A stretch of 64,000 bases of DNA from Escherichia coli (GTDB taxonomy: Bacteria > Pseudomonadota > Gammaproteobacteria > Enterobacterales > Enterobacteriaceae): NCBI GenBank assembly GCA_002099625.1, contig GCA_002099625.1_4857.1, one strand, 5' to 3'. This document shows, one piece after another, positions 1 to 64,000 of this stretch. Numbering within the stretch: the stretch's first letter is position 1; every line of letters starts with the position of its first letter. The position numbers and the translations under genes were made by a program. Below the pieces are notes generated by a model. The model did no database searches. It saw only the letters and a list, made by a program, of their open reading frames with translations, and was not told the origin of the DNA.

Positions 1-33
1 GTGTTCCAGCACTCGGGTAAGAGTTATTTCATG

Positions 34-180
34 TTAACTTTTGTTTAGTAGTATTTCACCTCCTAAACCCTTGATACGACGAACAGTGTTCTGCTTGGGC
101 GCAGTCAACTGTTGTACACGTTGGTTGAATTGGGTTTGCTTAACGTAATAGTTAAGTATTTGCGAACGTAGTTGTTCCAT
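34..180 (-). CDS. small basic protein (48 aa), tandem paralog A
   Basis: ATG at 180 preceded by AGGAGG; translation MEQLRSQILNYYVKQTQFNQRVQQLTAPKQNTVRRIKGLGGEILLNKS shares QLR..QQR..IKGLGG..NK pattern with the ORF at 293-439; it is the C-terminal part of the GTG-started track ORF 34-318. Confidence 0.5.
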   Translation of the reverse strand: MEQLRSQILNYYVKQTQFNQRVQQLTAPKQNTVRRIKGLGGEILLNKS

Positions 181-257
181 GTAGTGCCTCCTTAGGCAGG
201 TTGTTAATATATCGCTGCGCTGTGGTGGTACACAATGCACCGATATACTGTCACGGG

Positions 258-286
258 AGTTAAAAGGGGTGCTCGAACACCCCTGG
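258..286 (-). terminator. putative intrinsic terminator between the two small paralogs
   Basis: hairpin GGGGTG-CTCGAA-CACCCC flanked by an A-run on the plus strand (short U-run on the minus transcript). Confidence 0.35.
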
Positions 287-292
287 TTAGTG

Positions 293-439
293 TTACTTCT
301 TATTGAAGATGATGTCACCTCCTAGTCCTTTAATGGTACGGGTGGAAGTCTGCGTTGGGCGGCTAACCTCTTGCAGACGTTGTTGAAAAGCGACTTGTTT
401 CAGCTGTTGCTGACGCAGTTGTTGCATAAAGGTATTCAT
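293..439 (-). CDS. small basic protein (48 aa), tandem paralog B
   Basis: my own translation MNTFMQQLRQQQLKQVAFQQRLQEVSRPTQTSTRTIKGLGGDIIFNKK; AGAGGT Shine-Dalgarno ~6 nt upstream; not in the ORF track as a separate ORF (overlaps track ORF 34-318 in another frame). Confidence 0.45.
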   Translation of the reverse strand: MNTFMQQLRQQQLKQVAFQQRLQEVSRPTQTSTRTIKGLGGDIIFNKK

Positions 440-463
440 GTTAACCTCTAAGTGGATGTGAAT

Positions 464-505
464 AAGCTCTCTCCTTCGGGAGAGAGCGCCTTTTATTTTC
501 TTTTC
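464..505 (+). terminator. intrinsic terminator, plus-strand oriented
   Basis: hairpin GCTCTCTCC-TTCG-GGAGAGAGC followed by TTTTATTTTCTTTTC. Confidence 0.5.
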
Positions 506-506
506 G

Positions 507-547
507 GAAAATAAATATAAAACCCTCTTACCCGAAGGTAAGAGGGG
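507..547 (-). terminator. intrinsic terminator after gene 553-1413
   Basis: hairpin CCCTCTTACC-CGAA-GGTAAGAGGG; on the minus transcript it is followed by UUUUAUAUUUAUUUU. Confidence 0.6.
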
Positions 548-552
548 TACTA

Positions 553-1413
553 CTACGGTTTATAATCAACTTCGTTGATCTTGCCGCAAGCCGGACAAGC
601 AATGTTCATTGTCTGCGAAGTATAGCGATGGGTTCTCGGTACTGTAGCGACATGGTTGCGGTTACAGCCGGAACACGTCCAGCCAACCACTGGTGCCTTC
701 GATTGTTTCTGGGCAGGTGTGTCTTCTTTTAACAATGCGACTACCGCGTGAAATTTACGAAGCTCTGCGTTAACATGCGCTTCCCAGTCGGCGTCCAAAC
801 GCGCCGTGAACCAACGTTGAATCTTCTGGCCAAGTCCGTCTTGATTTTCTTCTTCATGGGACATCACAAACTTGAGATTTGCACGACCCCATTGCACGAC
901 GTTCTCTACTTTAATCCCGTCTACGGTGTCGCTGATTGGCGTATAGTTAAAAGTTGGATAGGTGAGATAACAAGCTTCAGCTGTTGCAAAGACAGTATTG
1001 CCTTCAAACAGTGCCATGGCCTCATCGCCCTTAGCATCCTTCTGTGCGGCTTCCAATCGTGGGCAATGGAAACCTTCAAGTTGCTGGATTTTGGTCGTTA
1101 GCACATTGATACCCTGTAGCACGGCAATGCGCTTTTTGCTGTCTGTGATCGTCGCCATTACCTTGCACAACGCGCGCGAGATAGCGCTATACATTGACGT
1201 TTTGCGGTTTTCATCGAGGAAACGCTCTTGCTGCTCCAGGTCGTAAGAAGACAGGCCGTAGCTCTGCCCTTCGACCAACACGACATAAGTACGACGTTTG
1301 TCGCGGTCCAGCTGGACAATGGCCGCATCGGTTAACGGATCGCTAGCCAATACTTCGTGGTTGGGAGGTAGGGGGAAATCCGAACTTTTGATAAAATCAG
1401 TAATGCTGTACAT
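553..1413 (-). CDS. hypothetical protein with C-terminal Cys4 zinc-ribbon
   Basis: 286-aa ORF, ATG start; C-terminus contains CSGCNRNH...CPACGK. Confidence 0.65.
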   Translation of the reverse strand: MYSITDFIKSSDFPLPPNHEVLASDPLTDAAIVQLDRDKRRTYVVLVEGQSYGLSSYDLEQQERFLDENRKTSMYSAISRALCKVMATITDSKKRIAVLQGINVLTTKIQQLEGFHCPRLEAAQKDAKGDEAMALFEGNTVFATAEACYLTYPTFNYTPISDTVDGIKVENVVQWGRANLKFVMSHEEENQDGLGQKIQRWFTARLDADWEAHVNAELRKFHAVVALLKEDTPAQKQSKAPVVGWTCSGCNRNHVATVPRTHRYTSQTMNIACPACGKINEVDYKP

Positions 1414-1416
1414 TTT

Positions 1417-1833
1417 TTAGTCCTTAAGAGAGTTAATAAAGTCATCTAAACTAATATCACGGAATGGGAAGTAAACACCTTCAAGCGGAATCGTGTAGTG
1501 TTCACTAATGGCACGTTGCCAATCCAGAACAGTTGCAGGGTAGTTCACAACCTCAAAGTTAGGATGCGTGATTGGCGGAATTGCGTTGTAAACATAGCCG
1601 TTAATATTTTTCGATGGGAACGCTGCACGGAACTTCGGCTCCATGTAGAACATTTCTTCTTTTACTTCCTGGCCTTCCCAGAAACGATAGCCACCCTTAC
1701 CGTCAGGAATATAAATCGCCTTGTCACGGGGTATAGGGGAATCCTTGGATAGCGGAACAAATCGCCCGTACTGGTCAAGAACCATCCAGTCAGTGTCATT
1801 CTTTAAATACTTTTGGAGCTTCTCATTAATCAT
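1417..1833 (-). CDS. hypothetical protein
   Basis: track ORF 1417-1914 starts at GTG; an internal ATG (MINEKLQ...) at ~1833 has an AAGGA SD at good spacing, so the start is probably there. Confidence 0.6.
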   Translation of the reverse strand: MINEKLQKYLKNDTDWMVLDQYGRFVPLSKDSPIPRDKAIYIPDGKGGYRFWEGQEVKEEMFYMEPKFRAAFPSKNINGYVYNAIPPITHPNFEVVNYPATVLDWQRAISEHYTIPLEGVYFPFRDISLDDFINSLKD

Positions 1834-1891
1834 TTTCATGTTCCTTAGGCAAAAAATAATACCACCCGTAGGTGGTATTAAATTATCTATA

Positions 1892-2080
1892 CTACTTCTT
1901 CCCGAGTTCCCCACGGAACTTCGCCAGCTCTTCTTTCCAGTCCGGCTTCGGTAGTGCGCTTTTCGGCCCCACGATAAACGTACGTTCTGAGGTTTGCGGA
2001 TTCACCTCTACTGTTTCGTTATCTTCCACTTCGCGAAGCACGATTCCGTTTTTACCATCGTAATTAACTAAAACGCCCAT
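1892..2080 (-). CDS. small hypothetical protein (62 aa)
   Basis: ORF with TAATG stop-start overlap with the upstream gene. Confidence 0.45.
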   Translation of the reverse strand: MGVLVNYDGKNGIVLREVEDNETVEVNPQTSERTFIVGPKSALPKPDWKEELAKFRGELGKK

Positions 2081-2262
2081 TAGTAAATCTCCTGCTGCAT
2101 TGGAAACACATTACCTGTCGGTGAGACGAGTAAGACTTGCGCGGTAACGTGAACAATTTCTTCTTCGTCCTGATGACGAACACCGTTAGTGAGATTATCC
2201 CACTCACGTTTAACACGAGGGTGAGATAAGAACTCGGCAAACTGCGTATCAGAAAAGTCCAT
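2080..2262 (-). CDS. small hypothetical protein (~60 aa)
   Basis: track ORF 2080-2280; likely start is the internal ATG (MDFSDTQ...) overlapping the TAA of the upstream small peptide gene (TAATG). Confidence 0.4.
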   Translation of the reverse strand: MDFSDTQFAEFLSHPRVKREWDNLTNGVRHQDEEEIVHVTAQVLLVSPTGNVFPMQQEIY

Positions 2263-2405
2263 TAGCCGCGACCTGTGCACATGGCAACAGAGTTACCGTT
2301 ATCGATGCATTTGTTGTAATCTTGAGTTACAGTGATAGACAGTACCGCGAAAGCAACAACAGCAACGATTGCGAAGATGGCACGTTTATGGTTACGAGTT
2401 AACAT
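2262..2405 (-). CDS. small hydrophobic peptide (47 aa), predicted membrane-spanning
   Basis: my translation MLTRNHKRAIFAIVAVVAFAVLSITVTQDYNKCIDNGNSVAMCTGRG; AAGGAG SD 8 nt upstream; absent from the ORF track (below length cutoff). Confidence 0.45.
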   Translation of the reverse strand: MLTRNHKRAIFAIVAVVAFAVLSITVTQDYNKCIDNGNSVAMCTGRG

Positions 2406-2457
2406 GGTAATACTCCTTTAGCTTAATAGTCGATTGAGTTGATAGATTGTCTTCTAT

Positions 2458-2490
2458 CACCTAGGTAATATATATCTGAAATTATTTTTA
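2458..2490 (-). promoter_or_regulatory. conserved promoter-like element (long form), copy 1
   Basis: plus-strand CACCTAGGTAATATATATCTGAAATTATT, near-identical to the copy at 10963-10992; ~55 nt upstream of the minus-strand start at 2405; minus-strand reading contains TATATTAC. Confidence 0.5.
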
Positions 2491-2512
2491 TTCAGAGTAC
2501 ACCCTCTATAAC

Positions 2513-2603
2513 GCTCTCAAACGCGTTTTGAGAGCTTTTATCACTTTAGAGGGTCGTTCTACCGTTAGAGTGGCTTTAGAAGGTTGTGTGTGCGTTTAGA
2601 GGG
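2513..2603. repeat. intergenic palindrome plus four direct repeats of TTTAGAGGG-like motif
   Basis: palindrome GCTCTCAAA-CGCGT-TTTGAGAGC at ~2513-2535; TTTAGAGGG / GTTAGAGTGG / TTTAGAAGG / TTTAGAGGG at ~2545, 2564, 2575, 2595. Confidence 0.5.
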
Positions 2604-2641
2604 CTAAAATAAAGAGACCTGGTCTCACAAGGAGACCAGGC
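2604..2641 (-). terminator. intrinsic terminator after gene 2648-3445
   Basis: hairpin CCTGGTCTC-ACAAG-GAGACCAGG; minus transcript followed by U-rich tract. Confidence 0.55.
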
Positions 2642-2647
2642 ACACTT

Positions 2648-3445
2648 TTACATCAAATCCAGGCTCTGAGAGACCGCAACTTCCGGTTCACTGATGCCGC
2701 TGGTCACTGACAATGTAAAGCGACGATCGTTAATCACTTCAACTGCCTCGCTCGCACGCAGTGAATACTTATCGGCGATTGGCAGTACACTGTTATCGTT
2801 CTGTGGCGGCAGAATCTGTGCCGGGAACGGAATGTACGAGTTGAAAGTGATATACGGACCGACTTGCATCATCGGGAACACTTCGTTCACGTTATTCGAC
2901 ATCCCTTCATCCGAAGAGATAACGGAGTGACGCAGACAGGCACGCAAGCCAACGGTGTACTCCGGATCGCGCGATTCGCCGATCAGTGCGAAACGGAACA
3001 CGTTGAAATCGTAGTCGTCTGCAGCGAAGTGTTCTGGCAGGATACGCTGTACGTATTCAGGGTAAGTGGTCACGTCACCCGGAATAACATTCACGGCGAG
3101 TTTCTGTGCCAGGAAATACGCATTCGCGAAACCGTACTGCCCCGCCAGCGCAGCTGATATCGGTGCAGTGGTTACGCAGTGCAGGAACAAGTGATAACCC
3201 AGCCCGCCTTTATCTTCGATTGCCAGGTCCTTCTTACTCTGCACACCGTCAGCAGTATAAATAACTGCCACTGTTTTATCCAACGTTGATGCCATGACAA
3301 AATCCAACTGCACCTCACCGCTTTGCGGCAGTACCTTAACCAGGCGATCCCAGAGCTTGGTCGGTTTGGTGAAGTTAGCGGCTTCGTACGCATCAATGTC
3401 GAGAACAGTTTGGCCGGTCATGCGAAAGGTGTGAATCGCTTTCAT
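2648..3445 (-). CDS. hypothetical protein
   Basis: 265-aa ORF with coding-like composition; no recognisable motif. Confidence 0.65.
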   Translation of the reverse strand: MKAIHTFRMTGQTVLDIDAYEAANFTKPTKLWDRLVKVLPQSGEVQLDFVMASTLDKTVAVIYTADGVQSKKDLAIEDKGGLGYHLFLHCVTTAPISAALAGQYGFANAYFLAQKLAVNVIPGDVTTYPEYVQRILPEHFAADDYDFNVFRFALIGESRDPEYTVGLRACLRHSVISSDEGMSNNVNEVFPMMQVGPYITFNSYIPFPAQILPPQNDNSVLPIADKYSLRASEAVEVINDRRFTLSVTSGISEPEVAVSQSLDLM

Positions 3446-3488
3446 TGCAATATTTTCCTTAAGGTTACTTACGGGTCATACTAGATGA

Positions 3489-4802
3489 CTAAGCTGTAAA
3501 TTTTTCATCTTTGAGCCAAAGACTCAGTTGTGATTGGGTGTTATAGCGTCCTGATGCCATCGTTTGACCGTCGACAGCAGACTGGAACACTTCACCCACC
3601 AACGTGCCGTAGCGGGTATAGACCCCATACTCGTTGGCAAAAACGTATTTTACTGGCATACCGGGATATAGGATGCCGTGCGTTGATCGGTTCCAGGTTG
3701 TTTGCACAATCGTACCCAGACCCATCTCCAGTTTAGACCGCTGTGGTTTATCGGTATCGCTAAAGTGCTTATCAGGATCGATTGGTGCGTTAACCACACC
3801 ACCTGGATACGCAGCAGGGTCGGCCTGTGCCACAAATTTATCAGGTGTGGTCATACTGATGTCGCCAGGCGTAAATGAACTACTACGCCCATCCAACACA
3901 CGTACAGACCCTACCCGGTAACCCGTACCCTGGTTAAGCGCGGCCTGGTCACGGTATTCCAAACTACTGGTGTCGCCGCCACAAATCAGATAGATAACAT
4001 TACCCGCGATATCGGTGGTGCGGTCAATGTGAGCAGCCTGTTCACGAGGCAAGTTATAAATGACCAGTTTAGGCTTCGTTGTGTTATTAAACTTCAACGA
4101 GTCCCAAGGTCGATACAGATACCATCGTTGTAGGTATTGGAAGACCCCAATACCTTTGCTGTAAACACCGTAATGGTTCTGCAGATAATCAAACACGCTT
4201 AAGAAGTCTTCGGAGTCTGGTATAACGATGTCCCGATATGCCTGCTGTTCTTCTTCATCGTATTCAATCCCTTTCAACTGCCCCTCTGCAGCCACCCCTT
4301 CCGGCAACGTATCCGCCAATATCGAGCGAGCCACTGTTAACCCATCTGTTTCGTGGTAGATGCCGCCCACTTGACGATTACGCAGGAACCACATCGACTC
4401 ATCCATCAGCTCCAATGTTACCAATGCGATAGATTTCTCATCAGACTGACTCAAGAACATCGTCGGTGATTCCGCGTTGTGGTCGCGGTTATTTATCACG
4501 ATGCCGCGGTAGTTAAAGACCCCTGCGATTTTCTGTCCACGACGCAGTAACAGCTTTACCTTCAAATCCCCTTCTGCGGACGATGTGATCATTCGCATGT
4601 GGCTGTAGGGGATAGCCAAGGTGAGATGTGTCAATAAACAGATATCACGCGTAAAGTGACCGGTGTGAATGATAGACAGCATCTTCAACACCGTCACTGG
4701 GGCACCGTGCACCGTGAGGAATATCCCGTAGTCGATAGCCGGTAACCCCCGAGCATTAGCGATGTGACCGTTCGCCATCTGTTGTAACCGACCAAACGAC
4801 AT
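3489..4802 (-). CDS. hypothetical protein
   Basis: 437-aa ORF; start-stop overlap with the downstream gene. Confidence 0.65.
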   Translation of the reverse strand: MSFGRLQQMANGHIANARGLPAIDYGIFLTVHGAPVTVLKMLSIIHTGHFTRDICLLTHLTLAIPYSHMRMITSSAEGDLKVKLLLRRGQKIAGVFNYRGIVINNRDHNAESPTMFLSQSDEKSIALVTLELMDESMWFLRNRQVGGIYHETDGLTVARSILADTLPEGVAAEGQLKGIEYDEEEQQAYRDIVIPDSEDFLSVFDYLQNHYGVYSKGIGVFQYLQRWYLYRPWDSLKFNNTTKPKLVIYNLPREQAAHIDRTTDIAGNVIYLICGGDTSSLEYRDQAALNQGTGYRVGSVRVLDGRSSSFTPGDISMTTPDKFVAQADPAAYPGGVVNAPIDPDKHFSDTDKPQRSKLEMGLGTIVQTTWNRSTHGILYPGMPVKYVFANEYGVYTRYGTLVGEVFQSAVDGQTMASGRYNTQSQLSLWLKDEKFTA

Positions 4803-5341
4803 TAGCGACCTCCTCGGGCTCTATAAGCGTACTCAATACGTTTCATAATCGTATCATTAAAACGGTGGAGTTTAGACTCCAGGCGGACCTGTCCAAATAA
4901 CGACTGAACACAGTCCGCCATCGTTGCGGTGGGTTTCTTGAAATACCCGTAGCGGTTAGCCACAGGAAACAGTTTCGAAGCCAGCACATTGAACTGACGC
5001 AACCCTTCGATAGGGACTTCCCGGTAAATCAGCGTCGGGTTCTCCAGATAGTTCAGCCAGTCCGCAAGGTGTTCCATAATCCACCCGTACACTTTAATCC
5101 CGTCATGCGGGTCGTGTACATCCAACGCACCACCTGTCGCTAAATACTCGGCAGCTTCTGAGGGGTGCAGATAGATAGGCTTCATGTTCAGTAACAACGC
5201 TTGTCGTTTCTTCGGGTCTTCTGGCAAGAACAATCCGTGTTCCTGACTGGCGTAGGTTGTGATGGTTGCGTATTCCGGTACCCGGAAGAACACCCACGCT
5301 TTAAACAGCATAAATGCTGCACTGCGCTTCTTCTCCGACAT
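4802..5341 (-). CDS. hypothetical protein
   Basis: 179-aa ORF in an overlapping minus-strand gene array. Confidence 0.6.
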   Translation of the reverse strand: MSEKKRSAAFMLFKAWVFFRVPEYATITTYASQEHGLFLPEDPKKRQALLLNMKPIYLHPSEAAEYLATGGALDVHDPHDGIKVYGWIMEHLADWLNYLENPTLIYREVPIEGLRQFNVLASKLFPVANRYGYFKKPTATMADCVQSLFGQVRLESKLHRFNDTIMKRIEYAYRARGGR

Positions 5342-5343
5342 TA

Positions 5344-6699
5344 CTACCTCGCGTATTTCAAAATCACGTAGACCATCGGGACGTAATAGAACTGACTGTC
5401 CTTCGGTAAAGCCAGCACCAATTCTGCTAAACGCGCAGCCACTTCACTAGGTACTGGTTGTTTGTTCAGATACAGGTACAAACAATGCTCCAGAACCGAG
5501 CTATACGAGCCGCTATAGAACGTTTCGCTTAACAGGTAGGGTTTATACGTCAACGGCAGAAAAGCCACCATATCCTCGCCTGCGTTGCCCTGATACTCAG
5601 GGAACATAACCGGTTCGAATGCTTCGAACTCTGGCCACTCCCCATCGTACGTTGCCAACTGACGAATCTGTGATGTAAAGTAACGCGTTGAACTGAACTG
5701 TGACCATGCGATGGTGTTGCGGGTCTGCATCGTTCTGAACGTGCGCGGGTTAACTGCGCTGCATTCTTTCTCGACGTAAGGTAGCAGTTCTGGCTGTTGA
5801 TTTAACAACACCGTGAACAGCGTTTCGATATCTTGCACGGGTTTCGGCGGGTGCGGGTAAATACGGATATCTTTACCAACGGTTCGAAGACCGATACCCT
5901 TCACAAACATCGCCAAGAAGACGTCGTAGTAGCCGCCTGCCTTTAACCCGTCGAGTTTCCAGTCGCGTGGATAAGCAAGGGTTTCTAAACTGGTATCGTA
6001 GAAGCGACGGACAAACGTCGTCTCAATGTCCTTAATGCGGTCTCCCAGCTCCAGGAACGTACGATATTCGTTGGGGGTCAGTAAGGTATCACCACCGGTC
6101 CACGCACGCTCACGGACGTAATGGAGCGTTCTGACGGTACACAGACGAATCGTCTCTGCAATCTGCGGCGTAATCTCGTACAACATCGTGTAACGTATTT
6201 GATACGTTGCAATTTTGTTGTTCGACATTCGGGTAACGGTAGTGATGTTAAACAGTCCGTGTCGATGATCACCTATTGGGGCAACGAAGAAGTCTCCTTC
6301 ATTCGGTGTAATCGATGCTACCAAGGTCGACGTCCCGGTCAGTTCGAAAGTCTTACGTTGTTCGTCCTGCGTACGGTCGAGCGGTGCGTTAACACGTAAT
6401 GACAGATTAACAATCTTAAGCAGCTGTTGCGTAGGGCTGTCATTCTGAGTATCGAACATCGTCTTCGGATCGTTACGACCCGACAACGCGTGATAAAAAT
6501 CAACCGGCCATTCAGAACCTTCGTTGTATTGCAGGAGATACTGTTTCGGAATCCTGTCGAAGTCCGTTACCGTGGTGCGGGTTGGAATCGTTACCAAGTT
6601 GCTGGCTTCTTTCACCCCGTCCTGCGGTTTATTGATAATCGGAATTTCAGGTTCAACAGGAACGAATTTAGTATCACCCCTCTTGTTCGCCTTGAGCAT
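5344..6699 (-). CDS. hypothetical protein
   Basis: 451-aa ORF; its start overlaps the 3' end of the upstream gene. Confidence 0.65.
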   Translation of the reverse strand: MLKANKRGDTKFVPVEPEIPIINKPQDGVKEASNLVTIPTRTTVTDFDRIPKQYLLQYNEGSEWPVDFYHALSGRNDPKTMFDTQNDSPTQQLLKIVNLSLRVNAPLDRTQDEQRKTFELTGTSTLVASITPNEGDFFVAPIGDHRHGLFNITTVTRMSNNKIATYQIRYTMLYEITPQIAETIRLCTVRTLHYVRERAWTGGDTLLTPNEYRTFLELGDRIKDIETTFVRRFYDTSLETLAYPRDWKLDGLKAGGYYDVFLAMFVKGIGLRTVGKDIRIYPHPPKPVQDIETLFTVLLNQQPELLPYVEKECSAVNPRTFRTMQTRNTIAWSQFSSTRYFTSQIRQLATYDGEWPEFEAFEPVMFPEYQGNAGEDMVAFLPLTYKPYLLSETFYSGSYSSVLEHCLYLYLNKQPVPSEVAARLAELVLALPKDSQFYYVPMVYVILKYAR

Positions 6700-8176
6700 T
6701 ATCGGCTCCTCTGATGGCTATAATCGTGGTATTAAATTGCGTCAACAGGACACGGCGATAGAACTTCGTGATTTCATCAATCACACTTGGTGGTAACACA
6801 GGTTTATCCCACCACCAATCCGGGCAATCCCAATCTGGGAATAACCACTCAATAAGCACTTTTGCCGCTTTTGGATAAAGATGCAGTGGCCATAAGTCCA
6901 GATTACGCCAGTCGTGTATTGCCGACTCTGTTAAGTAGTACGCTTTCTCGACATGAACTTCACGGTTACGTAGCGAGAAGACACCGTTTTCCCAATGGTA
7001 GAAACGTGGTTCAATGATTTGACCGTTCTCGAACAACTCCATACGGATAATGCCCGTCTGACCTGTCGGGTCTATCGTGCGGCAGTGTTCAATATAAGGA
7101 ACCACCTCAGCGTTCCAAACATACGGCAGGTCGTCAATGCTACAAACTTCAGGATCGGTCATGTTTTCTTCACCGAATGCTACATCGGTGCCGAACACAT
7201 GCAGAAGCTTTGCTTTTAGCGGCGAGTGTGTACGTTCAAACTGTTCTGTCGGTGACAGCAGATACGGTAGGCGTAAGAACTGGCGAGATTCATTAATCCA
7301 CCAAGTACCGTCAAGGTTCTTTTGCTGTTGGTGACGTTGCACGCCCTCTTCATTACTCACAAACGGTGGGTCTATCTCAGGCCACCATTCATCAGGCAAC
7401 GGTGTCTGGTTGATGATGTACGGGTAGGTAATCACCACCTCTTCGGGTCGCTGATATGAGAAGCGTATAACGAAGCTGGTCTCGTAATGGTTTTCGTCGT
7501 TATCCCAGGTAGGAGAGATAACATCGTAAACCGTCTCGATACGGGTTGGTGCGTAGCGTACCGCTAAGACATTCTGACCACCGGCGACATTACCTGTGGT
7601 GAAAACGTCTGGTGTGAAGTGCGCCTTTAGATAATCTTTAAAGTCGTCGTACTTCGGCACACGTGTCCCTGCGGCGATATAGCATTCGTTCAATAGCTTA
7701 AGCGCGGGCTTTGGAATCAGGTAGTACGCTTCGGATTCCGTCATGGTCGAATAGCGACCCATGTCGATAAGTGAATCCAGGCGGTTCGCCCAACGTAACA
7801 ATTCGTCGCGTGATGGGCCGACACGCCGGAGCGTGATGGTCACGTTATACATTACGCGGACAGGAGCAGCGCGTACTTGGTCTTCGGGATTATGGAAGAA
7901 TGGAATCTCTGCCGCTAACCCAACTTGACGGTTAATGCGTGCGCGTTCATCACGTTCTTCTTCCACTTCGACGTAGACACGGTTCGGTGCTGAATAGTCC
8001 ACCGGTGTCTCATCGCCGAGCGTAGAGCCTGGCTGATGGGCGGTGTTGAAGCTATCCGTGAAAACAACACTGGCACGTTCAATACCAGATTCGTTTAGCA
8101 CACGTTCTACGACGCCGTCGACCACAGCTTTGCGCATGGTCTTGTCCAACGACGGAATTTCAAAATACTGTTGCAT
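6674..8176 (-). CDS. hypothetical protein
   Basis: 500-aa ORF; no recognisable motif. Confidence 0.65.
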   Translation of the reverse strand: MQQYFEIPSLDKTMRKAVVDGVVERVLNESGIERASVVFTDSFNTAHQPGSTLGDETPVDYSAPNRVYVEVEEERDERARINRQVGLAAEIPFFHNPEDQVRAAPVRVMYNVTITLRRVGPSRDELLRWANRLDSLIDMGRYSTMTESEAYYLIPKPALKLLNECYIAAGTRVPKYDDFKDYLKAHFTPDVFTTGNVAGGQNVLAVRYAPTRIETVYDVISPTWDNDENHYETSFVIRFSYQRPEEVVITYPYIINQTPLPDEWWPEIDPPFVSNEEGVQRHQQQKNLDGTWWINESRQFLRLPYLLSPTEQFERTHSPLKAKLLHVFGTDVAFGEENMTDPEVCSIDDLPYVWNAEVVPYIEHCRTIDPTGQTGIIRMELFENGQIIEPRFYHWENGVFSLRNREVHVEKAYYLTESAIHDWRNLDLWPLHLYPKAAKVLIEWLFPDWDCPDWWWDKPVLPPSVIDEITKFYRRVLLTQFNTTIIAIRGADNAQGEQEG

Positions 8177-8211
8177 TAGCTGTCCCTCGTTGTAGTCATA
8201 TCACTGGCCTA

Positions 8212-8246
8212 AAACGCAAAAAAAAGAAAGGGAGCCGAAACTCCCT
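8212..8246 (-). terminator. intrinsic terminator after gene 8254-8583
   Basis: hairpin GGGAG-CCGAAA-CTCCC preceded on plus by GCAAAAAAAAGAAAG (U-tract on the minus transcript). Confidence 0.55.
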
Positions 8247-8253
8247 TCGTGTT

Positions 8254-8583
8254 TTAGTGGGCCAGCCAAGCTAGCTGCCACTTCTTACATTTTATTCCGC
8301 TGTGTCCAACCGGATTGCGGATAATGTCCATCGTTTTCCCGACAACGAATTCAATCATCTTGTCTGATAGCATTTTACCCATCGCGATAGAGAGGGCCGT
8401 AACCTGATCAGGGTCATCGATGTACGCATAGACCGGCTCATTACTGCCGAAGATAAGATAGAAGGAACCCTCGCAGGCCACGATTGAGGTCAGTGGCACG
8501 ATGCACCCGGTATACACTCTCGCCAGTTCAGCCGCTTTTGGGGTTACTTCCATTACGTAACCCTTAACAGATTTCTTTTCCAC
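8254..8583 (-). CDS. hypothetical protein
   Basis: 109-aa ORF directly downstream of the DHFR gene. Confidence 0.55.
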   Translation of the reverse strand: MEKKSVKGYVMEVTPKAAELARVYTGCIVPLTSIVACEGSFYLIFGSNEPVYAYIDDPDQVTALSIAMGKMLSDKMIEFVVGKTMDIIRNPVGHSGIKCKKWQLAWLAH

Positions 8584-8584
8584 T

Positions 8585-9136
8585 TTAAACTCCAGCGATA
8601 CGATTTAAAATTTGATACGTCCAACGGTGCGTGTGTTTCTGGCCGTCGGGTAAATGGGTCATGGTGTAGTCGACTTGAAAAACATCTCTGTCGATTTCTG
8701 GGAAGAAAGCATCGGCACCTTCAACAGCGATGTCAATACGCGATAGATAGATACGATCCACTCGAGCGAGGGTTTGATGATAAATTGATGCGCCACCAAT
8801 AATCATCACCTCTTGCTCTTTCCCGGTATCTTTCTCAATACGTTCCAGAGCTTTGATAGCTAAGTCAATACTCGTGTGATACGTCACCAAACGCATGTCC
8901 GTGTGTTCTTCCCGGCCACTAATATAAGCTTCTGGGTTACGAGTAACGATTAAGTTACCGCGGTTAGGCAAAGGACGACAACCTAACGATTCCCAGGTCT
9001 TACTACCCATGATAACGTTCTTCCCTGTGGTAATTGCCTTAAAGTTAGCCAGGTCGGCAGGCAGACGCCACGGCAGTTCATTGTTTTTACCGATGGCATT
9101 GTTGCGGTCCATCGCGACGATAATAGAGAGTTTCAC
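8585..9136 (-). CDS. folA: dihydrofolate reductase
   Basis: translation has the DHFR pattern: IIVAMDRNNAIGKNNELPWRLPADLANFK, VIMGSKTWESLG, RPLPNRGN, MIIGGASIY; GTG start; 183 aa. Confidence 0.9.
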   Translation of the reverse strand: MKLSIIVAMDRNNAIGKNNELPWRLPADLANFKAITTGKNVIMGSKTWESLGCRPLPNRGNLIVTRNPEAYISGREEHTDMRLVTYHTSIDLAIKALERIEKDTGKEQEVMIIGGASIYHQTLARVDRIYLSRIDIAVEGADAFFPEIDRDVFQVDYTMTHLPDGQKHTHRWTYQILNRIAGV

Positions 9137-9504
9137 GGTTTGCTCCTACGGGCTTTAGATAATTCTTTCATTGCGTGGCGTAAATGGCGACTAAATTCAA
9201 GACGGCTATACGAGAATGTCACCGGATAGTCCAGAATCACCGACAGTGATACCGTTCTGGCATCCACATCGACCAACAGACTGTTCGTACAGCAACCTGC
9301 AAACATCCCACCACCAACCAACGGCCTCTTAAGCCTAATAGTTAGCGTGCCAAGCCATTCCCTGTCGCCGAGCAGCAACAAGGCCTCTGCCAGGTCTTCT
9401 TCAACTATCGCTAGACAGTATTCGTCATCTCGTACACGGAGGCGAATCTGCGGTTCTACGTTTGCGGTTTCTGGCATCATCTCAAATTTAAATTTATCGG
9501 TCAT
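9133..9504 (-). CDS. hypothetical protein
   Basis: 123-aa ORF; 4-nt start-stop overlap with the DHFR gene. Confidence 0.55.
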   Translation of the reverse strand: MTDKFKFEMMPETANVEPQIRLRVRDDEYCLAIVEEDLAEALLLLGDREWLGTLTIRLKRPLVGGGMFAGCCTNSLLVDVDARTVSLSVILDYPVTFSYSRLEFSRHLRHAMKELSKARRSKP

Positions 9505-9551
9505 CTCACAATCCCAAAAAAGAAGGTGGCTTGTTAGGCCACCTTATTAAA

Positions 9552-10097
9552 TCATTGAACCATACGCTGCGCGTCGTAAGACGGTGCGAGGTTCACAACA
9601 CGACCATGTAGAGTTTGCTCTGCTTCGTCTAACAGGTCATCGCGTACGAGCGTCTGGCGAATGTAAAGCGTTGCCCGTATCCCCTCAGCGCTGTAAGGCG
9701 CGGTGACCATTTTGGTCTGGTAACCTTCAATCGTCACCGGAACACGCTCGCCATTACGACGAACAAAATGCTCCAGCTTACCGTAATCGTGACTGCAGAC
9801 TTTAGACATGTCAGACAATCCCGCATCGATTAAGTATTTCCAAAGACTGACGATGCCTTCTGAGCAATGTTTGTTAAGTTCACCTTCGACGACAAACTCG
9901 TACCCACCGTACGTTAGAATGTGCGTGCCTGCTGAACGACGGTCACATTCTAAAATGAACACGCCCAGACCAATCATAACCGGACGTGGGATTGTCATGA
10001 CACTGGTACTAAATTGCAGCGTAGTAACCTCATCCCAAAGGGGCGATGATTTGTCGTTGCTTACACTAATAACATCTTTGAGATTGACACGTTTCAT
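9552..10097 (-). CDS. hypothetical protein
   Basis: 181-aa ORF. Confidence 0.6.
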   Translation of the reverse strand: MKRVNLKDVISVSNDKSSPLWDEVTTLQFSTSVMTIPRPVMIGLGVFILECDRRSAGTHILTYGGYEFVVEGELNKHCSEGIVSLWKYLIDAGLSDMSKVCSHDYGKLEHFVRRNGERVPVTIEGYQTKMVTAPYSAEGIRATLYIRQTLVRDDLLDEAEQTLHGRVVNLAPSYDAQRMVQ

Positions 10098-10155
10098 TAT
10101 AAATACTCCTTACGATTAATGGTCGATTACATACGGTTTCAGGCTAACGTAATAT

Positions 10156-10917
10156 TTACGCTGCTGGTTCTTCAGCGGTTTTCACTTCAACTGGTTTCAT
10201 CAACGAGTTCGCACAGTCGAAGATAGCATCCAGGAAACCACGGAACGGCTTCATGGCTTCACGCTGGGCGTTCTGACGTTCTTCTTCAATTGCTTCTTCT
10301 TGCGCCTGAATTTCTTCAGCAGTCAGCTCTGGGTGTTCCGTCATGCTTTCTGCCAGGGTCATCACTTTCGGCTGCGCATTCAGAATCGGAATACGGCGGA
10401 TGACCTTGGTGATATTCCCGAGCTTCATGCCACCCAGCATGGTATCGAACAGCGTACCGAAATCTTGCAGTGGGTCTTCGCTGATTTCCAGTACCGCCGG
10501 AGTCGCAACCAGACCAAAGGCAATGACCAATTCAACGGCAGTGTCAGTGACGTGCGCAGCGAACGGGGTGTCTTCCATCTGCAGGTAATTGTTGCCATTA
10601 TAGGTCACCGGAATGAATTTGATTTCTTCCCCTTTCTTCAGTCGCAGTGTATCGACTGCGGCTTTGTACTGAACTTCGTACAGTTCCGGTTTAACACCGT
10701 CAACGTTATCCAGTGTAAAGAGCAGGTCACCAACCGCCATACGGCGCGGCAGTTTGCGTTTGTTGATTTCGCGCAGCCAGACTTGTAAGCCGGTGAATTG
10801 AATTGGGGACAGTCTAATTTTAAAGCCGTTGGTTGCTTGCAGGATAGCACCGTCGTCTTCGCTACGTTCGATAGAGCCATTAGCCAGAGTAAGCAGATTG
10901 ATAGTTTTCATTTTCAT
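10156..10917 (-). CDS. hypothetical protein, first gene downstream of a conserved promoter-like element
   Basis: 253-aa ORF; acidic C-terminal region; promoter-like element ~45 nt upstream. Confidence 0.65.
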   Translation of the reverse strand: MKMKTINLLTLANGSIERSEDDGAILQATNGFKIRLSPIQFTGLQVWLREINKRKLPRRMAVGDLLFTLDNVDGVKPELYEVQYKAAVDTLRLKKGEEIKFIPVTYNGNNYLQMEDTPFAAHVTDTAVELVIAFGLVATPAVLEISEDPLQDFGTLFDTMLGGMKLGNITKVIRRIPILNAQPKVMTLAESMTEHPELTAEEIQAQEEAIEEERQNAQREAMKPFRGFLDAIFDCANSLMKPVEVKTAEEPAA

Positions 10918-10962
10918 ATTCCTTAAGTAATGGTCAGTTAGTAAAGCAAATCATTGTTTGCT

Positions 10963-10992
10963 CACCTAGGTAATATATATCTGAAAATTATT
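10963..10992 (-). promoter_or_regulatory. conserved promoter-like element (long form), copy 2
   Basis: plus-strand CACCTAGGTAATATATATCTGAAAATTATT; ~45 nt upstream of the minus-strand start at 10917. Confidence 0.5.
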
Positions 10993-11001
10993 GTAATCGG
11001 A

Positions 11002-11045
11002 GACAAAAAAAGAAGAGGTAAATCCCCCACCGAAGTGGGGGATTC
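11002..11045 (-). terminator. intrinsic terminator after gene 11056-12315
   Basis: hairpin AATCCCCCAC-CGAA-GTGGGGGATT preceded on plus by an A-tract. Confidence 0.6.
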
Positions 11046-11055
11046 GCCAGTCTAA

Positions 11056-12315
11056 TTACTTAGACTTTTCATACGCACCGATACCAGCGCTGATGTAGCC
11101 GTTAACGCCGGCGATCAGGTTTTTCTGGCCAGTTGCAACGCAACGTTCGGTCCAGGAGATGTACTGGTTCGCAACGGTGATTGCACGACGCGCAACACGG
11201 ACGTTGGAAGTCAGTTCAGCATTGTCATCGATCTTCACGCCGTCGATACGTTTCAGCAGCGCCTCAATAGCCCGCTCGTACGATTCTTGAGCCTGGTTAT
11301 TTTTGTGGTACGCTTTCACGTTCTCTTCGACTGCTTTACCCAGCTGGTTGAAGAACGCAACCAGAGAAGACAGCGTCTGAGCAGACGGAGTAGAAACAGA
11401 TTTTTCTACGCTGCCTTCAGCATCGATAACGGTGAAGGAAGCTTCCAGGTCATCCCCGTTCACTTTCACGTCAGCTTTACCGATCTGGTTACCCAGCAGT
11501 TGAACTTCGCCCGCTTTGCCTGCAGTGGCTTTGTTAACCGCTGCTGCGAAGCCGCTGTTCAGTTTGCCGCCTTCAACTGCGCTGACCATGCTGGTTGCAG
11601 CTTTGACCACTGCATCCTGCTCGCCGTAGATGCTGCCGATAGTAGACAGAACACCTTTCAGTGCATTGATGTCGTCACCAACAAACTTACCACCGGTGGT
11701 CAGGTTCTTAATGAACCCACCGCTAATGGTGTCTTTCTTCTGCTTGCCCAGGCCACGCAGAGCCGCGTCATATTTCTTAGCGCGCGCCTGAATGGATTTA
11801 CCCTGGTTGCTGAACTTGAGCCAGCGATCTTTGATTTTACGGCCTTGTTCTTTCAGCCAGTCGAAGATACGCTGCAGGAACGCTTTGATGTCGTCCCACA
11901 GTGATTCGCGAGCAACCTGACGGCGTTTACGTGCGCCGTAAGATTCCTGCGCAACGCTTACGCGGTGATCAAATGCCCAACGTTTACGGATAGATTCCTG
12001 CGCAACGTCCAGCTGCTCAGCAGCTTCGTCAGGCATATCTTCTTCCACTTCCATTGGCTCTTCGCCATCTTCGCCTTCACCGTCAGCGGCGGCTTCAGCA
12101 GCATCAACTGCATCCAGCTGTGCATCAGTTTCGTCACCGTCTTCTGCCAGCACGTCTGCTTCTGCGTCCAGCTGGTCGATCGGTTTGGTGTCATGCTCGA
12201 TGTCAGCCAGAGTACCTTCCACGGACTCAGCCGGCAGCTCGATACCATCTGGAACGACAGTGCCTGCGCCTTCGACAGATTCACGAGCGAGTTTACTTTT
12301 TACAAAGTTTGCCAT
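11056..12315 (-). CDS. acidic protein, tandem paralog 1 (possible virion or inner-body type protein)
   Basis: 419 aa; N-terminus MANFVKSKLARESVE and C-terminus G.NGYI.AGIGAYEKSK shared with the 12393-13670 product; internal AQESIRKRWA shared; long D/E-rich N-terminal region. Confidence 0.7.
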   Translation of the reverse strand: MANFVKSKLARESVEGAGTVVPDGIELPAESVEGTLADIEHDTKPIDQLDAEADVLAEDGDETDAQLDAVDAAEAAADGEGEDGEEPMEVEEDMPDEAAEQLDVAQESIRKRWAFDHRVSVAQESYGARKRRQVARESLWDDIKAFLQRIFDWLKEQGRKIKDRWLKFSNQGKSIQARAKKYDAALRGLGKQKKDTISGGFIKNLTTGGKFVGDDINALKGVLSTIGSIYGEQDAVVKAATSMVSAVEGGKLNSGFAAAVNKATAGKAGEVQLLGNQIGKADVKVNGDDLEASFTVIDAEGSVEKSVSTPSAQTLSSLVAFFNQLGKAVEENVKAYHKNNQAQESYERAIEALLKRIDGVKIDDNAELTSNVRVARRAITVANQYISWTERCVATGQKNLIAGVNGYISAGIGAYEKSK

Positions 12316-12392
12316 CTTTTTCTATCCTCTAGGCGGTACGCCGTGTACCGCCATTAATGATTTGTCAACTGACGTTCAGTACGTAAAGCGGA

Positions 12393-13670
12393 TTAAGCTT
12401 TAGACTTTTCGTACGCGCCAATACCAGCACCGATGTAGCCGTTCAGGCCGCTGATAACAGTGTTACCAACGTGAGCCACAGCACGGTTCAGAGTCTGGTA
12501 GTTACGCACAGCCTGGTCAGCCGCAGTGCGTGCATTACGCAGCGCTTCCCACTCGCCTTCGTCGTTGGATTTTTTCAGAGCGGCAGCAGCTTTGGCAGCA
12601 GCCTCTTCCAGTTTCTCAACGTCAGCGTCGTAGCTGCGGAAGTCTTGCAGGACTTTCTCGAAGCCTTTACCGATAACGTCCAGGGCAGACGCAGCAGATG
12701 CCAGTGCAGAAATAGCCGGAGTAGCGATTTCTTTCGTTTCAGAAACGTCACCCGTCGACAGGAAGGCCACTGCGGTGAATTCCTGACCGCCTGCCAGAGT
12801 TTTGCTGCCGGTCTGTACATAGGCGTTGCCTGGCAGTGCCAGAACTTTCTGACCGCCTTCGCCGTCTTCGAATTGCGGCAGTGCGCGCAGTTTCTTCGCA
12901 GCGGTACCAAACAGGGCAACGTCAACAGCGCCTTTAGCAGCGGTTGCGGTACCGTCTGAAGTTTTGGTGATCGCTACAGCAGAGTCAGCCGCCTGAGAGG
13001 ACAGCTTGTTGATGGCATCTTTCGCTTTACCGCCGGTCAGCTCTTTCGCGATAGCGATAGAGTTGGCCACATCGAATTCACCTTCGATAGACAGTTTGCT
13101 AATAAAGCCACCAGAAATGTTTTCTTTCTTCTGTTTGCCGAGCTTACGCAGCATCTCCTGGTAAGCTTTCGCACGTTTCTGCGCGGACTTACCAACGTTG
13201 ATGTACTTCAGTTTCAGCTCTTTCGCTTTCGCGATAACTGCTTTACACAGTTCAACGAAGCGTTCGAACAGATCTTTCAGGGTTTCTTTCCAGCCTTCCT
13301 GAGCTGCTTTGGTCATGCCACGGCCGCGACGATAAGATTCGCGTGCCAGTTTGGTACGATCGATAGCCCAACGCTTACGGATAGATTCCTGCGCCACTTC
13401 GGTGTGAGCGATGGCTTCTTCAGGCATCTCTTCACCGTTTTCGATTTTTTCGTCAGCAGCGTCGATAGCAGCTTCGGTACGCTCGGTATCAGCAGCCAGG
13501 GTTTCCTGGTCACCATCGAGCTGTTCCAGCTGACCGTCGATAGACGCAACTTCTGCCAGCTGAACGTCGATGTTCTCTTCTGCCGGTTCAACGTTGCTCA
13601 GACCGTCGATTACGTCGCCGGTAGCTTCAACGGACTCGCGGGCGAGTTTACTTTTTACAAAGTTTGCCAT
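12393..13670 (-). CDS. acidic protein, tandem paralog 2
   Basis: 425 aa; same conserved N-terminal 15-mer and C-terminal GIGAYEKSK as the 11056-12315 product. Confidence 0.7.
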   Translation of the reverse strand: MANFVKSKLARESVEATGDVIDGLSNVEPAEENIDVQLAEVASIDGQLEQLDGDQETLAADTERTEAAIDAADEKIENGEEMPEEAIAHTEVAQESIRKRWAIDRTKLARESYRRGRGMTKAAQEGWKETLKDLFERFVELCKAVIAKAKELKLKYINVGKSAQKRAKAYQEMLRKLGKQKKENISGGFISKLSIEGEFDVANSIAIAKELTGGKAKDAINKLSSQAADSAVAITKTSDGTATAAKGAVDVALFGTAAKKLRALPQFEDGEGGQKVLALPGNAYVQTGSKTLAGGQEFTAVAFLSTGDVSETKEIATPAISALASAASALDVIGKGFEKVLQDFRSYDADVEKLEEAAAKAAAALKKSNDEGEWEALRNARTAADQAVRNYQTLNRAVAHVGNTVISGLNGYIGAGIGAYEKSKA

Positions 13671-13726
13671 TTGTTTCGGTTCCTTTGGTTATAACCCAAT
13701 TACACGCCCCTAGATAAGGGGCCCCC

Positions 13727-14284
13727 TTAGGGACGTGCGATTTTTAAAAACACTGCTAACGACGAGATCATATCGGATAACCCGTTCGGACGTGTCAACC
13801 AACGTGCCAGCAGTTCGTGGTCTGCATAAGATAATAGACGCCGGTCAGGCGTGTACGTCTGATGCGCAGTTCCCATACGGCGAACTTGCCCACTACGACC
13901 GTAAGCCGCAGCAAGAAGTCGTGAGCCCAGAGAACCAGTTCGCTCTACTTGCTTAGTAGAGTGGATATCGTTCATGTACGATACCAGAAGAACGGACCAC
14001 TGTCCTGTTGACACTGTACGGCGTTTACCGTCAAGTATGAACGATGCAGTTTCGTTATAGAACGTATTAAACGTAAAACCGACCTGCGGATATTCGTCAT
14101 ATAATACTTGTTGGACAGAGTCAGCGCCCATCATGCGGAAATACGGCAACACAACGGCTGCAGCTTCCAGGGTTTCATGTATCAGTTCGTCGTCATGAAC
14201 CAGCACGGGGTTTTGGGTCAGTTTCGCCATGTAGTTTTTAATCAACTTCTCGGCGAGGTTAAAATTCTGGTCATTGTCAAACAT
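13727..14284 (-). CDS. hypothetical protein
   Basis: 185-aa ORF. Confidence 0.6.
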   Translation of the reverse strand: MFDNDQNFNLAEKLIKNYMAKLTQNPVLVHDDELIHETLEAAAVVLPYFRMMGADSVQQVLYDEYPQVGFTFNTFYNETASFILDGKRRTVSTGQWSVLLVSYMNDIHSTKQVERTGSLGSRLLAAAYGRSGQVRRMGTAHQTYTPDRRLLSYADHELLARWLTRPNGLSDMISSLAVFLKIARP

Positions 14285-14307
14285 GAGACTCTCCTGATAA
14301 TACGGTC

Positions 14308-15240
14308 TTAGACCAGACCGTATTTTTTCTCCAGACGTTCACGTTTGTACTTGAGTTCCATCAAACGCTTTTCGTGCGCTTCGATGAGTTTCTCAATGTG
14401 CACGTCCCCTTCACCGGCAGCCAGTTGTTTCTTGTACAACAGAATACGCAGCTCAGTCGCTTTCGCGGCTTCCACGCACTCGTCGTAACGATCCATTTGC
14501 CATTCTGCAATGTTCAGACGCACGCGGTAAATAATCGACAGCGGGAACGGAACGGAGGACATACCCAGTGGGTCAGTGGTGTTCGAACCGAACTGCTGAA
14601 CCAATTGGCTATATGTCTCTTCGTCAAACACCGCTTCAGGTATCTCAGCGTAGTCTGCTTTCAGTTTGGTAATGGGGGTTGCCAGGACGCGCACCGCAAT
14701 ACAGAAAGACGTCTTACGAGTTTGCAGATACTGAAGGTCTTTCGGACCGATTCCCTTCACTGCAATGTTCGAGTCTTGTACAGCGGCAATCTCTTCGGCC
14801 GTGATGTAGTTAATCAGGGTGCTAGCGTAACCGACGAAGAATTCGATCATATCCAGCAACTGCAACACGGTTTGTTTGTTGAACGTTAGAGATGATGTCA
14901 CTAACGTCTTCCCGATGTCGCGGTCGATACACTGCTCCAGGAAAGGTCGCAGCGCCTGTACGTTCTGCATAGACGCGATGACGTACTCCAGCATACTTGC
15001 GTTACGTAACCCTTTAACTTCCAAACCGGAGCTATGCAGGTACTTAACGATTTCAGTAGAAAGGTCAGCAACAGGCTTCGCTTTAAATGGCTTACCCTGG
15101 ATACTTCCTACCAGTTCCTGGAGGTTCTGGAACTGTGGCTCTAACGCAGCAATCGAGTCGCAGTTAGATGACAGTTGGTTTTTTAAGTTCGTGGCTTCGA
15201 AGCTCGGCAGCAACATCGCCAACATATTCGGAATCGGCAT
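14308..15240 (-). CDS. hypothetical protein
   Basis: track ORF 14308-15285; probable start is the internal ATG (MPIPNM...) just after the stop of the upstream gene. Confidence 0.6.
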   Translation of the reverse strand: MPIPNMLAMLLPSFEATNLKNQLSSNCDSIAALEPQFQNLQELVGSIQGKPFKAKPVADLSTEIVKYLHSSGLEVKGLRNASMLEYVIASMQNVQALRPFLEQCIDRDIGKTLVTSSLTFNKQTVLQLLDMIEFFVGYASTLINYITAEEIAAVQDSNIAVKGIGPKDLQYLQTRKTSFCIAVRVLATPITKLKADYAEIPEAVFDEETYSQLVQQFGSNTTDPLGMSSVPFPLSIIYRVRLNIAEWQMDRYDECVEAAKATELRILLYKKQLAAGEGDVHIEKLIEAHEKRLMELKYKRERLEKKYGLV

Positions 15241-15250
15241 TCTTTTCCCC

Positions 15251-16369
15251 TTACAGTACCGGATTCGCGCCGACGCGATAGGCATCGATGATTTTGTTTA
15301 CATCGCCGCTACCGGACTTCGCCTTGCTAAAGTCTGATTTGTCGAGTTCTTGAGACCCGGTCTGACCACGCGTATAAATGGTTACACGGTTCCAGGTCTG
15401 GTCGACAACCACGTAGTAAACAGTCAGGGTGTCTTTGAACACACGCTGGCGGATATTGTAATCATCGAAGTCACCGCCCAGCTGAGCAGTCAGATCGTCG
15501 ATAGTTTCTTGAGAAACCACCATAACCGAAGACGCGTTGTTGATGGATGGGCTCAGCGTCAGCAGGCCAGACAGCCAGTTGGCGTTTTTCTTTTCCATCA
15601 TCTTACGGTAATAACCGGACTTATCACGGAAGCGGTTCTTACGGTATTCTTCAATGAGGTCATTACACAGCGCGATATCTTTCGCGTAGCTGAGAGAACC
15701 GACCTTCGCACGCAGCACACGTTCCCAGAAGGTTTTGGTTTGATCGCTGAACGCAATGAGCGTTTTCATTTCGTCGGTCGGCAGAGACTTCACATCAAGA
15801 CGCAGACGCATCGGCAGCTCGACTTTATTACCGTCACGTTCGAAGGTAACAGAGAACACTTTACCGTTGGACAGACCTTCTTGATCATGCAGGAGCTTCA
15901 GCGTGTTGTTCGGCAGCACAGAACCTGCGGACGATTCAGTCGCTACTTTGTTATCGGATTTCTGGCGACGGGATTCACCGACCGCAAGCCCGATTTTATC
16001 GTATGACGGCAGCGCGTGACGGGAGGACTCGCCGATTGCGAAAGACGCTAAGCGAGAACCCGAACGTGCAGCCGCGTCGAGGGCATTACGACGGGTGCTA
16101 ACCTGGTCAAGCGTACCAAGGATATCAACCTCAGGAACACCTACCAGAATTGAGATGGCGGTAAGTTGGTTGCCCGCGAGCAGGATTTGGATTTTCTCCA
16201 GAATACCTGGCAGGTAATCTAAGCCCAACAGACTTTGTTCAACCAGCGTGGTGTGCTCGTTGTACAGCACAGAGTTGAATTCTTCCGTCGATTCCGCCCG
16301 CTGGCGAAGCAGCATGGGAAACTTAGAAAGAAAGGAGACGAGCGATGTCTCAAATGTTTTTTCTGCCAT
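15251..16369 (-). CDS. hypothetical protein
   Basis: 372-aa ORF; divergent from the plus-strand gene at 16392 with only ~22 nt between the starts. Confidence 0.65.
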   Translation of the reverse strand: MAEKTFETSLVSFLSKFPMLLRQRAESTEEFNSVLYNEHTTLVEQSLLGLDYLPGILEKIQILLAGNQLTAISILVGVPEVDILGTLDQVSTRRNALDAAARSGSRLASFAIGESSRHALPSYDKIGLAVGESRRQKSDNKVATESSAGSVLPNNTLKLLHDQEGLSNGKVFSVTFERDGNKVELPMRLRLDVKSLPTDEMKTLIAFSDQTKTFWERVLRAKVGSLSYAKDIALCNDLIEEYRKNRFRDKSGYYRKMMEKKNANWLSGLLTLSPSINNASSVMVVSQETIDDLTAQLGGDFDDYNIRQRVFKDTLTVYYVVVDQTWNRVTIYTRGQTGSQELDKSDFSKAKSGSGDVNKIIDAYRVGANPVL

Positions 16370-16391
16370 TTTTAACTAAACTCCGGAGTTA

Positions 16392-17654
16392 ATGATGAGT
16401 AACGAGACCGATAAGAACGATCCGGGGTATGACCCGAATACCGACTACGACAATTCGTATCAAAACCCGAATAATATCGATGCAGTACCATCGGTCGCCG
16501 ACTACTTTGACCGTCGACTGTCCGATGCGAAACCCACCACGGCGTACAACGTTAATGATGAGTTATCGGGTTGGAATGACCGTATCCGTCTTACGTTAGG
16601 TTTGGGTCTGGCTGCGCAGCGTGTGACCAACCCCTACATGGGGTTCAACCATATGATGGCGTCGAACCCGACGCCTGTTAACCGTGAGTACGGTGGCCTA
16701 ACCTTCATTACCCGCCCTGACTTCAACTTGTGCTTTGACAACATTGCCAACTCGCGCAAGATGTCGAACATGGCTTCTCAGCCGAAATCGTCACTCGACT
16801 ATTCCATTCTGGCAGCGTTAGACCCAGATTTTGAATTGGGGTTCTCTGATTCACCGATGGAAGATGGACGAAGAAAGAACCGTTTGGGCACGCCATTCAT
16901 GAAGGACATTATGTTTGACAATCTTCAGGCATTCATACCATTGCTGAGTACGCAGATGCTGAGCCTCTCGGGGATGCCTGACCAGTCTGTCGATAACTGG
17001 ATGTCTGAAGAAGGTTTAATGCGCGAACAGTGGGGTATGGTTGACTCCACACATGAAATCAATAACCAGTACAGCATGTCAATGTCGCTGAACAACCCAT
17101 ACGGCAACCCTATCATGCGAATGATGGGCGTGTGGCTGGAATATATGTCCGGCATTAAGATGGGTAAGTTCAAACCGAAGATGCGTAATTCCATCCAACG
17201 TCGCATTGACTACCAGTCGAGGATGTACGGGTTTAAATACGACGCGCTCGGAAACATCACTCGTTTCTGGACAGCGTGTGTTTGTTGGCCAATGAACGAT
17301 AACGCCGGTCAAATGGCGAATGTCGATAACACCAAGCCTCAATTAAATGACGACACCACAATTAACCTCAACTGGCAATGCATCGGGGCGCGCTTCGATG
17401 ACCCATTGTACATGGAGATGTTCAACTTGACGGTGTCTATGTTTAACCCGGATATGATGCCGCAACCAGGGAGCGTTGCAGCGGGCAACTTTATCCCGAT
17501 TGCTGAAGACCAGCTTGTGCCGATTGCACCACAGCTACTACCGCTGTTCAACTACTACGGCTATCCGCACATCGACTCCCTGCGTCGTAAACTGACCTGG
17601 TATGTTTATCAGGCAGATTACCAATTCATCCTTAAACGAGCGGGCTTACTGTAA
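16392..17654 (+). CDS. hypothetical protein
   Basis: 420-aa ORF with GGAG SD; its stop overlaps the start of the 986-aa gene. Confidence 0.65.
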   Translation: MMSNETDKNDPGYDPNTDYDNSYQNPNNIDAVPSVADYFDRRLSDAKPTTAYNVNDELSGWNDRIRLTLGLGLAAQRVTNPYMGFNHMMASNPTPVNREYGGLTFITRPDFNLCFDNIANSRKMSNMASQPKSSLDYSILAALDPDFELGFSDSPMEDGRRKNRLGTPFMKDIMFDNLQAFIPLLSTQMLSLSGMPDQSVDNWMSEEGLMREQWGMVDSTHEINNQYSMSMSLNNPYGNPIMRMMGVWLEYMSGIKMGKFKPKMRNSIQRRIDYQSRMYGFKYDALGNITRFWTACVCWPMNDNAGQMANVDNTKPQLNDDTTINLNWQCIGARFDDPLYMEMFNLTVSMFNPDMMPQPGSVAAGNFIPIAEDQLVPIAPQLLPLFNYYGYPHIDSLRRKLTWYVYQADYQFILKRAGLL

Positions 17655-20614
17655 TGACTACGAAAACGTACGACGCATTATCGAAAGACTTGCTACTGAT
17701 GGCACATAACCCATCAGCAATGCAGTCATTAATGCTGAACCAGCTCCAAGACGTGCAGGACGCCGACGGGCAAATCCTGCTACGTGACCCGACCGACCCG
17801 GTGGTCTACATGACCGAAGTCGGAATTACGATGGGTCACACGATTATCCAGGGCGATCGGGACACCATTCCGAAAATGTTCCCCTCTATGGCACAAACTC
17901 ACGACGATCTGTTTCGCCATATGTCTGACGTGGATTATGTCGATGTTTTTGCCCAGCCATCACAAGCGACCTTACTGTTGCTTCTAGATGTCGACTCTCT
18001 ATTAGCGAAGGCGATGCCGTTAAACGTGGCAGGTATTCGTAAAGTCGTGATTCCACGGGATACCGTCTTTACTGTTTCAGGTTACAACTTTGCCATTCAG
18101 TATCCCATCGAAATTCGAGTGCTGCCGTATGGTACCGTTGATAATCCAGCCTTCCAGGTCTTGTGGATTACCGAAACCCAGTCACCGATATCGCCCGTAA
18201 CCACTAACGCGTTGGACTGGGAACTGACAAGTGTTCCTAGCACACCGTCGCAGATACTGGCTATCCGTATTCCGGTGATGCAGTACAGTGTAAAGGACGA
18301 GAACGATACGTTGTTGGGGCAGAACACGTTTGTGATGACGCGCACGTTCACCAACAAGTTCTTCTACGCACGGGTGTGGAATAAACCGTCCAATTCAAAC
18401 ACCTGGACAGAAATCCACCACACGCACAGTCGTGACGTTTACGATCCAAACACACCTACGGCGCTGATTCAAGTCGTTAACCAATCCATTCGCTGTACGA
18501 TACCGTCTATCTACATGGCGAAGAACCTGGTAAGTGGTGAAATCCGCATGGACGTATATACGACCATCGGGCCACTCGACCTCGACGTTTCTGCATTTCC
18601 GGCGGACGAATACACCTTCTCATTGCGCGACTTGAACGGTGAATACGACGCGGGATACATCAATCCGTTGAAATCATTCTCCATCAAAATGTTGGTTGCG
18701 GAAGAAGGCAGTTACGCCACCGGGGGGCGTACACAACTTTCGTTTGATGAGCTGCGTGACCGTGTGGTAAACAATGCAGTGGGGATTCGCAAACTGCCAG
18801 TAACAGAGAAACAGTTAGAAGCCACGGTATCGGATTACGGCCTGACCTTGTCCAAGCCGAACGATTACGTAACTGGGCGTACTTACTTCCTGACTGCGCC
18901 GATGCCGGAGTCCACGTTATCTAAAGTGAGTTCCCCTATCGGGACCATCACCGCCCCGCTGTACTTTAGCTGGGATGAACTGGTGAAACTGCCGACGGTC
19001 CGTATTAACGGCAACCGTTTGACGATTGAGCCGGATACGCTGTATCGCTTCACGGATACCAGTCTGCAAATCGATGCGGAGATGACCATCCTTGCGAAGA
19101 CCATGCGTAAAGAAGATTTGGTTAACGCGGGTAACACTAACCGTTACCTGTTCACGCCGTTCCATTACGTGGTGGACATTAACAACAAATCTTGCGATGT
19201 TCGTATTTACCAACTCGATAAACCGCAGTTGAACTCAAAACGTTTCGTTAGCACCAACGTGACAACGGAGCTGAGTGTTGTCACTGCAGATTATCAGATT
19301 GAGAAAACGAGCGAAGGTTATATCCTGCGCACTGTGACTAAGTCAGAACCGCCATACCAGGCGTTAAGTGATGACCAAGTCTTTGCACAGATTTCCTTCT
19401 CGCCACGCAACGCAGACGGTAAGTTGGCGTACATCAACGGCACCTTAGTGGGTCGTCAAGGTTCGGAGCGTGTATGGGAATTCTTGTTGAAAACCAATCT
19501 CGATGTTGACCGTAACGATGAGCTGATTATCAACAACACCCGAATCACCACCGAAGTGGATGTGGACACACCTGCACCGTTGTTAACCGAGTATAACGTG
19601 TTCTACGGCTGTACGGGTTACTACCCCGGTAATTACGAACGCGCTGAAATGGATACAATGATTGTACCGCCTGCACGCGATGGTATTGGGATTACTCATG
19701 AGATTTTCAAAATCGAGCTGGGTAAAGCCATGTCCTATTACTGGCGAAAAGCACGTGCAGTAACAGACAGCATCAACTACGAATACTACCAGAAGGATGT
19801 TCTGGCGTATTGGGAAAAGGATGTTATTAAAACCAAAGACGATGGTGTAACGCCTGAGTATACGTACGACCCTAATGCTGTTCCACCGTTGCAAATCACG
19901 TACCTGCATCGCAAAGGCGATCCGAAAATAGACCCGGCCACCGGTGAACAAGAAATCGCACACCACGTTGGGGAGCAAATCTTCGACGGGAACGGTCAGC
20001 CTATTATTGCGAAGCCGCGCAGTATTAAGTTCCGTAGTGAAATGGCTGTCTTTGATGCCCGTTATAAGTTCGCAACCACGAAAGCGGTTAAAACGTACCT
20101 TGATAGCGTAATTGACAACATCATCAACTATGTTACGGTGGTACTGCCTAATCTGAAACCGCTGCTGTTGGAGCAAACTGAAGGCTTCTTTGTTCCTATC
20201 ACCACGATGGGTTATATCGACGTACGTACCGAAGACGGGGTTGTGTCACCACTGCCTGCTGAAAACCAGTTCACTGTCAAATATTACCTCACGGCAGCGA
20301 ACCGCGCAAACAGCGAGCTTCTGGCACAAATCCGGAAACGGACTTCGCAAGTCATTAACGATTATCTGTCAACACATCTGACCGTTTCAGCAACCGAGAT
20401 TGGTAATGCGCTACGCACCACGCTTAACGATGCCATTATCGGTGTTGAACTCGACGACATGGGGCCAGATAAAGACCTGCGACTGTTCACTGTCATCACC
20501 GAAGCGGCACGTGCCACGATTGGTAAGAAGCTCGATATCGAAGCCAATGGCGACATCGGTTTGAAAGATGACATCGTACTGTCGTACAACCGTCACGATA
20601 CCGAAAAAGAATAA
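17654..20614 (+). CDS. large hypothetical protein (986 aa), possibly structural
   Basis: long uninterrupted ORF followed by a strong terminator; no catalytic motif recognised. Confidence 0.7.
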   Translation: MTTKTYDALSKDLLLMAHNPSAMQSLMLNQLQDVQDADGQILLRDPTDPVVYMTEVGITMGHTIIQGDRDTIPKMFPSMAQTHDDLFRHMSDVDYVDVFAQPSQATLLLLLDVDSLLAKAMPLNVAGIRKVVIPRDTVFTVSGYNFAIQYPIEIRVLPYGTVDNPAFQVLWITETQSPISPVTTNALDWELTSVPSTPSQILAIRIPVMQYSVKDENDTLLGQNTFVMTRTFTNKFFYARVWNKPSNSNTWTEIHHTHSRDVYDPNTPTALIQVVNQSIRCTIPSIYMAKNLVSGEIRMDVYTTIGPLDLDVSAFPADEYTFSLRDLNGEYDAGYINPLKSFSIKMLVAEEGSYATGGRTQLSFDELRDRVVNNAVGIRKLPVTEKQLEATVSDYGLTLSKPNDYVTGRTYFLTAPMPESTLSKVSSPIGTITAPLYFSWDELVKLPTVRINGNRLTIEPDTLYRFTDTSLQIDAEMTILAKTMRKEDLVNAGNTNRYLFTPFHYVVDINNKSCDVRIYQLDKPQLNSKRFVSTNVTTELSVVTADYQIEKTSEGYILRTVTKSEPPYQALSDDQVFAQISFSPRNADGKLAYINGTLVGRQGSERVWEFLLKTNLDVDRNDELIINNTRITTEVDVDTPAPLLTEYNVFYGCTGYYPGNYERAEMDTMIVPPARDGIGITHEIFKIELGKAMSYYWRKARAVTDSINYEYYQKDVLAYWEKDVIKTKDDGVTPEYTYDPNAVPPLQITYLHRKGDPKIDPATGEQEIAHHVGEQIFDGNGQPIIAKPRSIKFRSEMAVFDARYKFATTKAVKTYLDSVIDNIINYVTVVLPNLKPLLLEQTEGFFVPITTMGYIDVRTEDGVVSPLPAENQFTVKYYLTAANRANSELLAQIRKRTSQVINDYLSTHLTVSATEIGNALRTTLNDAIIGVELDDMGPDKDLRLFTVITEAARATIGKKLDIEANGDIGLKDDIVLSYNRHDTEKE

Positions 20615-20660
20615 AAAGCACTACCCTCTCCTTCGGGAGAGGGTAGCCTTTTATTTTATT
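20603..20660. terminator. bidirectional intrinsic terminator between convergent genes
   Basis: hairpin CTACCCTCTCC-TTCG-GGAGAGGGTAG flanked by an A-tract upstream and TTTTATTTTATT downstream. Confidence 0.65.
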
Positions 20661-22389
20661 CGCCGTCAAGCATGTTTTTGCGATTATTGCCTTTCACCAA
20701 CGGGTTACGTTTGGCCAGGTTCAGTATCGTCTGCAGTGTAGCGGCAGCACCGCAACAACGACGCACCAACGACAGGTTACGTCGCAAGCCGACGAAGAGG
20801 TCTTCATCCCCGTCTGGGGAGAATAACACCATCGAGAGTTCACGACCGTCGGTACGCAGGCCAGAAGGCTGATTAAGCTCATTCATGATGACTTCGCTAA
20901 TCAGGTTAACGTATTCAACGTTATCCTTGGTTGCTTTCTGGAACTGCTCCAACACTTTAATCGTGTTGTTAACCGCCTTATCCAGCGCACTGTAACGATT
21001 CAGGTTAGTCGCAGCGGTGTCGTTGGTAAAGCCTTGTTTACCTAACGTTACCACTACAGCCAGCAACTCACGTTCGTCACCAACCGATAACGTGCCTGCC
21101 TGGCGCATTTGCTCTAAGCACTCGCGTCCCAAGAACGCAGATGCTTGTGCGTTGACCAATACCTTACCAGGCACGAAGTCCACACCATCATCATGACCCA
21201 CTAAACCACGAACTTTGTTTTCTGGGATAACGACCAAAGGTGCAGTAGCGTATTCGAATCCTTTGCGGGAAACGTCGCTGATGATGAAGTTCATCGTGGT
21301 GTTCAGCTGCGCTAACGCCTGACCGAAAATAAGCGCGGTGTCGTGTGCTGCTTTGTTAACTTGCTTACCGTTGTGCGTGGTGGTTGAACCTTGCTGATTC
21401 TTAAAACCTTCGGCGACGCTTGGGTCAATCATCGCTTTAAAGGCACTCTGGAGCGAGCCAAAGTAGCCGATAAGTTCGCTGGCAACATTCGACATCTGAT
21501 GGAAGTTCAACAGGTTCGGAATACGCACACCGGCTTCGCGAGCAGACTTCGGTAACGCCTGCCAGGCTTTCTTACCCACTTCAATCGGGTAGATACCGTA
21601 CGTCACGTTATGTTGTAACAGGGTATCTAACAGATCGTGAATAACCTGCTGGCTTGACTGACGTTTCTTAGTGTAGCCTTTGAACAACTCAGTGAACGGC
21701 GAACGACCCAGTGCGCTGCTCAAGTCGTTCAGATACTCTTCCGCGTTCATGTTCGTAAACACTTCGTCGGCCATCGCGATAGCCAAGTTCAGGTTTTCCA
21801 GGTCACGACCTTTCAGACCCTTAGAGGCTTCGATGTATGCATCTTTCACTGCGCTGATTTTCAGCTGACCGATGATAGTGTTTTCGGTCTGGGAGAAACT
21901 CTCTGCTTTTTCGCCGACTTTCTCAGCGTAACCTTCGCCGTCGAATTCGCCATTACCAGCAAACCCGTTACCATTGCTGATAATCCAACCGATGATTTTG
22001 ATAATCGCGGTCATGATTAACACAACCAATCCCACTTTACCTGCATTTGCCCAGGATTCGAGCGCAACAATAGTCTCTTTCTGGTGCGTGCGGGTATAGT
22101 TCGAGGTCAGGATTTTGCGAACGGCTTCGGGAATTGTACCTGGGCGAGAAGATTCAACCGCGACGGCGACATCTTTCGACAGACCTGCGCGACGAACTTC
22201 GTCAAGAATCGCTTCAATTTGCAGAATCAGTCGAGAGCCGTAGATTAAGTCGGCTTCGTTGCGTTGCATGTACAGATTGAGCTGGTTGACAGAATCAATA
22301 CGCTCGGCCATACGTGAACGCAGGACTTCACCGATCTCCCCCAAACGCCATTTGGGGTGGGTGGCGTTACCTGTCATTTCCATGCTCAT
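20656..22389 (-). CDS. hypothetical protein with one predicted transmembrane helix
   Basis: 577-aa ORF; hydrophobic segment VGLVVLIMTAIIKIIGWII. Confidence 0.65.
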   Translation of the reverse strand: MSMEMTGNATHPKWRLGEIGEVLRSRMAERIDSVNQLNLYMQRNEADLIYGSRLILQIEAILDEVRRAGLSKDVAVAVESSRPGTIPEAVRKILTSNYTRTHQKETIVALESWANAGKVGLVVLIMTAIIKIIGWIISNGNGFAGNGEFDGEGYAEKVGEKAESFSQTENTIIGQLKISAVKDAYIEASKGLKGRDLENLNLAIAMADEVFTNMNAEEYLNDLSSALGRSPFTELFKGYTKKRQSSQQVIHDLLDTLLQHNVTYGIYPIEVGKKAWQALPKSAREAGVRIPNLLNFHQMSNVASELIGYFGSLQSAFKAMIDPSVAEGFKNQQGSTTTHNGKQVNKAAHDTALIFGQALAQLNTTMNFIISDVSRKGFEYATAPLVVIPENKVRGLVGHDDGVDFVPGKVLVNAQASAFLGRECLEQMRQAGTLSVGDERELLAVVVTLGKQGFTNDTAATNLNRYSALDKAVNNTIKVLEQFQKATKDNVEYVNLISEVIMNELNQPSGLRTDGRELSMVLFSPDGDEDLFVGLRRNLSLVRRCCGAAATLQTILNLAKRNPLVKGNNRKNMLDGE

Positions 22390-22829
22390 GAAATTTGCCC
22401 TTTCAATTCTGCCATGTAGAAACCAACCACTTCCATAAAGCGGCTAATCCACAGACCGACGGTTTCCCAGATATCTTCCCCGAGTGCCTGGTTGAAAATC
22501 TCACGAACTGAGAAACTTTCCAGAGCTTTAGCGCCACCATACACGTTGCAGTAACGATTGCAGTACAGACCCACGGTCATGTCCTCAATCACGCCCAAAT
22601 CAACACAGTACAGCTCGTTAACGTCAGAGACGATGTTACGCATTACCGGACGTAAAAACGTCCCAGCGGCCTCTGCAGCGCCATATTGGCCATTATCAGC
22701 CAGTACCGCGTTATACGCCAGTGAGAAAGCAACCAGGCCGGTCAAAGCACGTTGGGCGTGTACACCTTTCCCTTCGTTGGTACGTTTGAAATCCAGTACC
22801 AGGTTATTTAAAGAAACTTTATGCGTCAT
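22386..22829 (-). CDS. hypothetical protein
   Basis: 147-aa ORF; 4-nt overlap with the downstream gene. Confidence 0.6.
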   Translation of the reverse strand: MTHKVSLNNLVLDFKRTNEGKGVHAQRALTGLVAFSLAYNAVLADNGQYGAAEAAGTFLRPVMRNIVSDVNELYCVDLGVIEDMTVGLYCNRYCNVYGGAKALESFSVREIFNQALGEDIWETVGLWISRFMEVVGFYMAELKGQIS

Positions 22830-22844
22830 GTTAAGTACCCTTAC

Positions 22845-24197
22845 TTAGGAAGAAGTCGCCTGACTAAGCTTCGCAGAAGCCACACGCAGGTCATTAGAAA
22901 GATAGCGTTCCATCGTACGCTGATAATCCACCCCAGCACGTTCACGACGACCACCAGGGGTCAACGTTTTCATGATGAAGCTAAAGACGTTGTCTTTGTC
23001 TTTCACGGTTTTCAGTAATTCGTCGATAGACGCAATGCCCTGCAGAATACGTTTACGATGTTCGTTCGCTTCTTTCGTGGTGCTACCTTTTAAGGTGTTC
23101 AGCTCCTCCACTAAGTTACGACGCATCGTCTCAAAACGTTCCTGCGGCGGATCGTAGATGGTGTTGCGTGGGTCGTTCACAATCAGGCCGAACGCGACTG
23201 AGATAGTCGTGAAGAACAGGCCGACTGGGTTGGACGATGCCACAATCAGCAGCGAAACGTTAAGCATTTCCAGCATCAGATGCACACCGTAGTTCATGTA
23301 CGACGCGTTCCGGCAGAGATAGAATTGAGACGTTTCGATTTTGTACAGGGCTGACGCCAGGTACGGGGCTGCACCAAAGCGAGCTGCGAAGTCATCTGCA
23401 GCACGTTCCCAGGTACGGTTAGCGAACCCTTCCGAACCGGTAACAAACGGACGCTCAAGCAGAATGTCTGTCACCAGATGCATGTAGATGTTCTCTTTAG
23501 ACATCTCTTTGCAGATAGTTTCCGGCTGATTCACTTTGGTGTTCAGCATACGTTCAACGTCTTTTACGACTTTCAAACGCACAGTCGGGTCTTCGGTTTG
23601 CATCATGCGGTTCGCTGCAGCATCCGCAATCAGGTTCGTTACTACCGTACGCATCAAGGTACGGAAATAGTAATAGACGTGGCCGACTTCATGTAGAATA
23701 ATCGCCGCGACTTCTAAATCCGTTAACTCGATACCGGTCAGTAGTTTCGGGGTCAGCCAAAGTGGGGACGGCACCTTGCTGAGTTCGCCTGAAAGCTTCG
23801 CATTTTTATCGTCGAACTCGCCGTTCAGCTCGTTCTCTTTTAAGAACTTACTGTAGACATCCAGGTCGGTGTTGCCCTGCACCATCTTGCGTTGCAGGTC
23901 GGCGATGATTGGGTTGTTCGCGTCGAGCTTCGGTGGCTCCACACCCGCAAACACAACGTCCGCCACACCTAAGTCGGACCCGTTACGAGGCAGGACTGTA
24001 ATACCGTTGTTGTCAAAGACCCAGGCAGCAATACCAGAACTCTGATAACCCGCTGGCGAGAAGTCGCCCGCATCACGGAACTTACGTACCACTTCCGCCA
24101 AAGAGGCGAGTTTCTTTTTATCTTGGAATCCGATGGACTCCGAGGCCACGGCTTTCGCGTCGGCCAACGAGGTTATGTGCTTTTGCCAGTGTCCCAT
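22845..24197 (-). CDS. putative zinc metallopeptidase (HEXXH motif)
   Basis: 450-aa ORF containing AIILHEVGHVYYY; hydrophobic stretch near the C-terminus. Confidence 0.4.
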   Translation of the reverse strand: MGHWQKHITSLADAKAVASESIGFQDKKKLASLAEVVRKFRDAGDFSPAGYQSSGIAAWVFDNNGITVLPRNGSDLGVADVVFAGVEPPKLDANNPIIADLQRKMVQGNTDLDVYSKFLKENELNGEFDDKNAKLSGELSKVPSPLWLTPKLLTGIELTDLEVAAIILHEVGHVYYYFRTLMRTVVTNLIADAAANRMMQTEDPTVRLKVVKDVERMLNTKVNQPETICKEMSKENIYMHLVTDILLERPFVTGSEGFANRTWERAADDFAARFGAAPYLASALYKIETSQFYLCRNASYMNYGVHLMLEMLNVSLLIVASSNPVGLFFTTISVAFGLIVNDPRNTIYDPPQERFETMRRNLVEELNTLKGSTTKEANEHRKRILQGIASIDELLKTVKDKDNVFSFIMKTLTPGGRRERAGVDYQRTMERYLSNDLRVASAKLSQATSS

Positions 24198-24267
24198 TTA
24201 GACGTTCCTTTTAGAAAATACGTTACCCACAAATCAGTATAGCAGACACCATATTTGAGAGTAGACC

Positions 24268-26052
24268 ATGGAAATCAATACCTATTACGCACCCGAGGAT
24301 GTCATCGCTAAAGAGTGCAAGCACGTCGCTTATGCGACGGACGAAGAAAAAGAAAATGACTTTGTCCTCATCAAAGAGGTCATCCATACTAAGGATGGCA
24401 GGCTTATCCCGCGCTTGGTAATGCGTGAGAATTTAAAGCGTCCGGTGTACGTTACCCGTGAAGAATATCGTAACCACCAGGAGAAAAAAGAGTTCGAAGA
24501 AAAAGGAAAATGTCAAGAACTCTGGACTACTGATGCGCAGATGGCGAAGACGTTGCAGATGGGTTTAGGTGCGCGTTTCCCTGACCCGAAAAAGAACCTG
24601 CGGCGTGTTTGTACTAGCCCGTACGTTTATTGGGCCGACTTACCGATTACCAGCTGGATTAAACAGAAATACTTAAAACGCTGGCCGAACAACATCAGTC
24701 CTAACCGTCTTTGCGTATACGACGTGGAGACCAACGAAAAGGACGGCACGAAGGAACCCTGGATCGTGTCATTTATCTTAGATGATGAAATCCATTTCTT
24801 TGGTGCTAAGAACTATATGGACCGTATCGGTAAAAACGCGGAAGAAGTCATTCTCAAAAAAGCACAGGAACTGTTAAGCAAAATCGAGTTCGACGAGAAA
24901 GACAAAAAGACTGGCGAGAAGGTGACAAAGACCAAAGACATTATCAGTGGTTATAAAATCTTCACCTATACCTGCGCTACAGCAGGGCAGTGTATCGTCA
25001 GGATGTTCGAAGAGATTCATCCGCGTCTTCCTGATTTGCTGGTCGCATGGAACCACCAGTTCGATATTTCACGCATGTTAGAAACCTTGCAGAAAGAAGG
25101 TATCGATCCGCTGGGTGTCTTTAACCATCCGGATGTGCCGGAGAAATACCGTCGTCTGTGGTTTAAAGAAGACCAGGCGAACAAAAAGACGGAATCCAAG
25201 TCACTCACCAAAGCACCGTCTCAACAGTGGCACGTACTCTACTGTACTGCGTCTTTCTACTGTGTGGATGCCATGGTGCTGTTTCGTTCGTTGCGTGTCC
25301 ACGAAGGGCAACGTCCTTCGTACAAGTTATCTGCCATACTGTACACCGAACTCGGTTTACACAAACTCGACATTCCTGGACTGCCGTATGAAGATAACCT
25401 GCAATGGCACATAAAAGCACAACGGGACTACCCTGCCGAATATGCCGTATACAACATGATGGATAACTTGTTAATCGTGTTGCTGGATAAGAAGACGAAC
25501 GACCTGTCTTCAGCAATATCCATTCTGGCAGGTTTCTCAATGTACGATATCTTCCCGTCGCTACCAAAACGTATCTGCGTGGCCTTTACCTATTATCTGT
25601 ATGACAAAGGATACGTCATCGGTTCCGTAGGGTCTGCAATGCGTAACGATTACGATGAAGAGGTTATCGGTACAGACGGTTGGATTGTTACCCTGACGGC
25701 ATGTATGAATGCTGAGAACGGTCTGAATAACATTCTGGAGGAGATTGACGAATATTACTCTGCGTTCCGTGGTCAAACTGCGGATGCGGACTTAACCCAG
25801 GCTTACCCATCGGCCACAAACATGATGAACCAGTCTCGTGAGACCACACTCATTGAGCTGCTATCCATCAATGGGGTTAGTGAAGAGATTCGACGTCGCA
25901 CGGGCGTCAACTTAACTGCTGGGCGAGTTAATGCCATGGAAATAGCGACAGACTTCTTCTGCTTACCGGACAAAGACACTGTCCTGTCTACGTTCTTACG
26001 TAAGCAAGGGGAAGTAGTGACAGAGCCTATGGAGTACATCTGCGGGTTCTAA
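24268..26052 (+). CDS. family-B DNA polymerase, N-terminal 3'-5' exonuclease part (split gene)
   Basis: 594 aa; exonuclease-like motifs in order: LCVYDVETNEKDG (Exo I, D.E), VAWNHQFDISRM (Exo II, N...FD), YAVYNMMDNLL (Exo III, Y...D); no polymerase motifs in this ORF. Confidence 0.5.
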   Translation: MEINTYYAPEDVIAKECKHVAYATDEEKENDFVLIKEVIHTKDGRLIPRLVMRENLKRPVYVTREEYRNHQEKKEFEEKGKCQELWTTDAQMAKTLQMGLGARFPDPKKNLRRVCTSPYVYWADLPITSWIKQKYLKRWPNNISPNRLCVYDVETNEKDGTKEPWIVSFILDDEIHFFGAKNYMDRIGKNAEEVILKKAQELLSKIEFDEKDKKTGEKVTKTKDIISGYKIFTYTCATAGQCIVRMFEEIHPRLPDLLVAWNHQFDISRMLETLQKEGIDPLGVFNHPDVPEKYRRLWFKEDQANKKTESKSLTKAPSQQWHVLYCTASFYCVDAMVLFRSLRVHEGQRPSYKLSAILYTELGLHKLDIPGLPYEDNLQWHIKAQRDYPAEYAVYNMMDNLLIVLLDKKTNDLSSAISILAGFSMYDIFPSLPKRICVAFTYYLYDKGYVIGSVGSAMRNDYDEEVIGTDGWIVTLTACMNAENGLNNILEEIDEYYSAFRGQTADADLTQAYPSATNMMNQSRETTLIELLSINGVSEEIRRRTGVNLTAGRVNAMEIATDFFCLPDKDTVLSTFLRKQGEVVTEPMEYICGF

Positions 26053-26104
26053 AACAAAAAAAAGAAAGGCCTCTCTACCCTAGGGTAGAGAGGTACTTTT
26101 ATTT
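26052..26104. terminator. intrinsic terminator (bidirectional)
   Basis: hairpin CCTCTCTACCC-TAG-GGTAGAGAGG with an A-tract upstream and TACTTTTATTT downstream. Confidence 0.6.
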
Positions 26105-26603
26105 AGCCGCCGAAGGCGTGCATAACCAGCGAACGCAGGTCCGGGTCGTTCAAGCGACGGGCCAGGCGGTCAACGTCGTTGGTATCACGGAAACGGCCTT
26201 TATCGGCGCAACGTGCGTAACGAATCAGCATGTTAATAAAGATAACGAAGACTTCACGTTCGTCACGATTCGGGAAGTTCTCACTGATACGGTTATTAGC
26301 AGCCGGTGCGTAGAAAATACCGTTACGGTGCTTATTAGCCGCTTCTACAAAGGCGTAGAAACCATCCAGGAAGGCCTGACCGCGCAGTTTAAACAGCTCA
26401 CGGAAAGAGTGATGCAGCTTATTATACGCATCTTTCTCAGCCTGGGTACCAGATGGTTTACGTGGGCCGGCATTGTTACCTGCTTCATCGAGCATCGTGG
26501 TGATCAGTTTAACACGATATTGGTCGTCGTTGCTGTAAGAAGCGCTATCACGGACCACGCCTTCTGTACGCGGGTCAAGGGTAGTAGTGTCTTTCTTAGT
26601 CAT
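26103..26603 (-). CDS. hypothetical protein
   Basis: track ORF 26103-26678; probable start at internal ATG (MTKKDTT...) with AAGGA SD, 11 nt after the upstream stop. Confidence 0.55.
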   Translation of the reverse strand: MTKKDTTTLDPRTEGVVRDSASYSNDDQYRVKLITTMLDEAGNNAGPRKPSGTQAEKDAYNKLHHSFRELFKLRGQAFLDGFYAFVEAANKHRNGIFYAPAANNRISENFPNRDEREVFVIFINMLIRYARCADKGRFRDTNDVDRLARRLNDPDLRSLVMHAFGG

Positions 26604-26616
26604 GAGGAAACAATCC

Positions 26617-27915
26617 TTAGGTGATGTGGAATTTAGGGATGTACTCTTTAACCACGGTTTCACGACCGTGCATCGCACCCATTGCAGTGGTCATAACGTT
26701 CGAGAAGCCGGAAGAGATATCCGCAGCGATTGCCCGTGGCTCTTCTGCTTTGTGTGCAGAGGCGCACGCCGCACAACAGTCTACGTGACCTTGCTGACAT
26801 AAGATGGGTCGGCGGAGTCGAACAACTTTACCAAATTGAGTTTTCAAATACTCTTCAGTAAGTTGGGTAACTTTACCGTTAATCATCGCGTTCATGCCAA
26901 CATAACGCTTGTAGTTATACTGGTTAATTACAAGTGCATGTGTCAGTTTTGTCCCGCAATCTCCAGGCACGATTTTGTGGTTCTGGAAGATCATCTGGAT
27001 GATACGTACTTGCTCCCCGCCCTTGGCAGTTTCTGCACCACGCATGAAGGAACCTTCTCGCGTATCATTGAATTTCTCTACCAGATACTTCATCCCGGTC
27101 TGATCAACTTCCATCAGACTCGTTGGGATTAAGGTAAAATCTGCCCCTTCTTTAAAAGCGGTCTGAATACCGTACATCAGCATCAGCTTACGGCGACGCA
27201 TACGCGCTTTAGGCGAGCTGTAGAACTCAACGGACTGGTCGCCACTCAACCACTCTTTATCAAGTTCGTCGAGAGCTTTTTCAATCATAACGATAACCGC
27301 AGGGTTATCCAGCTCGTCTTTATGCTTCAACAGCAACGCATCACGTACCTTATACGCGTCAGGATGCGTTGTAAGGCTTCTAATAGTACCGGTTGGGGCT
27401 ATCCCACGACACAACGGGGCAAGCTCGTGTAGACCCCCTACAAAGCGTCCTATCATGTATGGTCGAATCGCGTCTTCGTTGTCTGGATCGGTGTCATCAT
27501 ATTCCACACAACGTTCGTACATCTCTTTACGGTAGGCTAGCGGGTCACGAGACTCTGCCAGATACGGGAGACGGGTACCGAAAGCGTAATAGATAGCAAT
27601 CCAGTTAAAGACATAGCGACCCACGGTAGTCGGAATAGGACCAGCTAAACCTGGGTACATCTCAGGACGCAATTCAAACTGCTCTTCCGGCACGAACAGC
27701 TCTTCATCTTTTTTGCACCCTTCAATCGGCACCCACTTGGTTTCTTCGTTTTCCCAGTAATGGGGCAAGCCGTCAATGTAGTTCAGGTCGTATTGCTCAG
27801 GTGGCTCACCTTTTTCATTAAAGATAGCCACGTTGAAAACCGCAATACGCCACACCAGTCTACGCCAAGCTTCTGCTTTACACGCAGCGACCAGATAATC
27901 AATCTTGTTCATCAT
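26617..27915 (-). CDS. hypothetical protein
   Basis: 432-aa ORF; cysteine cluster DCCAACASAH near the C-terminus. Confidence 0.65.
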   Translation of the reverse strand: MMNKIDYLVAACKAEAWRRLVWRIAVFNVAIFNEKGEPPEQYDLNYIDGLPHYWENEETKWVPIEGCKKDEELFVPEEQFELRPEMYPGLAGPIPTTVGRYVFNWIAIYYAFGTRLPYLAESRDPLAYRKEMYERCVEYDDTDPDNEDAIRPYMIGRFVGGLHELAPLCRGIAPTGTIRSLTTHPDAYKVRDALLLKHKDELDNPAVIVMIEKALDELDKEWLSGDQSVEFYSSPKARMRRRKLMLMYGIQTAFKEGADFTLIPTSLMEVDQTGMKYLVEKFNDTREGSFMRGAETAKGGEQVRIIQMIFQNHKIVPGDCGTKLTHALVINQYNYKRYVGMNAMINGKVTQLTEEYLKTQFGKVVRLRRPILCQQGHVDCCAACASAHKAEEPRAIAADISSGFSNVMTTAMGAMHGRETVVKEYIPKFHIT

Positions 27916-28783
27916 CTACCTCCGCGTCCCCACTAGCGTATATGACTTTCAACGCTTCCAATCCTTTCCGCAAGATTTCTCCAGGCGGGACGTTGTCGAC
28001 GTTCAACAGGGCAAGGTTCTTTTCTAAGTCACCGTAAGCCCCGTCAAACTCCGCATGAGGAATAATCGATAAGCCCACTGCATACATTGTCAGCAAATCA
28101 ATTTCGCTAATGTCTTCTACGCGAAACTCTAACGACTGCTGCACTACCGTTAAGTCTGGCTCAGCAGGCAGATTCATAAAGACAAACGCTGACGGGTTCT
28201 CAGGGAACAACCGCAAGTAAGTGACGATACGCTCTTGGCGCACATCATCGCTGTTTCGTTTCTGGCTTTCCAACGACTCTGCTGCTAAGAAGTTTTCCAT
28301 CACGGTAAGCACGCGTGGACTTACAACAGTAATCAGGTCTTCAAAGTGCAGGTTTTCGTCACCGTAAACATAACGACACATGTTCTCCAGGATATACTCT
28401 GGTGTCTCACCAGAGGAGACGATCCCGTAAAGAGCGTCGCTATCTTCAAACTCTTCGAAGGCTTCCAACACACCGTGAAGGATACGTACGGTTTCTTTCG
28501 GTTTCTGGAAGACGATTTGTGGATTAAGTCCGATACCGAGGCGGTTGCCTAATCCAACCGCTACCTTCACGATAATGGATTCCAGACGGACAGTTTCGTC
28601 CGCGGGGTCAGACAACGGGTTGCTATAAACATCGGATAACGCCACATCGTAACCGTAATCCATACCGAGCGTCACTAAATCTAGCATCGGTGCTGCACGA
28701 CCTTCGTGACGGTTGACTGTCAATACAGCCGCATAGTCGGTATAAATATCAATCATGGCTCTGTTCCATAGTGAAAAGGGCAT
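27899..28783 (-). CDS. hypothetical protein
   Basis: 294-aa ORF. Confidence 0.6.
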   Translation of the reverse strand: MPFSLWNRAMIDIYTDYAAVLTVNRHEGRAAPMLDLVTLGMDYGYDVALSDVYSNPLSDPADETVRLESIIVKVAVGLGNRLGIGLNPQIVFQKPKETVRILHGVLEAFEEFEDSDALYGIVSSGETPEYILENMCRYVYGDENLHFEDLITVVSPRVLTVMENFLAAESLESQKRNSDDVRQERIVTYLRLFPENPSAFVFMNLPAEPDLTVVQQSLEFRVEDISEIDLLTMYAVGLSIIPHAEFDGAYGDLEKNLALLNVDNVPPGEILRKGLEALKVIYASGDAEVDDEQD

Positions 28784-28795
28784 TCATACCAAGGC

Positions 28796-28830
28796 GAATA
28801 AAAAAAGAAAACGGGGCCGAAGCCCCGAAT
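28796..28830 (-). terminator. intrinsic terminator after gene 28836-29207
   Basis: hairpin CGGGGC-CGAA-GCCCCG preceded on plus by AAAAAAAGAAAA. Confidence 0.6.
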
Positions 28831-28835
28831 TTCTA

Positions 28836-29207
28836 TTAATGTCCCGTCAGATCTTTCTCCAGCTCCTTTAACGCACGTTCACCTGCCACCTGTTCGCCGG
28901 CTTTGGCGATAATCGCTTTGCGACGACGGATGTTGTCGAGCATCAGGAGTATCTGCCAGCGAGGGCGGTCGAGGAACTCGTCTATCGACATCCGGTAGTT
29001 TTCACCGACCTCTTCACGTAAGTAAGTGGCGTACCAGATATCGTAAAGACTACCGTATACCGGGTTTTCAAAATCCGACAACCCTACCTGATGGTCGCCG
29101 GTATTAAGAGCCAGTGTACGGTCATACGCTTCCAGAAGCTCGTTATGGGCTTCCTGATACGTAATAGGACGTGTGCTACGCTGCTTGAAGAGAGAGGTGG
29201 TATCCAT
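28836..29207 (-). CDS. hypothetical protein
   Basis: 123-aa ORF. Confidence 0.6.
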   Translation of the reverse strand: MDTTSLFKQRSTRPITYQEAHNELLEAYDRTLALNTGDHQVGLSDFENPVYGSLYDIWYATYLREEVGENYRMSIDEFLDRPRWQILLMLDNIRRRKAIIAKAGEQVAGERALKELEKDLTGH

Positions 29208-29251
29208 CTTGAGCGTTGTGATGATTTGCTCGGACGGAACGTCTTCCTGGT

Positions 29252-31222
29252 CTAGCCAATATCGGCGTATTGATCCAGCAAGAATTTCTGAATCTCGGAC
29301 ACCACTCGAGAGAGCACGAAAAAAACCCTGTCCGGTGAGATGGTAACAATACCACGATACAGACCGTCTTTCTCGCCGTGTGTTTTACCGCACGCCGGGC
29401 AGCGTTTACCCATGTAACCGAATACCGCTAAACGTGTACGTTCGTTGTATTCAGCAATTGCGTTTTCAAACTGGCCAACGTAGATACGGTCGGAAGACAG
29501 CTCTTCTAGCATCTCAACGATTTTCGCTGTGTCGGTTTCAGTTTGTGGGATAACCTGCATTTCACCGTTTACTTCACGTTGCTCGTTAACAGTGATAGAT
29601 TTCACCATGTGAGCATAGCGCGTTAAGCGACGGGCTTCCGCAGTTAAACGCATATGGGATTCACGTTCACGCTCGGTAGCAAATTCAGACAGCGCTGCCG
29701 TAGTTGACGCGTTAACATCTTCAATCCACTTCTCAGTGGAGTCAAAGAAGCTACCCAGGGTAGAACGGCCAAATTCAACACGCACGTCGTGGTATTCAAA
29801 TACCGAGGATGGGTCAACCTGATGCGCCGCGATATATTCGCGCTGTTCAGCAATGGAAATCACTGGACGCTCAGTACCGCGTTGACGTGCCCACAGTTGT
29901 TTCTGCAGGTCGCTAAACAGACCGGAACCGAAACGGATACAGCGTGCGATATTCAGCTTCACATCTTCCTGCTGAGTACAACCGTCCTCACCGCACATCA
30001 GCGTCCATGGAATACCAGACGGCCATTTCGCTTGCAGCGGACCCAGAATTACCAGCCAGTAGTCAGCCAGATCAATGGTATCCAACAGCACAGTACGCAG
30101 ATCGTTACCCGCGCAGTCGATGGTTGCTTCAGTAACAAACTGAAGTGCGAATTCAACCATGTGACGCATGTACACACCAGAAGACGACGACAGCATCAAA
30201 CCGTAGGTCTGCATACCGATGGTCGCAGTTTCCAGTGTGAGGCGCATGTCGAAGTCACAAAGGTCACGTTCATGCGGTGCGCGGAAGCCCACGTAGATAC
30301 CTGTGGCCGGCAACCAAACCATATTCGGAATACCCGACTTACGTACACGGCGCAAAGCAGCCAGCGCGCCAGTGTGCATATTGTCACGCGGTGCAATAGC
30401 ACCAGAAGCCTTACCGTCCGGCAACATCACACGCTGTTCCCAAGCGGTGTCGCCACGGTCCAGTGCACCCGCGAATGCTGGTACGCCGTCCTGTAGACGT
30501 GGCGGGGTCATGTTCAAAGCACGATAGATGTCGTCGTATACCTGTTGCTGTTCAGGGCTTTCGAATAGCAGCCGGCCGTCTTTCGGTGAACGTTTAATAT
30601 TACCGAGGAACTTTTGCAGGGAGTCTGCAATGATGTTAGGGTCTTGTTTCAGACCAATCAACATCTTCGACTGTGTCAGAATACGATCAGCTTCGTCTTC
30701 ACCCATTTCGGCAGTTTCAGCTAAATGGGTATTACCGAAGTTAATCTCACGCACCTGTTGTTGTTCCGGAACCTTCGGTGCTGCATCTTCCATTTCTTTT
30801 ACAGCCGGCTGGGCCGGTGCAACCGCTTCCGGAGCTTTTGGCTGCGGAGCAGGTTCTACCGCAGGCGCTTTCTCTACTACCGGTTCCGGGGCACGATGTA
30901 GGTGCTCCTGCACCTGTTCAGCAAAAGTCTGAGGTGCCGGTGGTACAGGCGCAGCAGGTTCAGGCAACGCCTCTTCTACAAACGTCGGACGCTCAAGCTT
31001 AGGCTCAGGACGATGATAGTGTTGGTGATAAACTTCTTCTGCACGGGCAAAAGAAAAATCGGGATTGGCTTGTTTAATAGCCATGATGATTGCATCCGAG
31101 GTCGCGTCATCAGGCACGGTCGGAAGAATCATCTCTTGTTGGGTAGCAGCCGCCACAGGGGCTGGCTGGTCGGGATTAGGGCGACGGGCATTACCCGGAC
31201 GCTGATCTTGGATCTCAGACAT
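29252..31222 (-). CDS. hypothetical protein with Pro/Ala-rich low-complexity N-terminal region
   Basis: 656-aa ORF; residues ~10-170 rich in P/A/E (PAPQPKAPEAVAPAQPAVKEMEDAAPKVPEQ); C-terminal CPACGK motif. Confidence 0.65.
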   Translation of the reverse strand: MSEIQDQRPGNARRPNPDQPAPVAAATQQEMILPTVPDDATSDAIIMAIKQANPDFSFARAEEVYHQHYHRPEPKLERPTFVEEALPEPAAPVPPAPQTFAEQVQEHLHRAPEPVVEKAPAVEPAPQPKAPEAVAPAQPAVKEMEDAAPKVPEQQQVREINFGNTHLAETAEMGEDEADRILTQSKMLIGLKQDPNIIADSLQKFLGNIKRSPKDGRLLFESPEQQQVYDDIYRALNMTPPRLQDGVPAFAGALDRGDTAWEQRVMLPDGKASGAIAPRDNMHTGALAALRRVRKSGIPNMVWLPATGIYVGFRAPHERDLCDFDMRLTLETATIGMQTYGLMLSSSSGVYMRHMVEFALQFVTEATIDCAGNDLRTVLLDTIDLADYWLVILGPLQAKWPSGIPWTLMCGEDGCTQQEDVKLNIARCIRFGSGLFSDLQKQLWARQRGTERPVISIAEQREYIAAHQVDPSSVFEYHDVRVEFGRSTLGSFFDSTEKWIEDVNASTTAALSEFATERERESHMRLTAEARRLTRYAHMVKSITVNEQREVNGEMQVIPQTETDTAKIVEMLEELSSDRIYVGQFENAIAEYNERTRLAVFGYMGKRCPACGKTHGEKDGLYRGIVTISPDRVFFVLSRVVSEIQKFLLDQYADIG

Positions 31223-31835
31223 TAGCCGCTTCCTCGGTTTCTACTACAACGTCGTTGTGATCGACGATGGCGTTTTTAGGGAGTTCTTTCGAATTATTAG
31301 CCAAAGCTTCGGCCAACAGAACTTCGGCTTGTTCCACGGTATGACCGTTATTCAGCGCCTGCTTCACGAACTTCACTTTCGCGTTATACGTGGAGAAGAT
31401 TTCGATACTGGTGCCCTGAATATCCATCGCAAGCATGTTTGCCCGCTGGTCAATCAGGGACAGTTCGGTGTGGTCGACGTGGAACTGGTCTTTGATTTCT
31501 TTCCACGTTTTGCTGTTATCGTTCAGCATGTCAAACACCGGCACCGCCTTAGCGTCTGCCTCAACAATCAGTTTACCGAACAGCTCTTTGCCCTGTTGGC
31601 ACATGCCAAGGAAAGCCGCCTGTGCTTCATCCAGCGCTTTCAATGTGAAAGCTTTCAGCTCTTCGTGCGCAATGGCTTCAGTTACTTCACGCTCCCGATC
31701 GATTTTGCCTGACAGGAATTCGGTACTTTCGATAAACACAGCTTGTTTTTTCAACACAGACTGCATCATCGCCTTGACGAAATCGCGTGCGTCTTTACGT
31801 GGGTTATAAGCGGGTTTCTTTTTGCGACGACTCAT
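31215..31835 (-). CDS. hypothetical basic protein
   Basis: track ORF 31215-31877; probable start at internal ATG (MSRRKKKPAYN...) with AAGGA SD. Confidence 0.6.
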   Translation of the reverse strand: MSRRKKKPAYNPRKDARDFVKAMMQSVLKKQAVFIESTEFLSGKIDREREVTEAIAHEELKAFTLKALDEAQAAFLGMCQQGKELFGKLIVEADAKAVPVFDMLNDNSKTWKEIKDQFHVDHTELSLIDQRANMLAMDIQGTSIEIFSTYNAKVKFVKQALNNGHTVEQAEVLLAEALANNSKELPKNAIVDHNDVVVETEEAANV

Positions 31836-31862
31836 CGTAATAATCCTTTTGAAATTAGGGGT

Positions 31863-31887
31863 TGGGTGTATACACAATATACACCCA
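31863..31887. repeat. perfect 10-bp inverted repeat (palindrome)
   Basis: TGGGTGTATA-CACAA-TATACACCCA between two minus-strand genes, without a convincing U-tract. Confidence 0.5.
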
Positions 31888-31895
31888 AAACGTGA

Positions 31896-32279
31896 TTAAC
31901 TTGCATCGTGTGGAACAGTCACCCAATCGTGCCATTTTTCAGAGTAAAGCCGATAAGCCATCTTTGGATTCTGATCGACGCTACCGGCCGGGTTCTCATT
32001 CCACAACACGTACGTATATAACTCGTACGACGAAGTGTTACGGATACTTGACGTGCGGGTGACGTAGTACGTCAACCCGCGTTGGTTAAGGAACAGGCCG
32101 CTGTAATGTTCAGTGACCATGTAGTAGTGAAACGCCTGGTTGATAGTGGCGTCGGTGCAGAGTTTCTTAGCGACGTCTTCTACGCCGGGATACGCCTTTA
32201 GAATGTTTTCGAGAAAACTTGCTAAAGTCATTCCGATGTAGGGTGGCAGCGGCTCTGCTGGACGCGGCGGAGTGAGCAT
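31896..32279 (-). CDS. hypothetical protein
   Basis: 127-aa ORF; overlaps the 3' end of the helicase gene, true start uncertain. Confidence 0.45.
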   Translation of the reverse strand: MLTPPRPAEPLPPYIGMTLASFLENILKAYPGVEDVAKKLCTDATINQAFHYYMVTEHYSGLFLNQRGLTYYVTRTSSIRNTSSYELYTYVLWNENPAGSVDQNPKMAYRLYSEKWHDWVTVPHDAS

Positions 32280-33930
32280 GTGATTTCCTTACAACGTAGG
32301 GGGATGTCGCGATACGGAACGACAATACGACATCCTTGAGTGATTTCTGGCGGGCATTCAGGTAATTGCAATGCTTCGGTACGTTATACGCATGGAATAA
32401 CCACACCGTTGGGTCTATTTCACCCCATTCGTTGTGGAGAATCTTACGTGGACGACCGGCCATCTGTTCGTTCAGTTGCTGGTCTTCTACCGGGGTTGAA
32501 ATGTACATGTGTACCAACCCAGGTTTATCGACCGCAGTCCCCGCTTTCCCCGGTGTGGAGATAGAGAAGTCTGCTTGGATAAAGTCGTCATACGAATCGC
32601 CTGCATTATATTTCGCCACCATCAACGGATGGAATACAGGGTCACGCGATAACTTATCTTTCACATACTCGGTAAAGAACTCACACATCGCTACCGTAGC
32701 AAAGAGTATCAAACATTTTTGGCCAGGTTGATACCGTTTAAGGAACGATTTCTCAACCACATCCCAGATCATGTTCGCGTATTCTAAATGCAAGTTCTCT
32801 TTAATCAGCTTCCCTTCGAAGAGTTTGTGGTTATACGGCGTCATCTTCGACGCCCACCACGCAAACTTCTTATCATCCAGTCGATAGTACAACGCCTTCA
32901 CGTCAACCACCGGAATGATTGGAATACTGATTCGGTACTCCATTGGGAAACGTTCTAAATACCGCTCCGCGATAAAGGCTTTACTGCTACCCGGCTTAAG
33001 GGTTGCAGACATCTCTATCGATGCCGGAGGGTTCAACATTATACCAGCCATGTAAACGAGGTGAAAATGCTCGTGCACCTCATCCATCGCCACCAGACCC
33101 ACACCCAGAACATCATAAAACGTATCCAGGTCCACAGGGTTAGTCGCAGCAGTGTTAATGTACTCCTTCAGGAAACGCTGTAGAGAGACCGTGGGGAGGA
33201 TTATTACCTTAATACCACGACTATCTAACTCTCCCGACTTACCCATCTCCAGCGCGTCGTAAATCGCCTGTACGCCTGTACAAACTAACACCTCGTCACG
33301 AAGTATACGAAGTCCTGTTTCATCATCACAGACGTCAAACAGCCATTTGGGAACGTACGACGGACGGTGAATCAATGCGGTACGGGTTCCCCGTTTAACC
33401 ATCGACTTCATACACGACTTCGTCTTCCCACGACCTGTCTGAATGGCGAAGATTGTCTGTGGTCGGTTTGGATCGGACGCTGCATCCACAACCTCGTTCT
33501 GATAGTAGAAACGCGACTCCGGATCGCTTTCTACCATCGAGAAGCCGTAGTTATCAAATGTACAGCAGTAAGGTGTTCCTCGCTCAGGATGGTGCTCTGT
33601 CAGCTTGTACTGAAAAGCATATTCAATTGCTGCTCGTTGGAGGATATGTTTAATCTTCTCAGCGAACACTTTATGGAAAATGAACGTCCTTAAAGACGGA
33701 ATGTGGGCGTAGTACGCGTCACCGCGTTCCGTAGTTATTCGTCCATGTTGCTTGCCCATCTTTGGGGCGTGCATATTCTCTTCGGCCCACGCGAGTATGG
33801 CCCTTTCAGCCTGGCGGATAGGGACTTCAACCCGTACCCCCATACTCGTGTAAGTCATTTGAATTTCTACCATGCTGCCCCTCTTCGCACAAAAAAAGAG
33901 GGGCGCAAGGCCCCTCGGTTTACAACTCAA
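32167..33930 (-). CDS. SF2 (DEAH-type) helicase
   Basis: 587 aa; Walker A-like IQTGRGKTKS, motif II VAMDEVHEHFH, motif III-like MSATLKP. Confidence 0.7.
   Translation of the reverse strand: MSCKPRGLAPLFFCAKRGSMVEIQMTYTSMGVRVEVPIRQAERAILAWAEENMHAPKMGKQHGRITTERGDAYYAHIPSLRTFIFHKVFAEKIKHILQRAAIEYAFQYKLTEHHPERGTPYCCTFDNYGFSMVESDPESRFYYQNEVVDAASDPNRPQTIFAIQTGRGKTKSCMKSMVKRGTRTALIHRPSYVPKWLFDVCDDETGLRILRDEVLVCTGVQAIYDALEMGKSGELDSRGIKVIILPTVSLQRFLKEYINTAATNPVDLDTFYDVLGVGLVAMDEVHEHFHLVYMAGIMLNPPASIEMSATLKPGSSKAFIAERYLERFPMEYRISIPIIPVVDVKALYYRLDDKKFAWWASKMTPYNHKLFEGKLIKENLHLEYANMIWDVVEKSFLKRYQPGQKCLILFATVAMCEFFTEYVKDKLSRDPVFHPLMVAKYNAGDSYDDFIQADFSISTPGKAGTAVDKPGLVHMYISTPVEDQQLNEQMAGRPRKILHNEWGEIDPTVWLFHAYNVPKHCNYLNARQKSLKDVVLSFRIATSPYVVRKSHAHSAASSRAAATLHRNDFSKFSRKHSKGVSRRRRRR
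33888..33920 (-). terminator. intrinsic terminator after the beta'-C gene
   Basis: hairpin GAGGGGC-GCAA-GGCCCCTC preceded on plus by ACAAAAAAAG. Confidence 0.55.
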
Positions 33931-36025
33931 TTACCACAGCGGCTCCTAGGTCATCGTACAACGATGCCGGGATTTTGTACTCGGTATAAAAACCAACGCG
34001 ATCGATATTCCCCTGCTGTCCTTCAAACAACAACATCGGAATTGCCGAGCGCAAACTAATGAGCGTGTTGTGATCGACAAACCGTTTCCCGGTGGCATTA
34101 GTAGAATCCTCACTGTCAAATCCTACTGCCGGGAACGGATTGGTTGGCGACTCTACACGAGATATCGCCAACATAATCGCAATATGCGTCATCGGTATAC
34201 CACTCAGCTTACGCTGGATATACTTAAACGTGTCCATCAACGCATAAGTACACTGTTTCTCTGTAGCACCACCCATCTCAACCAACGTCACTGGTTTCAC
34301 ACGACCTTGTTTCTTGTTCAGCTTCACAGTCGATGCCGTGTTGATGATTTCCACAATGTCTTCGTTCTTATCGGCAGCAATCGAACGGAGCTTGGTTTCT
34401 AAGCCGGCTACGAACTCTGCCATCGATTCAGAACGGTTGGTGTAGACCAGGACCGGGTGTTTCGGGTTCCATCCTTTTAAGGGGATTTCTACTGTCTTCT
34501 TCTCGATACGAATGTTCGCTCGTTGTTTCAAGAAGTAGTGCAGGAACGGTTTAGAGAAGTTCCCACAAACACCCATTCGCACATCGATAGAATCCGCAGC
34601 GATTATCTGCCCATCTTCTAAACGACGTTGGAAAGTTAAGTCGGTGATTTCTGGTAATGCCGTTTCATCAATTGCATCGAGATCTTCATGATACGCAATC
34701 TGGCTCAGCTCCGAATAAATTTTGTCGGTAACAACCAACTCGTATTCTGACCAATTCCCACGCTGTGGTTTTGGCAGCAAGCACAACCCTTTCAGAGAGT
34801 TATGTTTGTATTCGGTCATATACTCACGCATACGTGGGGTGAGTACCAGGTTGAGCAGATAACGCAAGAAGTCAAGGTGCTTGGTAGAGAGAATTCCCTG
34901 TGTACCCTTTTCCGAGATGGACGTGGACGCCAGGTGACCTGGTGACGTACCTTCAGAGAGGTTATAAATCAAATCCCCCATACAGGTCGCACAGATGGAC
35001 TGATTCGCCATCTCTTTACAGGTCATGGCACTACGGAAGACCAGCGGTTTGCCAACCAGGTCTGCGTATCCACCTTTCTCAAATCTCAACCACGGACCAT
35101 TATCGCCTTCTAAACGATAACGCATCCCCACCATCGCTTTATAGGCACGCTCATCCAGCTGCGTATCCTTAAACGTGTAGCGGTGTGCGTGAGTTGTACC
35201 GCAGTCGTCGTACGTGAAATACATCAGTACGTTTGCTGCCAACTGCAGTTTACGTGAGGCGTATTCTGCTTCGGCAATCTTGTCAGTGTTGTACAAGTGG
35301 GAACGTGAAGTTGCACCGGATTCTTTCAAACGCGAAATAACCGAGTGCATTCCGGTAAAGAAGCCTTCCCACACCTGATTGGTGTATACACGTGAGTCAA
35401 TTTCTGACGTTTTACCACGCACGAAGGCTTGCAGTACCTGGTTCATCTTCACAGTACCGTCCAGTACCGACATCACGACCGGGTTATACCGTAGCGCAGG
35501 GTCTTTGAAGATTTTCTCGATAAGCTTGTACGCTTCTTCAACCATATCCTGACCATCTTCATCGTAGCCAGTAGGGTATTGCACTTCCCACTGACGGATG
35601 AGTTCGAAGTTCGGGTGGTCGTAGATCTCCATCATCGTATCAAAGTCGATTGTCGTACAATAGGACAGCAAGTTCTTCACTGTCATGTTGAACGCATCGG
35701 CGTAGACATGTTGACTCAGGATATAACGCGTTTCAGCAAGGTCGACACCTGCTTTACGGGCCAGTACCGCTGCTTCCGACATAAAGTCCAGATGCAGGTC
35801 ATCTGTTGCTACCTGACCTGGACGATACGCCATGGTCGATGGAGTGGGCACCTGCGGATACAGACGCGACACACCCCAATACGGCCAGCTGAGTTTGATG
35901 TGGCGACTAGACATTTCCAACGACTTACCATCGTCGAATGTCACGTAATAACGCCCGCGTAGTTTCCACACCTGATCAGAGTTAAGCATACGCAAATCAC
36001 GTACGTGTACAGAACGACCCGCCAT
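33920..36025 (-). CDS. multisubunit RNA polymerase beta'-like subunit, C-terminal fragment
   Basis: 701 aa; RSAMTCKEMANQSICATCMGDLIYNLSEGTSPGHLASTSISEKGTQGILSTKHL resembles the bacterial beta' segment RSV.TC...GVCA.CYG.DL...SIGEPGTQLTMRTFH; no DFDGD motif, so not the N-terminal half. Confidence 0.65.
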   Translation of the reverse strand: MAGRSVHVRDLRMLNSDQVWKLRGRYYVTFDDGKSLEMSSRHIKLSWPYWGVSRLYPQVPTPSTMAYRPGQVATDDLHLDFMSEAAVLARKAGVDLAETRYILSQHVYADAFNMTVKNLLSYCTTIDFDTMMEIYDHPNFELIRQWEVQYPTGYDEDGQDMVEEAYKLIEKIFKDPALRYNPVVMSVLDGTVKMNQVLQAFVRGKTSEIDSRVYTNQVWEGFFTGMHSVISRLKESGATSRSHLYNTDKIAEAEYASRKLQLAANVLMYFTYDDCGTTHAHRYTFKDTQLDERAYKAMVGMRYRLEGDNGPWLRFEKGGYADLVGKPLVFRSAMTCKEMANQSICATCMGDLIYNLSEGTSPGHLASTSISEKGTQGILSTKHLDFLRYLLNLVLTPRMREYMTEYKHNSLKGLCLLPKPQRGNWSEYELVVTDKIYSELSQIAYHEDLDAIDETALPEITDLTFQRRLEDGQIIAADSIDVRMGVCGNFSKPFLHYFLKQRANIRIEKKTVEIPLKGWNPKHPVLVYTNRSESMAEFVAGLETKLRSIAADKNEDIVEIINTASTVKLNKKQGRVKPVTLVEMGGATEKQCTYALMDTFKYIQRKLSGIPMTHIAIMLAISRVESPTNPFPAVGFDSEDSTNATGKRFVDHNTLISLRSAIPMLLFEGQQGNIDRVGFYTEYKIPASLYDDLGAAVVIEL

Positions 36026-38262
36026 TATTTATCCTCCCGAATTGGACGCACTAATTCAAAACCTTCACAGCGATGGATGTTACGTATCATCCTGTCAATC
36101 TGCGAATCACCCATTGGTAGTTTCTTACGATCGACCAGCACCCCTGGATTGGTTGGTGTTGGCGAGTTATACAGCCCCGTTACGATCGCACGGTGTACCG
36201 CTGGGTTATTAGCGCGGTCATGAGTTTCGGGGAAGTTGCCCGGACCAAAGCCGTCGGTAAGACGCTGCTCGGAAGGACCACCCCACTTCAACCCTTTCAG
36301 GTTAATCGGATATGAACCACGTCCTTGGTTGGATGCATCAATACAACCCAAATAGTTCGTGTACATCGACGAGATACTGGAGAACTCACGACCGGTTTTA
36401 TCCAGGCGCAGAGTCTCTACCATGCCGACGTAGAACTGGTTCTTCGTCCACTCTTTCTCACCCTGATAGTTAGTAATCAGTAGCTTAGACTTGCGTGGTG
36501 CATACTCGCCTAGAGCACGGCAGATTTCTACCTGGGTGGCATTCAATTCGTGGGGAAGCCAGATACGAATCGTGAAGTCGTAAATCTCTTTAAAGAGTTC
36601 CAGACGTGACCCAGTATCCGGGTGACTGGCATTGAGATAGAATGTCCAGCGTGGGTTATAGCGATCGATATAGTCCATCAGGATTTCCCAGGCTTCATCA
36701 ACCTGGTTGGCGGCAAGTAATGGTTTCAACCGCATCTTCAACTGCTCGGATGCAGCAGACCAATACATGTGGAACAGCGCAGCATAAGTCGAACGACGAA
36801 TTACGGCGTTCATGGAACGAATGACATGCACACGTTCTCCGAACTCGTTAATCGGCATTTCTTCATCAGGCCGCACTGCGCCCACGATACCTTTTGTACC
36901 TGAACGGTCGGTGATTTTCGATGAGACGGTAACTGGGATTGGATAACGTACCACGATGCGTATCGTGTAACTACCAATTGGGTCCCAGAGACCACGCTGA
37001 ACCGGCTGCGCCAGTTTGTTCAACACGTTCTTATCAGCAGAACGGTTATACTCGCCTTTGCGCATGGCTTCATCGTATTCACGACCAATCTCTTCACGGA
37101 AGTCGTTATAGACTTCATACGTCTCAGAACAGAACGCCTTGTCGAGAATCTCAAACGCTTTCGGTGACCAGACAATATTCTTGTCCTTGGACATCGCAAA
37201 ATAGAACCGCACGATATCATTGTAAAAACGTTTCAAAGCGTTCGCGTAGTGATCTAACTCGCGTTTGTTCTCTTCGGTACATGCGATATTGTTAACACCA
37301 CGATCGCATTTGGTTTCGTCCCGCCATACCTGAATATCAACGACACGAGAACCAGTACGTTCCATCTTTTCAAAGTCGCCAGCCTGACGCGCTTTGTAAT
37401 GCTCAGGGTCGGCATCAACATACTCACAACGGTCGAAGTGCGGAGAGATATGTTGTGTTTCGCCCACGTGTGAGTCAATAGCCGCCCACAGCTTATCGAA
37501 ACGACGCGCGGCTATAACCAACCCATCATCGCGAATTGCCTGTCCTTTATTGGGCAGGTACTGTGGTCGACGAACGCCATCAATACCCGTTGTCCCATAC
37601 GTATCAAGCAGGTACTCGTCGTCGCGCAAGGTAAAGTCGATTGCACGCAAACCATAAGCGTGCATCGCCTTCGCTGCAGTTTCGGAGATGGTGTACGAGT
37701 CCTCGATAATGTCCGGGTGCGACATTGTCACAGTGTGCAGGTTGACCCCATCGACAAACTCACCGTCTTTCTGTGCCGGCAGCACGGTAAGCATTTCATC
37801 TTTTTCCAGGTGCTGAGTCTGCCCGCGCAGCAACGCCTGAAGTTTCCCAGTAGCCTCTTTCTTAGACGAGAAAATGTTATCGTGGTTGGTGTAATACTTG
37901 ATATCGATTACATCAATCATCACTTTGCGCTGGTTGGTTAAATCTGCGCGCGTGAAGAAGATAACATGTTGGAGCGGATCGTGATCCCCTTCACGACCAT
38001 AGCGTGCAAAAACAGCTGCACGAGTAACACCTTCTTTGGTTGTGTAACTGCACACGGTACCACTATCTTCCACGATATCGTTAAAACAATAATCGTGGTA
38101 GTTCACATCAGCGCCGGTAAAATGGATAGTCGGGTCTGGATTGTCCAGTGGTACCGCCGACTTCATATGTCCACCCACCATTGAGGCACGTGCCCCAGAT
38201 ACGCCAGTGATATTCACCTCACGGTCAGCAACGCTTGACATGAGTTCGACTGGTGTTTTCAT
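36025..38262 (-). CDS. multisubunit RNA polymerase beta-like subunit (C-terminal two-thirds)
   Basis: 745 aa; DRSGTKGIVGAVRPDEEMPINEFGERVHVI resembles the bacterial beta active-site segment GRHGNKGVISKI.PIEDMP; start overlaps the stop of the beta'-C gene. Confidence 0.65.
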   Translation of the reverse strand: MKTPVELMSSVADREVNITGVSGARASMVGGHMKSAVPLDNPDPTIHFTGADVNYHDYCFNDIVEDSGTVCSYTTKEGVTRAAVFARYGREGDHDPLQHVIFFTRADLTNQRKVMIDVIDIKYYTNHDNIFSSKKEATGKLQALLRGQTQHLEKDEMLTVLPAQKDGEFVDGVNLHTVTMSHPDIIEDSYTISETAAKAMHAYGLRAIDFTLRDDEYLLDTYGTTGIDGVRRPQYLPNKGQAIRDDGLVIAARRFDKLWAAIDSHVGETQHISPHFDRCEYVDADPEHYKARQAGDFEKMERTGSRVVDIQVWRDETKCDRGVNNIACTEENKRELDHYANALKRFYNDIVRFYFAMSKDKNIVWSPKAFEILDKAFCSETYEVYNDFREEIGREYDEAMRKGEYNRSADKNVLNKLAQPVQRGLWDPIGSYTIRIVVRYPIPVTVSSKITDRSGTKGIVGAVRPDEEMPINEFGERVHVIRSMNAVIRRSTYAALFHMYWSAASEQLKMRLKPLLAANQVDEAWEILMDYIDRYNPRWTFYLNASHPDTGSRLELFKEIYDFTIRIWLPHELNATQVEICRALGEYAPRKSKLLITNYQGEKEWTKNQFYVGMVETLRLDKTGREFSSISSMYTNYLGCIDASNQGRGSYPINLKGLKWGGPSEQRLTDGFGPGNFPETHDRANNPAVHRAIVTGLYNSPTPTNPGVLVDRKKLPMGDSQIDRMIRNIHRCEGFELVRPIREDK

Positions 38263-38292
38263 TCGTAAATGCTCCTTTTGGTTACCTCGGTA

Positions 38293-38307
38293 AGATAATA
38301 TCTATCT
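38293..38307 (-). promoter_or_regulatory. conserved promoter-like element (short form) upstream of the RNAP beta-like gene
   Basis: plus-strand AGATAATATCTATCT ~35 nt upstream of the minus-strand start at 38262; also ~20 nt upstream of the plus-strand gene at 38329. Confidence 0.5.
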
Positions 38308-38328
38308 GTTTTATTTTAAGGAGAGACG

Positions 38329-38652
38329 ATGCTAGATAAATTTGCTACCTTATCCGAAATAATACCTTCGCCTGATTCGACCAAGTATAAGGTGTTGCAT
38401 GACTATACAGACTTCCTTCGCAAACACCCAGATACTACAGAAGAAGTTGTTGACCCAAAATATGCCTACCCAGAGGTACACAGTTTCTACGCGTACTGTC
38501 GTCTCAAACAGTACGATAATAGTATTATTTATCCGATGATGTTAATGAACGGAATTTCTACTCCGTTTGATTTCACGCCAGAGATAAGGACCTTATTGGT
38601 TCCTAGTGTCGGTGTGGTAAGTAACATCTTATCGACTATCGTAGAATCTTGA
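38329..38652 (+). CDS. hypothetical protein
   Basis: 107-aa ORF with AAGGAG SD, followed by a terminator. Confidence 0.6.
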   Translation: MLDKFATLSEIIPSPDSTKYKVLHDYTDFLRKHPDTTEEVVDPKYAYPEVHSFYAYCRLKQYDNSIIYPMMLMNGISTPFDFTPEIRTLLVPSVGVVSNILSTIVES

Positions 38653-38685
38653 AAAAAAGAAGGGACGCCCAGTCCCTTCTTTCTA
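38650..38685. terminator. bidirectional intrinsic terminator
   Basis: hairpin GAAGGGAC-GCCCA-GTCCCTTC with A-tract on one side and T-tract on the other. Confidence 0.6.
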
Positions 38686-38689
38686 ACGC

Positions 38690-40057
38690 TTAACGTAAAT
38701 TAGCTGATGAGAATGGTAGGTTGCCTAAACTGCTGCTACTTCCGCCACCTAAACCACCCAGACCACCTAACACGTCACTACTCCCTCCTAAGAGGTTGGT
38801 GCTACCGCCGCCCAACTGCGTGCTACCCCCCAAGAGATTATTACTACTTCCCAGCAAACCAGAACCCAGACCACTTTCTTTCGTCACCGCATTACCACGC
38901 AGCGCCTCACCGAGAGACAGTTCTTTAATTGTCCCTTTCGGTAAATGGCCGTTGTTCTCACGCAGCGCTTCCTGAATCTTCGGTGCTAACGCATTGAAGC
39001 TATTAGCTGAAGACGCCTGTTGCGCTTTCTTCGCACGGAAATAGTTTACCGGATCGTTGAGATCAAGATTTTCCTGCGGAGCTTGTTGAGAAGCTAAAGC
39101 AACGACCGGCTTTGTGCCGGCAGGTGTACGCCCGATACGGAAATCCGTTGCGGTGGTGTCTGTTGCCTGATCGGTGCGTGGGCCGGTATTATACGGCAGA
39201 GTTTGGATAACGTTATCATAAACGCTCATGTTATCCAGTTGGCCAATCCATTCTTCTTCTAACGGACGCAGTGGAGTGTGGTCACGCAGACCACGAACCA
39301 CTTGATTGTAGTTGGTCACGTATTGTGCCCAACCGCGTGCCAAAGAACCGAAGTACGGACGCGGATCGTTAGAACCCGTAACCGAAGGATACCAACCAAA
39401 CACTGCAGTGAGCAGGTTAAAGATAATGACCTTATCCTGCTTACGCTGGAGCTTGGCACCGAAGAATGTTGCCGTACCATCCAGCGACTCTTCTTCAAAC
39501 ATGTGTTTGTAGTTCGCCACACGGATATATTTGATACCTTCAATGGTCATATCGCTGGAGATGAAGATACTGGTGATCTTTGTCTTTTTATCTTCTTCCA
39601 GCAACCCGTAAACGTAGTTCTTCACTGCGTGCCAGCTCTGAACCAGTTTCTTATCCATCGTTGGATCTTTCAGGTCAGCACAAACCACATCGCTTAAAAA
39701 CTTCTTGTACGCTGCCAGACGGATATTTTTTCCTTCGGCTGCTGTTTCCAAAATCGCATCGATTAACTCGAAGCTTTTCAGGAAGAGGTTCGCGTTGATG
39801 GCTTTCTTCAGGAAACGAATCGTTCCAGATTCGCCAGCCAGTACCGATTCACACAGTGGGTGGAACGCATGACATTCACTACCTTCGTCATCTTCCAACC
39901 CACGCTTAATCATCGCTGCAGTTGGAAGCACCAAGCGGCGCTTCACTTTGTTGTAGGTGAACATTGCCGGATGACCATCATCGATAGTCAGCATGTCACC
40001 TTCGAATCCGTATCCGAGCGAGGTCAGAAACGAACGGTAGAATTCAATCAATTTCAT
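38690..40057 (-). CDS. hypothetical protein with Gly/Leu/Ser-rich low-complexity C-terminal tail
   Basis: 455 aa; C-terminal ~60 aa GLGSGLLGSSNNLLGGSTQLGGGSTNLLGGSSDVLGGLGGLGGGSSSSLGNL. Confidence 0.65.
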   Translation of the reverse strand: MKLIEFYRSFLTSLGYGFEGDMLTIDDGHPAMFTYNKVKRRLVLPTAAMIKRGLEDDEGSECHAFHPLCESVLAGESGTIRFLKKAINANLFLKSFELIDAILETAAEGKNIRLAAYKKFLSDVVCADLKDPTMDKKLVQSWHAVKNYVYGLLEEDKKTKITSIFISSDMTIEGIKYIRVANYKHMFEEESLDGTATFFGAKLQRKQDKVIIFNLLTAVFGWYPSVTGSNDPRPYFGSLARGWAQYVTNYNQVVRGLRDHTPLRPLEEEWIGQLDNMSVYDNVIQTLPYNTGPRTDQATDTTATDFRIGRTPAGTKPVVALASQQAPQENLDLNDPVNYFRAKKAQQASSANSFNALAPKIQEALRENNGHLPKGTIKELSLGEALRGNAVTKESGLGSGLLGSSNNLLGGSTQLGGGSTNLLGGSSDVLGGLGGLGGGSSSSLGNLPFSSANLR

Positions 40058-40069
40058 GGTTAATAATCC

Positions 40070-41770
40070 TTAATCAATGAGACCGTTGCCGAGTCCGTTT
40101 CCGCCTATACCGCCTAAGCCACCACCCAGGTCAAGACCTCCAAGAGGATCTAAGCCACCTGTGTTAGTTGGAATGTTAGATAGCATTCGACCCCGGCCTT
40201 GGCCTTTCTCGAATTCTGTATAACCTTCTTCCACGGCTTTCAACAGCGTTGCGGTGTTCTGTGCCAGCTCACCAACGTATTTGAGATCGGTGGTGTTGCC
40301 GGTATGGAGACGGAATTGCATAAACGACGCGTAGGTGTAATATTCCAGCGGTTCGTCGTCGACACGGATTTCAATACGAGTAACGGTCCCCAACAATGCG
40401 GTGACCAGCATGTGGCAGCGAATATGGTTATGTTTAGTAACCTGAACCATCGCTTCTTTCATGTTCTGCAAGAAACGACGACCTAATGCAGCAGGTAACT
40501 GATGGTGCGTGATGCTGCTGACTGAGTTAGGAATAACTTCCAACGTAGGCTCTATCATGATATCTGTGTTGCGGTTATCAAAGACAAAGCTCACTTCACC
40601 AATCAGGTTACGTGACATAATCGGCCCGATAGACATAGCCAGATCATACGCAACTAGACTACCCTGCGTGGAGAAGCCATTACGTCCAATCCAGTGGTCG
40701 GTTTGGTTAACCAGCCCTGCACCCAACCCACGGCGACTTGCCAGCGCCAGCGATTCACGGATACATTCATCCAACCGCATTGGGTTGACAATCGCATTAC
40801 GCAAATCAGCCAAACGGAACGTCGCCTTACTGGTTGCTTTCCAACCGCCAGATACATCAGACATCCCGTTCTGGAGTGCTTGACGCATCGCAGCAATCAG
40901 TTCGTGGTTGCTGTAGTTACGGATAACACCACGCTGCTTCAATTCAGATTCAACGCCGATGGAGTTATTACCTGCAAAGAAGCTTTCCACGCTACCGAGT
41001 TCGGTATCTACCCCAGAGCTTGCCAGATACGCATTACTGATGGCAGATACGTAGTTTTCTGGACGCTGGAGTTGGGATACCATCAACTGTGGTGCAGAGC
41101 TACTGGTTGCGGATAGCACAGAGTCGCTCGTTGGGACGAACTTCTCACCGCTATTCATTTCAATACGTTTTACCATGTCCGCTGCTTTCGCGATCGAAAT
41201 GATATCTACCGTACTTTCTGTTTGACCTTCAACAGACAGCGCTTTCGATAAAACGTAGTTATCCAGTAGACGGAATGAGTCTGGGTTCAATGTTTTGCCG
41301 CCCAGGGCATCGTGTGTATACGTTGCCTGTAAGCCGTAGATGTCGTTAATGTACAACACCATATCGTCCGGCAGCAGGCTACCCAGGCTGGTTTCTGCCT
41401 GACTGGTATAACCGGATACGATGTATTGCGTTTCCTGAGTGCGTGTTGCATTCAGAGGTTTAGCAATAAACACCGCCACGAAGTTAAAGATACCGGTATC
41501 ACGTGATTCCCATTGGAACTGTACAGGACGATTGTCATCATCGGACACGTTGATGAATGGACGCTCAAAACCATTCTGGGTGCCATCGAAGCCCACGATG
41601 GCAGATAATGCTTCTTGATACTGCTGTGTTCCCACAGCTTTTTCCCCGCCCAGTTCAACCGCTGCTGCTAAGTCATCCAGTGCACCCGTCGATGCGTTAA
41701 AGCCGATGCGGCGACGAACTTGCTCTGGAACATCGTAGACCGGATACATCAGTAGATTTACAAGCTGCAT
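40070..41770 (-). CDS. hypothetical protein with Gly-rich C-terminal tail
   Basis: 566 aa; C-terminus NTGGLDPLGGLDLGGGLGGIGGNGLGNGLID. Confidence 0.65.
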   Translation of the reverse strand: MQLVNLLMYPVYDVPEQVRRRIGFNASTGALDDLAAAVELGGEKAVGTQQYQEALSAIVGFDGTQNGFERPFINVSDDDNRPVQFQWESRDTGIFNFVAVFIAKPLNATRTQETQYIVSGYTSQAETSLGSLLPDDMVLYINDIYGLQATYTHDALGGKTLNPDSFRLLDNYVLSKALSVEGQTESTVDIISIAKAADMVKRIEMNSGEKFVPTSDSVLSATSSSAPQLMVSQLQRPENYVSAISNAYLASSGVDTELGSVESFFAGNNSIGVESELKQRGVIRNYSNHELIAAMRQALQNGMSDVSGGWKATSKATFRLADLRNAIVNPMRLDECIRESLALASRRGLGAGLVNQTDHWIGRNGFSTQGSLVAYDLAMSIGPIMSRNLIGEVSFVFDNRNTDIMIEPTLEVIPNSVSSITHHQLPAALGRRFLQNMKEAMVQVTKHNHIRCHMLVTALLGTVTRIEIRVDDEPLEYYTYASFMQFRLHTGNTTDLKYVGELAQNTATLLKAVEEGYTEFEKGQGRGRMLSNIPTNTGGLDPLGGLDLGGGLGGIGGNGLGNGLID

Positions 41771-41782
41771 TTTAAATACTCC

Positions 41783-43417
41783 TTAAGAATTAAACCATTC
41801 AACTTCTTCTAACTTGCGACGTGCATTCAACACCATAAACTCCGCCAGGCTATTGTGCAGTGACAAGTGAGGTATATAGTTTGGCTGATCCGTCTCACAC
41901 TTCAGCAGCGCAGCTGCTTCTGGTGTAGCCCTGAGATGGAACAGATACGGGTTGATGTGATCCTTGTGTAACAAGGTCAGTGATTCCCGTGGTGTAGATT
42001 GCGGTTCGAGATTACGCGGGTTGCGATACTCCTGAAGATAATATCTATCTAAATCTGCTTTGAGTTCAGATCGAATTGGGTCGGCTGCATAACCGGCAGA
42101 CATCTCAGAACGCACCATATTGCAACTTAACAGTTGCGCAACGTCATACATTCCATAATTGAGATAAGTTGCCTGTGCCAACGCCATACCGTAGCGAAAC
42201 GCTTCTGGCCCACATTCAGTATACGTCTTATAATGCGCGCTACGATGGAGTGCTAATGCGACTAACCATTCGTGCAACGTATAGACAGGACCGTCATGTG
42301 TTGCCAGTTGCGAATCAATCAATAACTTAACATCTGCTGGAGCGGCATTATCCAGACGCATTGTTTTCAAGAAAGAGCGGTATTCTTTAAATACGTACTC
42401 GGTACGGACGTATTCTTTCATCTGTGCAGGAGAACGTGCCTGCACCAAATCCATGGCGTTTATCTTACCCTTTTCGCCATTGAATACCACACTTTCCGGA
42501 TGCGCTTTTAACAGCACCGGCTGGTTAGAGATTTTGTTTGCAAAACCTGTTTCAATCTCTTGTTTAACCAGAAAATACATGCCGGTGACGATATTGTTGT
42601 TAACCATGATTTCAACCGGTAATTCACCACCGACTTCACGGACAGCCAACAATTTAATAATAGCATACGCCAGGATATAATCTTCCATCATATCCGTGCC
42701 ATAGCCCCGCACCGTAGCCAGTACCGACAAACTGGTGCTGTTCGTACCTTTGTTTGCCAGTTCTTTTTCTACCTTTTCCATCACTGTCTGTAGGAACCCA
42801 CGCAGTTTCGGAATAGCAGGTAAAGACATGACTTCCGTGTCTTGAAGCATCTCCAGACAGTATGTCAGATTGTACACCATTTTCCGGTGTGTTTCGATTG
42901 GCAAGTTCTTACCTATCGGGAACGTCCCCATGGTGAGGAACACCGGAATATACGGTTTAATCATCAGAACCAGTATCAACAACTCGTAATAGTCCGGACG
43001 AATGTACGTCATCGCTTCCGGATAATTACTGTTCATTTCATCGTGCGTATCTTCCATGTTCTGCGGAATCCACAGCTTATCGATGGGATACAGCTTACGA
43101 TACACTTCGGCCTTGTGGAACTTCGCAATCGTCTGCACAATCTTCGGCATGTGCTTACGCTGCGTTTCCGTCGATTCGTTTGCCAGCTCGTCCAGCATCA
43201 GATACGCCATGAACAGTTCATCTTGTTCGTCTGGCGTTAAATAATCCCACACGCGTTGTAATTCCATGAAGAGAATGTTGTCGCGTGCAATCTGTTTACC
43301 TTTAACAGTGATGTAGTCGGGTGCGTTGTTATCCTTCCGATAACGTAAGCCAATAAATGTGACCTCTTGACCGTGATGCTCGATTGTCATCCGGTCTTTA
43401 ATCTTCGTAATTTTCAT
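41783..43417 (-). CDS. hypothetical protein
   Basis: 544-aa ORF, first gene downstream of a promoter-like element. Confidence 0.65.
   Translation of the reverse strand: MKITKIKDRMTIEHHGQEVTFIGLRYRKDNNAPDYITVKGKQIARDNILFMELQRVWDYLTPDEQDELFMAYLMLDELANESTETQRKHMPKIVQTIAKFHKAEVYRKLYPIDKLWIPQNMEDTHDEMNSNYPEAMTYIRPDYYELLILVLMIKPYIPVFLTMGTFPIGKNLPIETHRKMVYNLTYCLEMLQDTEVMSLPAIPKLRGFLQTVMEKVEKELANKGTNSTSLSVLATVRGYGTDMMEDYILAYAIIKLLAVREVGGELPVEIMVNNNIVTGMYFLVKQEIETGFANKISNQPVLLKAHPESVVFNGEKGKINAMDLVQARSPAQMKEYVRTEYVFKEYRSFLKTMRLDNAAPADVKLLIDSQLATHDGPVYTLHEWLVALALHRSAHYKTYTECGPEAFRYGMALAQATYLNYGMYDVAQLLSCNMVRSEMSAGYAADPIRSELKADLDRYYLQEYRNPRNLEPQSTPRESLTLLHKDHINPYLFHLRATPEAAALLKCETDQPNYIPHLSLHNSLAEFMVLNARRKLEEVEWFNS
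42035..42049 (-). promoter_or_regulatory. intragenic copy of the conserved promoter-like element
   Basis: AGATAATATCTATCT inside the coding region of gene 41783-43417. Confidence 0.3.
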
Positions 43418-43451
43418 TATAGTTGAACTCCGCGAATAGTCGATTGCACTG

Positions 43452-43466
43452 AGATAATATCTATCT
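43452..43466 (-). promoter_or_regulatory. conserved promoter-like element (short form)
   Basis: AGATAATATCTATCT ~35 nt upstream of the minus-strand start at 43417. Confidence 0.5.
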
Positions 43467-43511
43467 CAATCTTCTTACAGTGTGTGTTGCAGGACCACGC
43501 ATAAGCGTTAA

Positions 43512-43550
43512 TAGCCCAAGGTTTCCCTTGGGCGTATTTTTTATTTTGTT
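43512..43550. terminator. intrinsic terminator after the SSB-like gene
   Basis: hairpin GCCCAAGG-TTTC-CCTTGGGC; strong T-tract on the plus side, A-rich on the other. Confidence 0.5.
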
Positions 43551-43552
43551 TC

Positions 43553-44206
43553 TTAGAGGAATTCGTCGTAAGAATCAGTGGTTGCTGGAGGTGCAGATTG
43601 TTGCTGTTGATAACCGCCGCTACGCTGACCGCCACCCTGGCCACCGCCGTATCCGCCACGACCGAAGCTACCACCACCTTGCTGGAATTCACGCGGCTTA
43701 TATTTCTCTTCCAGGTTCTGTAAGAACTTCTCGAAGTTAGTGATAAACGCACGTGCACAGCGCTCAGCAAGTTCTAAATCAGAAACCTGCTGGCCGTCGC
43801 GGAAAATACGGAAACCTTTCGGGTAGGAGAAGTAGAACTTCTTCTGGCGGGCACCAACGCCCTGGATTTCACCGGCAATAGCGATGAACGGTACCAGGTT
43901 GTCTTCACGGCCAACAATCAGACTAACGGGCGGTTTGTTGCCGTTTTCGTTAGTAAACTTCAGCATACTCTTTTCGCTCTTACGCAGACAATCCTGCAGA
44001 GCTTCGATAATGGTACGGCAAACCGTAATCGGCGCAGAGAAATAGAGACCTTCGCCCTTACCAAAGGAGTAGCTAAACTTCATAGTTTCAACATCACCGT
44101 TGAAATCATTCGGTTCGATGTTGAGTTTACGCGTACGGTTTTGCTGATCCGGTTCGGTCTGCGGGTAAAGCCATTTGTCTTTGAAAATTTCTTGGTTAAT
44201 CATCAT
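43553..44206 (-). CDS. putative single-stranded DNA-binding protein
   Basis: track ORF 43553-44245, probable start at internal MMINQ with AAAGGA SD; C-terminal tail GGGSFGRGGYGGGQGGGQRSGGYQQQQSAPPATTDSYDEFL (Gly/Gln-rich with acidic tip, as in SSB proteins); OB-fold not verified. Confidence 0.35.
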   Translation of the reverse strand: MMINQEIFKDKWLYPQTEPDQQNRTRKLNIEPNDFNGDVETMKFSYSFGKGEGLYFSAPITVCRTIIEALQDCLRKSEKSMLKFTNENGNKPPVSLIVGREDNLVPFIAIAGEIQGVGARQKKFYFSYPKGFRIFRDGQQVSDLELAERCARAFITNFEKFLQNLEEKYKPREFQQGGGSFGRGGYGGGQGGGQRSGGYQQQQSAPPATTDSYDEFL

Positions 44207-44271
44207 TTCATCCTTTTCGGAAAAGCAGTCTAGTGGTTCACACATGATGTCCCACTAACGTAAATTTTAAC

Positions 44272-45108
44272 TTACTTCATAAGCCTGCGGAGCAGTTCAA
44301 TTACAAATGGCTCATTCACCAGTTTTAGACAGTTATAAATACGGTCCATTGTGGTATCCTGTTTCCAGCTGTACTTCTCTGCGGTTTTTAACACCACCCC
44401 ACGCGTTTTGCGATCGAGGGGTGAAAACATTATCCCGTCGCCAAACAACGTCAGGAACGCTTTGTTAAACGGAATATGTTGGGGTTTCCCGTTAAGTTTG
44501 GTGTACCACTCCAGTTGCGTTTTCACTTTACCGGTGTGTGATTCCAACAAACCCAGTTTAGGGAAATCTTTACGTGCCAGGAGATCAGCTGGCATGTGGG
44601 TCAGTAACAGTGTGTCGCGGCTACCCTCTGGGAAAACATCGAATTGACGGAAGTCATTTTCGTGTTTCTCACCGTACATTTTTAAGGTGTCGTGTTCCAG
44701 TGCATTATAGTGCAGCTGGTTTGGCGTCATCTTATCCTGCCCGCCTGCGATGTTTTTGAACGAGGCTTCGGGAAACACTTTGTTAGCGCTACGATAGCTA
44801 CAAAGGTACGGAACGCATAACACCGAAGGGGCTACCGCTCTCGCGGTAGCCGTAAGATTATTAATATCTTCTTCAATCGATGTTAGCATCACGTCGGGTG
44901 TTAACCGTTCTCTATTCTCTTCAAACGCATAGAAGGCGTTACGGAACAATGTCCGGAGATTCAGGTATATTTCCTGATAGGAATGGATAGGCAATTCGCC
45001 TTTCCAGTCGGCGTATTCGCCGGTATGCAGCAGACCTTCAAACGCCAGCGAACTGGCGATTGACACTGAATAGAACCCGAAAGTGCGATCAACACTGATT
45101 GGATTCAT
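44272..45108 (-). CDS. hypothetical protein
   Basis: 278-aa ORF; ATGA overlap with the upstream gene. Confidence 0.6.
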   Translation of the reverse strand: MNPISVDRTFGFYSVSIASSLAFEGLLHTGEYADWKGELPIHSYQEIYLNLRTLFRNAFYAFEENRERLTPDVMLTSIEEDINNLTATARAVAPSVLCVPYLCSYRSANKVFPEASFKNIAGGQDKMTPNQLHYNALEHDTLKMYGEKHENDFRQFDVFPEGSRDTLLLTHMPADLLARKDFPKLGLLESHTGKVKTQLEWYTKLNGKPQHIPFNKAFLTLFGDGIMFSPLDRKTRGVVLKTAEKYSWKQDTTMDRIYNCLKLVNEPFVIELLRRLMK

Positions 45109-46256
45109 TCTATTTTCCTAATGATTGCAGTAACAACATCAGGGTCGTACTTCACTGATGTTAGCTCTTCGAGAACCAACCGTTCGAAGTTCTCAGGAGT
45201 AGGTTTTTCGTACACTGGGGCTTCGTTCGAAAAACTCTTCACTAACAACTCCTCTTCTTCAGAGGAGCGCACACGCTCTCCAGAAATGTGGAACGTGTAT
45301 TCTTTTTTCCACCGACTGACGTATTCGGCCATCGGTGAACCTGCGTAATACTCGACCTCAAATCGCCCAATAGCGGACGAGGGATGATTGTCGATGTATT
45401 CTAATGCAGAAAGACAAGCTGCTAACTGCGCATCAAAGTCTTCCTGTGCCCGAATCTTTTTCTGCGGGCACGCGCGTGGGTTAACCAGGAAATAATCCCT
45501 GGCAACCGTATCGGTGAAATCGACAAGAGCTACGCCTTTGTCCTCCTCTTCACCTTGAGATAGCCGCTCAGGACTACCTACAACTCTTATCTTGTCTAAT
45601 TCTTTAGGTCGATGGTCGTGCCCGATAAATATCAGGTGCTTGACTCTCGGCAACCAGAACTCCTCGTGGAAAGAACGAGGGGACTCGACAGGGAGTTGAA
45701 ACTGGAAGCAGCCGTGCATGAAGATAAAGTCTAACTTCTCCAGGCCTCGTGTCGCCATCAGTTCTGCCATTTCTGCCTCAGTGGCAGCGGCATTAATTTC
45801 ATCGACGCCAGCAGCTTTATATTCGTCCTGCACCCAACCTACCATCGCATCGAGAGCCGGATCGTAAAATATCCCGATTCCTGCCAAATACAAACAGTCT
45901 GCGCCTATACTGATGTTCAGCGACTCAACTATTTTGGACTGGCCATGGTCATGGGACGGTGTTCCCTCAACGATGCGAACGGCGGTATTAGTGGCCTTAG
46001 ACCACTGGAGCAACCACGTCAAGAAGCCCACAGCTTCTTGAGAATCTTCCTGGCGAAGATGTCGGGAATCATCAAATAAATCCCCTGCTATATAAAAGGC
46101 GTCAAGCGTATTTTCGCAGCTAATGAGTATCTCACGTATCACATCCACGATGTGCCATGTGGGCACACGTTTATGCAACAAATGGATATCGTTAGTGTTC
46201 AAAAGGCGCTTAACACCTTCTGGTTTCTTAGGAGGTTTAGTAATCTTCTCCATCAC
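45105..46256 (-). CDS. calcineurin-like metallophosphoesterase, Mre11/SbcD-like nuclease candidate
   Basis: 383 aa; phosphoesterase motifs in order: NTNDIHL (D.H), IAGDLFDD (GD..D), GTPSHDHG (GNHD-like), MHGCF, IGHDHRP (GH.H). Confidence 0.55.
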   Translation of the reverse strand: MMEKITKPPKKPEGVKRLLNTNDIHLLHKRVPTWHIVDVIREILISCENTLDAFYIAGDLFDDSRHLRQEDSQEAVGFLTWLLQWSKATNTAVRIVEGTPSHDHGQSKIVESLNISIGADCLYLAGIGIFYDPALDAMVGWVQDEYKAAGVDEINAAATEAEMAELMATRGLEKLDFIFMHGCFQFQLPVESPRSFHEEFWLPRVKHLIFIGHDHRPKELDKIRVVGSPERLSQGEEEDKGVALVDFTDTVARDYFLVNPRACPQKKIRAQEDFDAQLAACLSALEYIDNHPSSAIGRFEVEYYAGSPMAEYVSRWKKEYTFHISGERVRSSEEEELLVKSFSNEAPVYEKPTPENFERLVLEELTSVKYDPDVVTAIIRKIE

Positions 46257-46911
46257 CGATCCCTACGATTGGCTGCGTTTGAGCTGGGGCTTGCACCGAA
46301 GTCTCTGCAGCTGTCGCCGTGTTTTTACCGCCGGTAATTTTATCGACGTATTCAACCAACCCTTCCGGATATGGCAATTGACCACCCACACCGTAGCGTC
46401 GGAAAATCCAGTTCAGCAAGTCAATAATGTATTTCGCACGAACTGAATTTTCAGCCAGAGACATATTTTCGATCCCGGTTAAGGTGTAATCGATCATCTT
46501 GTACATCTGGGTTTCACCGACGGTTGCAATCACATCAACCTGACGACGGATGTACTCAGTCTCATCGGAGAGGGAAGGTTCGCCGTCAACGGTGATTAAC
46601 GAGCGGCCGGTGTTCAGCAGAGCAGGGATGGTAAATAGCAGTTTGCTGTTATCAGCATCGTCCACAATCTGTAGGGGTACAAATGGACTTCCTACGTAAG
46701 CCGTCCAGGTCTCTTCGTTAAAAGTACCATCAAGCATCCCGGACAGCAGTGGTAAGCCCTGTCGACGGAACTGTGCTTCGGTGAACACACTGCAAACGTT
46801 CTGGCTTTCCGCCAAATCGTTTTCAATCTCTTTGAGTTTGTTATACTCAAAGCGCATCTGCTCATTCATCTGACTTAACGGTACACCGTTAAATGTAGGT
46901 TCCTGGCTCAT
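46237..46911 (-). CDS. hypothetical protein
   Basis: 224-aa ORF. Confidence 0.6.
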   Translation of the reverse strand: MSQEPTFNGVPLSQMNEQMRFEYNKLKEIENDLAESQNVCSVFTEAQFRRQGLPLLSGMLDGTFNEETWTAYVGSPFVPLQIVDDADNSKLLFTIPALLNTGRSLITVDGEPSLSDETEYIRRQVDVIATVGETQMYKMIDYTLTGIENMSLAENSVRAKYIIDLLNWIFRRYGVGGQLPYPEGLVEYVDKITGGKNTATAAETSVQAPAQTQPIVGIGDGEDY

Positions 46912-47297
46912 TACATATCCTCAATCGCACTCGACTCGGTATCCACGTACCGCTCAACATCGTACCATTCACCGTCTACAACTTCTTGCACACGGACACT
47001 AATGAAGATGCGGTAACGCACATCTGAATCTTTTAAAAACTCCCAGCTGGTTTCAACTTCAACGCCAGCAGGAAATACGTTCCCGTAGAGGTTCTCCAAA
47101 TCCATTTTAATCTGGGCAACCATCCCGTCGGGATCTTGTGCAAACACAGCTTGCGTATACGCAAGTGATTTAATGTTCCCACGATAAACCACCGATTGGC
47201 TATAGCCAGACTCGGTGTAATGGTTCATCAACTCACGCGCCTTTTCCTGGGGTGTACGTGCCCAGCCACGTGTGGATAAGGTTCCTACCGCAATCAT
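46911..47297 (-). CDS. hypothetical protein
   Basis: track ORF 46911-47417 runs through a terminator hairpin; probable start at internal ATG (MIAVGTL...) with AGGAG SD at 5-nt spacing. Confidence 0.55.
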   Translation of the reverse strand: MIAVGTLSTRGWARTPQEKARELMNHYTESGYSQSVVYRGNIKSLAYTQAVFAQDPDGMVAQIKMDLENLYGNVFPAGVEVETSWEFLKDSDVRYRIFISVRVQEVVDGEWYDVERYVDTESSAIEDM

Positions 47298-47346
47298 GTT
47301 AGCTCCTGTCAAATTCAAGGTAGGATGCTGCATACAGCCCCCAGTG

Positions 47347-47383
47347 AAGAAAAAAAGAGGGGCCGAAGCCCCATCTTTTTTAA
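47347..47383. terminator. bidirectional intrinsic terminator
   Basis: hairpin GGGGC-CGAA-GCCCC flanked by AAAAAAAG and ATCTTTTTT. Confidence 0.6.
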
Positions 47384-47961
47384 CACGTCGCGCCAAGTTC
47401 CGAACAGGGATCACCATCTTCCCAGTCGAAAGCTGACATGCGTGCCCAGTTAAGTTGAATATCCACTTTATCGATTCGACTCAGTCGTACTGCACGATCT
47501 TCATTGGTAGCCCATTGCCAAATCTTATCTTCATCGTACTTCGTCGAAATGCCCGATGTTGCTTCGCGGAAGTGGTCATCGGTACGCATATACGCATTGC
47601 CTTTGAACACATCCAACCGAGAAAAGCCGTTCTCATAACCAGTCGCCATACCGTCATTATACAACTTACGATATTCCGGCATGGCAACGAGGAATGGCTG
47701 TAAAGCAGCATTGGCGAACTGGAATTCACCCAACTCTTCGATCTGTCTTACCATCTCTACCGCATCGCTATAACGTAATTTACGTGCGGTACTGAATGTT
47801 TCACGGAAACGCTCCAGTGAGATTAAGTCCTGACAATGTTCTTTTACACGGTCAACGAGATCGGGTGCCAGGCTAGACAGCGAAAACGATTCTTTGAATA
47901 CGCTGAGTGCCCCGCTACCTTCGGTCTGTTTCGTCCACACCGTGCTACCTTGTAGCCACAT
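47380..47961 (-). CDS. hypothetical protein
   Basis: 193-aa ORF with AGGAG SD 8 nt upstream; begins right after the stop of the beta'-N exon 2. Confidence 0.6.
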   Translation of the reverse strand: MWLQGSTVWTKQTEGSGALSVFKESFSLSSLAPDLVDRVKEHCQDLISLERFRETFSTARKLRYSDAVEMVRQIEELGEFQFANAALQPFLVAMPEYRKLYNDGMATGYENGFSRLDVFKGNAYMRTDDHFREATSGISTKYDEDKIWQWATNEDRAVRLSRIDKVDIQLNWARMSAFDWEDGDPCSELGATC

Positions 47962-47974
47962 TACAATACTCCTA

Positions 47975-48247
47975 TTAGCCCATCACCGCTTCCAACGGAA
48001 TGCCTTCTTCATCATCCTCATCTGCTTCAATAAGGAACTGGTTCTGCATACTGATTAGCTCGTTATGTAAAACCATGCCGTGTTCTACGCGGTCCACATC
48101 AGTAGAAGACATAAAGCCGTTATCTGGACGGAATTGGAGCGCCAACTTCATCTCAGTTTCATCGACTGGCAAACGTACCTGGAACTGGTCGCCATCAAAA
48201 TCCTGTTTGTCCACTCCAATCCTTTTGGAGCAGGTGTGTAGTAACAC
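47975..48247 (-). CDS. RNA polymerase beta'-N, exon 2 (carries the catalytic DFDGD motif)
   Basis: translation ...LLHTCSKRIGVDKQDFDGDQFQVRLPVDE... matches bacterial beta' ...[24 protein letters not shown]; track start is GTG with no properly spaced SD, consistent with a spliced exon. Confidence 0.65.
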   Translation of the reverse strand: MLLHTCSKRIGVDKQDFDGDQFQVRLPVDETEMKLALQFRPDNGFMSSTDVDRVEHGMVLHNELISMQNQFLIEADEDDEEGIPLEAVMG

Positions 48248-48249
48248 CC

Positions 48250-49660
48250 TCCCTAACTTTCATTAGGGCACAGACCATACCTTAGCCATGAGCTTTCGCT
48301 TTTAGGCTCCTCCCCACTTCGGCGCTATTCTAAGCACCTACGAGCATTTCAGCTCCGGTCGTTGAACGTTCCTCTTACGAGGCTTCGCTGCTGATTACCC
48401 ATTGTTAAAACCCTTAGCAGTATTGTTTAGCATAGGTCATCTCATTACTTGTTTCCGACTTTCGTCTCCACATGGGCAAATGAGCTTTAGGGGTTCCCAG
48501 CAATTCAGGGAGATACACATCAGAGGTTTCCCGTCTGATGGGGCAAGGTTATTCTGCTGTTAAATATTGAACTTCAAATTGTTTGTACTTTCCAGTTTGT
48601 GAGACTGCTTTGGCCACAGTGTTTCTTTTCACACCAATCGCGTTTGAAAACTCTTGTAGAGAATTCCAAATGGTTTTGATATTAGTGGTCGTATCAGTCA
48701 CACGCACCATCGATGGTACACGTTTTGGCATTTGTGATTGTGGTCTGGGTTTGCGGAGATCGATCATGTCGGTTATGGCAACATCGATATCCACCATATA
48801 CCACGCCTCATATCCAAACTTAGTCAAATCGACGGTACCGCCGTTGAGGTGAGAATAGATGAGGTGTGGTTTTATACCCACGTATTCGGCTGCTGCCGGT
48901 ACAGACGAGAACAGGAAATATGGTTCCTTACCAACCTTTCTGATGACCAGTCCTTTATTACCTGGTCCTGAGTTCTTGCCAATAGAATTCTTGGTGAGAA
49001 TCCAGTCGTCTGCCGGTAGCTTGACTTCAAACACATCATTTAGCGTGTATTGACGATTAAGTCCACGCGTGATCGAGCTTGAAACCAAGTGCCGATTAAC
49101 GCCGATATACTCAGCTGCCTTAGCCATGCTACGGAACTGAACTATATCGCCGGTCTCGAGATTTCTGACATCGACAATAATGTTGTCAGTTCTTAGACCA
49201 GTATCGAAAGCATGATTAACATTTTCCTTTCGATAACACCACTCAAGGTTTACCACAGATGGATTACTCTTAACACCATCACGATGGTTAACCTCGTCAC
49301 CACATTTATCCAGGAACACAGTCGCAACAATTCGATGTAAATGGGTTTCGTCTTTACAACCGCGCACTCCCAGGTATCCACTTTTGAGAATGAAGACCGG
49401 TAGCGGCATGACCATACCTTTTACTTTACAGTCACCCAATGCATCAACAAAGAGATCACGATAGACTGGGTGTCTGTAATACCCCTTAAAAACATACGAG
49501 GGCTCTAAATCATCGCGTAGTTTCCTACTCAACTTTTCAATAATCACAATTTATTCCCTATTACCAGTCACCGACTAAGAATAAGGAATAGCAGAATAAC
49601 ACTTTTACCGTTAGCCATCTTGATCACACGGTCAGAGATACGCAGCGAACACTGGTTAAC
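48250..49660 (-). mobile_element. putative group I intron with embedded HNH homing endonuclease, interrupting the beta'-N gene (boundaries approximate)
   Basis: conserved beta' sequence is interrupted between ...NPTLVQLSIQ... (exon 1) and ...DFDGDQ... (exon 2); between them an HNH ORF and ~300 nt of hairpin-rich non-coding sequence (48250-48548). Confidence 0.55.
48549..49547 (-). CDS. HNH homing endonuclease with NUMOD-like DNA-binding repeats
   Basis: 332 aa; HNH motif ETHLHRIVATVFLDKCGDEVNHRDGVKSNPSVVNLEW; three repeats of the type AAEYIGVNRHLVSSSITRG / AAEYVGIKPHLIYSHLNGG / FSNAIGVKRNTVAKAVSQTG. Confidence 0.85.
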   Translation of the reverse strand: MIIEKLSRKLRDDLEPSYVFKGYYRHPVYRDLFVDALGDCKVKGMVMPLPVFILKSGYLGVRGCKDETHLHRIVATVFLDKCGDEVNHRDGVKSNPSVVNLEWCYRKENVNHAFDTGLRTDNIIVDVRNLETGDIVQFRSMAKAAEYIGVNRHLVSSSITRGLNRQYTLNDVFEVKLPADDWILTKNSIGKNSGPGNKGLVIRKVGKEPYFLFSSVPAAAEYVGIKPHLIYSHLNGGTVDLTKFGYEAWYMVDIDVAITDMIDLRKPRPQSQMPKRVPSMVRVTDTTTNIKTIWNSLQEFSNAIGVKRNTVAKAVSQTGKYKQFEVQYLTAE

Positions 49661-50974
49661 ATCGGTAACAACTTCATCGATGTACAGCGTTTGAATAGAC
49701 AACTGTACCAGCGTTGGGTTACGTAACGGTATGACCATGATCCCAAGACCGCCTGGGGATTCACGAATCAGTTCTTTAAAGATTTCATCTACAAGCGGGT
49801 CATACTGCATTGCCGCTTTTGCAACGATACGTTCACATTGCCGTGACGAATAACCCCGTCGTAGCAGTTTGTTCTCGATGTGGGTCGACATCAACCCAAC
49901 CATCCAACGCCATGGTGCTTTTAACTTCCAGGCATCGTGTGGTTCTGAGATAGGTGAGATGGTTGCACGACCACCGAACGGGATATGGGTAGAACCCAAT
50001 TTCGCACGATAGTCACCCGGTTTACCTTCCATAGACTCACGACGGAAGTCCATGTGGAAGTATGTTAACTGACGGTTGGCTTTCAAAGCGCGACTAATCA
50101 GAAAACGTGGTTCGATCGCTTTACGCCGCGTATAAAGTAACGCGATATTTTTCACCGCATCGATAGCACCCGTGAACACTGGGTCTACCATGACACCACG
50201 ACGACCTTCCTCAGTAACGATAAGCTTAGAGGAGATTAGCGGTAAGTGTCTTGGGAAGAATGCATGGCGTTGCGTTTCGAATAGCTCCTTCCATTGTAAA
50301 CGTAAGCGTTCACCTTCAGCGGCGTTATGCCGATTAGGTGCGAAGATTTCCTTCCAGGCTTCCGGCGTGGTAAGGATGTTAAAGATACTAACGTGGTTAT
50401 CAACCAGATTGCGCAAGCCACGAACGAAACCGTGTTCTTCCAATACACGTTTCACAGCATGTGCGCGTTTACCGTCTGGTTCTTCTATACGGTAATACGG
50501 GTCAATCATCCACATCATCAAGTCATTACCGCGTTCGATAGTGACCTTGTTACGTTCAAACTTCTTCAACTTGCTATTAAAGAAAGCATTGAACATTGCC
50601 CAGAATCGTGGGTTGACGAAGTTACCCATTTCATCAGGTGCACGTAACCAGACATCGGATTCAATTCGATATTCAGTTACAACATAGCCACACGTCGGAC
50701 ACTTACAACCGAGATTGTAACGATGCGCGATCGGTGCCGGACAATCCAAACTACAAATCGGTGCAGAGTTCAGTTCTTCGTCAACGATTCTGTTCTGTAC
50801 CATGCGATCGATAAGTTCAGCAACTTCGATCGCATCCCCGTTAACGGCGACATCGTTAATAATAGTGGGTGGTTTAATACCTTTGGCAGCAGCTTCTATT
50901 TGCAAATCGGACAAATAGTTATCCTGACTAACCAACCGGCCGGATATTCCGTAGAATTTTGGTACCTTTCTCAC
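49568..50974 (-). CDS. RNA polymerase beta'-N, exon 1 (3' end of the ORF runs into the intron)
   Basis: N-terminal zinc finger CSLDCPAPIAHRYNLGCKCPTCGY; IPLRNPTLVQLSIQ resembles bacterial NRAPTLHRLGIQ; the last ~30 codons of the track ORF are probably intron sequence read in frame. Confidence 0.75.
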   Translation of the reverse strand: MRKVPKFYGISGRLVSQDNYLSDLQIEAAAKGIKPPTIINDVAVNGDAIEVAELIDRMVQNRIVDEELNSAPICSLDCPAPIAHRYNLGCKCPTCGYVVTEYRIESDVWLRAPDEMGNFVNPRFWAMFNAFFNSKLKKFERNKVTIERGNDLMMWMIDPYYRIEEPDGKRAHAVKRVLEEHGFVRGLRNLVDNHVSIFNILTTPEAWKEIFAPNRHNAAEGERLRLQWKELFETQRHAFFPRHLPLISSKLIVTEEGRRGVMVDPVFTGAIDAVKNIALLYTRRKAIEPRFLISRALKANRQLTYFHMDFRRESMEGKPGDYRAKLGSTHIPFGGRATISPISEPHDAWKLKAPWRWMVGLMSTHIENKLLRRGYSSRQCERIVAKAAMQYDPLVDEIFKELIRESPGGLGIMVIPLRNPTLVQLSIQTLYIDEVVTDVNQCSLRISDRVIKMANGKSVILLFLILSR

Positions 50975-50987
50975 TCTGTCAACCTCA

Positions 50988-51030
50988 ACAAAAAAAGAGG
51001 GAAGGACGGAGGCGTTAGCCCCCGTCCGTT
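50988..51030 (-). terminator. intrinsic terminator after the 617-aa gene
   Basis: imperfect hairpin GGACGG...CCGTCC preceded on plus by CAAAAAAAGAGGG. Confidence 0.45.
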
Positions 51031-51056
51031 TCCTAACTACTCAGTAACCGATTCGA

Positions 51057-52910
51057 TTACAGTTTGAAGTTGCTCAGAGACACGCCCAGACCGAAATCGG
51101 AACCGCTTGCAGACAGGCCGTTGCCAGACAGCGTGAAGTCTTCCCCACCGTTGTTGAAGAACAGAGAGGTCGCCATCGTGTTGTAGGCATTTACACCAGT
51201 CATAGACCAGGTGCAGTTGTTACGGACGAAGTCCAGCAGGCATTTACCGAAGATCGGGTTGATAGCCATATCCAGAGATTCACCGGTAGCTTGCGGTGCT
51301 TTGGATGCGAACAGAGAAGCGGCCAGTTTCAGCATGTAGATACGCTGTTGACGCTCGTTCAGTTCACGGTGGCTGTAGGACTGTGCGTTCAGGTAGCTAT
51401 AGACGTCGTTCGCGTTATCACCCAGTTTGGTAACAACGGAAATCAGGTCCATATCCTGGAAGCTACGTTTCTGTGCAGTACCGGTGTAAACACCGGAAAC
51501 AGTCGGTACGGCTGCTTTCACGATGTGGCTGCAATGGATGGTACCATTGAAGGCATCGCCCAGCTGTGCTTTCAGTGCAGAAGCAAATACTGCAGTGAAG
51601 CTGGTCGCTGCAACAACTTCGCCGTTCTGATCACGCGGGGACATGGAATTCAGAATAGCGAGCAGCTGTTTCAGAGAGTTGTCGTAACCGACCGCAATTT
51701 CAGACAGCATAGTAGACAGACCACCCAGACCGTTACCGGCACGATGGCTAACTACCAGTGCTGCTTCACGCGGTGCGAACATATCCAGGCAACCTTCGAT
51801 AGCTTCACGGCTACCGTCGATTTTGGATACATCAGGACGAGCGTCAGCACCCCAGGACAGGTATTCTGCCACACGGGAGAACTTGCGATCTTGTTTGTTC
51901 AGACGTTTCACAAACAGGTCACGCCAGCCACCGATTGCCGCGATTTCTGCAAATGCAGCCAGCAGCAGCAGTTGACGTTCATACGGTGCCATTGCACCTT
52001 CAGTTTGAGAATCGACCAGACTTACTACGATTTCAGCCTGCAGCTGTTTCAGGTCGTAGACGCCGTTAACGACAGGCTTCTGACCGGTGAAACGCATGTT
52101 GACGAAACCAGTACCGGATACACGCGGATACACCTGTACCTGATTGGTGTCCAGCAGAGTCGGAGTGGCGTCGGATACGTTGCTTGGGCTGTGCTCAACG
52201 GTGATTGCGAAATCAGCACGTTGTGCGTGGCCGTTAGCATCCACAACCGCACCATCTTCCAGCGGCATTACTGCAGCCTGATAACGGTCATGCTTACGCA
52301 GGTTCAGCGTACCCAGGTAGCCTGCGATACGACCGAAGATGCCCATCATCATCTGACCCATCAGAGTACGTGCCCACTCAGCATCCAGAACTTTACCCAG
52401 GTCTGGTACGGAGTTGATGATCATGAAGTTCGCATTGGTCAGACCATGCGCTTCCATGATGTTTTTCTGTACTACTGCCAGCACGTCTTTGTTGAACAGT
52501 TCAGTGATGGTGTAGTAGTCTTCCTGGCCGTTGTTGGTAGTTTCTTTCAGACGCAGAGACTGACCGCGTTCAAAGAAGATAATACCGTACAGCCAGTGGC
52601 CCTGCCATTGGCCTGCGACATACGCCGCGGAACCCATTTCGTTACCCACGCCGGCGATGGTGCCCCAGCGGAACGCGTTGAGGTATTCGTTGCTTTTCTT
52701 CAGCTCGTCCAGGAGGTTGACGAAGTGCATTGCATAGGTGCTGATGTTGCGGATGCCAAATGCGTTATCGAATTGGCTGACAGTAGAAGTACCCGGCACA
52801 GCAGTTTGCACTTTTACAGTCTCGTTGCCCAGACCGCCCAGTGGTGCGGTGTCTTGAGTCTGAGTGTTGTTCTGCTGAGCGTTGTTGTTAGAGTCAACGA
52901 TTTTTACCAT
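51057..52910 (-). CDS. hypothetical protein; candidate phage-nucleus shell protein (chimallin-like), speculative
   Basis: 617 aa; low-complexity N- and C-termini; own promoter-like elements and terminator; lies immediately upstream of the beta'-N gene, the arrangement I recall for phiKZ gp54-gp55; no sequence-level verification possible here. Confidence 0.3.
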   Translation of the reverse strand: MVKIVDSNNNAQQNNTQTQDTAPLGGLGNETVKVQTAVPGTSTVSQFDNAFGIRNISTYAMHFVNLLDELKKSNEYLNAFRWGTIAGVGNEMGSAAYVAGQWQGHWLYGIIFFERGQSLRLKETTNNGQEDYYTITELFNKDVLAVVQKNIMEAHGLTNANFMIINSVPDLGKVLDAEWARTLMGQMMMGIFGRIAGYLGTLNLRKHDRYQAAVMPLEDGAVVDANGHAQRADFAITVEHSPSNVSDATPTLLDTNQVQVYPRVSGTGFVNMRFTGQKPVVNGVYDLKQLQAEIVVSLVDSQTEGAMAPYERQLLLLAAFAEIAAIGGWRDLFVKRLNKQDRKFSRVAEYLSWGADARPDVSKIDGSREAIEGCLDMFAPREAALVVSHRAGNGLGGLSTMLSEIAVGYDNSLKQLLAILNSMSPRDQNGEVVAATSFTAVFASALKAQLGDAFNGTIHCSHIVKAAVPTVSGVYTGTAQKRSFQDMDLISVVTKLGDNANDVYSYLNAQSYSHRELNERQQRIYMLKLAASLFASKAPQATGESLDMAINPIFGKCLLDFVRNNCTWSMTGVNAYNTMATSLFFNNGGEDFTLSGNGLSASGSDFGLGVSLSNFKL

Positions 52911-52955
52911 TTTAAATATTCCTTAATAGTGATTGCAATCATAGTTCGGTTCGCA

Positions 52956-52972
52956 GAGATAATATCTGCCTA
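52956..52972 (-). promoter_or_regulatory. conserved promoter-like element (variant) upstream of the 617-aa gene
   Basis: AGATAATATCTGCCTAT ~45 nt upstream of the start at 52910. Confidence 0.45.
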
Positions 52973-53049
52973 TAATTTCATGGAATGCAAGTACGCCGTC
53001 GCTTACTTACAAGGCACATAGTCCAGACATTTCTCAGGAACTGTCACAT

Positions 53050-53064
53050 AGATAATATCAATCT
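53050..53064 (-). promoter_or_regulatory. conserved promoter-like element (variant), second copy in the same intergenic region
   Basis: AGATAATATCAATCT; ~140 nt upstream of 52910 and ~50 nt upstream of the plus-strand gene at 53117. Confidence 0.35.
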
Positions 53065-53116
53065 GAGATATTTTTGACTGTGACTGACTTCCTATGTGGA
53101 ATCTAAGGAGTCTGCC

Positions 53117-54184
53117 ATGTTCAGCCAAGCCGAGTTAAACCAAGTGGCCATAAAGGGTCACAGCACGGACCCCTCCGCTATAACATTAGCGGCTCACGTA
53201 AAAAACAACAGCCAGCGTATACGCAACTACTACGAACAGCTTAATCGCAGTGCTGGTAATGGCCATTTGTTGCAACAGGTGTTGTCTGCCATCGGCTATG
53301 CCGGTGAACCAGAGTACGAAGACATCGAATGGGCTTGCCGTCGCAAGCTTGTTCAGATTGGTAACGCCTTACGCTTGACGTCTGTTGGTGAGTACGGTCA
53401 AATCTTTAATAGCAAGTTTATCCAGGGCCAAGATGAGGTAATCTCTCTCGTAGCCCGCCCAGTAAATCCAGACCTTTCGTTCCGCGACTACACCCCCGCC
53501 CGTTACCTCTACCATGAGTATACCAACCTCAATTGGAAGTTCGGTGACGGACGGCCCCGAGGTGTTACGGTGATCGAAATCAACCTGGTTGCTTTGCTTT
53601 GGCAATATGTCAAAGGTCAGCAACACTACAGTCGCGGTACCGAACCTATTGCCACACCTGTGTATCTCCAACGACATGTGATCTCTCGCATGTTGCCGAG
53701 CTACATGGATATCGCCTTTGTAAATATACATCGTGCGATAGCCTTCGGGAAAGAGATTGAACCGGATGAAACATTACGTGTCATTCCTGTTCCACCGCTT
53801 CAAGCTTTAGCTGTGAAGCACGCAAAAGGCATCCGTAGTAAACTACTGGCTGCCAACCCGTTACCGGGACAAGTCTTAAACAACATCCCATTGTTCTTCC
53901 AACACCCTGATGAAGAAGGCCACACAGCACTGGAACTGATTGTCTTTCGAGAACCAGGTCAAACACTGCAGAACACCTGGCACCAGAACATGGTGAACTG
54001 GTACTGGGCACTGTTTTGTCTTCAATACAACCAGGGGAATATGGAAAAACATAAACGTACGATGTTGGTTGATTTGGCGCGTTATGTGGACTCTAAAGTC
54101 CTCACACGTTTGACCAAATCCTTCTATAACTTTATCCAACGGGATTTGATTATCCCGTTGACGACAGAGCTAGAAGAAAAATAA
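53117..54184 (+). CDS. hypothetical protein
   Basis: track ORF 53096-54184 starts at GTG; ATG at 53117 (MFSQAELN...) has an AAGGAG SD; followed by a strong terminator. Confidence 0.65.
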   Translation: MFSQAELNQVAIKGHSTDPSAITLAAHVKNNSQRIRNYYEQLNRSAGNGHLLQQVLSAIGYAGEPEYEDIEWACRRKLVQIGNALRLTSVGEYGQIFNSKFIQGQDEVISLVARPVNPDLSFRDYTPARYLYHEYTNLNWKFGDGRPRGVTVIEINLVALLWQYVKGQQHYSRGTEPIATPVYLQRHVISRMLPSYMDIAFVNIHRAIAFGKEIEPDETLRVIPVPPLQALAVKHAKGIRSKLLAANPLPGQVLNNIPLFFQHPDEEGHTALELIVFREPGQTLQNTWHQNMVNWYWALFCLQYNQGNMEKHKRTMLVDLARYVDSKVLTRLTKSFYNFIQRDLIIPLTTELEEK

Positions 54185-54234
54185 GACTTACTCTCTCCTC
54201 GCGAACACTCTTTCGAGTATTCATACTATATACA

Positions 54235-54277
54235 AAAACTACACACTTCGGTGTGTAGTTCTTTTTTTATTTTTTGT
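54235..54277 (+). terminator. intrinsic terminator after gene 53117-54184
   Basis: hairpin AACTACACAC-TTCG-GTGTGTAGTT followed by CTTTTTTTATTTTTTG. Confidence 0.7.
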
Positions 54278-54281
54278 CTGT

Positions 54282-54482
54282 CTAGTATTTTATCGTCTCC
54301 GTGAAGTCACTTGCGTATGGTTTACCCCACACGGTGATTTTGCGTTTACGTTTGGCGTCCAATGCCGTGATGTGCACTGTTTCGCCTGCTTGATGTAACT
54401 CAATATCCACACAACCCCGTTCTTCGAGGTCGCGACGGATTGTGGTTATCATCTCTGTGGATTTCCCGCTATTGCGATACAT
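54282..54482 (-). CDS. small hypothetical protein (66 aa)
   Basis: ORF downstream of the polymerase gene on the same strand; coding status uncertain. Confidence 0.35.
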   Translation of the reverse strand: MYRNSGKSTEMITTIRRDLEERGCVDIELHQAGETVHITALDAKRKRKITVWGKPYASDFTETIKY

Positions 54483-54574
54483 ACCCTTCCACCCGAATGT
54501 TCATCCCGCCCACTAAAGACCGATCTTCAAACGTAAAGGTTATCGCTTGCGGCTCTGGCTTCCGTGGAACAGAT

Positions 54575-56854
54575 TTATTCTTCCGCCTCTTCCCCATCTT
54601 CTTCCTCTCCATCACGTTCAGATTTCTTAACGTACTCACCGCTACCTAATTCTTCCTTGACCGAGTCTACAGATTCGCCGTAGTAATCCGAAAGCAGACG
54701 AGTTCTATTCTTGTCCATCATGAACACACCCAGACATTCCAGGATGTGATAGTAAGGTTCTACTGTGGAGAATGCGCTTCGGCGTGTGTCTGCAGCATCA
54801 ATCAGCTCCGGCGGAATACCGAAGTTTTCCACCAAGAACTCTGGCAGTATCAGAGTACGATAGGTACGATAGTTGTTTTCTTCGAACCACCGTGTTGCAG
54901 TGGTCTTAATCATCGGGTCTTTAATGTTTTCCAGCCACTCTTTAACGGCTGTTTTGTTCTCCAGGTTTACCGGAAGCTTCACGGCGTCATAAGGCGGTTC
55001 GTCCAGGTAGCCGTACTTCGGTCCAAAGATGGCGTTGTACATGCGGTGGTAGTGGTAGCTCTTTTCATCATCTTCAGAGTACGCACTACGGTCTTTGACG
55101 TTGGTTGTTTTCAGGTAGCCTGCTTTACCAGCACGAATAGAGTCCACCACAACGTGCTCAATTGCAGCAACCTTTTCCAGCAGAGGCAGAATCTTAATCT
55201 TATCGCCGCGCGCTACAATCTCACAGAGTTCTTTAATCGTGCGTTTGAACTCTTTCATGACCACAGGCGGTATGTTTGACGTACGTAGAGACACACCTTT
55301 AACTTCTAACTCAGGGTCGGACTTCAATTGTCCTTCCTGACCAGTGATGATGGAGAAGTAGTGTTTTGCTTTTGTGGTTAACGCAAAGGAGTCGAACTTA
55401 AATTCGTTCTTCATTGCGTACAAGAACAAACGCTCTTTCGCCACGCCAATGTTCGCCGACATGCTCGCCATCAGATGACGTAAGTGCTGGGTTGCAATAT
55501 AAATCATCGCATCCGATACGCGCGTAGCTTCACGACCGTAATGTTGACCGGTATACCACTGTGCCCACCACTGTGCAGTCATCATCGTGGAGTCGGTATC
55601 AGATACCACACCGACACGACGAACCACGTCAGGCATCCTGGCAATGTTAATCGGCAGGTTTTTGGTAGTCAGGATATTGCGAATCAAGCACGCGTACTTA
55701 CCGATGGTTTTCTGCAGATACACAGCTGAGCGAATCAGCTCTTTGTATTTTTCCTGCTTATCCCACGGTTCCGCTTTGTTCGTGTTTTCGTCTTTGAGTT
55801 TAACGTCAGAGAACGACTTACCTAACGGCACGATATCAGTACGGAACTGCGAGATAATGATCTGCATGTCACCGTCGATAGAGCGCTCAGCAGCATCCCA
55901 ATCGGTGATCTCGTCTTCCATCTCCTCGGCAATCAGCGCACCGATAAACCCACGCATGAATTCATCGTTGTATTTCGCCAGGTGGTAGAAGTCACCCATG
56001 TAGACAAACGCTGCACGTACCAGCGGGCTACAATTACCGACGTAGTGACGAATGAACTCCAGCCCTTCGTCGTTACGGAAGTAAAACTCTGCAGAGTACA
56101 TAACCACTTCCATAACCTCGTCCACTGTTGGGTAGTGGAGGTTATAGAGTTCCATACACTTCTTGAACTCCGCAAAGTTAGTCAGTGTACCAATAGACAG
56201 TAAGTGGTCGATAACACGGGACGGCGTGTCGTAGTGACGATTACCGCCCAGTAGACGTTCGTTGCCCGCGTTACCGAACGATGTAGCCGTACGGCAGGTT
56301 GACGTCAATACAGAGTGCGAAGACTGGTTAAAGATTACCGTGTACGGTGATGAGAATGCACCCGACATCCCGTTGTTCAACGTCTTAACAGCGTTCTGTT
56401 CGTTCTTTTTGTTAATACGCAGAACTTCATTACCCGCAGCACCTGCTGCGTACATCTCTTTCTTAACAACCGCACGCTTACGCACGTTCTCTGCGGTAAA
56501 TTCAGCAAGCTTAGAGCGCTTGACGTGCTCAGGCAGATAAAAGGTCAGCGACGGTGCAGAAATAATCTGCTTATCAATCACTGTACGGAACAGTTTATCT
56601 ACCGTGGTGTATTTTTCTTCGCGATCGCCGGTCTTTTGATTGCGCACCCACATCTTACACACGGGGAATTCGTGTACTAACTCACCACCAGGTTGGAACA
56701 TTTCTTCGACCTGCTGTCGACAGAACTCCAAAGAATATTTCCCGTTGGTGACGGTATGAATGTAGAGCGCCAGTTGTTCGTAGTACGCATCGATAACGTC
56801 AATGTCGCGATGATACTCGTCTTGACTAAGACGAAATGGTGAATTGTAGTCCAC
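54575..56854 (-). CDS. family-B DNA polymerase, polymerase (palm/thumb) part (split gene)
   Basis: 759 aa; VGVVSDTDSTMM (motif C, DTDS) and KTLNNGMSGAFSS (motif B-like K...N.G.SG); no exonuclease motifs in this ORF; spacing between motifs is atypical. Confidence 0.5.
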   Translation of the reverse strand: MDYNSPFRLSQDEYHRDIDVIDAYYEQLALYIHTVTNGKYSLEFCRQQVEEMFQPGGELVHEFPVCKMWVRNQKTGDREEKYTTVDKLFRTVIDKQIISAPSLTFYLPEHVKRSKLAEFTAENVRKRAVVKKEMYAAGAAGNEVLRINKKNEQNAVKTLNNGMSGAFSSPYTVIFNQSSHSVLTSTCRTATSFGNAGNERLLGGNRHYDTPSRVIDHLLSIGTLTNFAEFKKCMELYNLHYPTVDEVMEVVMYSAEFYFRNDEGLEFIRHYVGNCSPLVRAAFVYMGDFYHLAKYNDEFMRGFIGALIAEEMEDEITDWDAAERSIDGDMQIIISQFRTDIVPLGKSFSDVKLKDENTNKAEPWDKQEKYKELIRSAVYLQKTIGKYACLIRNILTTKNLPINIARMPDVVRRVGVVSDTDSTMMTAQWWAQWYTGQHYGREATRVSDAMIYIATQHLRHLMASMSANIGVAKERLFLYAMKNEFKFDSFALTTKAKHYFSIITGQEGQLKSDPELEVKGVSLRTSNIPPVVMKEFKRTIKELCEIVARGDKIKILPLLEKVAAIEHVVVDSIRAGKAGYLKTTNVKDRSAYSEDDEKSYHYHRMYNAIFGPKYGYLDEPPYDAVKLPVNLENKTAVKEWLENIKDPMIKTTATRWFEENNYRTYRTLILPEFLVENFGIPPELIDAADTRRSAFSTVEPYYHILECLGVFMMDKNRTRLLSDYYGESVDSVKEELGSGEYVKKSERDGEEEDGEEAEE

Positions 56855-56901
56855 GTCTGGCCCCTTGGTTTTTTACTCAGCTATAAGACTTGCGGGATAC
56901 G

Positions 56902-56942
56902 TGAAAAAAGAAAAAAAAATAACCCACTCCGAAGAGTGGGCT
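56902..56942 (-). terminator. intrinsic terminator after gene 56947-57357
   Basis: hairpin CCCACTC-CGAA-GAGTGGG preceded on plus by CGTGAAAAAAGAAAAAAAAA. Confidence 0.6.
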
Positions 56943-56946
56943 TACT

Positions 56947-57357
56947 TTAACCGGCAATACTCTCAACGATTTCAAAATCGACGTCATTGAAACCATTGGC
57001 AGCCAGGGCACGTTTAAGGTCGTCAATCTCCTGTTTGTTATCCAGGGTGACGGTGAAGCGCACCTTCGTGTTTTCGATAATCTGAACATCACGAATCCAG
57101 GCATCGGCAGCGACTTTTGGTTTGCCGTCAACACCTTTGAAAATCAGATACGTGTATTTGTTCACATTATCTTCTGGCTGAGAAACAATGGAAGAGTAGA
57201 TATTCTTCTGCTCCGCCATCACATCCATATAACTTTTGGCCATCTCGTAGCCAACGCCGGTTGCCAGAATAATTACACGCGTCTCTTGCCCTTTCAAAGG
57301 GGTGTCGTAAACAATGTTAACTTTTTGCCCAGCGACCAGTGTGCGTAAATCGAACAT
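56947..57357 (-). CDS. hypothetical small protein
   Basis: 136-aa ORF, last gene of a translationally coupled array. Confidence 0.55.
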   Translation of the reverse strand: MFDLRTLVAGQKVNIVYDTPLKGQETRVIILATGVGYEMAKSYMDVMAEQKNIYSSIVSQPEDNVNKYTYLIFKGVDGKPKVAADAWIRDVQIIENTKVRFTVTLDNKQEIDDLKRALAANGFNDVDFEIVESIAG

Positions 57358-57956
57358 TATTCCTCCTCAGGAACATCAATAAGCAGCCTCATATCCAAAG
57401 CATTGGTCACTGGTGTTTTCGGGAAGTCCACCTTGAGAACCAACGTACGGATAGCGCCATTATGCGCCTCTAAGAACATCTTCACCGGCTCAACATAATG
57501 CGCCATAACTGCCTCCGTTACGGCGGTCGCCATTAGATCCAACGTGTAGTGCTTGAGCGTGGCCCAGTGTGAGCTGTCTTGCTCTTTGTACATCAACGCT
57601 AAATCTAACAATGGTGTCAGCCCGTTAAAATGTGACTCGGTGCTGGCTTCCATTGCAACATTAAACTTCCACCGACGGTACTCGTCAGTCAGTAACGTAA
57701 AGAAGTCGTGCAAGAACGTAAGGTCGGTGCGAGGCAACATGCAACGAAACTCGTACGTATAGCTAGTCAGCGTTTCACGTATAAGTTCGTGTATCTCGTC
57801 CTGGTCCAATTCTTTTACGGGTATCTCCACGGTGATACGCGGCAGGCGGACTACGGTGTCAACCACCAAATCCAAAAACCGCATACCGTCCGGAAGATAC
57901 CCCACGACCCCCAAGTCCACATTAATCAAGTGGTTGGCGATCACCTTGTAGATCAT
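57357..57956 (-). CDS. hypothetical protein
   Basis: 199-aa ORF; 1-nt start-stop overlap with the downstream gene. Confidence 0.55.
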   Translation of the reverse strand: MIYKVIANHLINVDLGVVGYLPDGMRFLDLVVDTVVRLPRITVEIPVKELDQDEIHELIRETLTSYTYEFRCMLPRTDLTFLHDFFTLLTDEYRRWKFNVAMEASTESHFNGLTPLLDLALMYKEQDSSHWATLKHYTLDLMATAVTEAVMAHYVEPVKMFLEAHNGAIRTLVLKVDFPKTPVTNALDMRLLIDVPEEE

Positions 57957-57965
57957 TCGTACTCC

Positions 57966-58397
57966 TTAACATTCAACACAGATGAGTGCGTTGCCAATTT
58001 CATTCATAAGGAGTGAAACCTTTGTCTTTTTTGCTCCGTCTTCTGGAGTCAAGCCAGCCATGCCCCACACACGTTCTATCACGGAAAGGATTTCATAGAA
58101 CCGAACATCATCCTTAATCCCACTGCTCATGCTGTAGCAGTTTAGAGGCAGTACCTTTTCAGTACCCCACATCCCGCGCAACTGTTCCAGTATCAACGCA
58201 GGGTCTGGGGGAATAAAAGTAAGAAAGTTCTTACCCTTACCTAGCCCATTAACAATAGAACGAACCGTTAATTCGGCGTAACTGGCCAGAAACAAATAAG
58301 CGACAGCGGGCTCGATCTCGCTAGTATCAGCAATCTCGGCCCGTGCCAACAACGACTCATATTTGAAGACTTCGCCTATGGTCATGTACAGTTTCAT
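57966..58397 (-). CDS. hypothetical protein
   Basis: 143-aa ORF. Confidence 0.55.
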   Translation of the reverse strand: MKLYMTIGEVFKYESLLARAEIADTSEIEPAVAYLFLASYAELTVRSIVNGLGKGKNFLTFIPPDPALILEQLRGMWGTEKVLPLNCYSMSSGIKDDVRFYEILSVIERVWGMAGLTPEDGAKKTKVSLLMNEIGNALICVEC

Positions 58398-58882
58398 TCG
58401 CAGATTAACACCACATCGTTAAAACTATCACCTACATACGTTTGATATCGACCCGGATACAGCGACTCTATCAATCCAGCGAAACCAGTTAAGTTTGTTA
58501 ACTCCTCGACCAACAAACTTACCGCAGCGCCGAAGGCAGCTTGATGTTGTTCGGGCGAACCTTGTGCTGCCAGAAACGTCGTATCGACAGACGTTTCTTT
58601 AGCGAACTGGTCAACGGACAGACCATCGGTCACCAACTCCCAATTGCCCAGAGGTTCAAGCGTGTCTTCCTGTAACAAATCAACCATTGTCGATGGGTCA
58701 CGAGTTTTCACACCGATGATATACGCAAACGCAAAACGTTGATAAAAATCACGTATCTGCGTTTCATCAATCTCCAGGTTACTGGCTTCCAATACACGCA
58801 ATGCTGCTTCGCGAACGTGCTCGTAAAACCGAGTCGCGCTATATTGGTTCGCAATATCCGCCACATCAAACAGAACACTCAT
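58394..58882 (-). CDS. hypothetical protein
   Basis: 162-aa ORF; ATGA-type overlap. Confidence 0.55.
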   Translation of the reverse strand: MSVLFDVADIANQYSATRFYEHVREAALRVLEASNLEIDETQIRDFYQRFAFAYIIGVKTRDPSTMVDLLQEDTLEPLGNWELVTDGLSVDQFAKETSVDTTFLAAQGSPEQHQAAFGAAVSLLVEELTNLTGFAGLIESLYPGRYQTYVGDSFNDVVLICE

Positions 58883-59388
58883 ACACGGCCTCCGAGATTA
58901 CCGATAAGCAAATCGATAACAGGCAGAAGCTGTGGGGTAATGCGCTCGTACGCTTCCTGGCTGGCAAACTGTGGGAATTTATCACCACCATTATAGTCTA
59001 ATAAGAATTCGACATCCGCCGGATTGCGCGTTGTGTATTGTGCACCGACCCAACGACCGTAGTGAGTAAACCAATAAGGAGACTGCGATACGGCGGTCAT
59101 ATACGCACGACCGATGTTTTGAATTGCGGTGCCGTAGGTGATTACTTGCTCATTTTCCAACACAACACCATGGGCGTTCAGTGTACGAGAAACAAACCCA
59201 AAGGTATTGTTCATCATAAACTTTAACTCACTACCAATGGTTCCACGTTCCACGAAGCTCATGGCGGTATTGATTATCGAGTTCAAATCGTCATTCACTT
59301 CGCGGAGCACATCGTTTGGCGAAAACTCCGTTAACGGCCCAGCCAATAACTGATAGCCGGGGATATAAAAATGAGATCGCTCAATCAT
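58879..59388 (-). CDS. hypothetical protein
   Basis: 169-aa ORF; ATGA-type overlap. Confidence 0.55.
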   Translation of the reverse strand: MIERSHFYIPGYQLLAGPLTEFSPNDVLREVNDDLNSIINTAMSFVERGTIGSELKFMMNNTFGFVSRTLNAHGVVLENEQVITYGTAIQNIGRAYMTAVSQSPYWFTHYGRWVGAQYTTRNPADVEFLLDYNGGDKFPQFASQEAYERITPQLLPVIDLLIGNLGGRV

Positions 59389-59788
59389 TGTAAGTAACCC
59401 CTGTAGTTAACATTTTCCAGACACCGTCTCCTACATGCCAGAGGAGAAAGTCGGATTGTGGTAAAAAAGTCATGTCCTCGTCGATTGCTTGCCAGATGCA
59501 ATCGGTGTCCCGTATCAACAACTCAAATCGACAAAGAGCCCAGTATTTTGCCGACGTGGTTGGGGTAATGATTGGGTTATCGTGAACATACTCCATAAAG
59601 AACTGACGTATCATGCTATCGATAACGCCATATTTTTTCCGCAGAACATGCAACCGAACAATTTGCTCGATATAGTCGTCAAGCTCTACCGCAGCATCCT
59701 GGTAATCGATGCCGAGATTCTCTTTGACGAGTGCGGTGAGTCGGCAAGTCAATCGCACGAACTCAGTATAAACCGTCATCATAGACAT
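59381..59788 (-). CDS. hypothetical protein
   Basis: 135-aa ORF. Confidence 0.55.
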   Translation of the reverse strand: MSMMTVYTEFVRLTCRLTALVKENLGIDYQDAAVELDDYIEQIVRLHVLRKKYGVIDSMIRQFFMEYVHDNPIITPTTSAKYWALCRFELLIRDTDCIWQAIDEDMTFLPQSDFLLWHVGDGVWKMLTTGVTYND

Positions 59789-60071
59789 CTGTTACCTTAC
59801 GTGGAATGAAACGGAGAATTCTGTCTGCTTGATTATAATGATACCGATACCCTTTTGGAGGAATGCCCATTTCCTCACAGATAGCACGATGAACGTGTGA
59901 CGCGATGGTGTGGATTTCCCGCGAATGACTTCTGGGACGATAACACCTAACAATCAGTGAGACTGTTTCTGTGTCCCACGCACCGTGTTCTGTAAATGTC
60001 GGAATCATGTATTCGAGCATACAGAGAATGATATGCTTCAACCCCGTGTTAACATCATACATGCTGAACAT
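59763..60071 (-). CDS. hypothetical protein
   Basis: track ORF 59763-60230; probable start at internal ATG (MFSMYDV...) 13 nt after the upstream stop. Confidence 0.45.
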   Translation of the reverse strand: MFSMYDVNTGLKHIILCMLEYMIPTFTEHGAWDTETVSLIVRCYRPRSHSREIHTIASHVHRAICEEMGIPPKGYRYHYNQADRILRFIPRKVTDVYDDGLY

Positions 60072-60084
60072 GATGTCGCTGGGG

Positions 60085-60648
60085 TCATTCAATATCCTGA
60101 CGTATGCCGTCGAGGCAATGTGATCGATCAGTACCAGACGGACGATATCGTTTGTTTGGGAAGCATTGGCGGTAGTGGATGAATCTGATGTCTTCTCCAA
60201 TTTGTAACTCCAGAGATTGCACCTGCCCACGACGGGTTATGTGTGGTTCCAGTTTAATCGTCGCATAACGATTAAACGGGTGTTTGGCGGCTTTCACAGC
60301 ATTCTCCACAAGTGCATGGATACTGTCCAGGAAACTGTTGTAACAGTCTTCGAATGCCAATCCGATAAGATATTCGGTAGAACGTAAAATCGCTACGGTC
60401 TCCTTCGTCTTATTAACCGGAGTACCCAAACCGCCACTGGAAACGTGTGTACGTTCCACAGGAACTGTTTTCGGTGGAAGTATGATCTGGTCAGCCACCA
60501 ACATCATCGTGAGATTAAAAGCGTCAGTATAAGGTTCCAGCAAAGGTTCCATACGTGCATTAGGCATTTCCGGAACGGAGTAAAAGATATCTTCGAGCGC
60601 AGTGTGTAACAGTTGTACAGTTAACATCTCGCGTTCTTTTTGGCTCAT
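60085..60648 (-). CDS. hypothetical protein
   Basis: track ORF 60085-60846; probable start at internal ATG (MSQKEREML...) that overlaps the TGA of the upstream gene (ATGA). Confidence 0.5.
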   Translation of the reverse strand: MSQKEREMLTVQLLHTALEDIFYSVPEMPNARMEPLLEPYTDAFNLTMMLVADQIILPPKTVPVERTHVSSGGLGTPVNKTKETVAILRSTEYLIGLAFEDCYNSFLDSIHALVENAVKAAKHPFNRYATIKLEPHITRRGQVQSLELQIGEDIRFIHYRQCFPNKRYRPSGTDRSHCLDGIRQDIE

Positions 60649-60965
60649 CCGCAGAGCGGTAGCGTACTGGGAAGCATCGACAGGCCCCCAGAAGCTAGAA
60701 TGAACCGCAGCTGGTTCGAGGTATATTCTGACCACGTTTGCACAACTCCATTTTTGTAATGAAAGGGATAGCGATGGTTTCGGCCCAACGCCGAAATAAC
60801 AAACCACGCTTCCGTGCCAAAATAACTTTCGGCAATGCGTATCCACTCACGTGGAAACTCATGCGTGCCGGGATAAATGACTTCTTGTATCGCGCACAGT
60901 AACATGTCCGCAGGCACAATCAGTTCATTTGTCCCTGGAGAGAAATTAAAGAACATGCGCGTCAT
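60645..60965 (-). CDS. hypothetical small protein, first gene of the array
   Basis: 106-aa ORF ~30 nt downstream of a promoter-like element. Confidence 0.55.
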   Translation of the reverse strand: MTRMFFNFSPGTNELIVPADMLLCAIQEVIYPGTHEFPREWIRIAESYFGTEAWFVISALGRNHRYPFHYKNGVVQTWSEYTSNQLRFILASGGLSMLPSTLPLCG

Positions 60966-60995
60966 CGAGAAATGCTCCTTAAGGATAATTCACGA

Positions 60996-61009
60996 AGATA
61001 ATATCTATG
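60996..61009 (-). promoter_or_regulatory. conserved promoter-like element (variant)
   Basis: AGATAATATCTATG ~30 nt upstream of the minus-strand start at 60965. Confidence 0.45.
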
Positions 61010-61128
61010 CAAAATTTCTTCGAGTATGGTGCGCACATAAAGGTCGTAAAACGTATTTTAATGTCAGGTAATGCTATCCCATTACCCGATGGTATGAGTT
61101 GTCCTACGAGCTTCATAGGAGCCTTAGA

Positions 61129-61941
61129 ATGAATGTTATCGACTACTGCCTGCGTAAAATCAGACAGCATATCCCTGCCCCGATTCTACAGGCGGCTTTT
61201 GTTCCAGAAAACCTCAAGTTACTGGGAATTGCAAGCTCTGTAGATAACGAAATTCAACAACGCGTTATTCGTGAAATTCTGGTCCCTGAAATCTCCAGAA
61301 TGGGGCAGTATCAAGAAGTAGATTTGCAAGGTGTTCCTTGGGATAACGACACGCAAGATTATTTCAGTCGCGTGTATTATCTCGACGACATCAAAACAGG
61401 TGGTCGCCCAATTCTGGACGCCCATATCTCTGTAACACCTGTTGCCGGACAGGCGTACACCATGCCACCCGCGGGTTCGTATCTGGACGGTGCAACCTCT
61501 GGCGTACTGGCGTCCACTCAACAAGTGGTTGATAGTCAATCCGCGATGCCGCGTATCGCCTCACCAGAAGTTGAAGTGCTCGGTCCGAATACCATTCGTA
61601 TCAAAGACCCAGGCATGTTCGTTTACTCTACCAAACTCGTGGTGAAGTACGAACTGTCCCAGGAGATGAACGAAATCAAACCAGCATTCTATCCGGTTGT
61701 AGGTGAGCTGGCAGTCATGGCTGTTAAGCAATATATCTACAACACCATGATCTTCGACATGGATTCCGGTAAACTGGAAAATGGTATGGAGTTCGGTGCC
61801 TTCAGAAACGTTATTGAAGGTTACTCGGACGCCGGTCAAATGTTCGAAGACACCTTGCCGAAAATGCAACGTTGCCTGGTCCACAACGACAACATCGGAA
61901 ACCGTTGGAACTACATGAACGGTGGACGCTTCAAGTCGTAA
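61129..61941 (+). CDS. hypothetical protein
   Basis: track ORF 61099-61941; ATG at 61129 (MNVIDYC...) has AGGAG SD at 7-nt spacing; followed by a terminator. Confidence 0.65.
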   Translation: MNVIDYCLRKIRQHIPAPILQAAFVPENLKLLGIASSVDNEIQQRVIREILVPEISRMGQYQEVDLQGVPWDNDTQDYFSRVYYLDDIKTGGRPILDAHISVTPVAGQAYTMPPAGSYLDGATSGVLASTQQVVDSQSAMPRIASPEVEVLGPNTIRIKDPGMFVYSTKLVVKYELSQEMNEIKPAFYPVVGELAVMAVKQYIYNTMIFDMDSGKLENGMEFGAFRNVIEGYSDAGQMFEDTLPKMQRCLVHNDNIGNRWNYMNGGRFKS

Positions 61942-61997
61942 CAAAAAAAGAAAGATTCCGTACCTCTACTCGCGTAGAGGTACTTCTTCTTTTTTAA
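61942..61997. terminator. bidirectional intrinsic terminator
   Basis: hairpin GTACCTCTAC-TCGC-GTAGAGGTAC flanked by CAAAAAAAGAAAG and TTCTTCTTTTTT. Confidence 0.65.
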
Positions 61998-62383
61998 CCG
62001 GCAACACCCAACACATCCTTAAGATGGTGGGTAATGCCTGACGTCCACGCTTCACCTTCACGCACGATTTCTGGTTGAGCGTTAACCAGTCGGCGGAGAG
62101 AAATTGTGTGTTCCGCTAAACCCGCTACTGGGAACACAGGCGGAACGGTGGCTTGTTTAACATAATCGACGACATCATCAAAGCCTTCGTTAGAAGACCA
62201 ATCGATTTCTACGCCGTCGCAGACATCTAATTGACGCGTGTTGTTCTCTTCATCGGGGTGGAAAGTAAAACCCCATTGAATAGTATCCAGGAGACCACGG
62301 TCAAGTTCGTTGACCACTTTAATTTTCTTGAGGGTATCCGGATGCGCCATAATCACGTCCAGCGGACGCAGTTTGTTTTTCAT
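61994..62383 (-). CDS. hypothetical protein
   Basis: 129-aa ORF. Confidence 0.6.
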   Translation of the reverse strand: MKNKLRPLDVIMAHPDTLKKIKVVNELDRGLLDTIQWGFTFHPDEENNTRQLDVCDGVEIDWSSNEGFDDVVDYVKQATVPPVFPVAGLAEHTISLRRLVNAQPEIVREGEAWTSGITHHLKDVLGVAG

Positions 62384-62450
62384 CGAGCATCTCCTTTGGA
62401 ATCTATTACAGCACAGACTCCCTACAAGATAGGTGCCTGCCGTAAAAAAG

Positions 62451-62867
62451 TCAGTGTAAGGTTCCGAGGGTTTTATAGTGTTTGTAATTCATTGCGTGGA
62501 TGCTGTCTAACACAATGGCGAATACTTCCTCATAAGGTAGTCGTTTCTGCATAACTGCAGCGCACATCGAATCGAATAAAGAAGGCATTAGCTGCGGCAT
62601 TTCATTTATCGCCGACGATTCGCTACGGGATAAACACTCGCTTGTATTTATTGTTGGTGTGTCTGACCCAGTGTAGATAGCCACAACATCTACCACATCT
62701 AGCGAGTCGAGCCACGGTTGGAATTGAGGCAACTGCATTAGCACTGGAAAAACCTCACTTGCAAGTATTCTCGAATAACTGCACTGCGGTCTTAAAGTCG
62801 TGGGTAACTTATTTTCTTCCAATGCTTTAAATAAATCTTGCGTCTGGTAATAGCACTGCGTAATCAT
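62451..62867 (-). CDS. hypothetical protein
   Basis: 138-aa ORF. Confidence 0.6.
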   Translation of the reverse strand: MITQCYYQTQDLFKALEENKLPTTLRPQCSYSRILASEVFPVLMQLPQFQPWLDSLDVVDVVAIYTGSDTPTINTSECLSRSESSAINEMPQLMPSLFDSMCAAVMQKRLPYEEVFAIVLDSIHAMNYKHYKTLGTLH

Positions 62868-62901
62868 GGTAACTTCCTCCTATAAGATTCTGAGGCAGTC
62901 G

Positions 62902-62940
62902 TGAAAAAAGAAAAAAAAGAGGGAACCGAAGTTCCCTCAA
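62902..62940 (-). terminator. intrinsic terminator after gene 62953-63900
   Basis: hairpin GAGGGAAC-CGAA-GTTCCCTC preceded on plus by CGTGAAAAAAGAAAAAAAAGA, same leader as the terminator at ~56902. Confidence 0.6.
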
Positions 62941-62952
62941 AAGCATCGACTA

Positions 62953-63900
62953 CTAACCAAACTGATTTTCATACGCACGGAGCCATTGCTCATGCGGGAA
63001 TAAATTATAGACCTCTTCGGGAACGTGTAACATCAACCACCTCACGCCAATACTGCTCGCGTACCACGAAGCGTATGGATAGATTGAATCCTTCGGTGGT
63101 GCTAACGGTGATGGTAACTGTTGAACATCGGTGACAGGGTTACCGATAACTTCACCGCCGGGTAGTACAGCCGCTAGCATCCAGGTCGTTGGGTAGTAAT
63201 TACCGCTATCTGTTTTAGCCAGATAACGTAAGTCTAAGTTTTCTGGCTCGAGCTGTTTGCGTAACGTTAAGAACAGGCACAACTCAAACGGTGCGATGTT
63301 CAATCTGGTGTTCGGAAGACTGTGCTCTTTATACCAGTTTGCATAGCCTGCCTGGAGAGCATGGATTGCCAGAATCGGTCTATCCACATCCACAGGTAAC
63401 TGGAGCGGTGTAATGTTCAAATCAGCTACAGTTGGAAACATTACCGGTTCAGGATTGATAAGTTGGTTATACGCTTCCCGTAAACGATTCATCTTGATGC
63501 GCAATGCACCGTTCGTTAACATCAGCCTACGTCCGTGGTTTTCATCTGTAGCCCGTTCCGTAAAGAGTGCATCGCCGAAATGGCGAACGAATTCGATACT
63601 TAAGAACCTGGTGTGGTACGTAGGTGAGGTATACTCAATAAACTCGTTCTGTTGGAATCCGAAGTAGTGGAGCAATTCGCCGTTGCCCCATTTGAACACA
63701 AATCGGAATTCGAAGTTCTTGTACTGCAGTGCATCTTTTACAGCACGTATCGCTTCCCAAGCGTCGAAGTTCGTTCTGTATAACGAACCGAAAGGGAAGA
63801 ATCTGCGAGGTAAGAAAGGTCGAATGCGGGTTGCTTCTGCGAGGCTGAAGCCATCCTGGTTTAATCCTTCAATAGCGCTAGGATTACTTGGTCTGTACAT
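62953..63900 (-). CDS. hypothetical protein
   Basis: 315-aa ORF ~55 nt downstream of a promoter-like element. Confidence 0.65.
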   Translation of the reverse strand: MYRPSNPSAIEGLNQDGFSLAEATRIRPFLPRRFFPFGSLYRTNFDAWEAIRAVKDALQYKNFEFRFVFKWGNGELLHYFGFQQNEFIEYTSPTYHTRFLSIEFVRHFGDALFTERATDENHGRRLMLTNGALRIKMNRLREAYNQLINPEPVMFPTVADLNITPLQLPVDVDRPILAIHALQAGYANWYKEHSLPNTRLNIAPFELCLFLTLRKQLEPENLDLRYLAKTDSGNYYPTTWMLAAVLPGGEVIGNPVTDVQQLPSPLAPPKDSIYPYASWYASSIGVRWLMLHVPEEVYNLFPHEQWLRAYENQFG

Positions 63901-63958
63901 GATGCTTACCTTTTATAGTCGAGTTGGGGGAATTCAGATGAGGCTTTCTCATCTCACT

Positions 63959-63974
63959 TAGATAATATCTATCT
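63959..63974 (-). promoter_or_regulatory. conserved promoter-like element (short form)
   Basis: TAGATAATATCTATCT ~58 nt upstream of the minus-strand start at 63900. Confidence 0.5.
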
Positions 63975-64000
63975 GCGAATATTTGGAATACAAAAAAAAA

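What the first reader, a model, noticed from the sequence alone, without database searches (positions are those of the whole stretch)
2458..63974. Conserved AT-rich promoter-like element found nine times, oriented toward minus-strand genes
A motif with plus-strand core TAATAT[C/A]TATCT occurs in two forms: a short form AGATAATATCTATCT (38293, 42035, 43452, 52956, 53050, 60996, 63959) and a 30-nt form CACCTAGGTAATATATATCTGAAA(A)TTATT (2458, 10963). Eight of the nine copies lie 30-60 nt upstream of a minus-strand start codon; for three of them (43452, 2458, 10963) no plus-strand gene is nearby. Read on the minus strand the core is AGATA[G/T]ATATTA, which contains TATATTAC in the long form. This does not look like a sigma70 promoter and is best explained as a promoter for a phage-encoded RNAP; it resembles the AT-rich early promoter consensus I recall for phiKZ-type phages. 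The plus-strand genes lack it.
Basis: partly seen in the sequence, partly recalled or inferred. Interest (0 to 1): 0.7.

Follow-up and report, generated by a model that had tools for sequence, protein, structure and literature searches.

The report
Early promoters of SPN3US-like jumbo phage
The repeated AT-rich motif is the early-gene promoter of a giant SPN3US-type Salmonella/E. coli phage, the kind already described for phiKZ and its relatives and attributed to the RNA polymerase carried in the virion, so it is real and looks functional but is ordinary for this phage family.

Summary
Nine same-strand copies of the motif are in the window, against about 0.04 expected by chance. The window is a SPN3US-like (Seoulvirus) jumbo phage.

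Read on the minus strand, the motif is a 35-nt asymmetric element: A(-29), TTTCAGATA-K-ATATTA-Y-CT, then 4 nt, then G(+1)A. It nearly matches the published predicted early promoters of OBP and N1M2 (TTTCARRYAKATATTATYWAAGTGWA), 201phi2-1 and phiKZ (TATATTAC), and the mapped AR9 early promoter (…ATATTAT-6N-G+1).

In the complete SPN3US genome a matrix built from the window finds 23 sites. Twenty-two are intergenic in a 94%-coding genome, and all point at the next gene. None precedes a structural gene. They head the operons that hold the chimallin homologue and all five non-virion RNAP subunit genes.

Five window sites are positionally conserved in five diverged relatives. Two have motif-bearing counterparts in phiKZ, upstream of chmA and gp68.

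No start-site data exist for this clade, so which polymerase reads the motif is inferred. Novelty and interest are low.

The parts
63950..63988 (-). Early-promoter site (-33 to +6). Predicted +1 is the G at 63955. Drives ORF 62953-63900 (315 aa, SPN3US gp5 orthologue). The 5' leader is 55 nt.
   Evidence: PWM score 46.6. Sequence. Distance to start. Orthologous SPN3US site at 4413.
60986..61024 (-). Early-promoter site. Predicted +1 at 60991. Drives ORF 60645-60965 (106 aa, gp9 orthologue) and the run of small genes leading to the DNA polymerase gene. Leader 26 nt.
   Evidence: PWM 39.8.
53040..53078 (-). Distal member of a tandem promoter pair. Predicted +1 at 53045, 135 nt before the ATG of ORF 51057-52910 (chimallin homologue).
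   Evidence: PWM 43.7. Conserved in SPAsTU, phiEaH2, Caitlin, Machina and CR5. Chimallin identity from PMC9365700.
52947..52985 (-). Proximal member of the tandem pair. Predicted +1 at 52952, leader 42 nt. Drives ORF 51057-52910 (617 aa, chimallin/ChmA homologue) followed by an nvRNAP subunit gene (49568-50974, interrupted by an intron).
   Evidence: PWM 31.9. Conserved in five relatives. phiKZ chmA carries the same motif about 60 nt upstream. PHROG RNAP hit for 49568-50974.
43442..43480 (-). Early-promoter site. Predicted +1 at 43447, leader 30 nt. Drives ORF 41783-43417 (544 aa), the homologue of phiKZ gp68, the fifth, sigma-like nvRNAP subunit.
   Evidence: PWM 37.4. Homology to PHIKZ068: BLASTP E=1e-13 and PDB 7OGP_B. 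Conserved in five relatives. phiKZ has the motif upstream of gp68.
42026..42064 (-). Intragenic promoter-like site inside the gp68-like ORF. Predicted +1 at 42031, 261 nt before the ATG (41770) of ORF 40070-41770.
   Evidence: PWM 37.2. Present at the same codons in all five relatives. Codons GAT AGA TAT TAT are invariant in 5 phages, against a 21% baseline of codon invariance at conserved residues.
38283..38321 (-). Early-promoter site in the 66-nt divergent intergenic region. Predicted +1 at 38288, leader 26 nt. Drives two nvRNAP subunit genes, 36025-38262 (Rpb2_6 domain) and 33920-36025 (Rpb1_5 domain).
   Evidence: PWM 34.3. Pfam domains. The footprint alignment shows the motif and the RBS as the conserved blocks.
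10958..10996 (-). Early-promoter site ('long form'). Predicted +1 at 10963, leader 52 nt. Drives ORF 10156-10911 (251 aa, gp55 orthologue).
   Evidence: PWM 45.4. The orthologous SPN3US site at 56280 is preceded by a strong terminator hairpin.
2453..2491 (-). Early-promoter site ('long form'). Predicted +1 at 2458, leader 53 nt. Drives a 47-aa ORF starting at 2405 (gp66 orthologue) and the small ORFs downstream.
   Evidence: PWM 44.2.
63936..63955 (-). Predicted 5'-terminal stem-loop of the transcript, beginning at +1/+2 (GAGATGAG-AAAGC-CTCATCT).
   Evidence: MFE -8.7 kcal/mol, z = -3.0 against shuffles. This is an inference that depends on the predicted start site.
10944..10963 (-). Predicted 5'-terminal stem-loop (GAGCAAA-CAATGA-TTTGCTT).
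   Evidence: MFE -5.0, z = -1.5. Weak when taken alone.
2441..2458 (-). Predicted 5'-terminal stem-loop (GATAGA-AGACAA-TCTATC).
   Evidence: MFE -5.9, z = -3.7.
2424..2435 (-). Leader element AATCGACTATTA between the 5' hairpin and the RBS. Function unknown.
   Evidence: Exact match. The same element sits 28-30 nt before the ATG at 8 SPN3US genes.
43434..43445 (-). Leader element AATCGACTATTC immediately after the predicted +1.
   Evidence: One mismatch to the pattern. Conserved in SPAsTU and phiEaH2 but not in Caitlin, Machina or CR5.

Best explanation
The nine sites are early promoters of a SPN3US-like (Seoulvirus, Chimalliviridae-type) jumbo phage. They belong to the same class as the phiKZ, OBP, 201phi2-1 and AR9 early promoters.

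Each is a 35-nt asymmetric element on the minus strand of the window. It has an invariant A at -29, a T-rich stretch at -23 to -21, then CAGATA-K-ATATTA-Y-CT from -20 to -5, and G(+1)A(+2).

The inferred mechanism follows phiKZ and AR9. The multisubunit RNA polymerase packaged in the virion and injected with the DNA recognises this element without host sigma factor. It starts at the conserved G, 6 nt after ATATTAY. It transcribes the first wave of genes, which includes the nuclear-shell protein (chimallin) and all subunits of the second, non-virion RNAP. That second polymerase then takes over middle and late transcription.

Shown here: the motif, its statistics, its placement, its conservation, and its identity with published consensuses.

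Inferred: the start site, the early timing, and recognition by the virion RNAP.
For: 1. Non-random and strand-consistent. Nine hits against 0.04 expected.

2. Genome-wide placement. A matrix seeded from the window finds 23 sites in SPN3US. Twenty-two are intergenic although 94% of the genome is coding (binomial p = 3e-26). All are co-oriented with the next gene, typically 26-59 nt from predicted +1 to the ATG.

3. Information content is 38.6 bits. Invariant positions include A-29 and G+1, so the element is long and asymmetric.

4. Agreement with the literature.
- N1M2 TBYAWWWWWTTTCARRYAKATATTATYWAAGTGWA, OBP, 201phi2-1 (…TATATTACDWHDGTG) and phiKZ TATATTAC (PMC7058600).
- AR9 AAATATATATTAT-(6N)-G+1, with start sites mapped by dRNA-seq and primer extension and insensitive to chloramphenicol. 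phiKZ and phiR1-37 also start 6 nt after the consensus (PMC5312081).
- 201phi2-1 and phiKZ early promoters are conserved at -10, -20 and -30 (PMC11512511).
- The Sokolova review states that every RNAP-encoding jumbo phage has such a motif upstream of early operons (PMC7598289).

5. Downstream genes fit the model.
- Sites precede the chimallin homologue (PMC9365700).
- Sites precede all five nvRNAP subunit genes: the gp22-23, gp30, gp34-35 and gp76-77 operons.
- None of the 21 first-downstream genes is annotated as a virion or other late-function gene (51 such genes counted, endolysin and terminase included), p = 0.009.
- The vRNAP genes themselves have no site in front of them.

6. Phylogenetic footprint. 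The five sites between 38 and 53 kb sit at orthologous positions in SPAsTU, phiEaH2, Caitlin, Machina and CR5. The one gene compared directly, the gp68-like gene, is only 50-78% identical at the nucleotide level. In the intergenic alignments the motif, the RBS and the start codon are the conserved blocks.

7. Cross-family orthology. The same matrix hits phiKZ upstream of gp68. The motif also lies about 60 nt upstream of phiKZ chmA. chmA early transcription is reported to depend on vRNAP (PMC12571901).

8. Roughly 10 of 23 sites follow a GC-rich UUCG-loop hairpin within 70 nt, as expected for terminator-to-promoter operon boundaries. Seven of these also have a T-run.
Against: - No 5'-end mapping, time-course RNA data or in vitro transcription for SPN3US or any Seoulvirus was found in the searchable library. 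The start site, early timing and polymerase identity therefore rest on analogy.
- The AR9 paper notes that no vRNAP of this group had been purified as of 2017. Direct recognition by the virion RNAP is thus not demonstrated even for the reference phages, as far as I could read.
- The core TATTAT at -12 to -7 is a 5/6 match to the sigma-70 -10 hexamer, so weak use by host RNAP is not excluded.
- The core is partly palindromic (AGATA…TATCT), which leaves room for an additional protein-binding role.
- I could not confirm that the two phiKZ counterparts (chmA and gp68 upstream) are among the experimentally mapped phiKZ early start sites. Ceyssens 2014 and the supplementary tables were not available.
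Confidence: 0.85

Rival explanations
1. The motif is a promoter read by the host sigma-70 RNA polymerase, with TATTAT acting as the -10 hexamer.
For: T(-12)A(-11)T(-10)T(-9)A(-8)Y(-7) sits exactly where a -10 hexamer would. It keeps the critical A-11, and T-7 in 16 of 23 sites.
Against: - There is no -35 element. The sigma-70 scan of 36-55 kb finds 22 sites against 25.1 expected and calls none of the motif sites.
- There is no TG extended -10, because positions -15/-14 are A and K.
- Strong conservation at -20 to -13, -29 and +1/+2 is not what sigma-70 reads.
- The same motif in phiKZ and AR9 works without host RNAP.
Confidence: 0.04
2. The motif is a promoter for the non-virion RNAP (a middle class) rather than for the virion RNAP.
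For: Timing was not measured for this phage. In 201phi2-1 some nvRNAP genes are closest to middle or late promoters.
Against: - All five nvRNAP subunit genes lie behind this motif, so nvRNAP cannot be the enzyme that first reads it.
- The published middle and late motifs of phiKZ are different: a weak AT-rich element at -24, and TATG.
- The sequence matches the early class in four other phages.
Confidence: 0.06
3. The motif is chiefly an operator: a partly palindromic binding site (AGATA-N5-TATCT) for a phage repressor or activator dimer, not the promoter itself.
For: The 15-nt core matches its own reverse complement at 6-10 of 15 positions. The scan picks up weak 'shadow' hits on the opposite strand.
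Against: - Conservation is strongly asymmetric. Invariant A-29, the T-rich -23 to -21 stretch and G+1 A+2 have no mirror partners.
- All 23 sites have the same polarity relative to the downstream gene.
- The 'long form' breaks the palindrome (AGATA against AGGTA) yet scores highest.
- A dual role, as promoter plus shut-off site, is not excluded.
Confidence: 0.03
4. The motif is a dispersed mobile or recombinogenic repeat with no primary role in transcription.
For: A subset forms about 90-nt look-alike cassettes of promoter, hairpin, AATCGACYATTA and RBS in front of small unknown genes.
Against: - Sites are fixed at orthologous positions across genera while the flanks diverge.
- Hairpin sequences differ between copies.
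- Sites also precede core genes such as chmA and the nvRNAP genes.
Confidence: 0.02

Closest known systems
Predicted early promoters of Pseudomonas phage OBP and Klebsiella phage N1M2 (PMC7058600, Table 2)
   Same: The sequence is almost identical. N1M2 TTTCARRYAKATATTATYWAAGTGWA compares with this phage's TTTCAGATAGATATTATCTAAGTGAGA. Both have an A/T-rich stretch upstream. N1M2 has about 31 sites per genome against 23 here, placed ahead of non-structural operons.
   Different: The host range and genus differ (Seoulvirus). Here C at -6 and T at -5 are more fixed. Both sets are bioinformatic predictions without start-site mapping.
phiKZ and 201phi2-1 early promoters (core TATATTAC; 28-32 in phiKZ)
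   Same: The ATATTAC core sits at -13 to -7, and conservation extends to -20 and -30. The start is 6 nt after the core. The motif occurs upstream of chmA and gp68 in phiKZ, just as it occurs upstream of their homologues here.
   Different: phiKZ start sites are mapped experimentally and those of this phage are not. Most sites here have GATATTATCT rather than TATATTAC. phiKZ is 37% GC and this phage about 48%, so the element stands out more here.
Bacillus phage AR9 early promoters, AAATATATATTAT-(6N)-G+1 (PMC5312081)
   Same: It has the same ATATATTAT core and the same 6-nt spacing to a G start. It is read early, without new protein synthesis.
   Different: AR9 has uracil-containing DNA, does not form a nucleus, and is only distantly related. 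It lacks the CAGATA and -29 A features.
Coliphage N4 virion-RNAP early promoters
   Same: The concept is the same: an injected virion RNAP reads a few dedicated early promoters.
   Different: N4 vRNAP is a single-subunit enzyme that recognises a DNA hairpin (title of Gleghorn et al. 2008, seen only in a reference list; otherwise my own knowledge). The motif here has no hairpin, and the enzyme is a split multisubunit beta/beta' polymerase. It is not a member of that family.
T4-type 'PeSL' promoter-early stem-loop cassettes (from my own memory of Arbiol et al. 2010; not checked here)
   Same: An early promoter followed immediately by a stem-loop, repeated in front of small genes of unknown function.
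   Different: PeSLs are sigma-70 promoters and were proposed as recombination modules. Here the stems differ between copies and the sites are positionally stable. This is a resemblance only.

Membership tests
phiKZ-type (jumbo-phage virion-RNAP) early promoter | The genome encodes two split multisubunit RNAPs, one of them virion-packaged. | tested here: met
   The window is 96-99% identical to SPN3US and EC001. RNAP beta/beta' fragment genes lie in the window. vRNAP is gp42/218/240/241/244, and nvRNAP includes gp35 and gp77, per PMC5105663. A gp68 homologue is present.
phiKZ-type (jumbo-phage virion-RNAP) early promoter | A highly conserved AT-rich core of about 10 nt, (T)ATATTA(C/T), centred near -10. 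| tested here: met
   A-13 T-12 A-11 T-10 T-9 A-8 Y-7 is nearly invariant in 23 of 23 sites. It matches the consensuses.
phiKZ-type (jumbo-phage virion-RNAP) early promoter | A conserved start nucleotide 6 nt downstream of the core. | tested here: inconclusive
   G lies exactly 6 nt after ATATTAY in 23 of 23 sites, followed by A in 20 of 23. The real 5' ends were not measured.
phiKZ-type (jumbo-phage virion-RNAP) early promoter | Additional conservation around -20 and -30. | tested here: met
   C-20 AGATA (-19 to -15), a T-rich stretch at -23 to -21, and an invariant A-29. Compare the description for 201phi2-1 and phiKZ.
phiKZ-type (jumbo-phage virion-RNAP) early promoter | Sites are intergenic, co-oriented, ahead of early (non-structural) operons including the nvRNAP genes, and absent from structural and vRNAP genes. 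| tested here: met
   Twenty-two of 23 sites are intergenic (p = 3e-26). None of 21 first-downstream genes is structural (p = 0.009). Sites lie ahead of the chimallin homologue and all nvRNAP subunit operons.
phiKZ-type (jumbo-phage virion-RNAP) early promoter | Positional orthology with promoters of a reference phage. | tested here: met
   The matrix built from this phage hits phiKZ upstream of gp68 and gp58.1/59, and the motif lies upstream of phiKZ chmA. Whether these exact phiKZ sites were mapped experimentally could not be checked.
phiKZ-type (jumbo-phage virion-RNAP) early promoter | Transcripts appear within minutes and are independent of host RNAP (rifampicin) and of new protein synthesis (chloramphenicol). 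| not testable with these tools
   No transcriptome or primer-extension data for SPN3US-like phages were found.
phiKZ-type (jumbo-phage virion-RNAP) early promoter | Specific initiation by the virion RNAP in vitro. | not testable with these tools
   This needs virion extracts or purified enzyme.
Bacterial sigma-70 promoter | A -35 hexamer (TTGACA-like) 16-18 nt upstream of a -10 hexamer. | tested here: not met
   The scan calls none of the sites, and there is no excess of sigma-70-like sites (22 against 25.1 expected). Positions -33 to -28 read yTCnAA.
Bacterial sigma-70 promoter | A -10 hexamer TATAAT at -12 to -7. | tested here: inconclusive
   TATTAT or TATTAC gives 5/6 or 4/6 matches at the right distance from the conserved G.

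The most novel reading that the evidence does not exclude
Beyond being a standard early promoter, about half of the sites may form a composite module. The parts are the promoter, a 5'-terminal stem-loop that starts exactly at +1, a conserved leader box AATCGACYATTA placed 28-30 nt before the ATG, and the RBS. The hairpin could be a dedicated mRNA-stabilising cap for transcripts made in the early infection vesicle. The leader box also occurs at a few genes without the promoter. It could be an operator for a phage translational regulator of early genes, in the manner of T4 RegA. Neither feature appeared in the jumbo-phage papers I read. I did not search the literature for them specifically.
Probability: 0.15. 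Interest if true: 0.5.

Novelty: already known. Interest (0 to 1): 0.25.

Why it matters
The main value is for annotation.

- It defines the probable early regulon of SPN3US-type phages: 23 transcription units, 9 of them in this window. These phages are used as a genetic model and as biocontrol or therapy candidates.
- It shows that chimallin and every non-virion RNAP subunit are wired to this promoter.
- It shows that virion-RNAP promoter specificity is conserved almost base for base between this enterobacterial phage and Pseudomonas phage OBP and Klebsiella phage N1M2, with the core shared by phiKZ and 201phi2-1.
- It gives exact positions for primer extension, reporter constructs or promoter engineering.

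It does not reveal a new kind of element.

Tried and rejected
- Sigma-70 reading: the scan found no -35 element and no enrichment.
- TATATTAC alone as the signal: not enriched. Only the extended motif carries the signal.
- Palindromic operator: rejected as the main role because conservation and polarity are asymmetric.
- Mobile-repeat reading: rejected because sites sit at orthologous positions in five relatives.
- Prior description of the SPN3US-clade motif: full-text searches for the sequence strings and for SPN3US, Erwinia or CR5 promoters found nothing specific.
- Key papers not held: Lavysh 2016 (AR9 genome, cited for 'a motif in each RNAP-encoding jumbo phage') and Ceyssens 2014 (phiKZ start sites).
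- Supplementary tables: the phiKZ and 201phi2-1 start-site tables are not held.
- SPN3US proteomic time course: one search found nothing.
- ORF 51057-52910 as chimallin: BLASTP against phiKZ gp54, PDB phmmer, Pfam and NCBIfam gave no significant match. The assignment rests on synteny and on Laughlin 2022, which reports 10% identity.
- AATCGACYATTA with 2 mismatches is not enriched in the window (14 hits against 9.7 expected). Only the 0-1-mismatch copies in leaders are noteworthy.

Full report
**Observation**

The motif is real and far from chance.
- AGATAATATCTATCT with up to two mismatches occurs nine times, always on the plus strand. The positions are 2463, 10968, 38293, 42036, 43452, 52957, 53050, 60996 and 63960. 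Dinucleotide shuffles give 0.04 expected.
- The 12-nt core occurs six times exactly, against 0.00 expected.
- The minus-strand core ATATTAYCT occurs nine times on the minus strand, plus one stray plus-strand copy at 20281, against 0.63 expected.
- TATATTAC alone is not enriched, at 2 hits against 1.4 expected.

Several details need correction. Three coordinates are off by one, and only four 'short-form' copies are exact. Seven of nine sites, not eight, lie 30-60 nt from a start codon. Site 53050 is the distal copy of a tandem pair, 139 nt from the ATG. Site 42036 lies inside a 544-aa ORF.

**What the window is**

- A 10-kb sample is 99% identical to Escherichia phage EC001, Salmonella phage SPN3US and about 25 other Seoulvirus genomes.
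- The whole window aligns to SPN3US 4403-67890 in reverse orientation, at 96-98% identity in four blocks.
- SPN3US is a phiKZ-related jumbo phage. It has a virion RNAP (gp42, gp218, gp240, gp241, gp244) and a non-virion RNAP (PMC5105663).
- Window minus-strand genes are therefore SPN3US plus-strand genes.

**Anatomy of the motif**

Read on the minus strand, the nine sites align over about 35 nt. I built a position matrix from them, scanned the complete SPN3US genome (fetched), and rebuilt the matrix once. This gave 23 sites. The profile is:
- invariant A at -29;
- T-rich at -23 to -21;
- C at -20, then AGATA at -19 to -15;
- K at -14, then ATATTA at -13 to -8;
- Y at -7, C at -6, T at -5;
- four weakly conserved positions;
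- invariant G at the position I call +1, then A in 20 of 23 sites.

Total information is 38.6 bits. The core is partly palindromic (AGATA…TATCT), but the flanking conservation is one-sided.

**Distribution**

- Twenty-two of 23 sites are intergenic in a genome that is 94% coding (binomial p = 3e-26).
- All point at the next gene.
- Predicted leaders fall into two groups: 26-35 nt and 50-59 nt. There are a few longer ones.
- None of the 21 first-downstream genes is among the 51 genes I counted as virion or other late-function genes (p = 0.009).
- All sites lie on one strand. This is only weakly informative, because 231 of 264 genes share that strand (p of about 0.05).
- Roughly 10 of 23 sites are preceded within 70 nt by a GC-rich UUCG-tetraloop hairpin, and seven of these have a T-run. 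This is the expected terminator-then-promoter arrangement at operon boundaries.

**What lies downstream**

In the window:
- The tandem pair (52947-52985 and 53040-53078) heads ORF 51057-52910. This is SPN3US RefSeq gp244, which Laughlin et al. identified as a diverged chimallin (PMC9365700).
  - The 617-aa length fits the RefSeq numbering, not the 240-aa protein called gp244 in the original numbering.
  - It is followed by an nvRNAP subunit gene.
- Site 43442-43480 heads ORF 41783-43417. This is homologous to phiKZ gp68, the fifth nvRNAP subunit (BLASTP E = 1e-13; PDB 7OGP chain B).
- Site 38283-38321 heads two nvRNAP genes, with Rpb2_6 and Rpb1_5 domains.

Outside the window, two more sites head gp76-gp77, and gp77 is the nvRNAP beta N-terminal fragment.

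All five nvRNAP subunit genes and the nuclear-shell gene therefore sit behind this motif. The vRNAP genes, such as window ORF 26617-27915, and the structural genes do not. Because nvRNAP cannot make itself, the enzyme that reads this motif first must already be present at injection.

**Comparison with published promoters**

- PMC7058600 Table 2 lists predicted early promoters:
  - N1M2: TBYAWWWWWTTTCARRYAKATATTATYWAAGTGWA
  - OBP: BSHAWWWWWTTTYARRYAKATATTATYWWADTG
  - 201phi2-1: …TTTRARR_BTATATTACDWHDGTG
  - EL: WTTTYAAACCTACATTATY
  - phiKZ: TATATTAC
  - Site 63950-63988 reads ATTCGCAGATAGATATTATCTAAGTGAGA, which fits the N1M2 and OBP consensus nearly base for base.
- AR9 early promoters were mapped by dRNA-seq and primer extension and are insensitive to chloramphenicol. 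Their consensus is AAATATATATTAT-(6N)-G+1. phiKZ and phiR1-37 likewise start 6 nt after the consensus (PMC5312081). This is exactly the spacing to the invariant G here.
- 201phi2-1 and phiKZ early promoters are conserved at -10, -20 and -30 (PMC11512511).
- The 2020 review states that every RNAP-encoding jumbo phage has such a motif upstream of early operons, and that it proved to be the early promoter wherever tested (PMC7598289).

**Conservation**

I fetched about 42-kb syntenic regions from SPAsTU, phiEaH2, Caitlin, Machina and CR5. In the one gene I compared directly, the gp68-like gene, they are 78%, 62%, 56%, 56% and 50% identical to the window at the nucleotide level.
- The matrix finds a site at each of the five orthologous positions in every phage.
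- In alignments of the three intergenic regions, the conserved blocks are the motif, the ribosome-binding sites and the start codons.
- The intragenic site is also kept. Its codons GAT AGA TAT TAT (D-R-Y-Y) are invariant in five phages. Only 21% of conserved residues keep an invariant codon elsewhere in the gene, and neighbouring conserved residues vary at synonymous sites. This indicates selection on the DNA sequence itself, consistent with an internal promoter for the next gene, which starts at 41770.
- In phiKZ, the matrix built from this phage hits upstream of gp68 and of gp58.1/59.
- The motif (AAAAAAATTTGAGATTTATATTACTAAATTG) lies about 60 nt upstream of phiKZ chmA. Early transcription of chmA is described as vRNAP-dependent (PMC12571901).

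**Rival explanations**

- A sigma-70 reading fails on the -35 element. The scan calls none of the sites and finds no excess of sigma-70-like sites (22 against 25.1 expected). TATTAT at -12 to -7 is still a 5/6 match to a -10 hexamer, so weak host use is not excluded.
- A symmetric operator is contradicted by the one-sided conservation and the uniform polarity.
- A middle (nvRNAP) promoter is contradicted by the placement ahead of all nvRNAP genes and by the sequence match to the early class.
- A mobile repeat is contradicted by the positional orthology.

**Limits**

I found no start-site, time-course or in vitro data for any Seoulvirus. I could not read Lavysh 2016 or Ceyssens 2014. The start site, the timing and the identity of the polymerase are therefore inferences by homology. 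I also could not verify whether the SPN3US logo itself has been printed.

**Verdict**

The element is a member of a well-described class, the early promoters of phiKZ-related jumbo phages attributed to the virion RNAP. Its sequence is essentially the published OBP and N1M2 consensus. Novelty: already known. Interest: low, 0.25.

Three small additions may be worth recording:
- the nine exact window sites and their predicted start points;
- the conserved intragenic promoter inside the gp68-like gene;
- the 5'-terminal hairpins and the AATCGACYATTA leader box that accompany about half of the sites.

Noticed in passing
window 48203-49613 (minus strand): There is a 1.4-kb insertion relative to SPN3US inside an nvRNAP subunit gene (SPN3US gp23 orthologue). 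It contains a group I intron (Rfam RF00028, 48251-48579, 53.4 bits) and an HNH/NUMOD1 homing-endonuclease ORF (48549-49547). SPN3US itself lacks it.
   Followed up: partly
window 2441-2458, 10944-10963, 63936-63955 (minus strand); SPN3US sites: Stem-loops begin exactly at the predicted +1/+2 of the early transcripts. This holds for 3 of 9 window sites and about 11 of 23 genome-wide. Stem sequences differ between sites but pairing is kept (GAGAGTT/AACTCTC, GATAGA/TCTATC, GAGATGAG/CTCATCT). They may be 5'-end stabilisers.
   Followed up: partly
window 2424-2435, 10117-10128, 43434-43445 (minus strand); weaker copies at 10928-10939 and 63913-63924: A leader box AATCGACYATTA sits about 20-30 nt before start codons, usually between the 5' hairpin and the RBS. 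It also occurs at genes without the promoter, such as upstream of ORF 9552-10097. In SPN3US, 8 of the 10 intergenic ATCGAC copies sit 19-54 nt upstream of a start codon, six of them at 28-30 nt. Function unknown.
   Followed up: partly
window 52986-53039 (between the tandem promoters): The block GCGACGGC(G/T)TA is conserved in the window phage and four relatives (not CR5), between the two promoters of the chimallin-homologue gene. It is unexplained.
   Followed up: no
SPN3US 165673-165760 (outside the window; L004): Here an early-promoter site is followed by a 5' hairpin and then by a strong GC-rich hairpin with a T-run, all before the gene start. This could be an attenuator or a short early RNA.
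   Followed up: no
window 38263-38328: The divergent intergenic region is only 66 nt long. The plus-strand gene 38329-38652 starts 8 nt beyond the upstream edge of the minus-strand promoter site. Its own promoter must therefore overlap the motif or lie inside the neighbouring ORF. The arrangement is conserved in all five relatives.
   Followed up: no
window and SPN3US, upstream of most genes: The ribosome-binding context is unusually uniform, (C)TTAAGGAG(T/C)AT. TAAGGAG occurs in 28 of 264 upstream regions, against 0.9 expected.
   Followed up: no

Follow-up and report, generated by a model that had tools for sequence, protein, structure and literature searches.

Tandem phiKZ-type internal head proteins of an SPN3US-like jumbo phage share short termini that co-vary within genomes

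Two adjacent genes on the minus strand encode similarly sized, acidic proteins in the 64,000-nucleotide stretch of DNA analysed here (the window; Escherichia coli assembly GCA_002099625.1). The upstream gene A (12393..13670, minus strand) encodes a precursor of 425 amino acids (45.2 kDa, pI 5.3), and the downstream gene B (11056..12315, minus strand), its tandem paralogue, one of 419 amino acids (45.1 kDa, pI 4.9), with 77 nt between them. The locus shares 98.4% nucleotide identity and a conserved gene order with the Salmonella jumbo phage SPN3US, and on this sequence match we assign the window to an SPN3US-like Salmonella jumbo phage. Gene A is the orthologue of SPN3US gp53 (425 of 425 residues identical, 100%) and gene B that of gp54 (416/419, 99%), the three substitutions in the latter (I197V, D214N, and A268T) being conservative and all located in the mature part of the protein. 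Both proteins match PF12699 (phiKZ_IP, internal head proteins of phiKZ-like phages) with 254.1 bits for gene A (E = 3.3e-75) and 194.2 bits for gene B (E = 5.4e-57), against a curated gathering score of 27 bits, and both cover profile positions 2-387 of 387; they also match phrog_2497 ("internal head protein"; E = 7.5e-150 and 7e-141, respectively). The neighbouring upstream ORF (13727..14284) matches PF25618, PhiKZ_gp91 (E = 2.4e-8), and the head-gene block of the pair was also found in 11 related phages.

The 77-nt spacer has a folding energy of -19.8 kcal/mol (z = -2.2) and contains an 8-bp G+C-rich hairpin, GGCGGUAC-ACGGC-GUACCGCC (12332..12352, minus strand), with no T-run after it, which may represent a candidate RNA-stability or processing element. 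Ten nucleotides past the gene B stop codon lies an intrinsic-terminator-like hairpin of 11 pairs followed by a T-run (11005..11045, minus strand; -23.1 kcal/mol, z = -4.5), and none of 200 shuffles was as stable. A scan for sigma-70 promoters returned one site where 2.1 were expected, a poor signal that is to be anticipated since the phage has its own RNA polymerases.

An earlier reading of the DNA alone (the original prediction) had described this locus as a tandem pair of roughly 420-residue proteins with an identical N-terminal 15-mer and shared GIGAYEKSK ends, and this description is accurate. The pairwise alignment it proposed for quantifying identity gave 34% over the full length (BLASTP, E = 4e-49), and with so low an average the block of 15 identical residues at the N-terminus, MANFVKSKLARESVE, is far above expectation. 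At the other end, gene A terminates in GIGAYEKSKA and gene B in GIGAYEKSK, i.e., with one extra Ala in A. At the nucleotide level, the 29-nt string ATGGCAAACTTTGTAAAAAGTAAACTCGC has exactly two copies in the window, both at the start codons of the two genes, where shuffles predict none. In both proteins, ARE occupies residues 10-12 and SVE residues 13-15, so that residues 1-12, MANFVKSKLARE, form in each case the same basic dodecapeptide ending at the protease site ARE-12 (gene A, 13635..13670, where the cut falls before S13; gene B, 12280..12315; both minus strand). For gp53 and gp54, the identical 15 residues, with AXE-12 and SXE-15, were already likened to T4 capsid targeting sequences by Ali et al. 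2017 (PMC5694885); the shared N-terminus and its processing are thus known features, which the 2017 paper described and a mass-spectrometry study bore out in 2023. No other head protein in the window carries the shared N-terminal signal; only a gp45-like ORF (22845..24197) has a short peptide ending in A-x-E/S (slash, cleavage; ASE-20), and its N-terminus bears no similarity to MANFVKSKL.

Identical N-termini need not have a protein-level function of their own: they could stem from recent gene conversion between the tandem duplicates, or from a nucleotide constraint (translation initiation) acting on the first ~30 nt of two very highly expressed mRNAs. Codon usage lends this some weight, as all eight same-residue codons among codons 2-9 match between the genes (background 0.56, P = 0.0095), and codons 2-9 are alike in 82-83% of A-B comparisons, within or between genomes, vs. 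0.58 elsewhere, which indicates a real 5' codon constraint. We nevertheless consider this explanation improbable. Across 35 homologues, down to 32% identity, N3, F4, A10, E12, and S13 are invariant while E15 is not, giving the family pattern M(A)NF-x5-A-[RQ]-E/S. Residues 10-15 remain ARES[VI]E although synonymous positions have diverged: five of the six synonymous positions in codons 10-15 differ between genes A and B, and codon 12 is orthologue-specific across genera (GAG in 8/9 A genes, GAA in 8/9 B genes), which together point to selection on the protein. In addition, ARE-12 is cut in vivo (PMC10052503), and the peptide KLARE/SVE aligns by BLASTP with KLSLE/SIE of phiKZ gp93, which is cleaved at SLE-13. 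Gene conversion was specifically rejected as an explanation for the shared 29 nt: codon identity is equally high (0.82) between A and B of different genomes, so the synonymous identity of codons 2-9 can be put down to a 5' codon preference found universally and is useless as evidence of conversion. A conversion tract would moreover need to start exactly at the ATG, because the 5' untranslated sequences of A and B show no relationship. Gene conversion is possible only on the amino-acid co-variation argument set out below.

Downstream of the dodecapeptide, each protein carries an acidic propeptide, comprising residues 13-125 in gene A (13296..13634, minus strand; 12.4 kDa, pI 4.3), with A-x-E/S at E95, E111, and E125, and residues 13-137 in gene B (11905..12279, minus strand; 13.4 kDa, pI 4.05), with A-x-E/S at E107, E124, and E137. 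Acidic residues outnumber basic ones by 25 to 5 in gene A and by 32 to 1 in gene B over residues ~16-100. The diverged D/E-rich middle of the original prediction is therefore present, but confined to this segment, and its description of the proteins as acidic holds for the precursors and not for the basic parts that follow the cuts, with pI running from 10 through 4.1-4.3 to 9.2-9.4 along each protein. Positions P3, P1, and P1' of the A-x-E/S sites are invariant or nearly so in the 35 homologues, with E95/S96 and E111/S112 fully invariant. According to mass spectrometry of SPN3US published in 2023 (PMC10052503, Table 2), the prohead protease gp245 cuts gp53 at ARE-12, AQE-95, and AQE-125, and gp54 at AQE-124 and ARE-137, and the window proteins have all five of these sites. 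Cleavage of gp53 at ARE-12 was seen in three replicate virion analyses, undetected in purified heads, and unreported for gp54 (PMC10052503). ARE and SVE had both been proposed as protease sites of the type S/A/G-X-E; the first proved to be a genuine site in gp53, whereas the SPN3US motif is A-x-E, use of SVE-15 went undetected (PMC10052503), and E15 varies among homologues.

The remaining C-terminal parts are basic mature domains, encompassing residues 126-425 of gene A (12396..13295, minus strand; 31.5 kDa, pI 9.2), with the conserved C-terminus, and residues 138-419 of gene B (11059..11904, minus strand; 30.3 kDa, pI 9.4). These computed masses equal the published mature masses (PMC10052503), i.e., they correspond to complete C-terminal fragments. 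Gene A has two more A-x-E motifs in its mature domain (E151 and E210) and gene B five (E248, E270, E330, E344, and E351), none of which is among the 14 sites mapped in PMC10052503. The mature fragments of gp53 and gp54 rank within the top three proteins by abundance in purified virions and heads (PMC5694885, PMC10052503), and more than 600 copies of each are present per SPN3US head (PMC5694885). Hence the earlier suggestion that the two genes are duplicates encoding processed head or inner-body proteins is borne out by the family matches, by the 99-100% identity to gp53 and gp54, and by the published gp245 cleavage (PMC10052503). Genes A and B are very probably the gp53 and gp54 orthologues, tandem paralogues of the phiKZ type (PF12699) made as acidic ~45-kDa precursors that consist of peptide, propeptide, and mature domain, are cut by gp245, and carry a presumed docking signal.

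An AlphaFold2 model of gene A (pLDDT 82.1, pTM 0.80) predicts an elongated bundle of helices, interrupted by a beta insertion at ~277-316. At E <= 1e-3, structure searches of BFVD produced 94 matches, whose TM values reached 0.81, and the named ones are jumbo-phage head or virion proteins, including virion or internal head proteins of 201phi2-1, PhiPA3, Psa21, Noxifer, RSF1, and RP12. On the basis of this model, a helix-rich fold is common to gene A and other jumbo-phage internal head proteins. A phmmer search of the PDB found no homologue, the best hit being a porin at E = 0.29; this search misses the phiKZ gp93 fragment because the deposited fragment is too diverged. The same bundle with its beta insertion could also suggest that the mature domains are membrane-active relatives of ClyA-type alpha-pore-forming toxins, which would remodel the host membrane after ejection (early infection vesicle, DNA conduit). 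Several Foldseek matches in the PDB are indeed of this kind (MakA, MakB, MakE, SmhA, and VCA0883), and host membrane and lipid proteins are reported to co-purify with phiKZ gp93. We judge a toxin relationship very unlikely, however, since these matches are all non-significant (E = 0.7-4, probability <= 0.12, TM 0.10-0.25) and the most hydrophobic 19-residue windows reach just 1.56 and 0.85 on the Kyte-Doolittle scale. [quoted passage not shown]

The preferred reading of the pair as processed internal head proteins can be set against three known systems. SPN3US gp53 and gp54 themselves ("paralog family A", high-abundance E proteins) have the same neighbours, the same N-terminal 15-mer, and the same mapped sites, with no functionally notable difference. 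The inner-body proteins of phiKZ (gp93, gp94, gp95, gp97, gp162, and gp163) likewise belong to PF12699, and the phiKZ order gp89-gp90-gp91-gp92..97 is mirrored here, where genes A and B directly follow the gp89-gp91 homologues. Four of these proteins (gp93, gp94, gp95, and gp97) begin with an N-terminal peptide of 11-13 residues ending in SLE, followed by S-[IV]-E as in genes A and B, and the phiKZ proteins also share the long propeptide with further sites, the helix-rich mature domain, and a high copy number in the head. Residues 13-125 of gene A are homologous to the gp93 segment that lines the capsid interior; the match between gp93 and the window protein is restricted to the N-terminal half (29% identity, E = 5e-5). 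Differences lie in the number of paralogues (6-8 of varied length in phiKZ, two of equal length here), in copy number (several-fold higher for the internal head proteins of SPN3US than for those of phiKZ; PMC5694885), and in protease specificity, as the phiKZ enzyme tolerates S, A, or G at P3 (its first site being SLE), whereas SPN3US gp245 uses A-x-E. Another phiKZ head component, the vertex-binding complex protein gp86 (PDB 8y6v chain G), is 11% identical to the window protein, with no sequence-level match.

[quoted passage not shown] As here, the T4 CTS finishes in a prohead-protease site that has Glu at P1, and maturation removes it (PMC7411985), while the mature internal proteins stay with the DNA and are ejected (PMC7411985); the T4 comparison was also made in PMC5694885. 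The resemblance is functional, as Pfam and PHROG matches are of phiKZ type only and we found no sequence or family relationship to T4 internal proteins or their CTS. Unlike in T4, a propeptide of over 100 residues that undergoes additional cuts comes after the short peptide, and the proteins are much larger. Sufficiency for targeting is established for the T4 CTS, whereas for the dodecapeptide of genes A and B a targeting role is proposed by analogy, with indirect support from the co-variation of the termini described below.

Taken together, these observations suggest the following sequence of events. Each precursor consists of the basic 12-residue peptide, an acidic propeptide of ~110-125 residues, and a basic ~30-kDa helical domain. 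Hundreds of copies of gp53 and gp54 enter the SPN3US prohead and form a T=1 inner shell (PMC5694885, PMC7552025), and their incorporation depends on gp243 (PMC5694885, PMC7552025). By analogy with T4, we infer that the dodecapeptide, probably in combination with the conserved tail at the C-terminus, acts as a docking or targeting signal for one prohead partner and is later removed by the protease. In the SPN3US prohead, gp245 then cleaves the A-x-E sites of gp53 (E12, E95, and E125) and gp54 (E124 and E137). Residues 13-95 of gp53 may stay on the inner capsid surface, in the manner of phiKZ gp93 residues 14-84, while loss of the acidic part would unmask the basic domain, which could then lie against the packaged DNA. 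The mature domains remain in the DNA-filled head and are regarded as ejected with the DNA, an event that we infer for gp53 and gp54 of SPN3US and that has been demonstrated for the phiKZ and Goslar homologues as injection into the host. Recent cryo-EM work disputes that an ordered inner body exists, and the biological role of PF12699 proteins has been called "a key unsolved mystery" (Goslar preprint).

Comparison of the pair across five genera revealed that its two termini co-vary within genomes. At residues 1-9, the distance between the A and B paralogues is 0.14 within a genome vs. 0.43 between genomes, a difference that none of 20000 permutations equalled, and the between-genome value is the same as the orthologue distance. 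The last ~10 residues behave similarly (0.27 within vs. 0.42 between, P = 0.0002), and residues 16-95 and 126-415 display no within-genome co-variation of the paralogues; the ~400 residues separating the termini diverge independently. The clearest case is found in the genus Seoulvirus, where residues 5-9 read VKSKL in both proteins of SPN3US-type phages and AQRKI in both proteins of STsAS-type phages, a switch that involves the same five nucleotide differences in both genes. Such co-variation fits a shared, cleaved docking signal that is kept matched through micro-gene-conversion or through co-evolution with a common partner. Going further, both termini might constitute a lineage-specific "address label", read by one co-evolving prohead partner and kept matched through micro-gene-conversion of ~27 nt from the ATG or through parallel selection; we give this extension an even chance of being correct. 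Candidate readers of the label are the core or scaffold, gp243, the protease, and the inner capsid surface. A search of the literature on SPN3US in combination with concerted evolution or gene conversion found no earlier account of terminus co-variation, and its occurrence within genomes seems to be new.

PF12699 proteins are functionally unexplained despite being present in thousands of copies per jumbo-phage virion, and the co-variation of their termini offers a concrete handle on this family. It predicts which residues make up the incorporation signal, and that exchanging termini between lineages should disrupt packaging unless the partner is exchanged along with them. Once defined, such a short signal would have a further use in packaging foreign proteins inside jumbo-phage heads, as has been done with the T4 CTS.

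Two neighbouring minus-strand genes, A (12393..13670, 425 aa) and B (11056..12315, 419 aa), were recovered in the six-frame ORF list exactly where the original prediction had placed them, separated by a 77-nt spacer. Megablast matched this locus at 98.4% identity to jumbo phages of one kind, Salmonella phage SPN3US (genus Seoulvirus) and its like. The gene A protein is 100% identical to SPN3US gp53 and the gene B protein shares 416 of 419 residues with gp54, both genes being labelled 'internal head protein' in the SPN3US RefSeq record. Both proteins match phrog_2497 and, from end to end, PF12699 'phiKZ-like phage internal head proteins' (254 bits for A and 194 bits for B, cut-off 27 bits). An AlphaFold2 model with 35 homologues as input (pLDDT 82, pTM 0.80) shows a long helical bundle interrupted by a beta insertion; comparison with predicted viral structures gave 94 matches at E<=1e-3, those with names being head or virion proteins of jumbo phages. 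Since the minus-strand ORF directly upstream of A (13727..14284, 185 aa) matches PF25618 at E 2.4e-8 (vertex-binding protein gp91 of phiKZ), the gp50-gp54 block is syntenic with phiKZ gp89-gp97, where gp89-gp90-gp91 are likewise followed by PF12699 genes. On the same strand, a strong terminator-like hairpin with a T-run lies 10 nt past the B stop codon (11005..11045; -23.1 kcal/mol, z -4.5), and the A/B spacer holds an 8-bp, G+C-rich hairpin that lacks a T-run (12332..12352).

Both proteins begin with the predicted common 15-mer, MANFVKSKLARESVE, and align over their full length at 34% identity (BLASTP, E 4e-49), so that the identity of these 15 residues stands well above the average similarity of the pair. 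Counted from the ATG, the first 29 nt form a string present only twice in the window, at the starts of A and B, with 0 occurrences expected in shuffles. The shared C-terminus was also found, as GIGAYEKSK in B and with an extra terminal Ala in A (GIGAYEKSKA). The description of both proteins as acidic holds for the precursors (pI 5.3 for A, 4.9 for B) and for residues 16-100 (D/E 25 and 32, K/R 5 and 1, in A and B respectively), but not for the C-terminal ~30 kDa, which is basic (pI 9.2-9.4). The charge layout of A and B is a basic 12-mer, then an acidic propeptide, then a basic mature domain.

These features have been described in detail before, in a phage essentially the same as that of the window. 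Almost word for word as in the original prediction, Ali et al. (2017, PMC5694885) described gp53 and gp54 as 'paralog family A', similar to pfam12699, present in >600 copies each per head and only 34% identical, yet with identical first 15 residues; within this 15-mer, called reminiscent of T4 capsid targeting sequences, AXE-12 agrees with the motif of the SPN3US protease and SXE-15 with that of phiKZ. The S/A/G-x-E motif given in the original prediction is correct for the phiKZ protease, the A-x-E motif of this phage being narrower. Mass spectrometry from 2023 mapped sites of the prohead protease gp245 to ARE-12, AQE-95 and AQE-125 in gp53 and to AQE-124 and ARE-137 in gp54, with mature masses of 31.5 and 30.3 kDa (PMC10052503). 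Recombinant gp245 cuts gp53 in vitro. A and B have all five sites at matching positions, and the fragment masses computed for them agree with the published ones. Propeptides are left intact in protease mutants (PMC7411985), whose 'mottled' capsids contain a T=1 inner shell made of gp53 and gp54; maturation remodels this shell (PMC7552025). Both proteins are incorporated into proheads in high copy, their basic mature fragments are kept in virions, and they are lost from SPN3US gp243 mutant particles. The PF12699 matches, the identity with gp53/gp54 and the published gp245 cleavage support a duplicated pair of processed head or inner-body proteins, as first proposed.

Two further minus-strand ORFs of the window touch on these mass-spectrometry data (PMC10052503). 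The first (22845..24197, 450 aa) starts MGHWQKHITSLADAKAVASE|SIG, the bar marking the cleavage point; its size fits the 50.3 kDa given for SPN3US gp45, its ASE-20 is the published gp45 cleavage site, and its N-terminal peptide showed no similarity to the gp53/gp54 N-terminus. The second, gp50-like (15251..16369, 372 aa), has a single A-x-E|S, at E145. For gp50, Table 2 of that study lists ATE-127, but the masses stated there for the propeptide (15.8 kDa) and mature protein (25.6 kDa) fit a cut at 145; the mismatch looks like a discrepancy in the paper's numbering or the use of another start codon.

Across 35 homologues, aligned down to 32% identity, N3, F4, A10, E12, S13, E95, S96, E111 and S112 are invariant and A93, A109 and A123 nearly so, while E15 varies, several homologues having no Glu there (ARESVG..., ARESIADD). 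Since E12 and S13 are invariant and E15 is not, the conserved feature is A-x-E|S at residue 12, and SVE-15 is dispensable, which agrees with the mass-spectrometry data, where it is missing. Of the two tripeptides predicted to resemble protease sites, ARE-12 is a cleaved site in gp53, and SVE-15 found no such backing. BLASTP aligned KLARE|SVE of A with KLSLE|SIE of phiKZ gp93 (E 5e-5), making ARE-12 homologous to SLE-13, at which gp93 is cleaved (PMC11297242). Because phiKZ gp93, gp94, gp95 and gp97 each have an N-terminal peptide of 11-13 residues that ends in SLE, and given the pattern among the 35 homologues, the family as a whole shares a short N-terminal peptide bearing a first cleavage site. 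The annotated proteins P0052-P0058 (Salmonella phages SPFM5, SPFM6, SPFM8, SPFM9, SPFM10, SPFM12, SPFM14, SPFM15 and SPFM20; ENA LR5359xx) are gp53 chopped into 20-residue blocks in reversed order; as 20 residues equal 60 nt, or one FASTA line, the public records appear to be line-order-reversed in this region, a database artefact and not biology.

The tandem pair and its gene order are conserved in five genera, Seoulvirus, Erskinevirus, Machinavirus, Wellingtonvirus and Derbicusvirus. Had A and B evolved independently after an old duplication, A-B distances within a genome would be expected to be no smaller than those between genomes. This null held for residues 16-95 (distance 0.74 within and 0.75 between genomes) and 126-415 (0.76 for both), but not for residues 1-9 (0.14 within and 0.43 between genomes, the latter equal to the orthologue distance; 0/20000 permutations as extreme, P <5e-5) or the last ~10 residues (0.27 and 0.42; permutation P 0.0002). 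Residues 1-9 (codons at 13644-13670 in A and 12289-12315 in B) co-vary within each genome across loci L002-L012 of all five genera: A and B alike begin with MANFVKSKL in the SPN3US type, MANFAQRKI in STsAS, MANFAQRKV in Caitlin and MNFMQ(K/Q)RAA in Derbicusvirus, and both lack Ala2 in Kwan (MNFIQQ). Inside Seoulvirus, the SPN3US and STsAS types differ at five nucleotides that are the same ones in A and in B. These distances and matched terminal sequences indicate that the two ends evolve in concert, with divergence confined to the bodies between them. In the Vibrio jumbo phages pVp-JHP1101 (L013, 3983-5215) and pVa-21, tblastn found one gp53-like place each (~30% identity), at the record end in both, such that a second copy may span the record junction; the duplication may be specific to the enterobacterial clade.

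At the DNA level, the first 29 nt are identical in A and B, and five of codons 10-15 differ synonymously. Across nine representative genomes from different genera, codon 12 is GAG in 8/9 A-type and GAA in 8/9 B-type genes, so codons 10-15 have not been homogenised since the duplication, and the residues that they encode are kept constant by protein-level selection. Codons 2-9 are the same at 8/8 positions in the window versus a 0.56 background. This looked like gene conversion, but at same-residue sites codon identity is 0.82-0.83 in any A-B comparison, within or between genomes; the corresponding value is about 0.4 for codons 10-15 and 0.58 for the remainder of the genes. The identity of codons 2-9 hence reflects a general 5' codon preference, mute on conversion, with an almost fixed choice (GCA, AAC/T, TTT, CAA, AAA, CGT...; 13644-13667 and 12289-12312), which suggests selection on the mRNA 5' end, both genes being expressed at very high levels. 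The matched termini themselves could stem from parallel selection by a shared binding partner or from micro-conversion of ~27 nt from the ATG; the regions upstream of A and B are unrelated, and synonymous sites do not discriminate between these routes. Under either one, the co-variation supports the termini being a common signal that would be functionally read.

The 12-mer and C-terminal tail may be pictured as a docking or targeting label that would be cut off after use, like the T4 capsid targeting sequence. Residues 13-95 of gp53 may stay at the inner wall of the capsid, as residues 14-84 of gp93 do in phiKZ, where cryo-EM shows them lining the inside of the capsid as a fibre-like protein (PMC11297242); the unusually many gp53 propeptide spectra (PMC10052503) fit such a location. 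Removal of the acidic part would free the basic domain to associate with DNA, and gp53 and gp54 would be ejected, as are their PF12699 homologues in phiKZ and Goslar. A combined literature search on SPN3US with gene conversion, concerted evolution and capsid targeting sequence listed no paper on terminal co-variation, which seems to be a new extension. Within-genome co-variation of both termini is the sole addition to the published picture of these internal head proteins, a modest and testable one.

Follow-up and report, generated by a model that had tools for sequence, protein, structure and literature searches.

An exonuclease chain and a polymerase chain as probable subunits of one split family-B DNA polymerase in an SPN3US-like jumbo phage

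Can one replicative DNA polymerase be encoded by two genes that lie far apart on opposite strands? The window (the whole stretch of 64,000 nt analysed here) shows 96–99% nucleotide identity to SPN3US and its relatives and belongs to a phiKZ-related, nucleus-forming, SPN3US-like jumbo phage (Seoulvirus). The first-pass annotation had placed family-B exonuclease motifs in a 594-aa plus-strand gene and polymerase motifs in a 759-aa minus-strand gene, and the coordinates, strands and lengths of both were exactly as claimed, with 28.5 kb between them:

24268..26052, plus strand: ORF A, 594 aa, ATG start, homolog of SPN3US gp44
54575..56854, minus strand: ORF B, 759 aa, GTG start, homolog of SPN3US gp18

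The order, orientation and roughly 28-kb spacing of the two genes are the same in SPN3US, where RefSeq labels both homologs "DNA polymerase". The split polymerase of SPN3US/phiKZ-type giant phages is already published. It was first noticed in EL, phiKZ and 201phi2-1 (Kazlauskas & Venclovas 2011; PMC3201878) and in OBP (Cornelissen et al. 2012), is named "split subunit DNA polymerase" in the literature (Kazlauskas & Venclovas 2011; Cornelissen 2012; Thomas 2016/2017; Iyer 2021), and has been described for SPN3US gp18 and gp44 (PMC5694885; PMC5105663). Assembly in trans is likewise the published interpretation (PMC5694885, PMC5105663, PMC3201878, PMC7824862). The sole new detail is that motif A sits on the "exonuclease" half, so that the active site is probably formed from both proteins.

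ORF A contains a PolB N-terminal domain, a 3'-5' exonuclease domain, the first palm element with motif A and a conserved C-terminal tail. It shares 99.8% aa identity with SPN3US gp44 (YP_009153338) and matches phrog_3011 'DNA polymerase' (E=6e-251). The family profile aligns to RB69 gp43 residues 86–434 with an hhalign probability of 99.1% (E=8e-19; 98.4–99.1% across RB69/T4-like gp43), while hmmsearch against RB69 gp43 gives E=5e-12 over three collinear stretches, motif A among them. RB69 gp43 is also the top Foldseek match of the AlphaFold model (E=5e-13). The three exonuclease motifs quoted in the first-pass annotation are all present:

24718..24732, plus strand: Exo I, YDVET, residues 151–155 (D152, E154), aligned to RB69 D114-I-E116
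25051..25065, plus strand: Exo II, NHQFD, residues 262–266 (D266), aligned to RB69 N217...F221-D222
25450..25464, plus strand: Exo III, YNMMD, residues 395–399 (Y395, D399), aligned to RB69 Y323-N-I-I-D327

D152 and E154 (Exo I), W261 and D266 (Exo II region) and Y395 and D399 (Exo III) are invariant in 28 ORF A homologs.

ORF B has the length and ends of the RefSeq SPN3US CDS and 96% nucleotide identity to SPN3US gp18, and its residues 1–745 are 100% identical to the homologue of Escherichia phage vB_EcoM_Lh1B. A lineage-specific module (1–95), palm strands, fingers and a roughly 200-aa helical insert are followed by the palm with motif C, the thumb, a C-terminal TRLLSDYY motif and an acidic tail. 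The protein matches Pfam PF20286 'Divergent Family B DNA polymerase' (E=4e-284) and phrog_2927. Outside Pfam's own family the profile link to canonical PolBs is modest, consisting of a partial PF00136 match (residues 94–189 on HMM positions 98–190), a match to Pol zeta (E=0.011) and the placement of residues 415–571 on RB69 617–773 by hhalign (E about 0.002, probability about 15%). RB69 gp43 reciprocally matches PF20286 at residues 707–758, and it is again the top Foldseek match (E=1.6e-5) of the AlphaFold model (mean pLDDT 79.6). Both ORFs are thus parts of a family-B polymerase, as had been proposed, and the quoted motifs KTLNNGMSG (157–165) and DTDS (419–422) are found in ORF B:

56360..56398, minus strand: motif B (fingers), Q153-NAV-K157-TLN-N161-GMS-G165, with the spacing of RB69 Q556-K560-N564-G568
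55655..56242, minus strand: multi-helical insert, residues ~205–400, from predicted secondary structure
55589..55603, minus strand: motif C, S418-D419-T420-D421-S422, aligned to RB69 YGDTDS 619–624
55295..55366, minus strand: KKRY-like motif K497-H498-Y499 and EVKG 517–520, aligned by hhalign to RB69 K706-R707-Y708 and K726-IMG
54578..54703, minus strand: TRLLSDYY (718–725) and a 34-residue acidic tail, from the sequence

Invariant in 26 ORF B homologs are Q153, K157, N160, N161, S164 and G165 of motif B, all five residues of motif C, and K497, H498, Y499, K519 and G520. The fingers and motif B align to those of Pol zeta and Pol delta as well as to PF00136. Since these residues of the exonuclease motifs, motif B and motif C are invariant in 26–28 divergent homologs, the motifs are not chance matches. 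The insert, already described by Iyer 2021 (PMC7824862), lies between the post-fingers palm helix (LTSTCR 183–188) and motif C, a site at which Pol delta runs straight into motif C. TRLLSDYY, with T718, L720, S722 and D723 invariant, corresponds to 'TRLISDFY', the putative clamp-binding-like motif of Kazlauskas & Venclovas 2011 (PMC3201878); the acidic tail has pLDDT <50.

About 300 phage genomes carry both genes, in every case separated by tens of kb. Homologs of ORF A were found in 295 phage records and those of ORF B in 301; for the seven genera that both searches listed, the counts agree exactly. No fusion to a B-type half was seen among the best 150 of 901 representative ORF A relatives. 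In the complete SPN3US reference genome, searched in six frames, each profile has a single match and no paralog of either ORF was found; regular expressions for motifs A, B and C (130,067 residues scanned) match once each, in these two genes only. No further DNA polymerase was detectable there by annotation, family-B profiles or motif scans, families A, C, X and Y being excluded by annotation and literature only. A complete single-chain polymerase, which the first-pass annotation had named as the counter-evidence to look for, was not found in that genome. The label 'polymerase' on the SPN3US CDS ACQ60_gp189 refers to the nvRNAP beta fragment gp77 and not to a DNA polymerase.

The partition of motifs between the chains is where the first-pass annotation needs amending. 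Its assignment of the polymerase motifs to the 759-aa gene was only two-thirds right, because motifs B and C are on ORF B and motif A (508–527) is on ORF A. In RB69 gp43, D411 of motif A is a metal ligand and Y416 is the steric gate. The invariant C-terminal segment of ORF A, DADLTQAYPSATNMMNQSRET, aligns to this motif with D508 at D411 and Y513 at Y416:

25783..25848, plus strand: polymerase motif A, D506-A-D508-LTQAY513PSATNMMN521QSRETT, residues 506–527, from hmmsearch and hhalign to RB69 404–431
25849..26049, plus strand: C-terminal tail of ORF A (residues 528–594), conserved but specific to the lineage, from column conservation

D506, D508, Y513, P514 and N521 are invariant in 28/28 ORF A homologs and T526 is found in 27/28. 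The motif A stretch alone reaches only 6–8 bits by hmmsearch against RB69 gp43, and it is collinearity and invariance, not this bit score, that give the match its weight. No conserved motif-A aspartate was found in ORF B, whose 26-homolog alignment has no invariant acidic residue N-terminal of motif B. The PF00136 match of ORF B begins at HMM position 98, and RB69 D411 falls at about HMM position 61.

The placement of motif A on the gp44-type rather than the gp18-type chain apparently corrects two published domain assignments. Kazlauskas & Venclovas 2011 modelled both catalytic aspartates, D229 and D398 of EL, on the chain of the ORF B type and reported for three phiKZ-like phages that the polymerase chain has both active-site motifs (PMC3201878), and Iyer et al. 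2021 regarded the exonuclease as a stand-alone protein, describing polymerases without a fused exonuclease, which is 'encoded elsewhere' (PMC7824862). Under that reading ORF B would be self-sufficient and ORF A a DnaQ-like proofreading exonuclease held loosely in the replisome, which we regard as unlikely. The insert of ORF B does hold an invariant 'RAAFVYxGD288LYHLAKYN', in which D288 and its surroundings (FVYxGDLYHLAKYN) loosely resemble motif A, as well as N226, the equivalent of EL D229. In an EL-like homolog, taken to share the numbering of EL as the match of D398 to the second Asp of DTD supports, D229 aligns to N226 of ORF B. This column is D in 19/26, N in 6/26 and E in 1/26 homologs and Asn in the present phage; it is doubtful as a metal ligand, because a metal-binding Asp should not vary so. 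Both N226 and D288 also come after motif B, the wrong order for a PolB, and lie in confidently predicted helices (pLDDT >90) rather than at a strand end. A far better motif A, DLTQAYPS-x5-N-x-S-x-ET, is present on ORF A, and its invariance would go unexplained if it were redundant.

From the homology, the motif positions and their invariance, the uniqueness of both genes in the genome and their co-occurrence, we conclude with a probability of about 0.85 that ORF A and ORF B are two subunits of a single replicative family-B DNA polymerase. Each gene would be transcribed and translated separately and the two proteins would join non-covalently. The N-terminal domain and the proofreading (3'-5') exonuclease would come from ORF A, together with the first palm strand and helix, an element that carries motif A with D508 as metal ligand and Y513 as sugar steric gate. 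ORF B would contribute the fingers, where motif B (K157, N161) lies, with the palm strands that run into them, the helical insert peculiar to the lineage, the hairpin of motif C (D419, D421), a primer-binding motif resembling KKRY, and the thumb. A catalytic centre built from both proteins is probable, though less so than the pairing itself.

As judged from the alignments, the chain break would fall at about RB69 gp43 residues 435–455, inside the palm, because motif A is on ORF A and none is conserved on ORF B; neither protein alone should then polymerise. The two proteins are inferred to assemble physically, and the idea of assembly in trans is if anything reinforced, because motifs A and C are on different chains. 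The tail of ORF A has conserved positions (E530, R543, GINLTGG 546–552, N555, E558, P567) and no RB69 counterpart, the ORF A–RB69 alignments stopping at residue 531, and has low pLDDT when folded alone. We propose it as a docking element for ORF B, and the interface may consist of this tail (528–594) and the N-terminal module of ORF B (1–95). When ORF A is folded alone (AlphaFold), pLDDT is >90 at 1–457 and <50 at the highly conserved 458–567, which the shallow alignment (28 sequences) could also explain; ORF B folded alone lacks the motif C hairpin (pLDDT there about 62). In these models, both features would be as expected for halves of one sheet.

The surroundings of the two genes are as follows:

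24238..24243, plus strand: TATAGC of a promoter-like element, 25 nt ahead of the ORF A start codon
56880..56885, minus strand: TATAGC of the promoter-like element TTTTTTCACG-N14-TTATAGC, 26 nt ahead of the ORF B start codon
26069..26094, no strand assigned: terminator-like bidirectional hairpin that separates ORF A from its convergent downstream neighbour
56921..56942, minus strand: terminator-like hairpin with T-run, separating ORF B from the SH3DP gene
56947..57357, minus strand: gene for a 136-aa SH3-fold protein upstream of ORF B (PF20287, E=3e-35; phrog_3235)

ACG-N14-TATAGC is weakly suggested, post hoc, as a promoter-like element common to ORF A and ORF B. The SH3-fold gene is a conserved neighbour of ORF B, its Pfam family being named 'SH3 fold domain associated with phage DNA polymerases', and its product is a possible third polymerase subunit. 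An SH3-fold gene next to the phage polymerase was also described by Iyer 2021 (PMC7824862).

Could a normal single-chain polymerase arise instead, from RNA-level joining or from protein trans-splicing of the two products by a split intein? Split inteins join the halves of some other phage and archaeal PolBs. Other jumbo phages, MIJ3 among them, have PolBs of this kind (PMC6892783), and the window contains a group I intron at another site. Yet neither ORF has an intein/Hint family match, even at E<=1, the extra tail of ORF A is only about 65 aa and ends in ...EYICGF, and ORF B begins MDYNSPF without a ...HN-[CST] junction. Both termini are conserved as protein sequence family-wide, the only Rfam intron match (48.2–48.6 kb) is within an RNA polymerase gene, and the genes are encoded by opposite strands, with a start, a stop and a terminator-like hairpin for each, which makes joining highly improbable. 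It is just as improbable that both ORFs are accessory or relic polymerase-like proteins in a genome copied by another phage or host polymerase: no supporting evidence was found, the SPN3US whole-genome annotation has no other DNA polymerase, six-frame scans with family-B profiles and motifs yield nothing more, the catalytic residues are all invariant, both genes are in the conserved core of the phage group, and the DNA polymerase of the related phage RAY is found in the phage nucleus together with phage DNA (PMC10299810).

The two-subunit polymerase of the window is the same system as SPN3US gp44 and gp18, and the genes themselves show no difference. These phages also regularly encode their multisubunit RNA polymerases (vRNAP, and nvRNAP with beta and beta' fragments) as several dispersed genes for one enzyme, but they are another enzyme family and the analogy is one of genome style only. 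Several split RNA polymerase fragments also lie within the window. RB69/T4 gp43 (PDB 1IG9, 1CLQ) is the best profile and structural match for both halves and shares the motif order Exo I–III, A, B, C, KKRY, but it is a single polypeptide without the roughly 200-aa helical insert before motif C, and it works with gp45 as its sliding clamp, while phiKZ-like phages have no known clamp (PMC3201878). Natural split PolBs on separate genes are also found in two unrelated lineages, Methanothermobacter thermautotrophicus, with genes 85 kb apart (Kelman et al. 1999), and Rhodothermus phage RM378. Their breaks differ from the present one, lying in the palm C-terminal to the fingers in the former and at the N-terminal domain/palm junction in the latter (PMC3061061).

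T4-related gp43A/gp43B (Aeromonas phages 25, 44RR, 31 and 65; Acinetobacter phage 133 group) is likewise a split PolB, in which the N-fragment has the N-terminal domain, exonuclease and motif A and the C-fragment motif B, motif C and thumb. Exonuclease and motif A are both present in the 502-aa T4-like N-fragments; the catalytic aspartates are on different chains there too, because motifs A and C are on separate fragments. The T4-like chains part at the fingertip, near RB69 residue 500. The break between ORF A and ORF B comes about 50–65 residues before that point, between motif A and the strands preceding the fingers. The T4-like cistrons are adjacent (2 bp to 3 kb) and not 28.5 kb apart on opposite strands, and unlike the T4-like halves ORF A and ORF B each have an extra terminal module, with sequence similarity between the two systems at the profile level only. 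The T4-like gp43A and gp43B fragments co-purify and are active (PMC2988022; PMC3061061; Petrov et al. 2006, 2010).

The two genes that the first-pass annotation had read as a split family-B DNA polymerase (PolB) are both present exactly where it had placed them.

24268-26052, plus strand: ORF A, 594 aa, exonuclease-bearing chain, homolog of SPN3US gp44
54575-56854, minus strand: ORF B, 759 aa, polymerase chain, homolog of SPN3US gp18

The motifs quoted for them were found at residues 151–155, 262–266, and 395–399 of ORF A and at residues 157–165 and 419–422 of ORF B. Their functional residues are invariant in alignments of 28 ORF A homologs and 26 ORF B homologs, down to 22–35% identity, so these are not chance patterns.

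Either gene has 95–99% nucleotide identity to the Seoulvirus jumbo phage SPN3US and ∼30 other Seoulvirus phages of Salmonella, Escherichia, and Proteus (megablast, phage collection), and both are labeled 'DNA polymerase' in the RefSeq record of SPN3US. The reverse complement of SPN3US at ∼4.4–67.9 kb is colinear with the window except for three indels. Two of these are accounted for by small SPN3US genes missing from the window, ACQ60_gp206 (record 59021–59651, at ∼8239–8253) and ACQ60_gp247 (record 13824–14167, at 54510–54575). The divergent PolB of phiKZ-like phages was discovered by Kazlauskas and Venclovas (2011; PMC3201878), and Iyer et al. (2021; PMC7824862) described the divergent polymerase with its long helical insert and SH3 neighbor and an exonuclease 'encoded elsewhere in the genome'. 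Because this work already covers the divergent phiKZ-type PolB and its separate exonuclease, the split as first noted is already known, published, and annotated for jumbo phages of the phiKZ/SPN3US type. What we add is modest, namely the move of motif A to the exonuclease-bearing chain, which we consider quite probable.

ORF A matches phrog_3011 ('DNA polymerase') from end to end (E = 6e-251). No Pfam match, including PF03104 and PF00136, was obtained with either the whole protein or its C-terminal 125 aa, the NCBIfam search gave nothing useful, and both databases currently lack a family for this partner chain. Single-sequence phmmer searches with ORF A or ORF B against PDB sequences returned only noise, so family profiles were needed; no solved structure of either chain's family was found in the PDB searches. 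A profile of ORF A homologs matched RB69 gp43, the single-chain PolB used as comparison standard, in three collinear stretches (PDB search, E = 5e-12), which supports the family-B membership of ORF A. The last of these aligns 'raqvaDaDvtqaYPsaeailNlskeTt' of ORF A to RB69 404–431. With hhalign, ORF A 124–531 falls on RB69 86–434 in one unbroken alignment (probability 98.4–99.1%).

Motifs of the two chains and their counterparts in RB69 gp43
Exo I (DxE): ORF A D152/E154, invariant; RB69 D114/E116
Exo II (Nx2-3(F/Y)D): ORF A N262..D266, invariant; RB69 N217..D222
Exo III (Yx3D): ORF A Y395..D399, invariant; RB69 Y323..D327
Motif A (Dx2SLYPS): ORF A D508-LTQAY513PS, invariant in 28/28 homologs; RB69 D411-LTSLY416PS
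Motif B (Kx3NSxYG): ORF B Q153-x3-K157-x3-N161-x3-G165, invariant; RB69 Q556-K560-N564-G568, same spacing
Motif C ((Y/x)GDTDS): ORF B S418-D-T-D-S422, invariant; RB69 619–624
KHY and EVKG: ORF B 497–499 and 517–520; RB69 KRY 706–708 and KIMG 726–729

Motif A is thus located on the exonuclease chain and not on the polymerase chain. Residues D506, D508, Y513, P514, and N521 are invariant in all 28 ORF A homologs, and conservation within the protein is highest across the whole 498–567 segment. D508 falls on RB69 D411, the metal ligand of motif A, and Y513 on RB69 Y416, the steric gate. RB69 gp43 was also the first Foldseek match in the PDB for the AlphaFold model of ORF A (E = 5e-13, TMq 0.49). 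Folded alone, the chain has a pLDDT above 90 at residues 1–457 (N-terminal and exonuclease domains) and below 50 at 458–567.

ORF B matches PF20286, 'Divergent Family B DNA polymerase' (E = 4e-284, residues 11–725 to HMM 3–705), and phrog_2927 (1067 bits). PF00136 is matched weakly (residues 94–189 to HMM 98–190), and RB69 D411 maps to ∼HMM 61 of that model. The domain searches therefore bore out the family-B reading directly for ORF B, and through the homolog profile rather than Pfam for ORF A. Likeness to canonical PolB begins only at 'ISAPSLTFYLPEHVKRSKL...', which aligns to the strands located between motif A and the fingers in Pol zeta and Pol delta. Downstream, the order is motif B, an LTSTCR helix, a helical insert of ∼200 residues, motif C, KHY, EVKG, and thumb. 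Motif B also aligns to Pol zeta, Pol delta, and PF00136, with Ser164 in place of the usual Tyr. The Foldseek search with the ORF B model again returned RB69 gp43 first (E = 1.6e-5); the TMq of 0.23 is low because of the insert and the domain poses. Folded alone, ORF B has a mean pLDDT of 79.6, and motif C is modeled without its hairpin at a pLDDT of ∼62.

Two further segments of ORF B were noted. Inside the lineage-specific insert, from residue 274 (274–288 at 55991–56035, minus strand), lies the invariant 'ERAAFVYxGD288LYHLAKYN296', which is conserved as strongly as the catalytic motifs and has no counterpart in canonical PolB. At residues 726–759 (54578–54679, minus strand), the conserved TRLLSDYY is followed by a 34-residue acidic, low-confidence tail (...SERDGEEEDGEEAEE); close relatives have a similar tail and distant ones end at SDYY. 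By analogy, this tail recalls the acidic tails through which other replication proteins bind their partners. The conserved 136-aa gene upstream of ORF B (56947–57357, minus strand) matches PF20287 (E = 3e-35), described as 'SH3 fold domain associated with phage DNA polymerases'.

We propose, with a probability of about 0.7, that the polymerase active site is composite in all phiKZ-type phages, with the Asp and Tyr of motif A from the ORF A-type chain and motifs B and C from the ORF B-type chain. The chain break would then correspond to RB69 residues ∼435–455, inside the palm after motif A. This departs from the two papers and from the first-pass annotation, whose placement of the polymerase motifs on the 759-aa gene holds for motifs B and C and fails for motif A. 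The low model confidence at ORF A 458–567 and at motif C of ORF B is how two parts of a single palm sheet would be expected to behave, and shallow alignments could also explain these low pLDDT values.

The published alternative has both catalytic aspartates, D229 and D398, on the polymerase chain of phage EL (Kazlauskas and Venclovas, 2011; PMC3201878). Mapped onto an EL-like homolog, D398 falls on the second Asp of DTD, and D229 aligns to ORF B position 226; EL numbering is assumed here to equal that of the EL-like phage, which the D398 match backs. The D229 column holds D in 19/26, N in 6/26, and E in 1/26 homologs, with Asn in ORF B (N226, 56176–56178). Position 226 is C-terminal of motif B, at the meeting point of two confidently predicted helices. 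As the column is variable, follows motif B and sits at a helix junction, it is unlikely to supply a motif A ligand, and N226 was rejected as the motif A Asp for want of conservation. D288 is invariant and was likewise rejected, lying after motif B and in confident helices. D77 was rejected as well (23/26 homologs, in a hairpin turn and without SLYPS-like context), and upstream of motif B none of the acidic residues of ORF B is invariant in the 26 homologs.

That the polymerase is split into two chains was upheld by all scans for a single-chain enzyme in SPN3US. These two genes are the only DNA polymerase CDSs in its full annotation, and in the six-frame translation of the whole genome the HMMs of the two families matched one ORF each and the motif A, B, and C regular expressions had a single match each. 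A phmmer search of this translation with RB69 gp43 gave no match. Another 'polymerase' CDS, ACQ60_gp189, encodes the nvRNAP beta N-fragment gp77 and was for that reason rejected as a second DNA polymerase. No fused form was present among 95 + 120 cluster representatives or the best 150 of 901 representatives, and the relatives listed there are ∼550–650 aa (ORF A type) or ∼710–770 aa (ORF B type). One 894-aa ORF A relative (P0233) was rejected as an unsplit ancestor-like form since its C-terminal extension is unrelated. With tblastn, 295 phage records contained ORF A and 301 contained ORF B; the counts agree for each of the seven genera listed in both searches. From the genome scans, the lengths of the relatives and the matching co-occurrence counts, we conclude that the split is ancient and universal in the clade, with no single-chain backup.

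The genes are 28.5 kb apart here and 28–30 kb apart in Seoulvirus; for phiKZ-, EL-, and AH04-like phages, the distance was put at 30–36 kb and at ∼35–37 kb. The spacing is alike across very divergent lineages despite the extensive rearrangements reported for the group, and the relative orientation varies. In the SPFM records (LR535901, LR535905, LR535911, and others) the genes are matched in 25–35 small pieces, and odd 520–680-aa 'hypothetical proteins' result (P0039–P0042, P0051–P0053, P0181, P0210); frameshifts in the deposited sequences, not biology, seem to be the cause. In phiKZ-, PhiPA3-, and 201phi2-1-type phages, the match to the ORF A homolog comes in two to three pieces.

Split tblastn matches to ORF A
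PhiPA3, NC_028999: 74326-76694
phiKZ, NC_004629: 78008-79888
201phi2-1, NC_010821: 85862-87967

As the pieces span up to 2.4 kb, against 1.8 kb here, they suggest that in these phages the exonuclease/motif A chain carries insertions (intron, intein or extra domain).

The co-occurrence of the genes and the distribution of their motifs lead us to propose that the two chains form one enzyme, with templated DNA synthesis and proofreading as its predicted activities. It would be an obligate heterodimer, in which ORF A would supply the N-terminal domain, the proofreading exonuclease and strand 1 plus helix A of the palm (motif A), and ORF B the remaining palm, the fingers, the thumb and the lineage-specific insert. 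RB69 has no counterpart of the conserved ORF A tail 528–594 (GINLTGG...N555...E558...P567) or of the first 95 residues of ORF B, and these two segments are the most evident interface candidates. Iyer et al. (2021) suggested the SH3 protein as a possible third subunit. On the sequence evidence, trans-splicing of the halves as protein or RNA is excluded, given that ORF A and ORF B have no Hint or intein Pfam match at E ≤ 1, that the terminal sequences of the broken ends lack intein junction residues (N-side Cys/Ser, C-side HN-[CST]), that start, stop and a flanking terminator-like hairpin are separate for each ORF, and that the only intron of the window lies elsewhere.

That intron is a group I intron (RF00028, 48251–48579, 53.4 bits with Rfam) within a 1.4-kb insertion relative to SPN3US (48203–49613, minus strand), the third of the indels mentioned above. 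The insertion cuts the homolog of the RNA polymerase subunit gene ACQ60_gp243 into ORFs at 49568–50974 and 47975–48247. It contains a 332-aa ORF (48549–49547) that matches NUMOD1 (E = 1e-14) and, below threshold, HNH_3 (20.1 bits, cutoff 24.8), the combination known from homing endonucleases of the HNH/NUMOD type. Just 3 of 33 Seoulvirus records hold the full element, with a ∼450-bp version in five others, and it is therefore a sporadic mobile intron.

The upstream regions of both polymerase genes resemble each other along ∼27 nt (ACGTTACCCACAAATCAGTATAGCAGA vs. ACGTATCCCGCAAGTCTTATAGCTGA), and a third gene (62451–62867) has the same TTTTTTCACG-N14-TTATAG layout.

Promoter-like elements
24220-24243, plus strand: upstream of ORF A
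56880-56902, minus strand: upstream of ORF B
62880-62902, minus strand: upstream of the third gene

TATAGC stands 25–26 nt before the start codon of both polymerase genes, and ACG-N12-16-TATAG also occurs at further genes (∼53199, 46109, and 4841, minus strand). By itself, TATAGC shows no enrichment in the window (22 observed vs. 18 expected); the longer ACG-N-TATAG pattern is rare there, but was defined post hoc. The element could represent a class of phage promoters through which both subunits are co-regulated. A 450-aa gene (22845–24197, minus strand), labeled 'putative virion structural protein 1' in SPN3US, runs divergently from ORF A. Its product contains HExxH (ILHEVGHV), matches Peptidase_M48 below threshold (E = 0.004, 17.3 bits, cutoff 20.3), and may be a virion-associated metalloprotease.

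If the composite active site is real, the published placement of both catalytic aspartates on the polymerase chain is wrong, as the equivalent of EL D229 is Asn here, and two published domain maps need correcting. With motif A and the steric gate on the gp44-type chain, a PF20286 gene expressed alone would yield an inactive protein. Nucleus-forming phages would need two separately made proteins in the phage nucleus before any DNA synthesis, and the obligate heterodimer could be used for studies of protein import into that nucleus or, with the SPN3US amber-mutant system, as a genetic handle.

The composite enzyme would also be another natural case of the PolB fold tolerating cuts. In the T4-related phages 25, 44RR, 31, 65, and 133, gp43 is cut at the fingertip, and the halves co-purify and are active (PMC2988022; PMC3061061). 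In Methanothermobacter the palm is cut after the fingers, with the genes 85 kb apart, and the RM378 PolB is cut where the N-terminal domain joins the palm (PMC3061061). The break proposed here (RB69 ∼435–455) differs in position from all three and would be a fourth, independent one, in the palm directly after motif A and held by lineage-specific terminal modules. The N-fragments of the T4-related phages (∼502 aa) also carry the exonuclease together with motif A, and these splits are thus a functional precedent for motifs A and C on separate chains.
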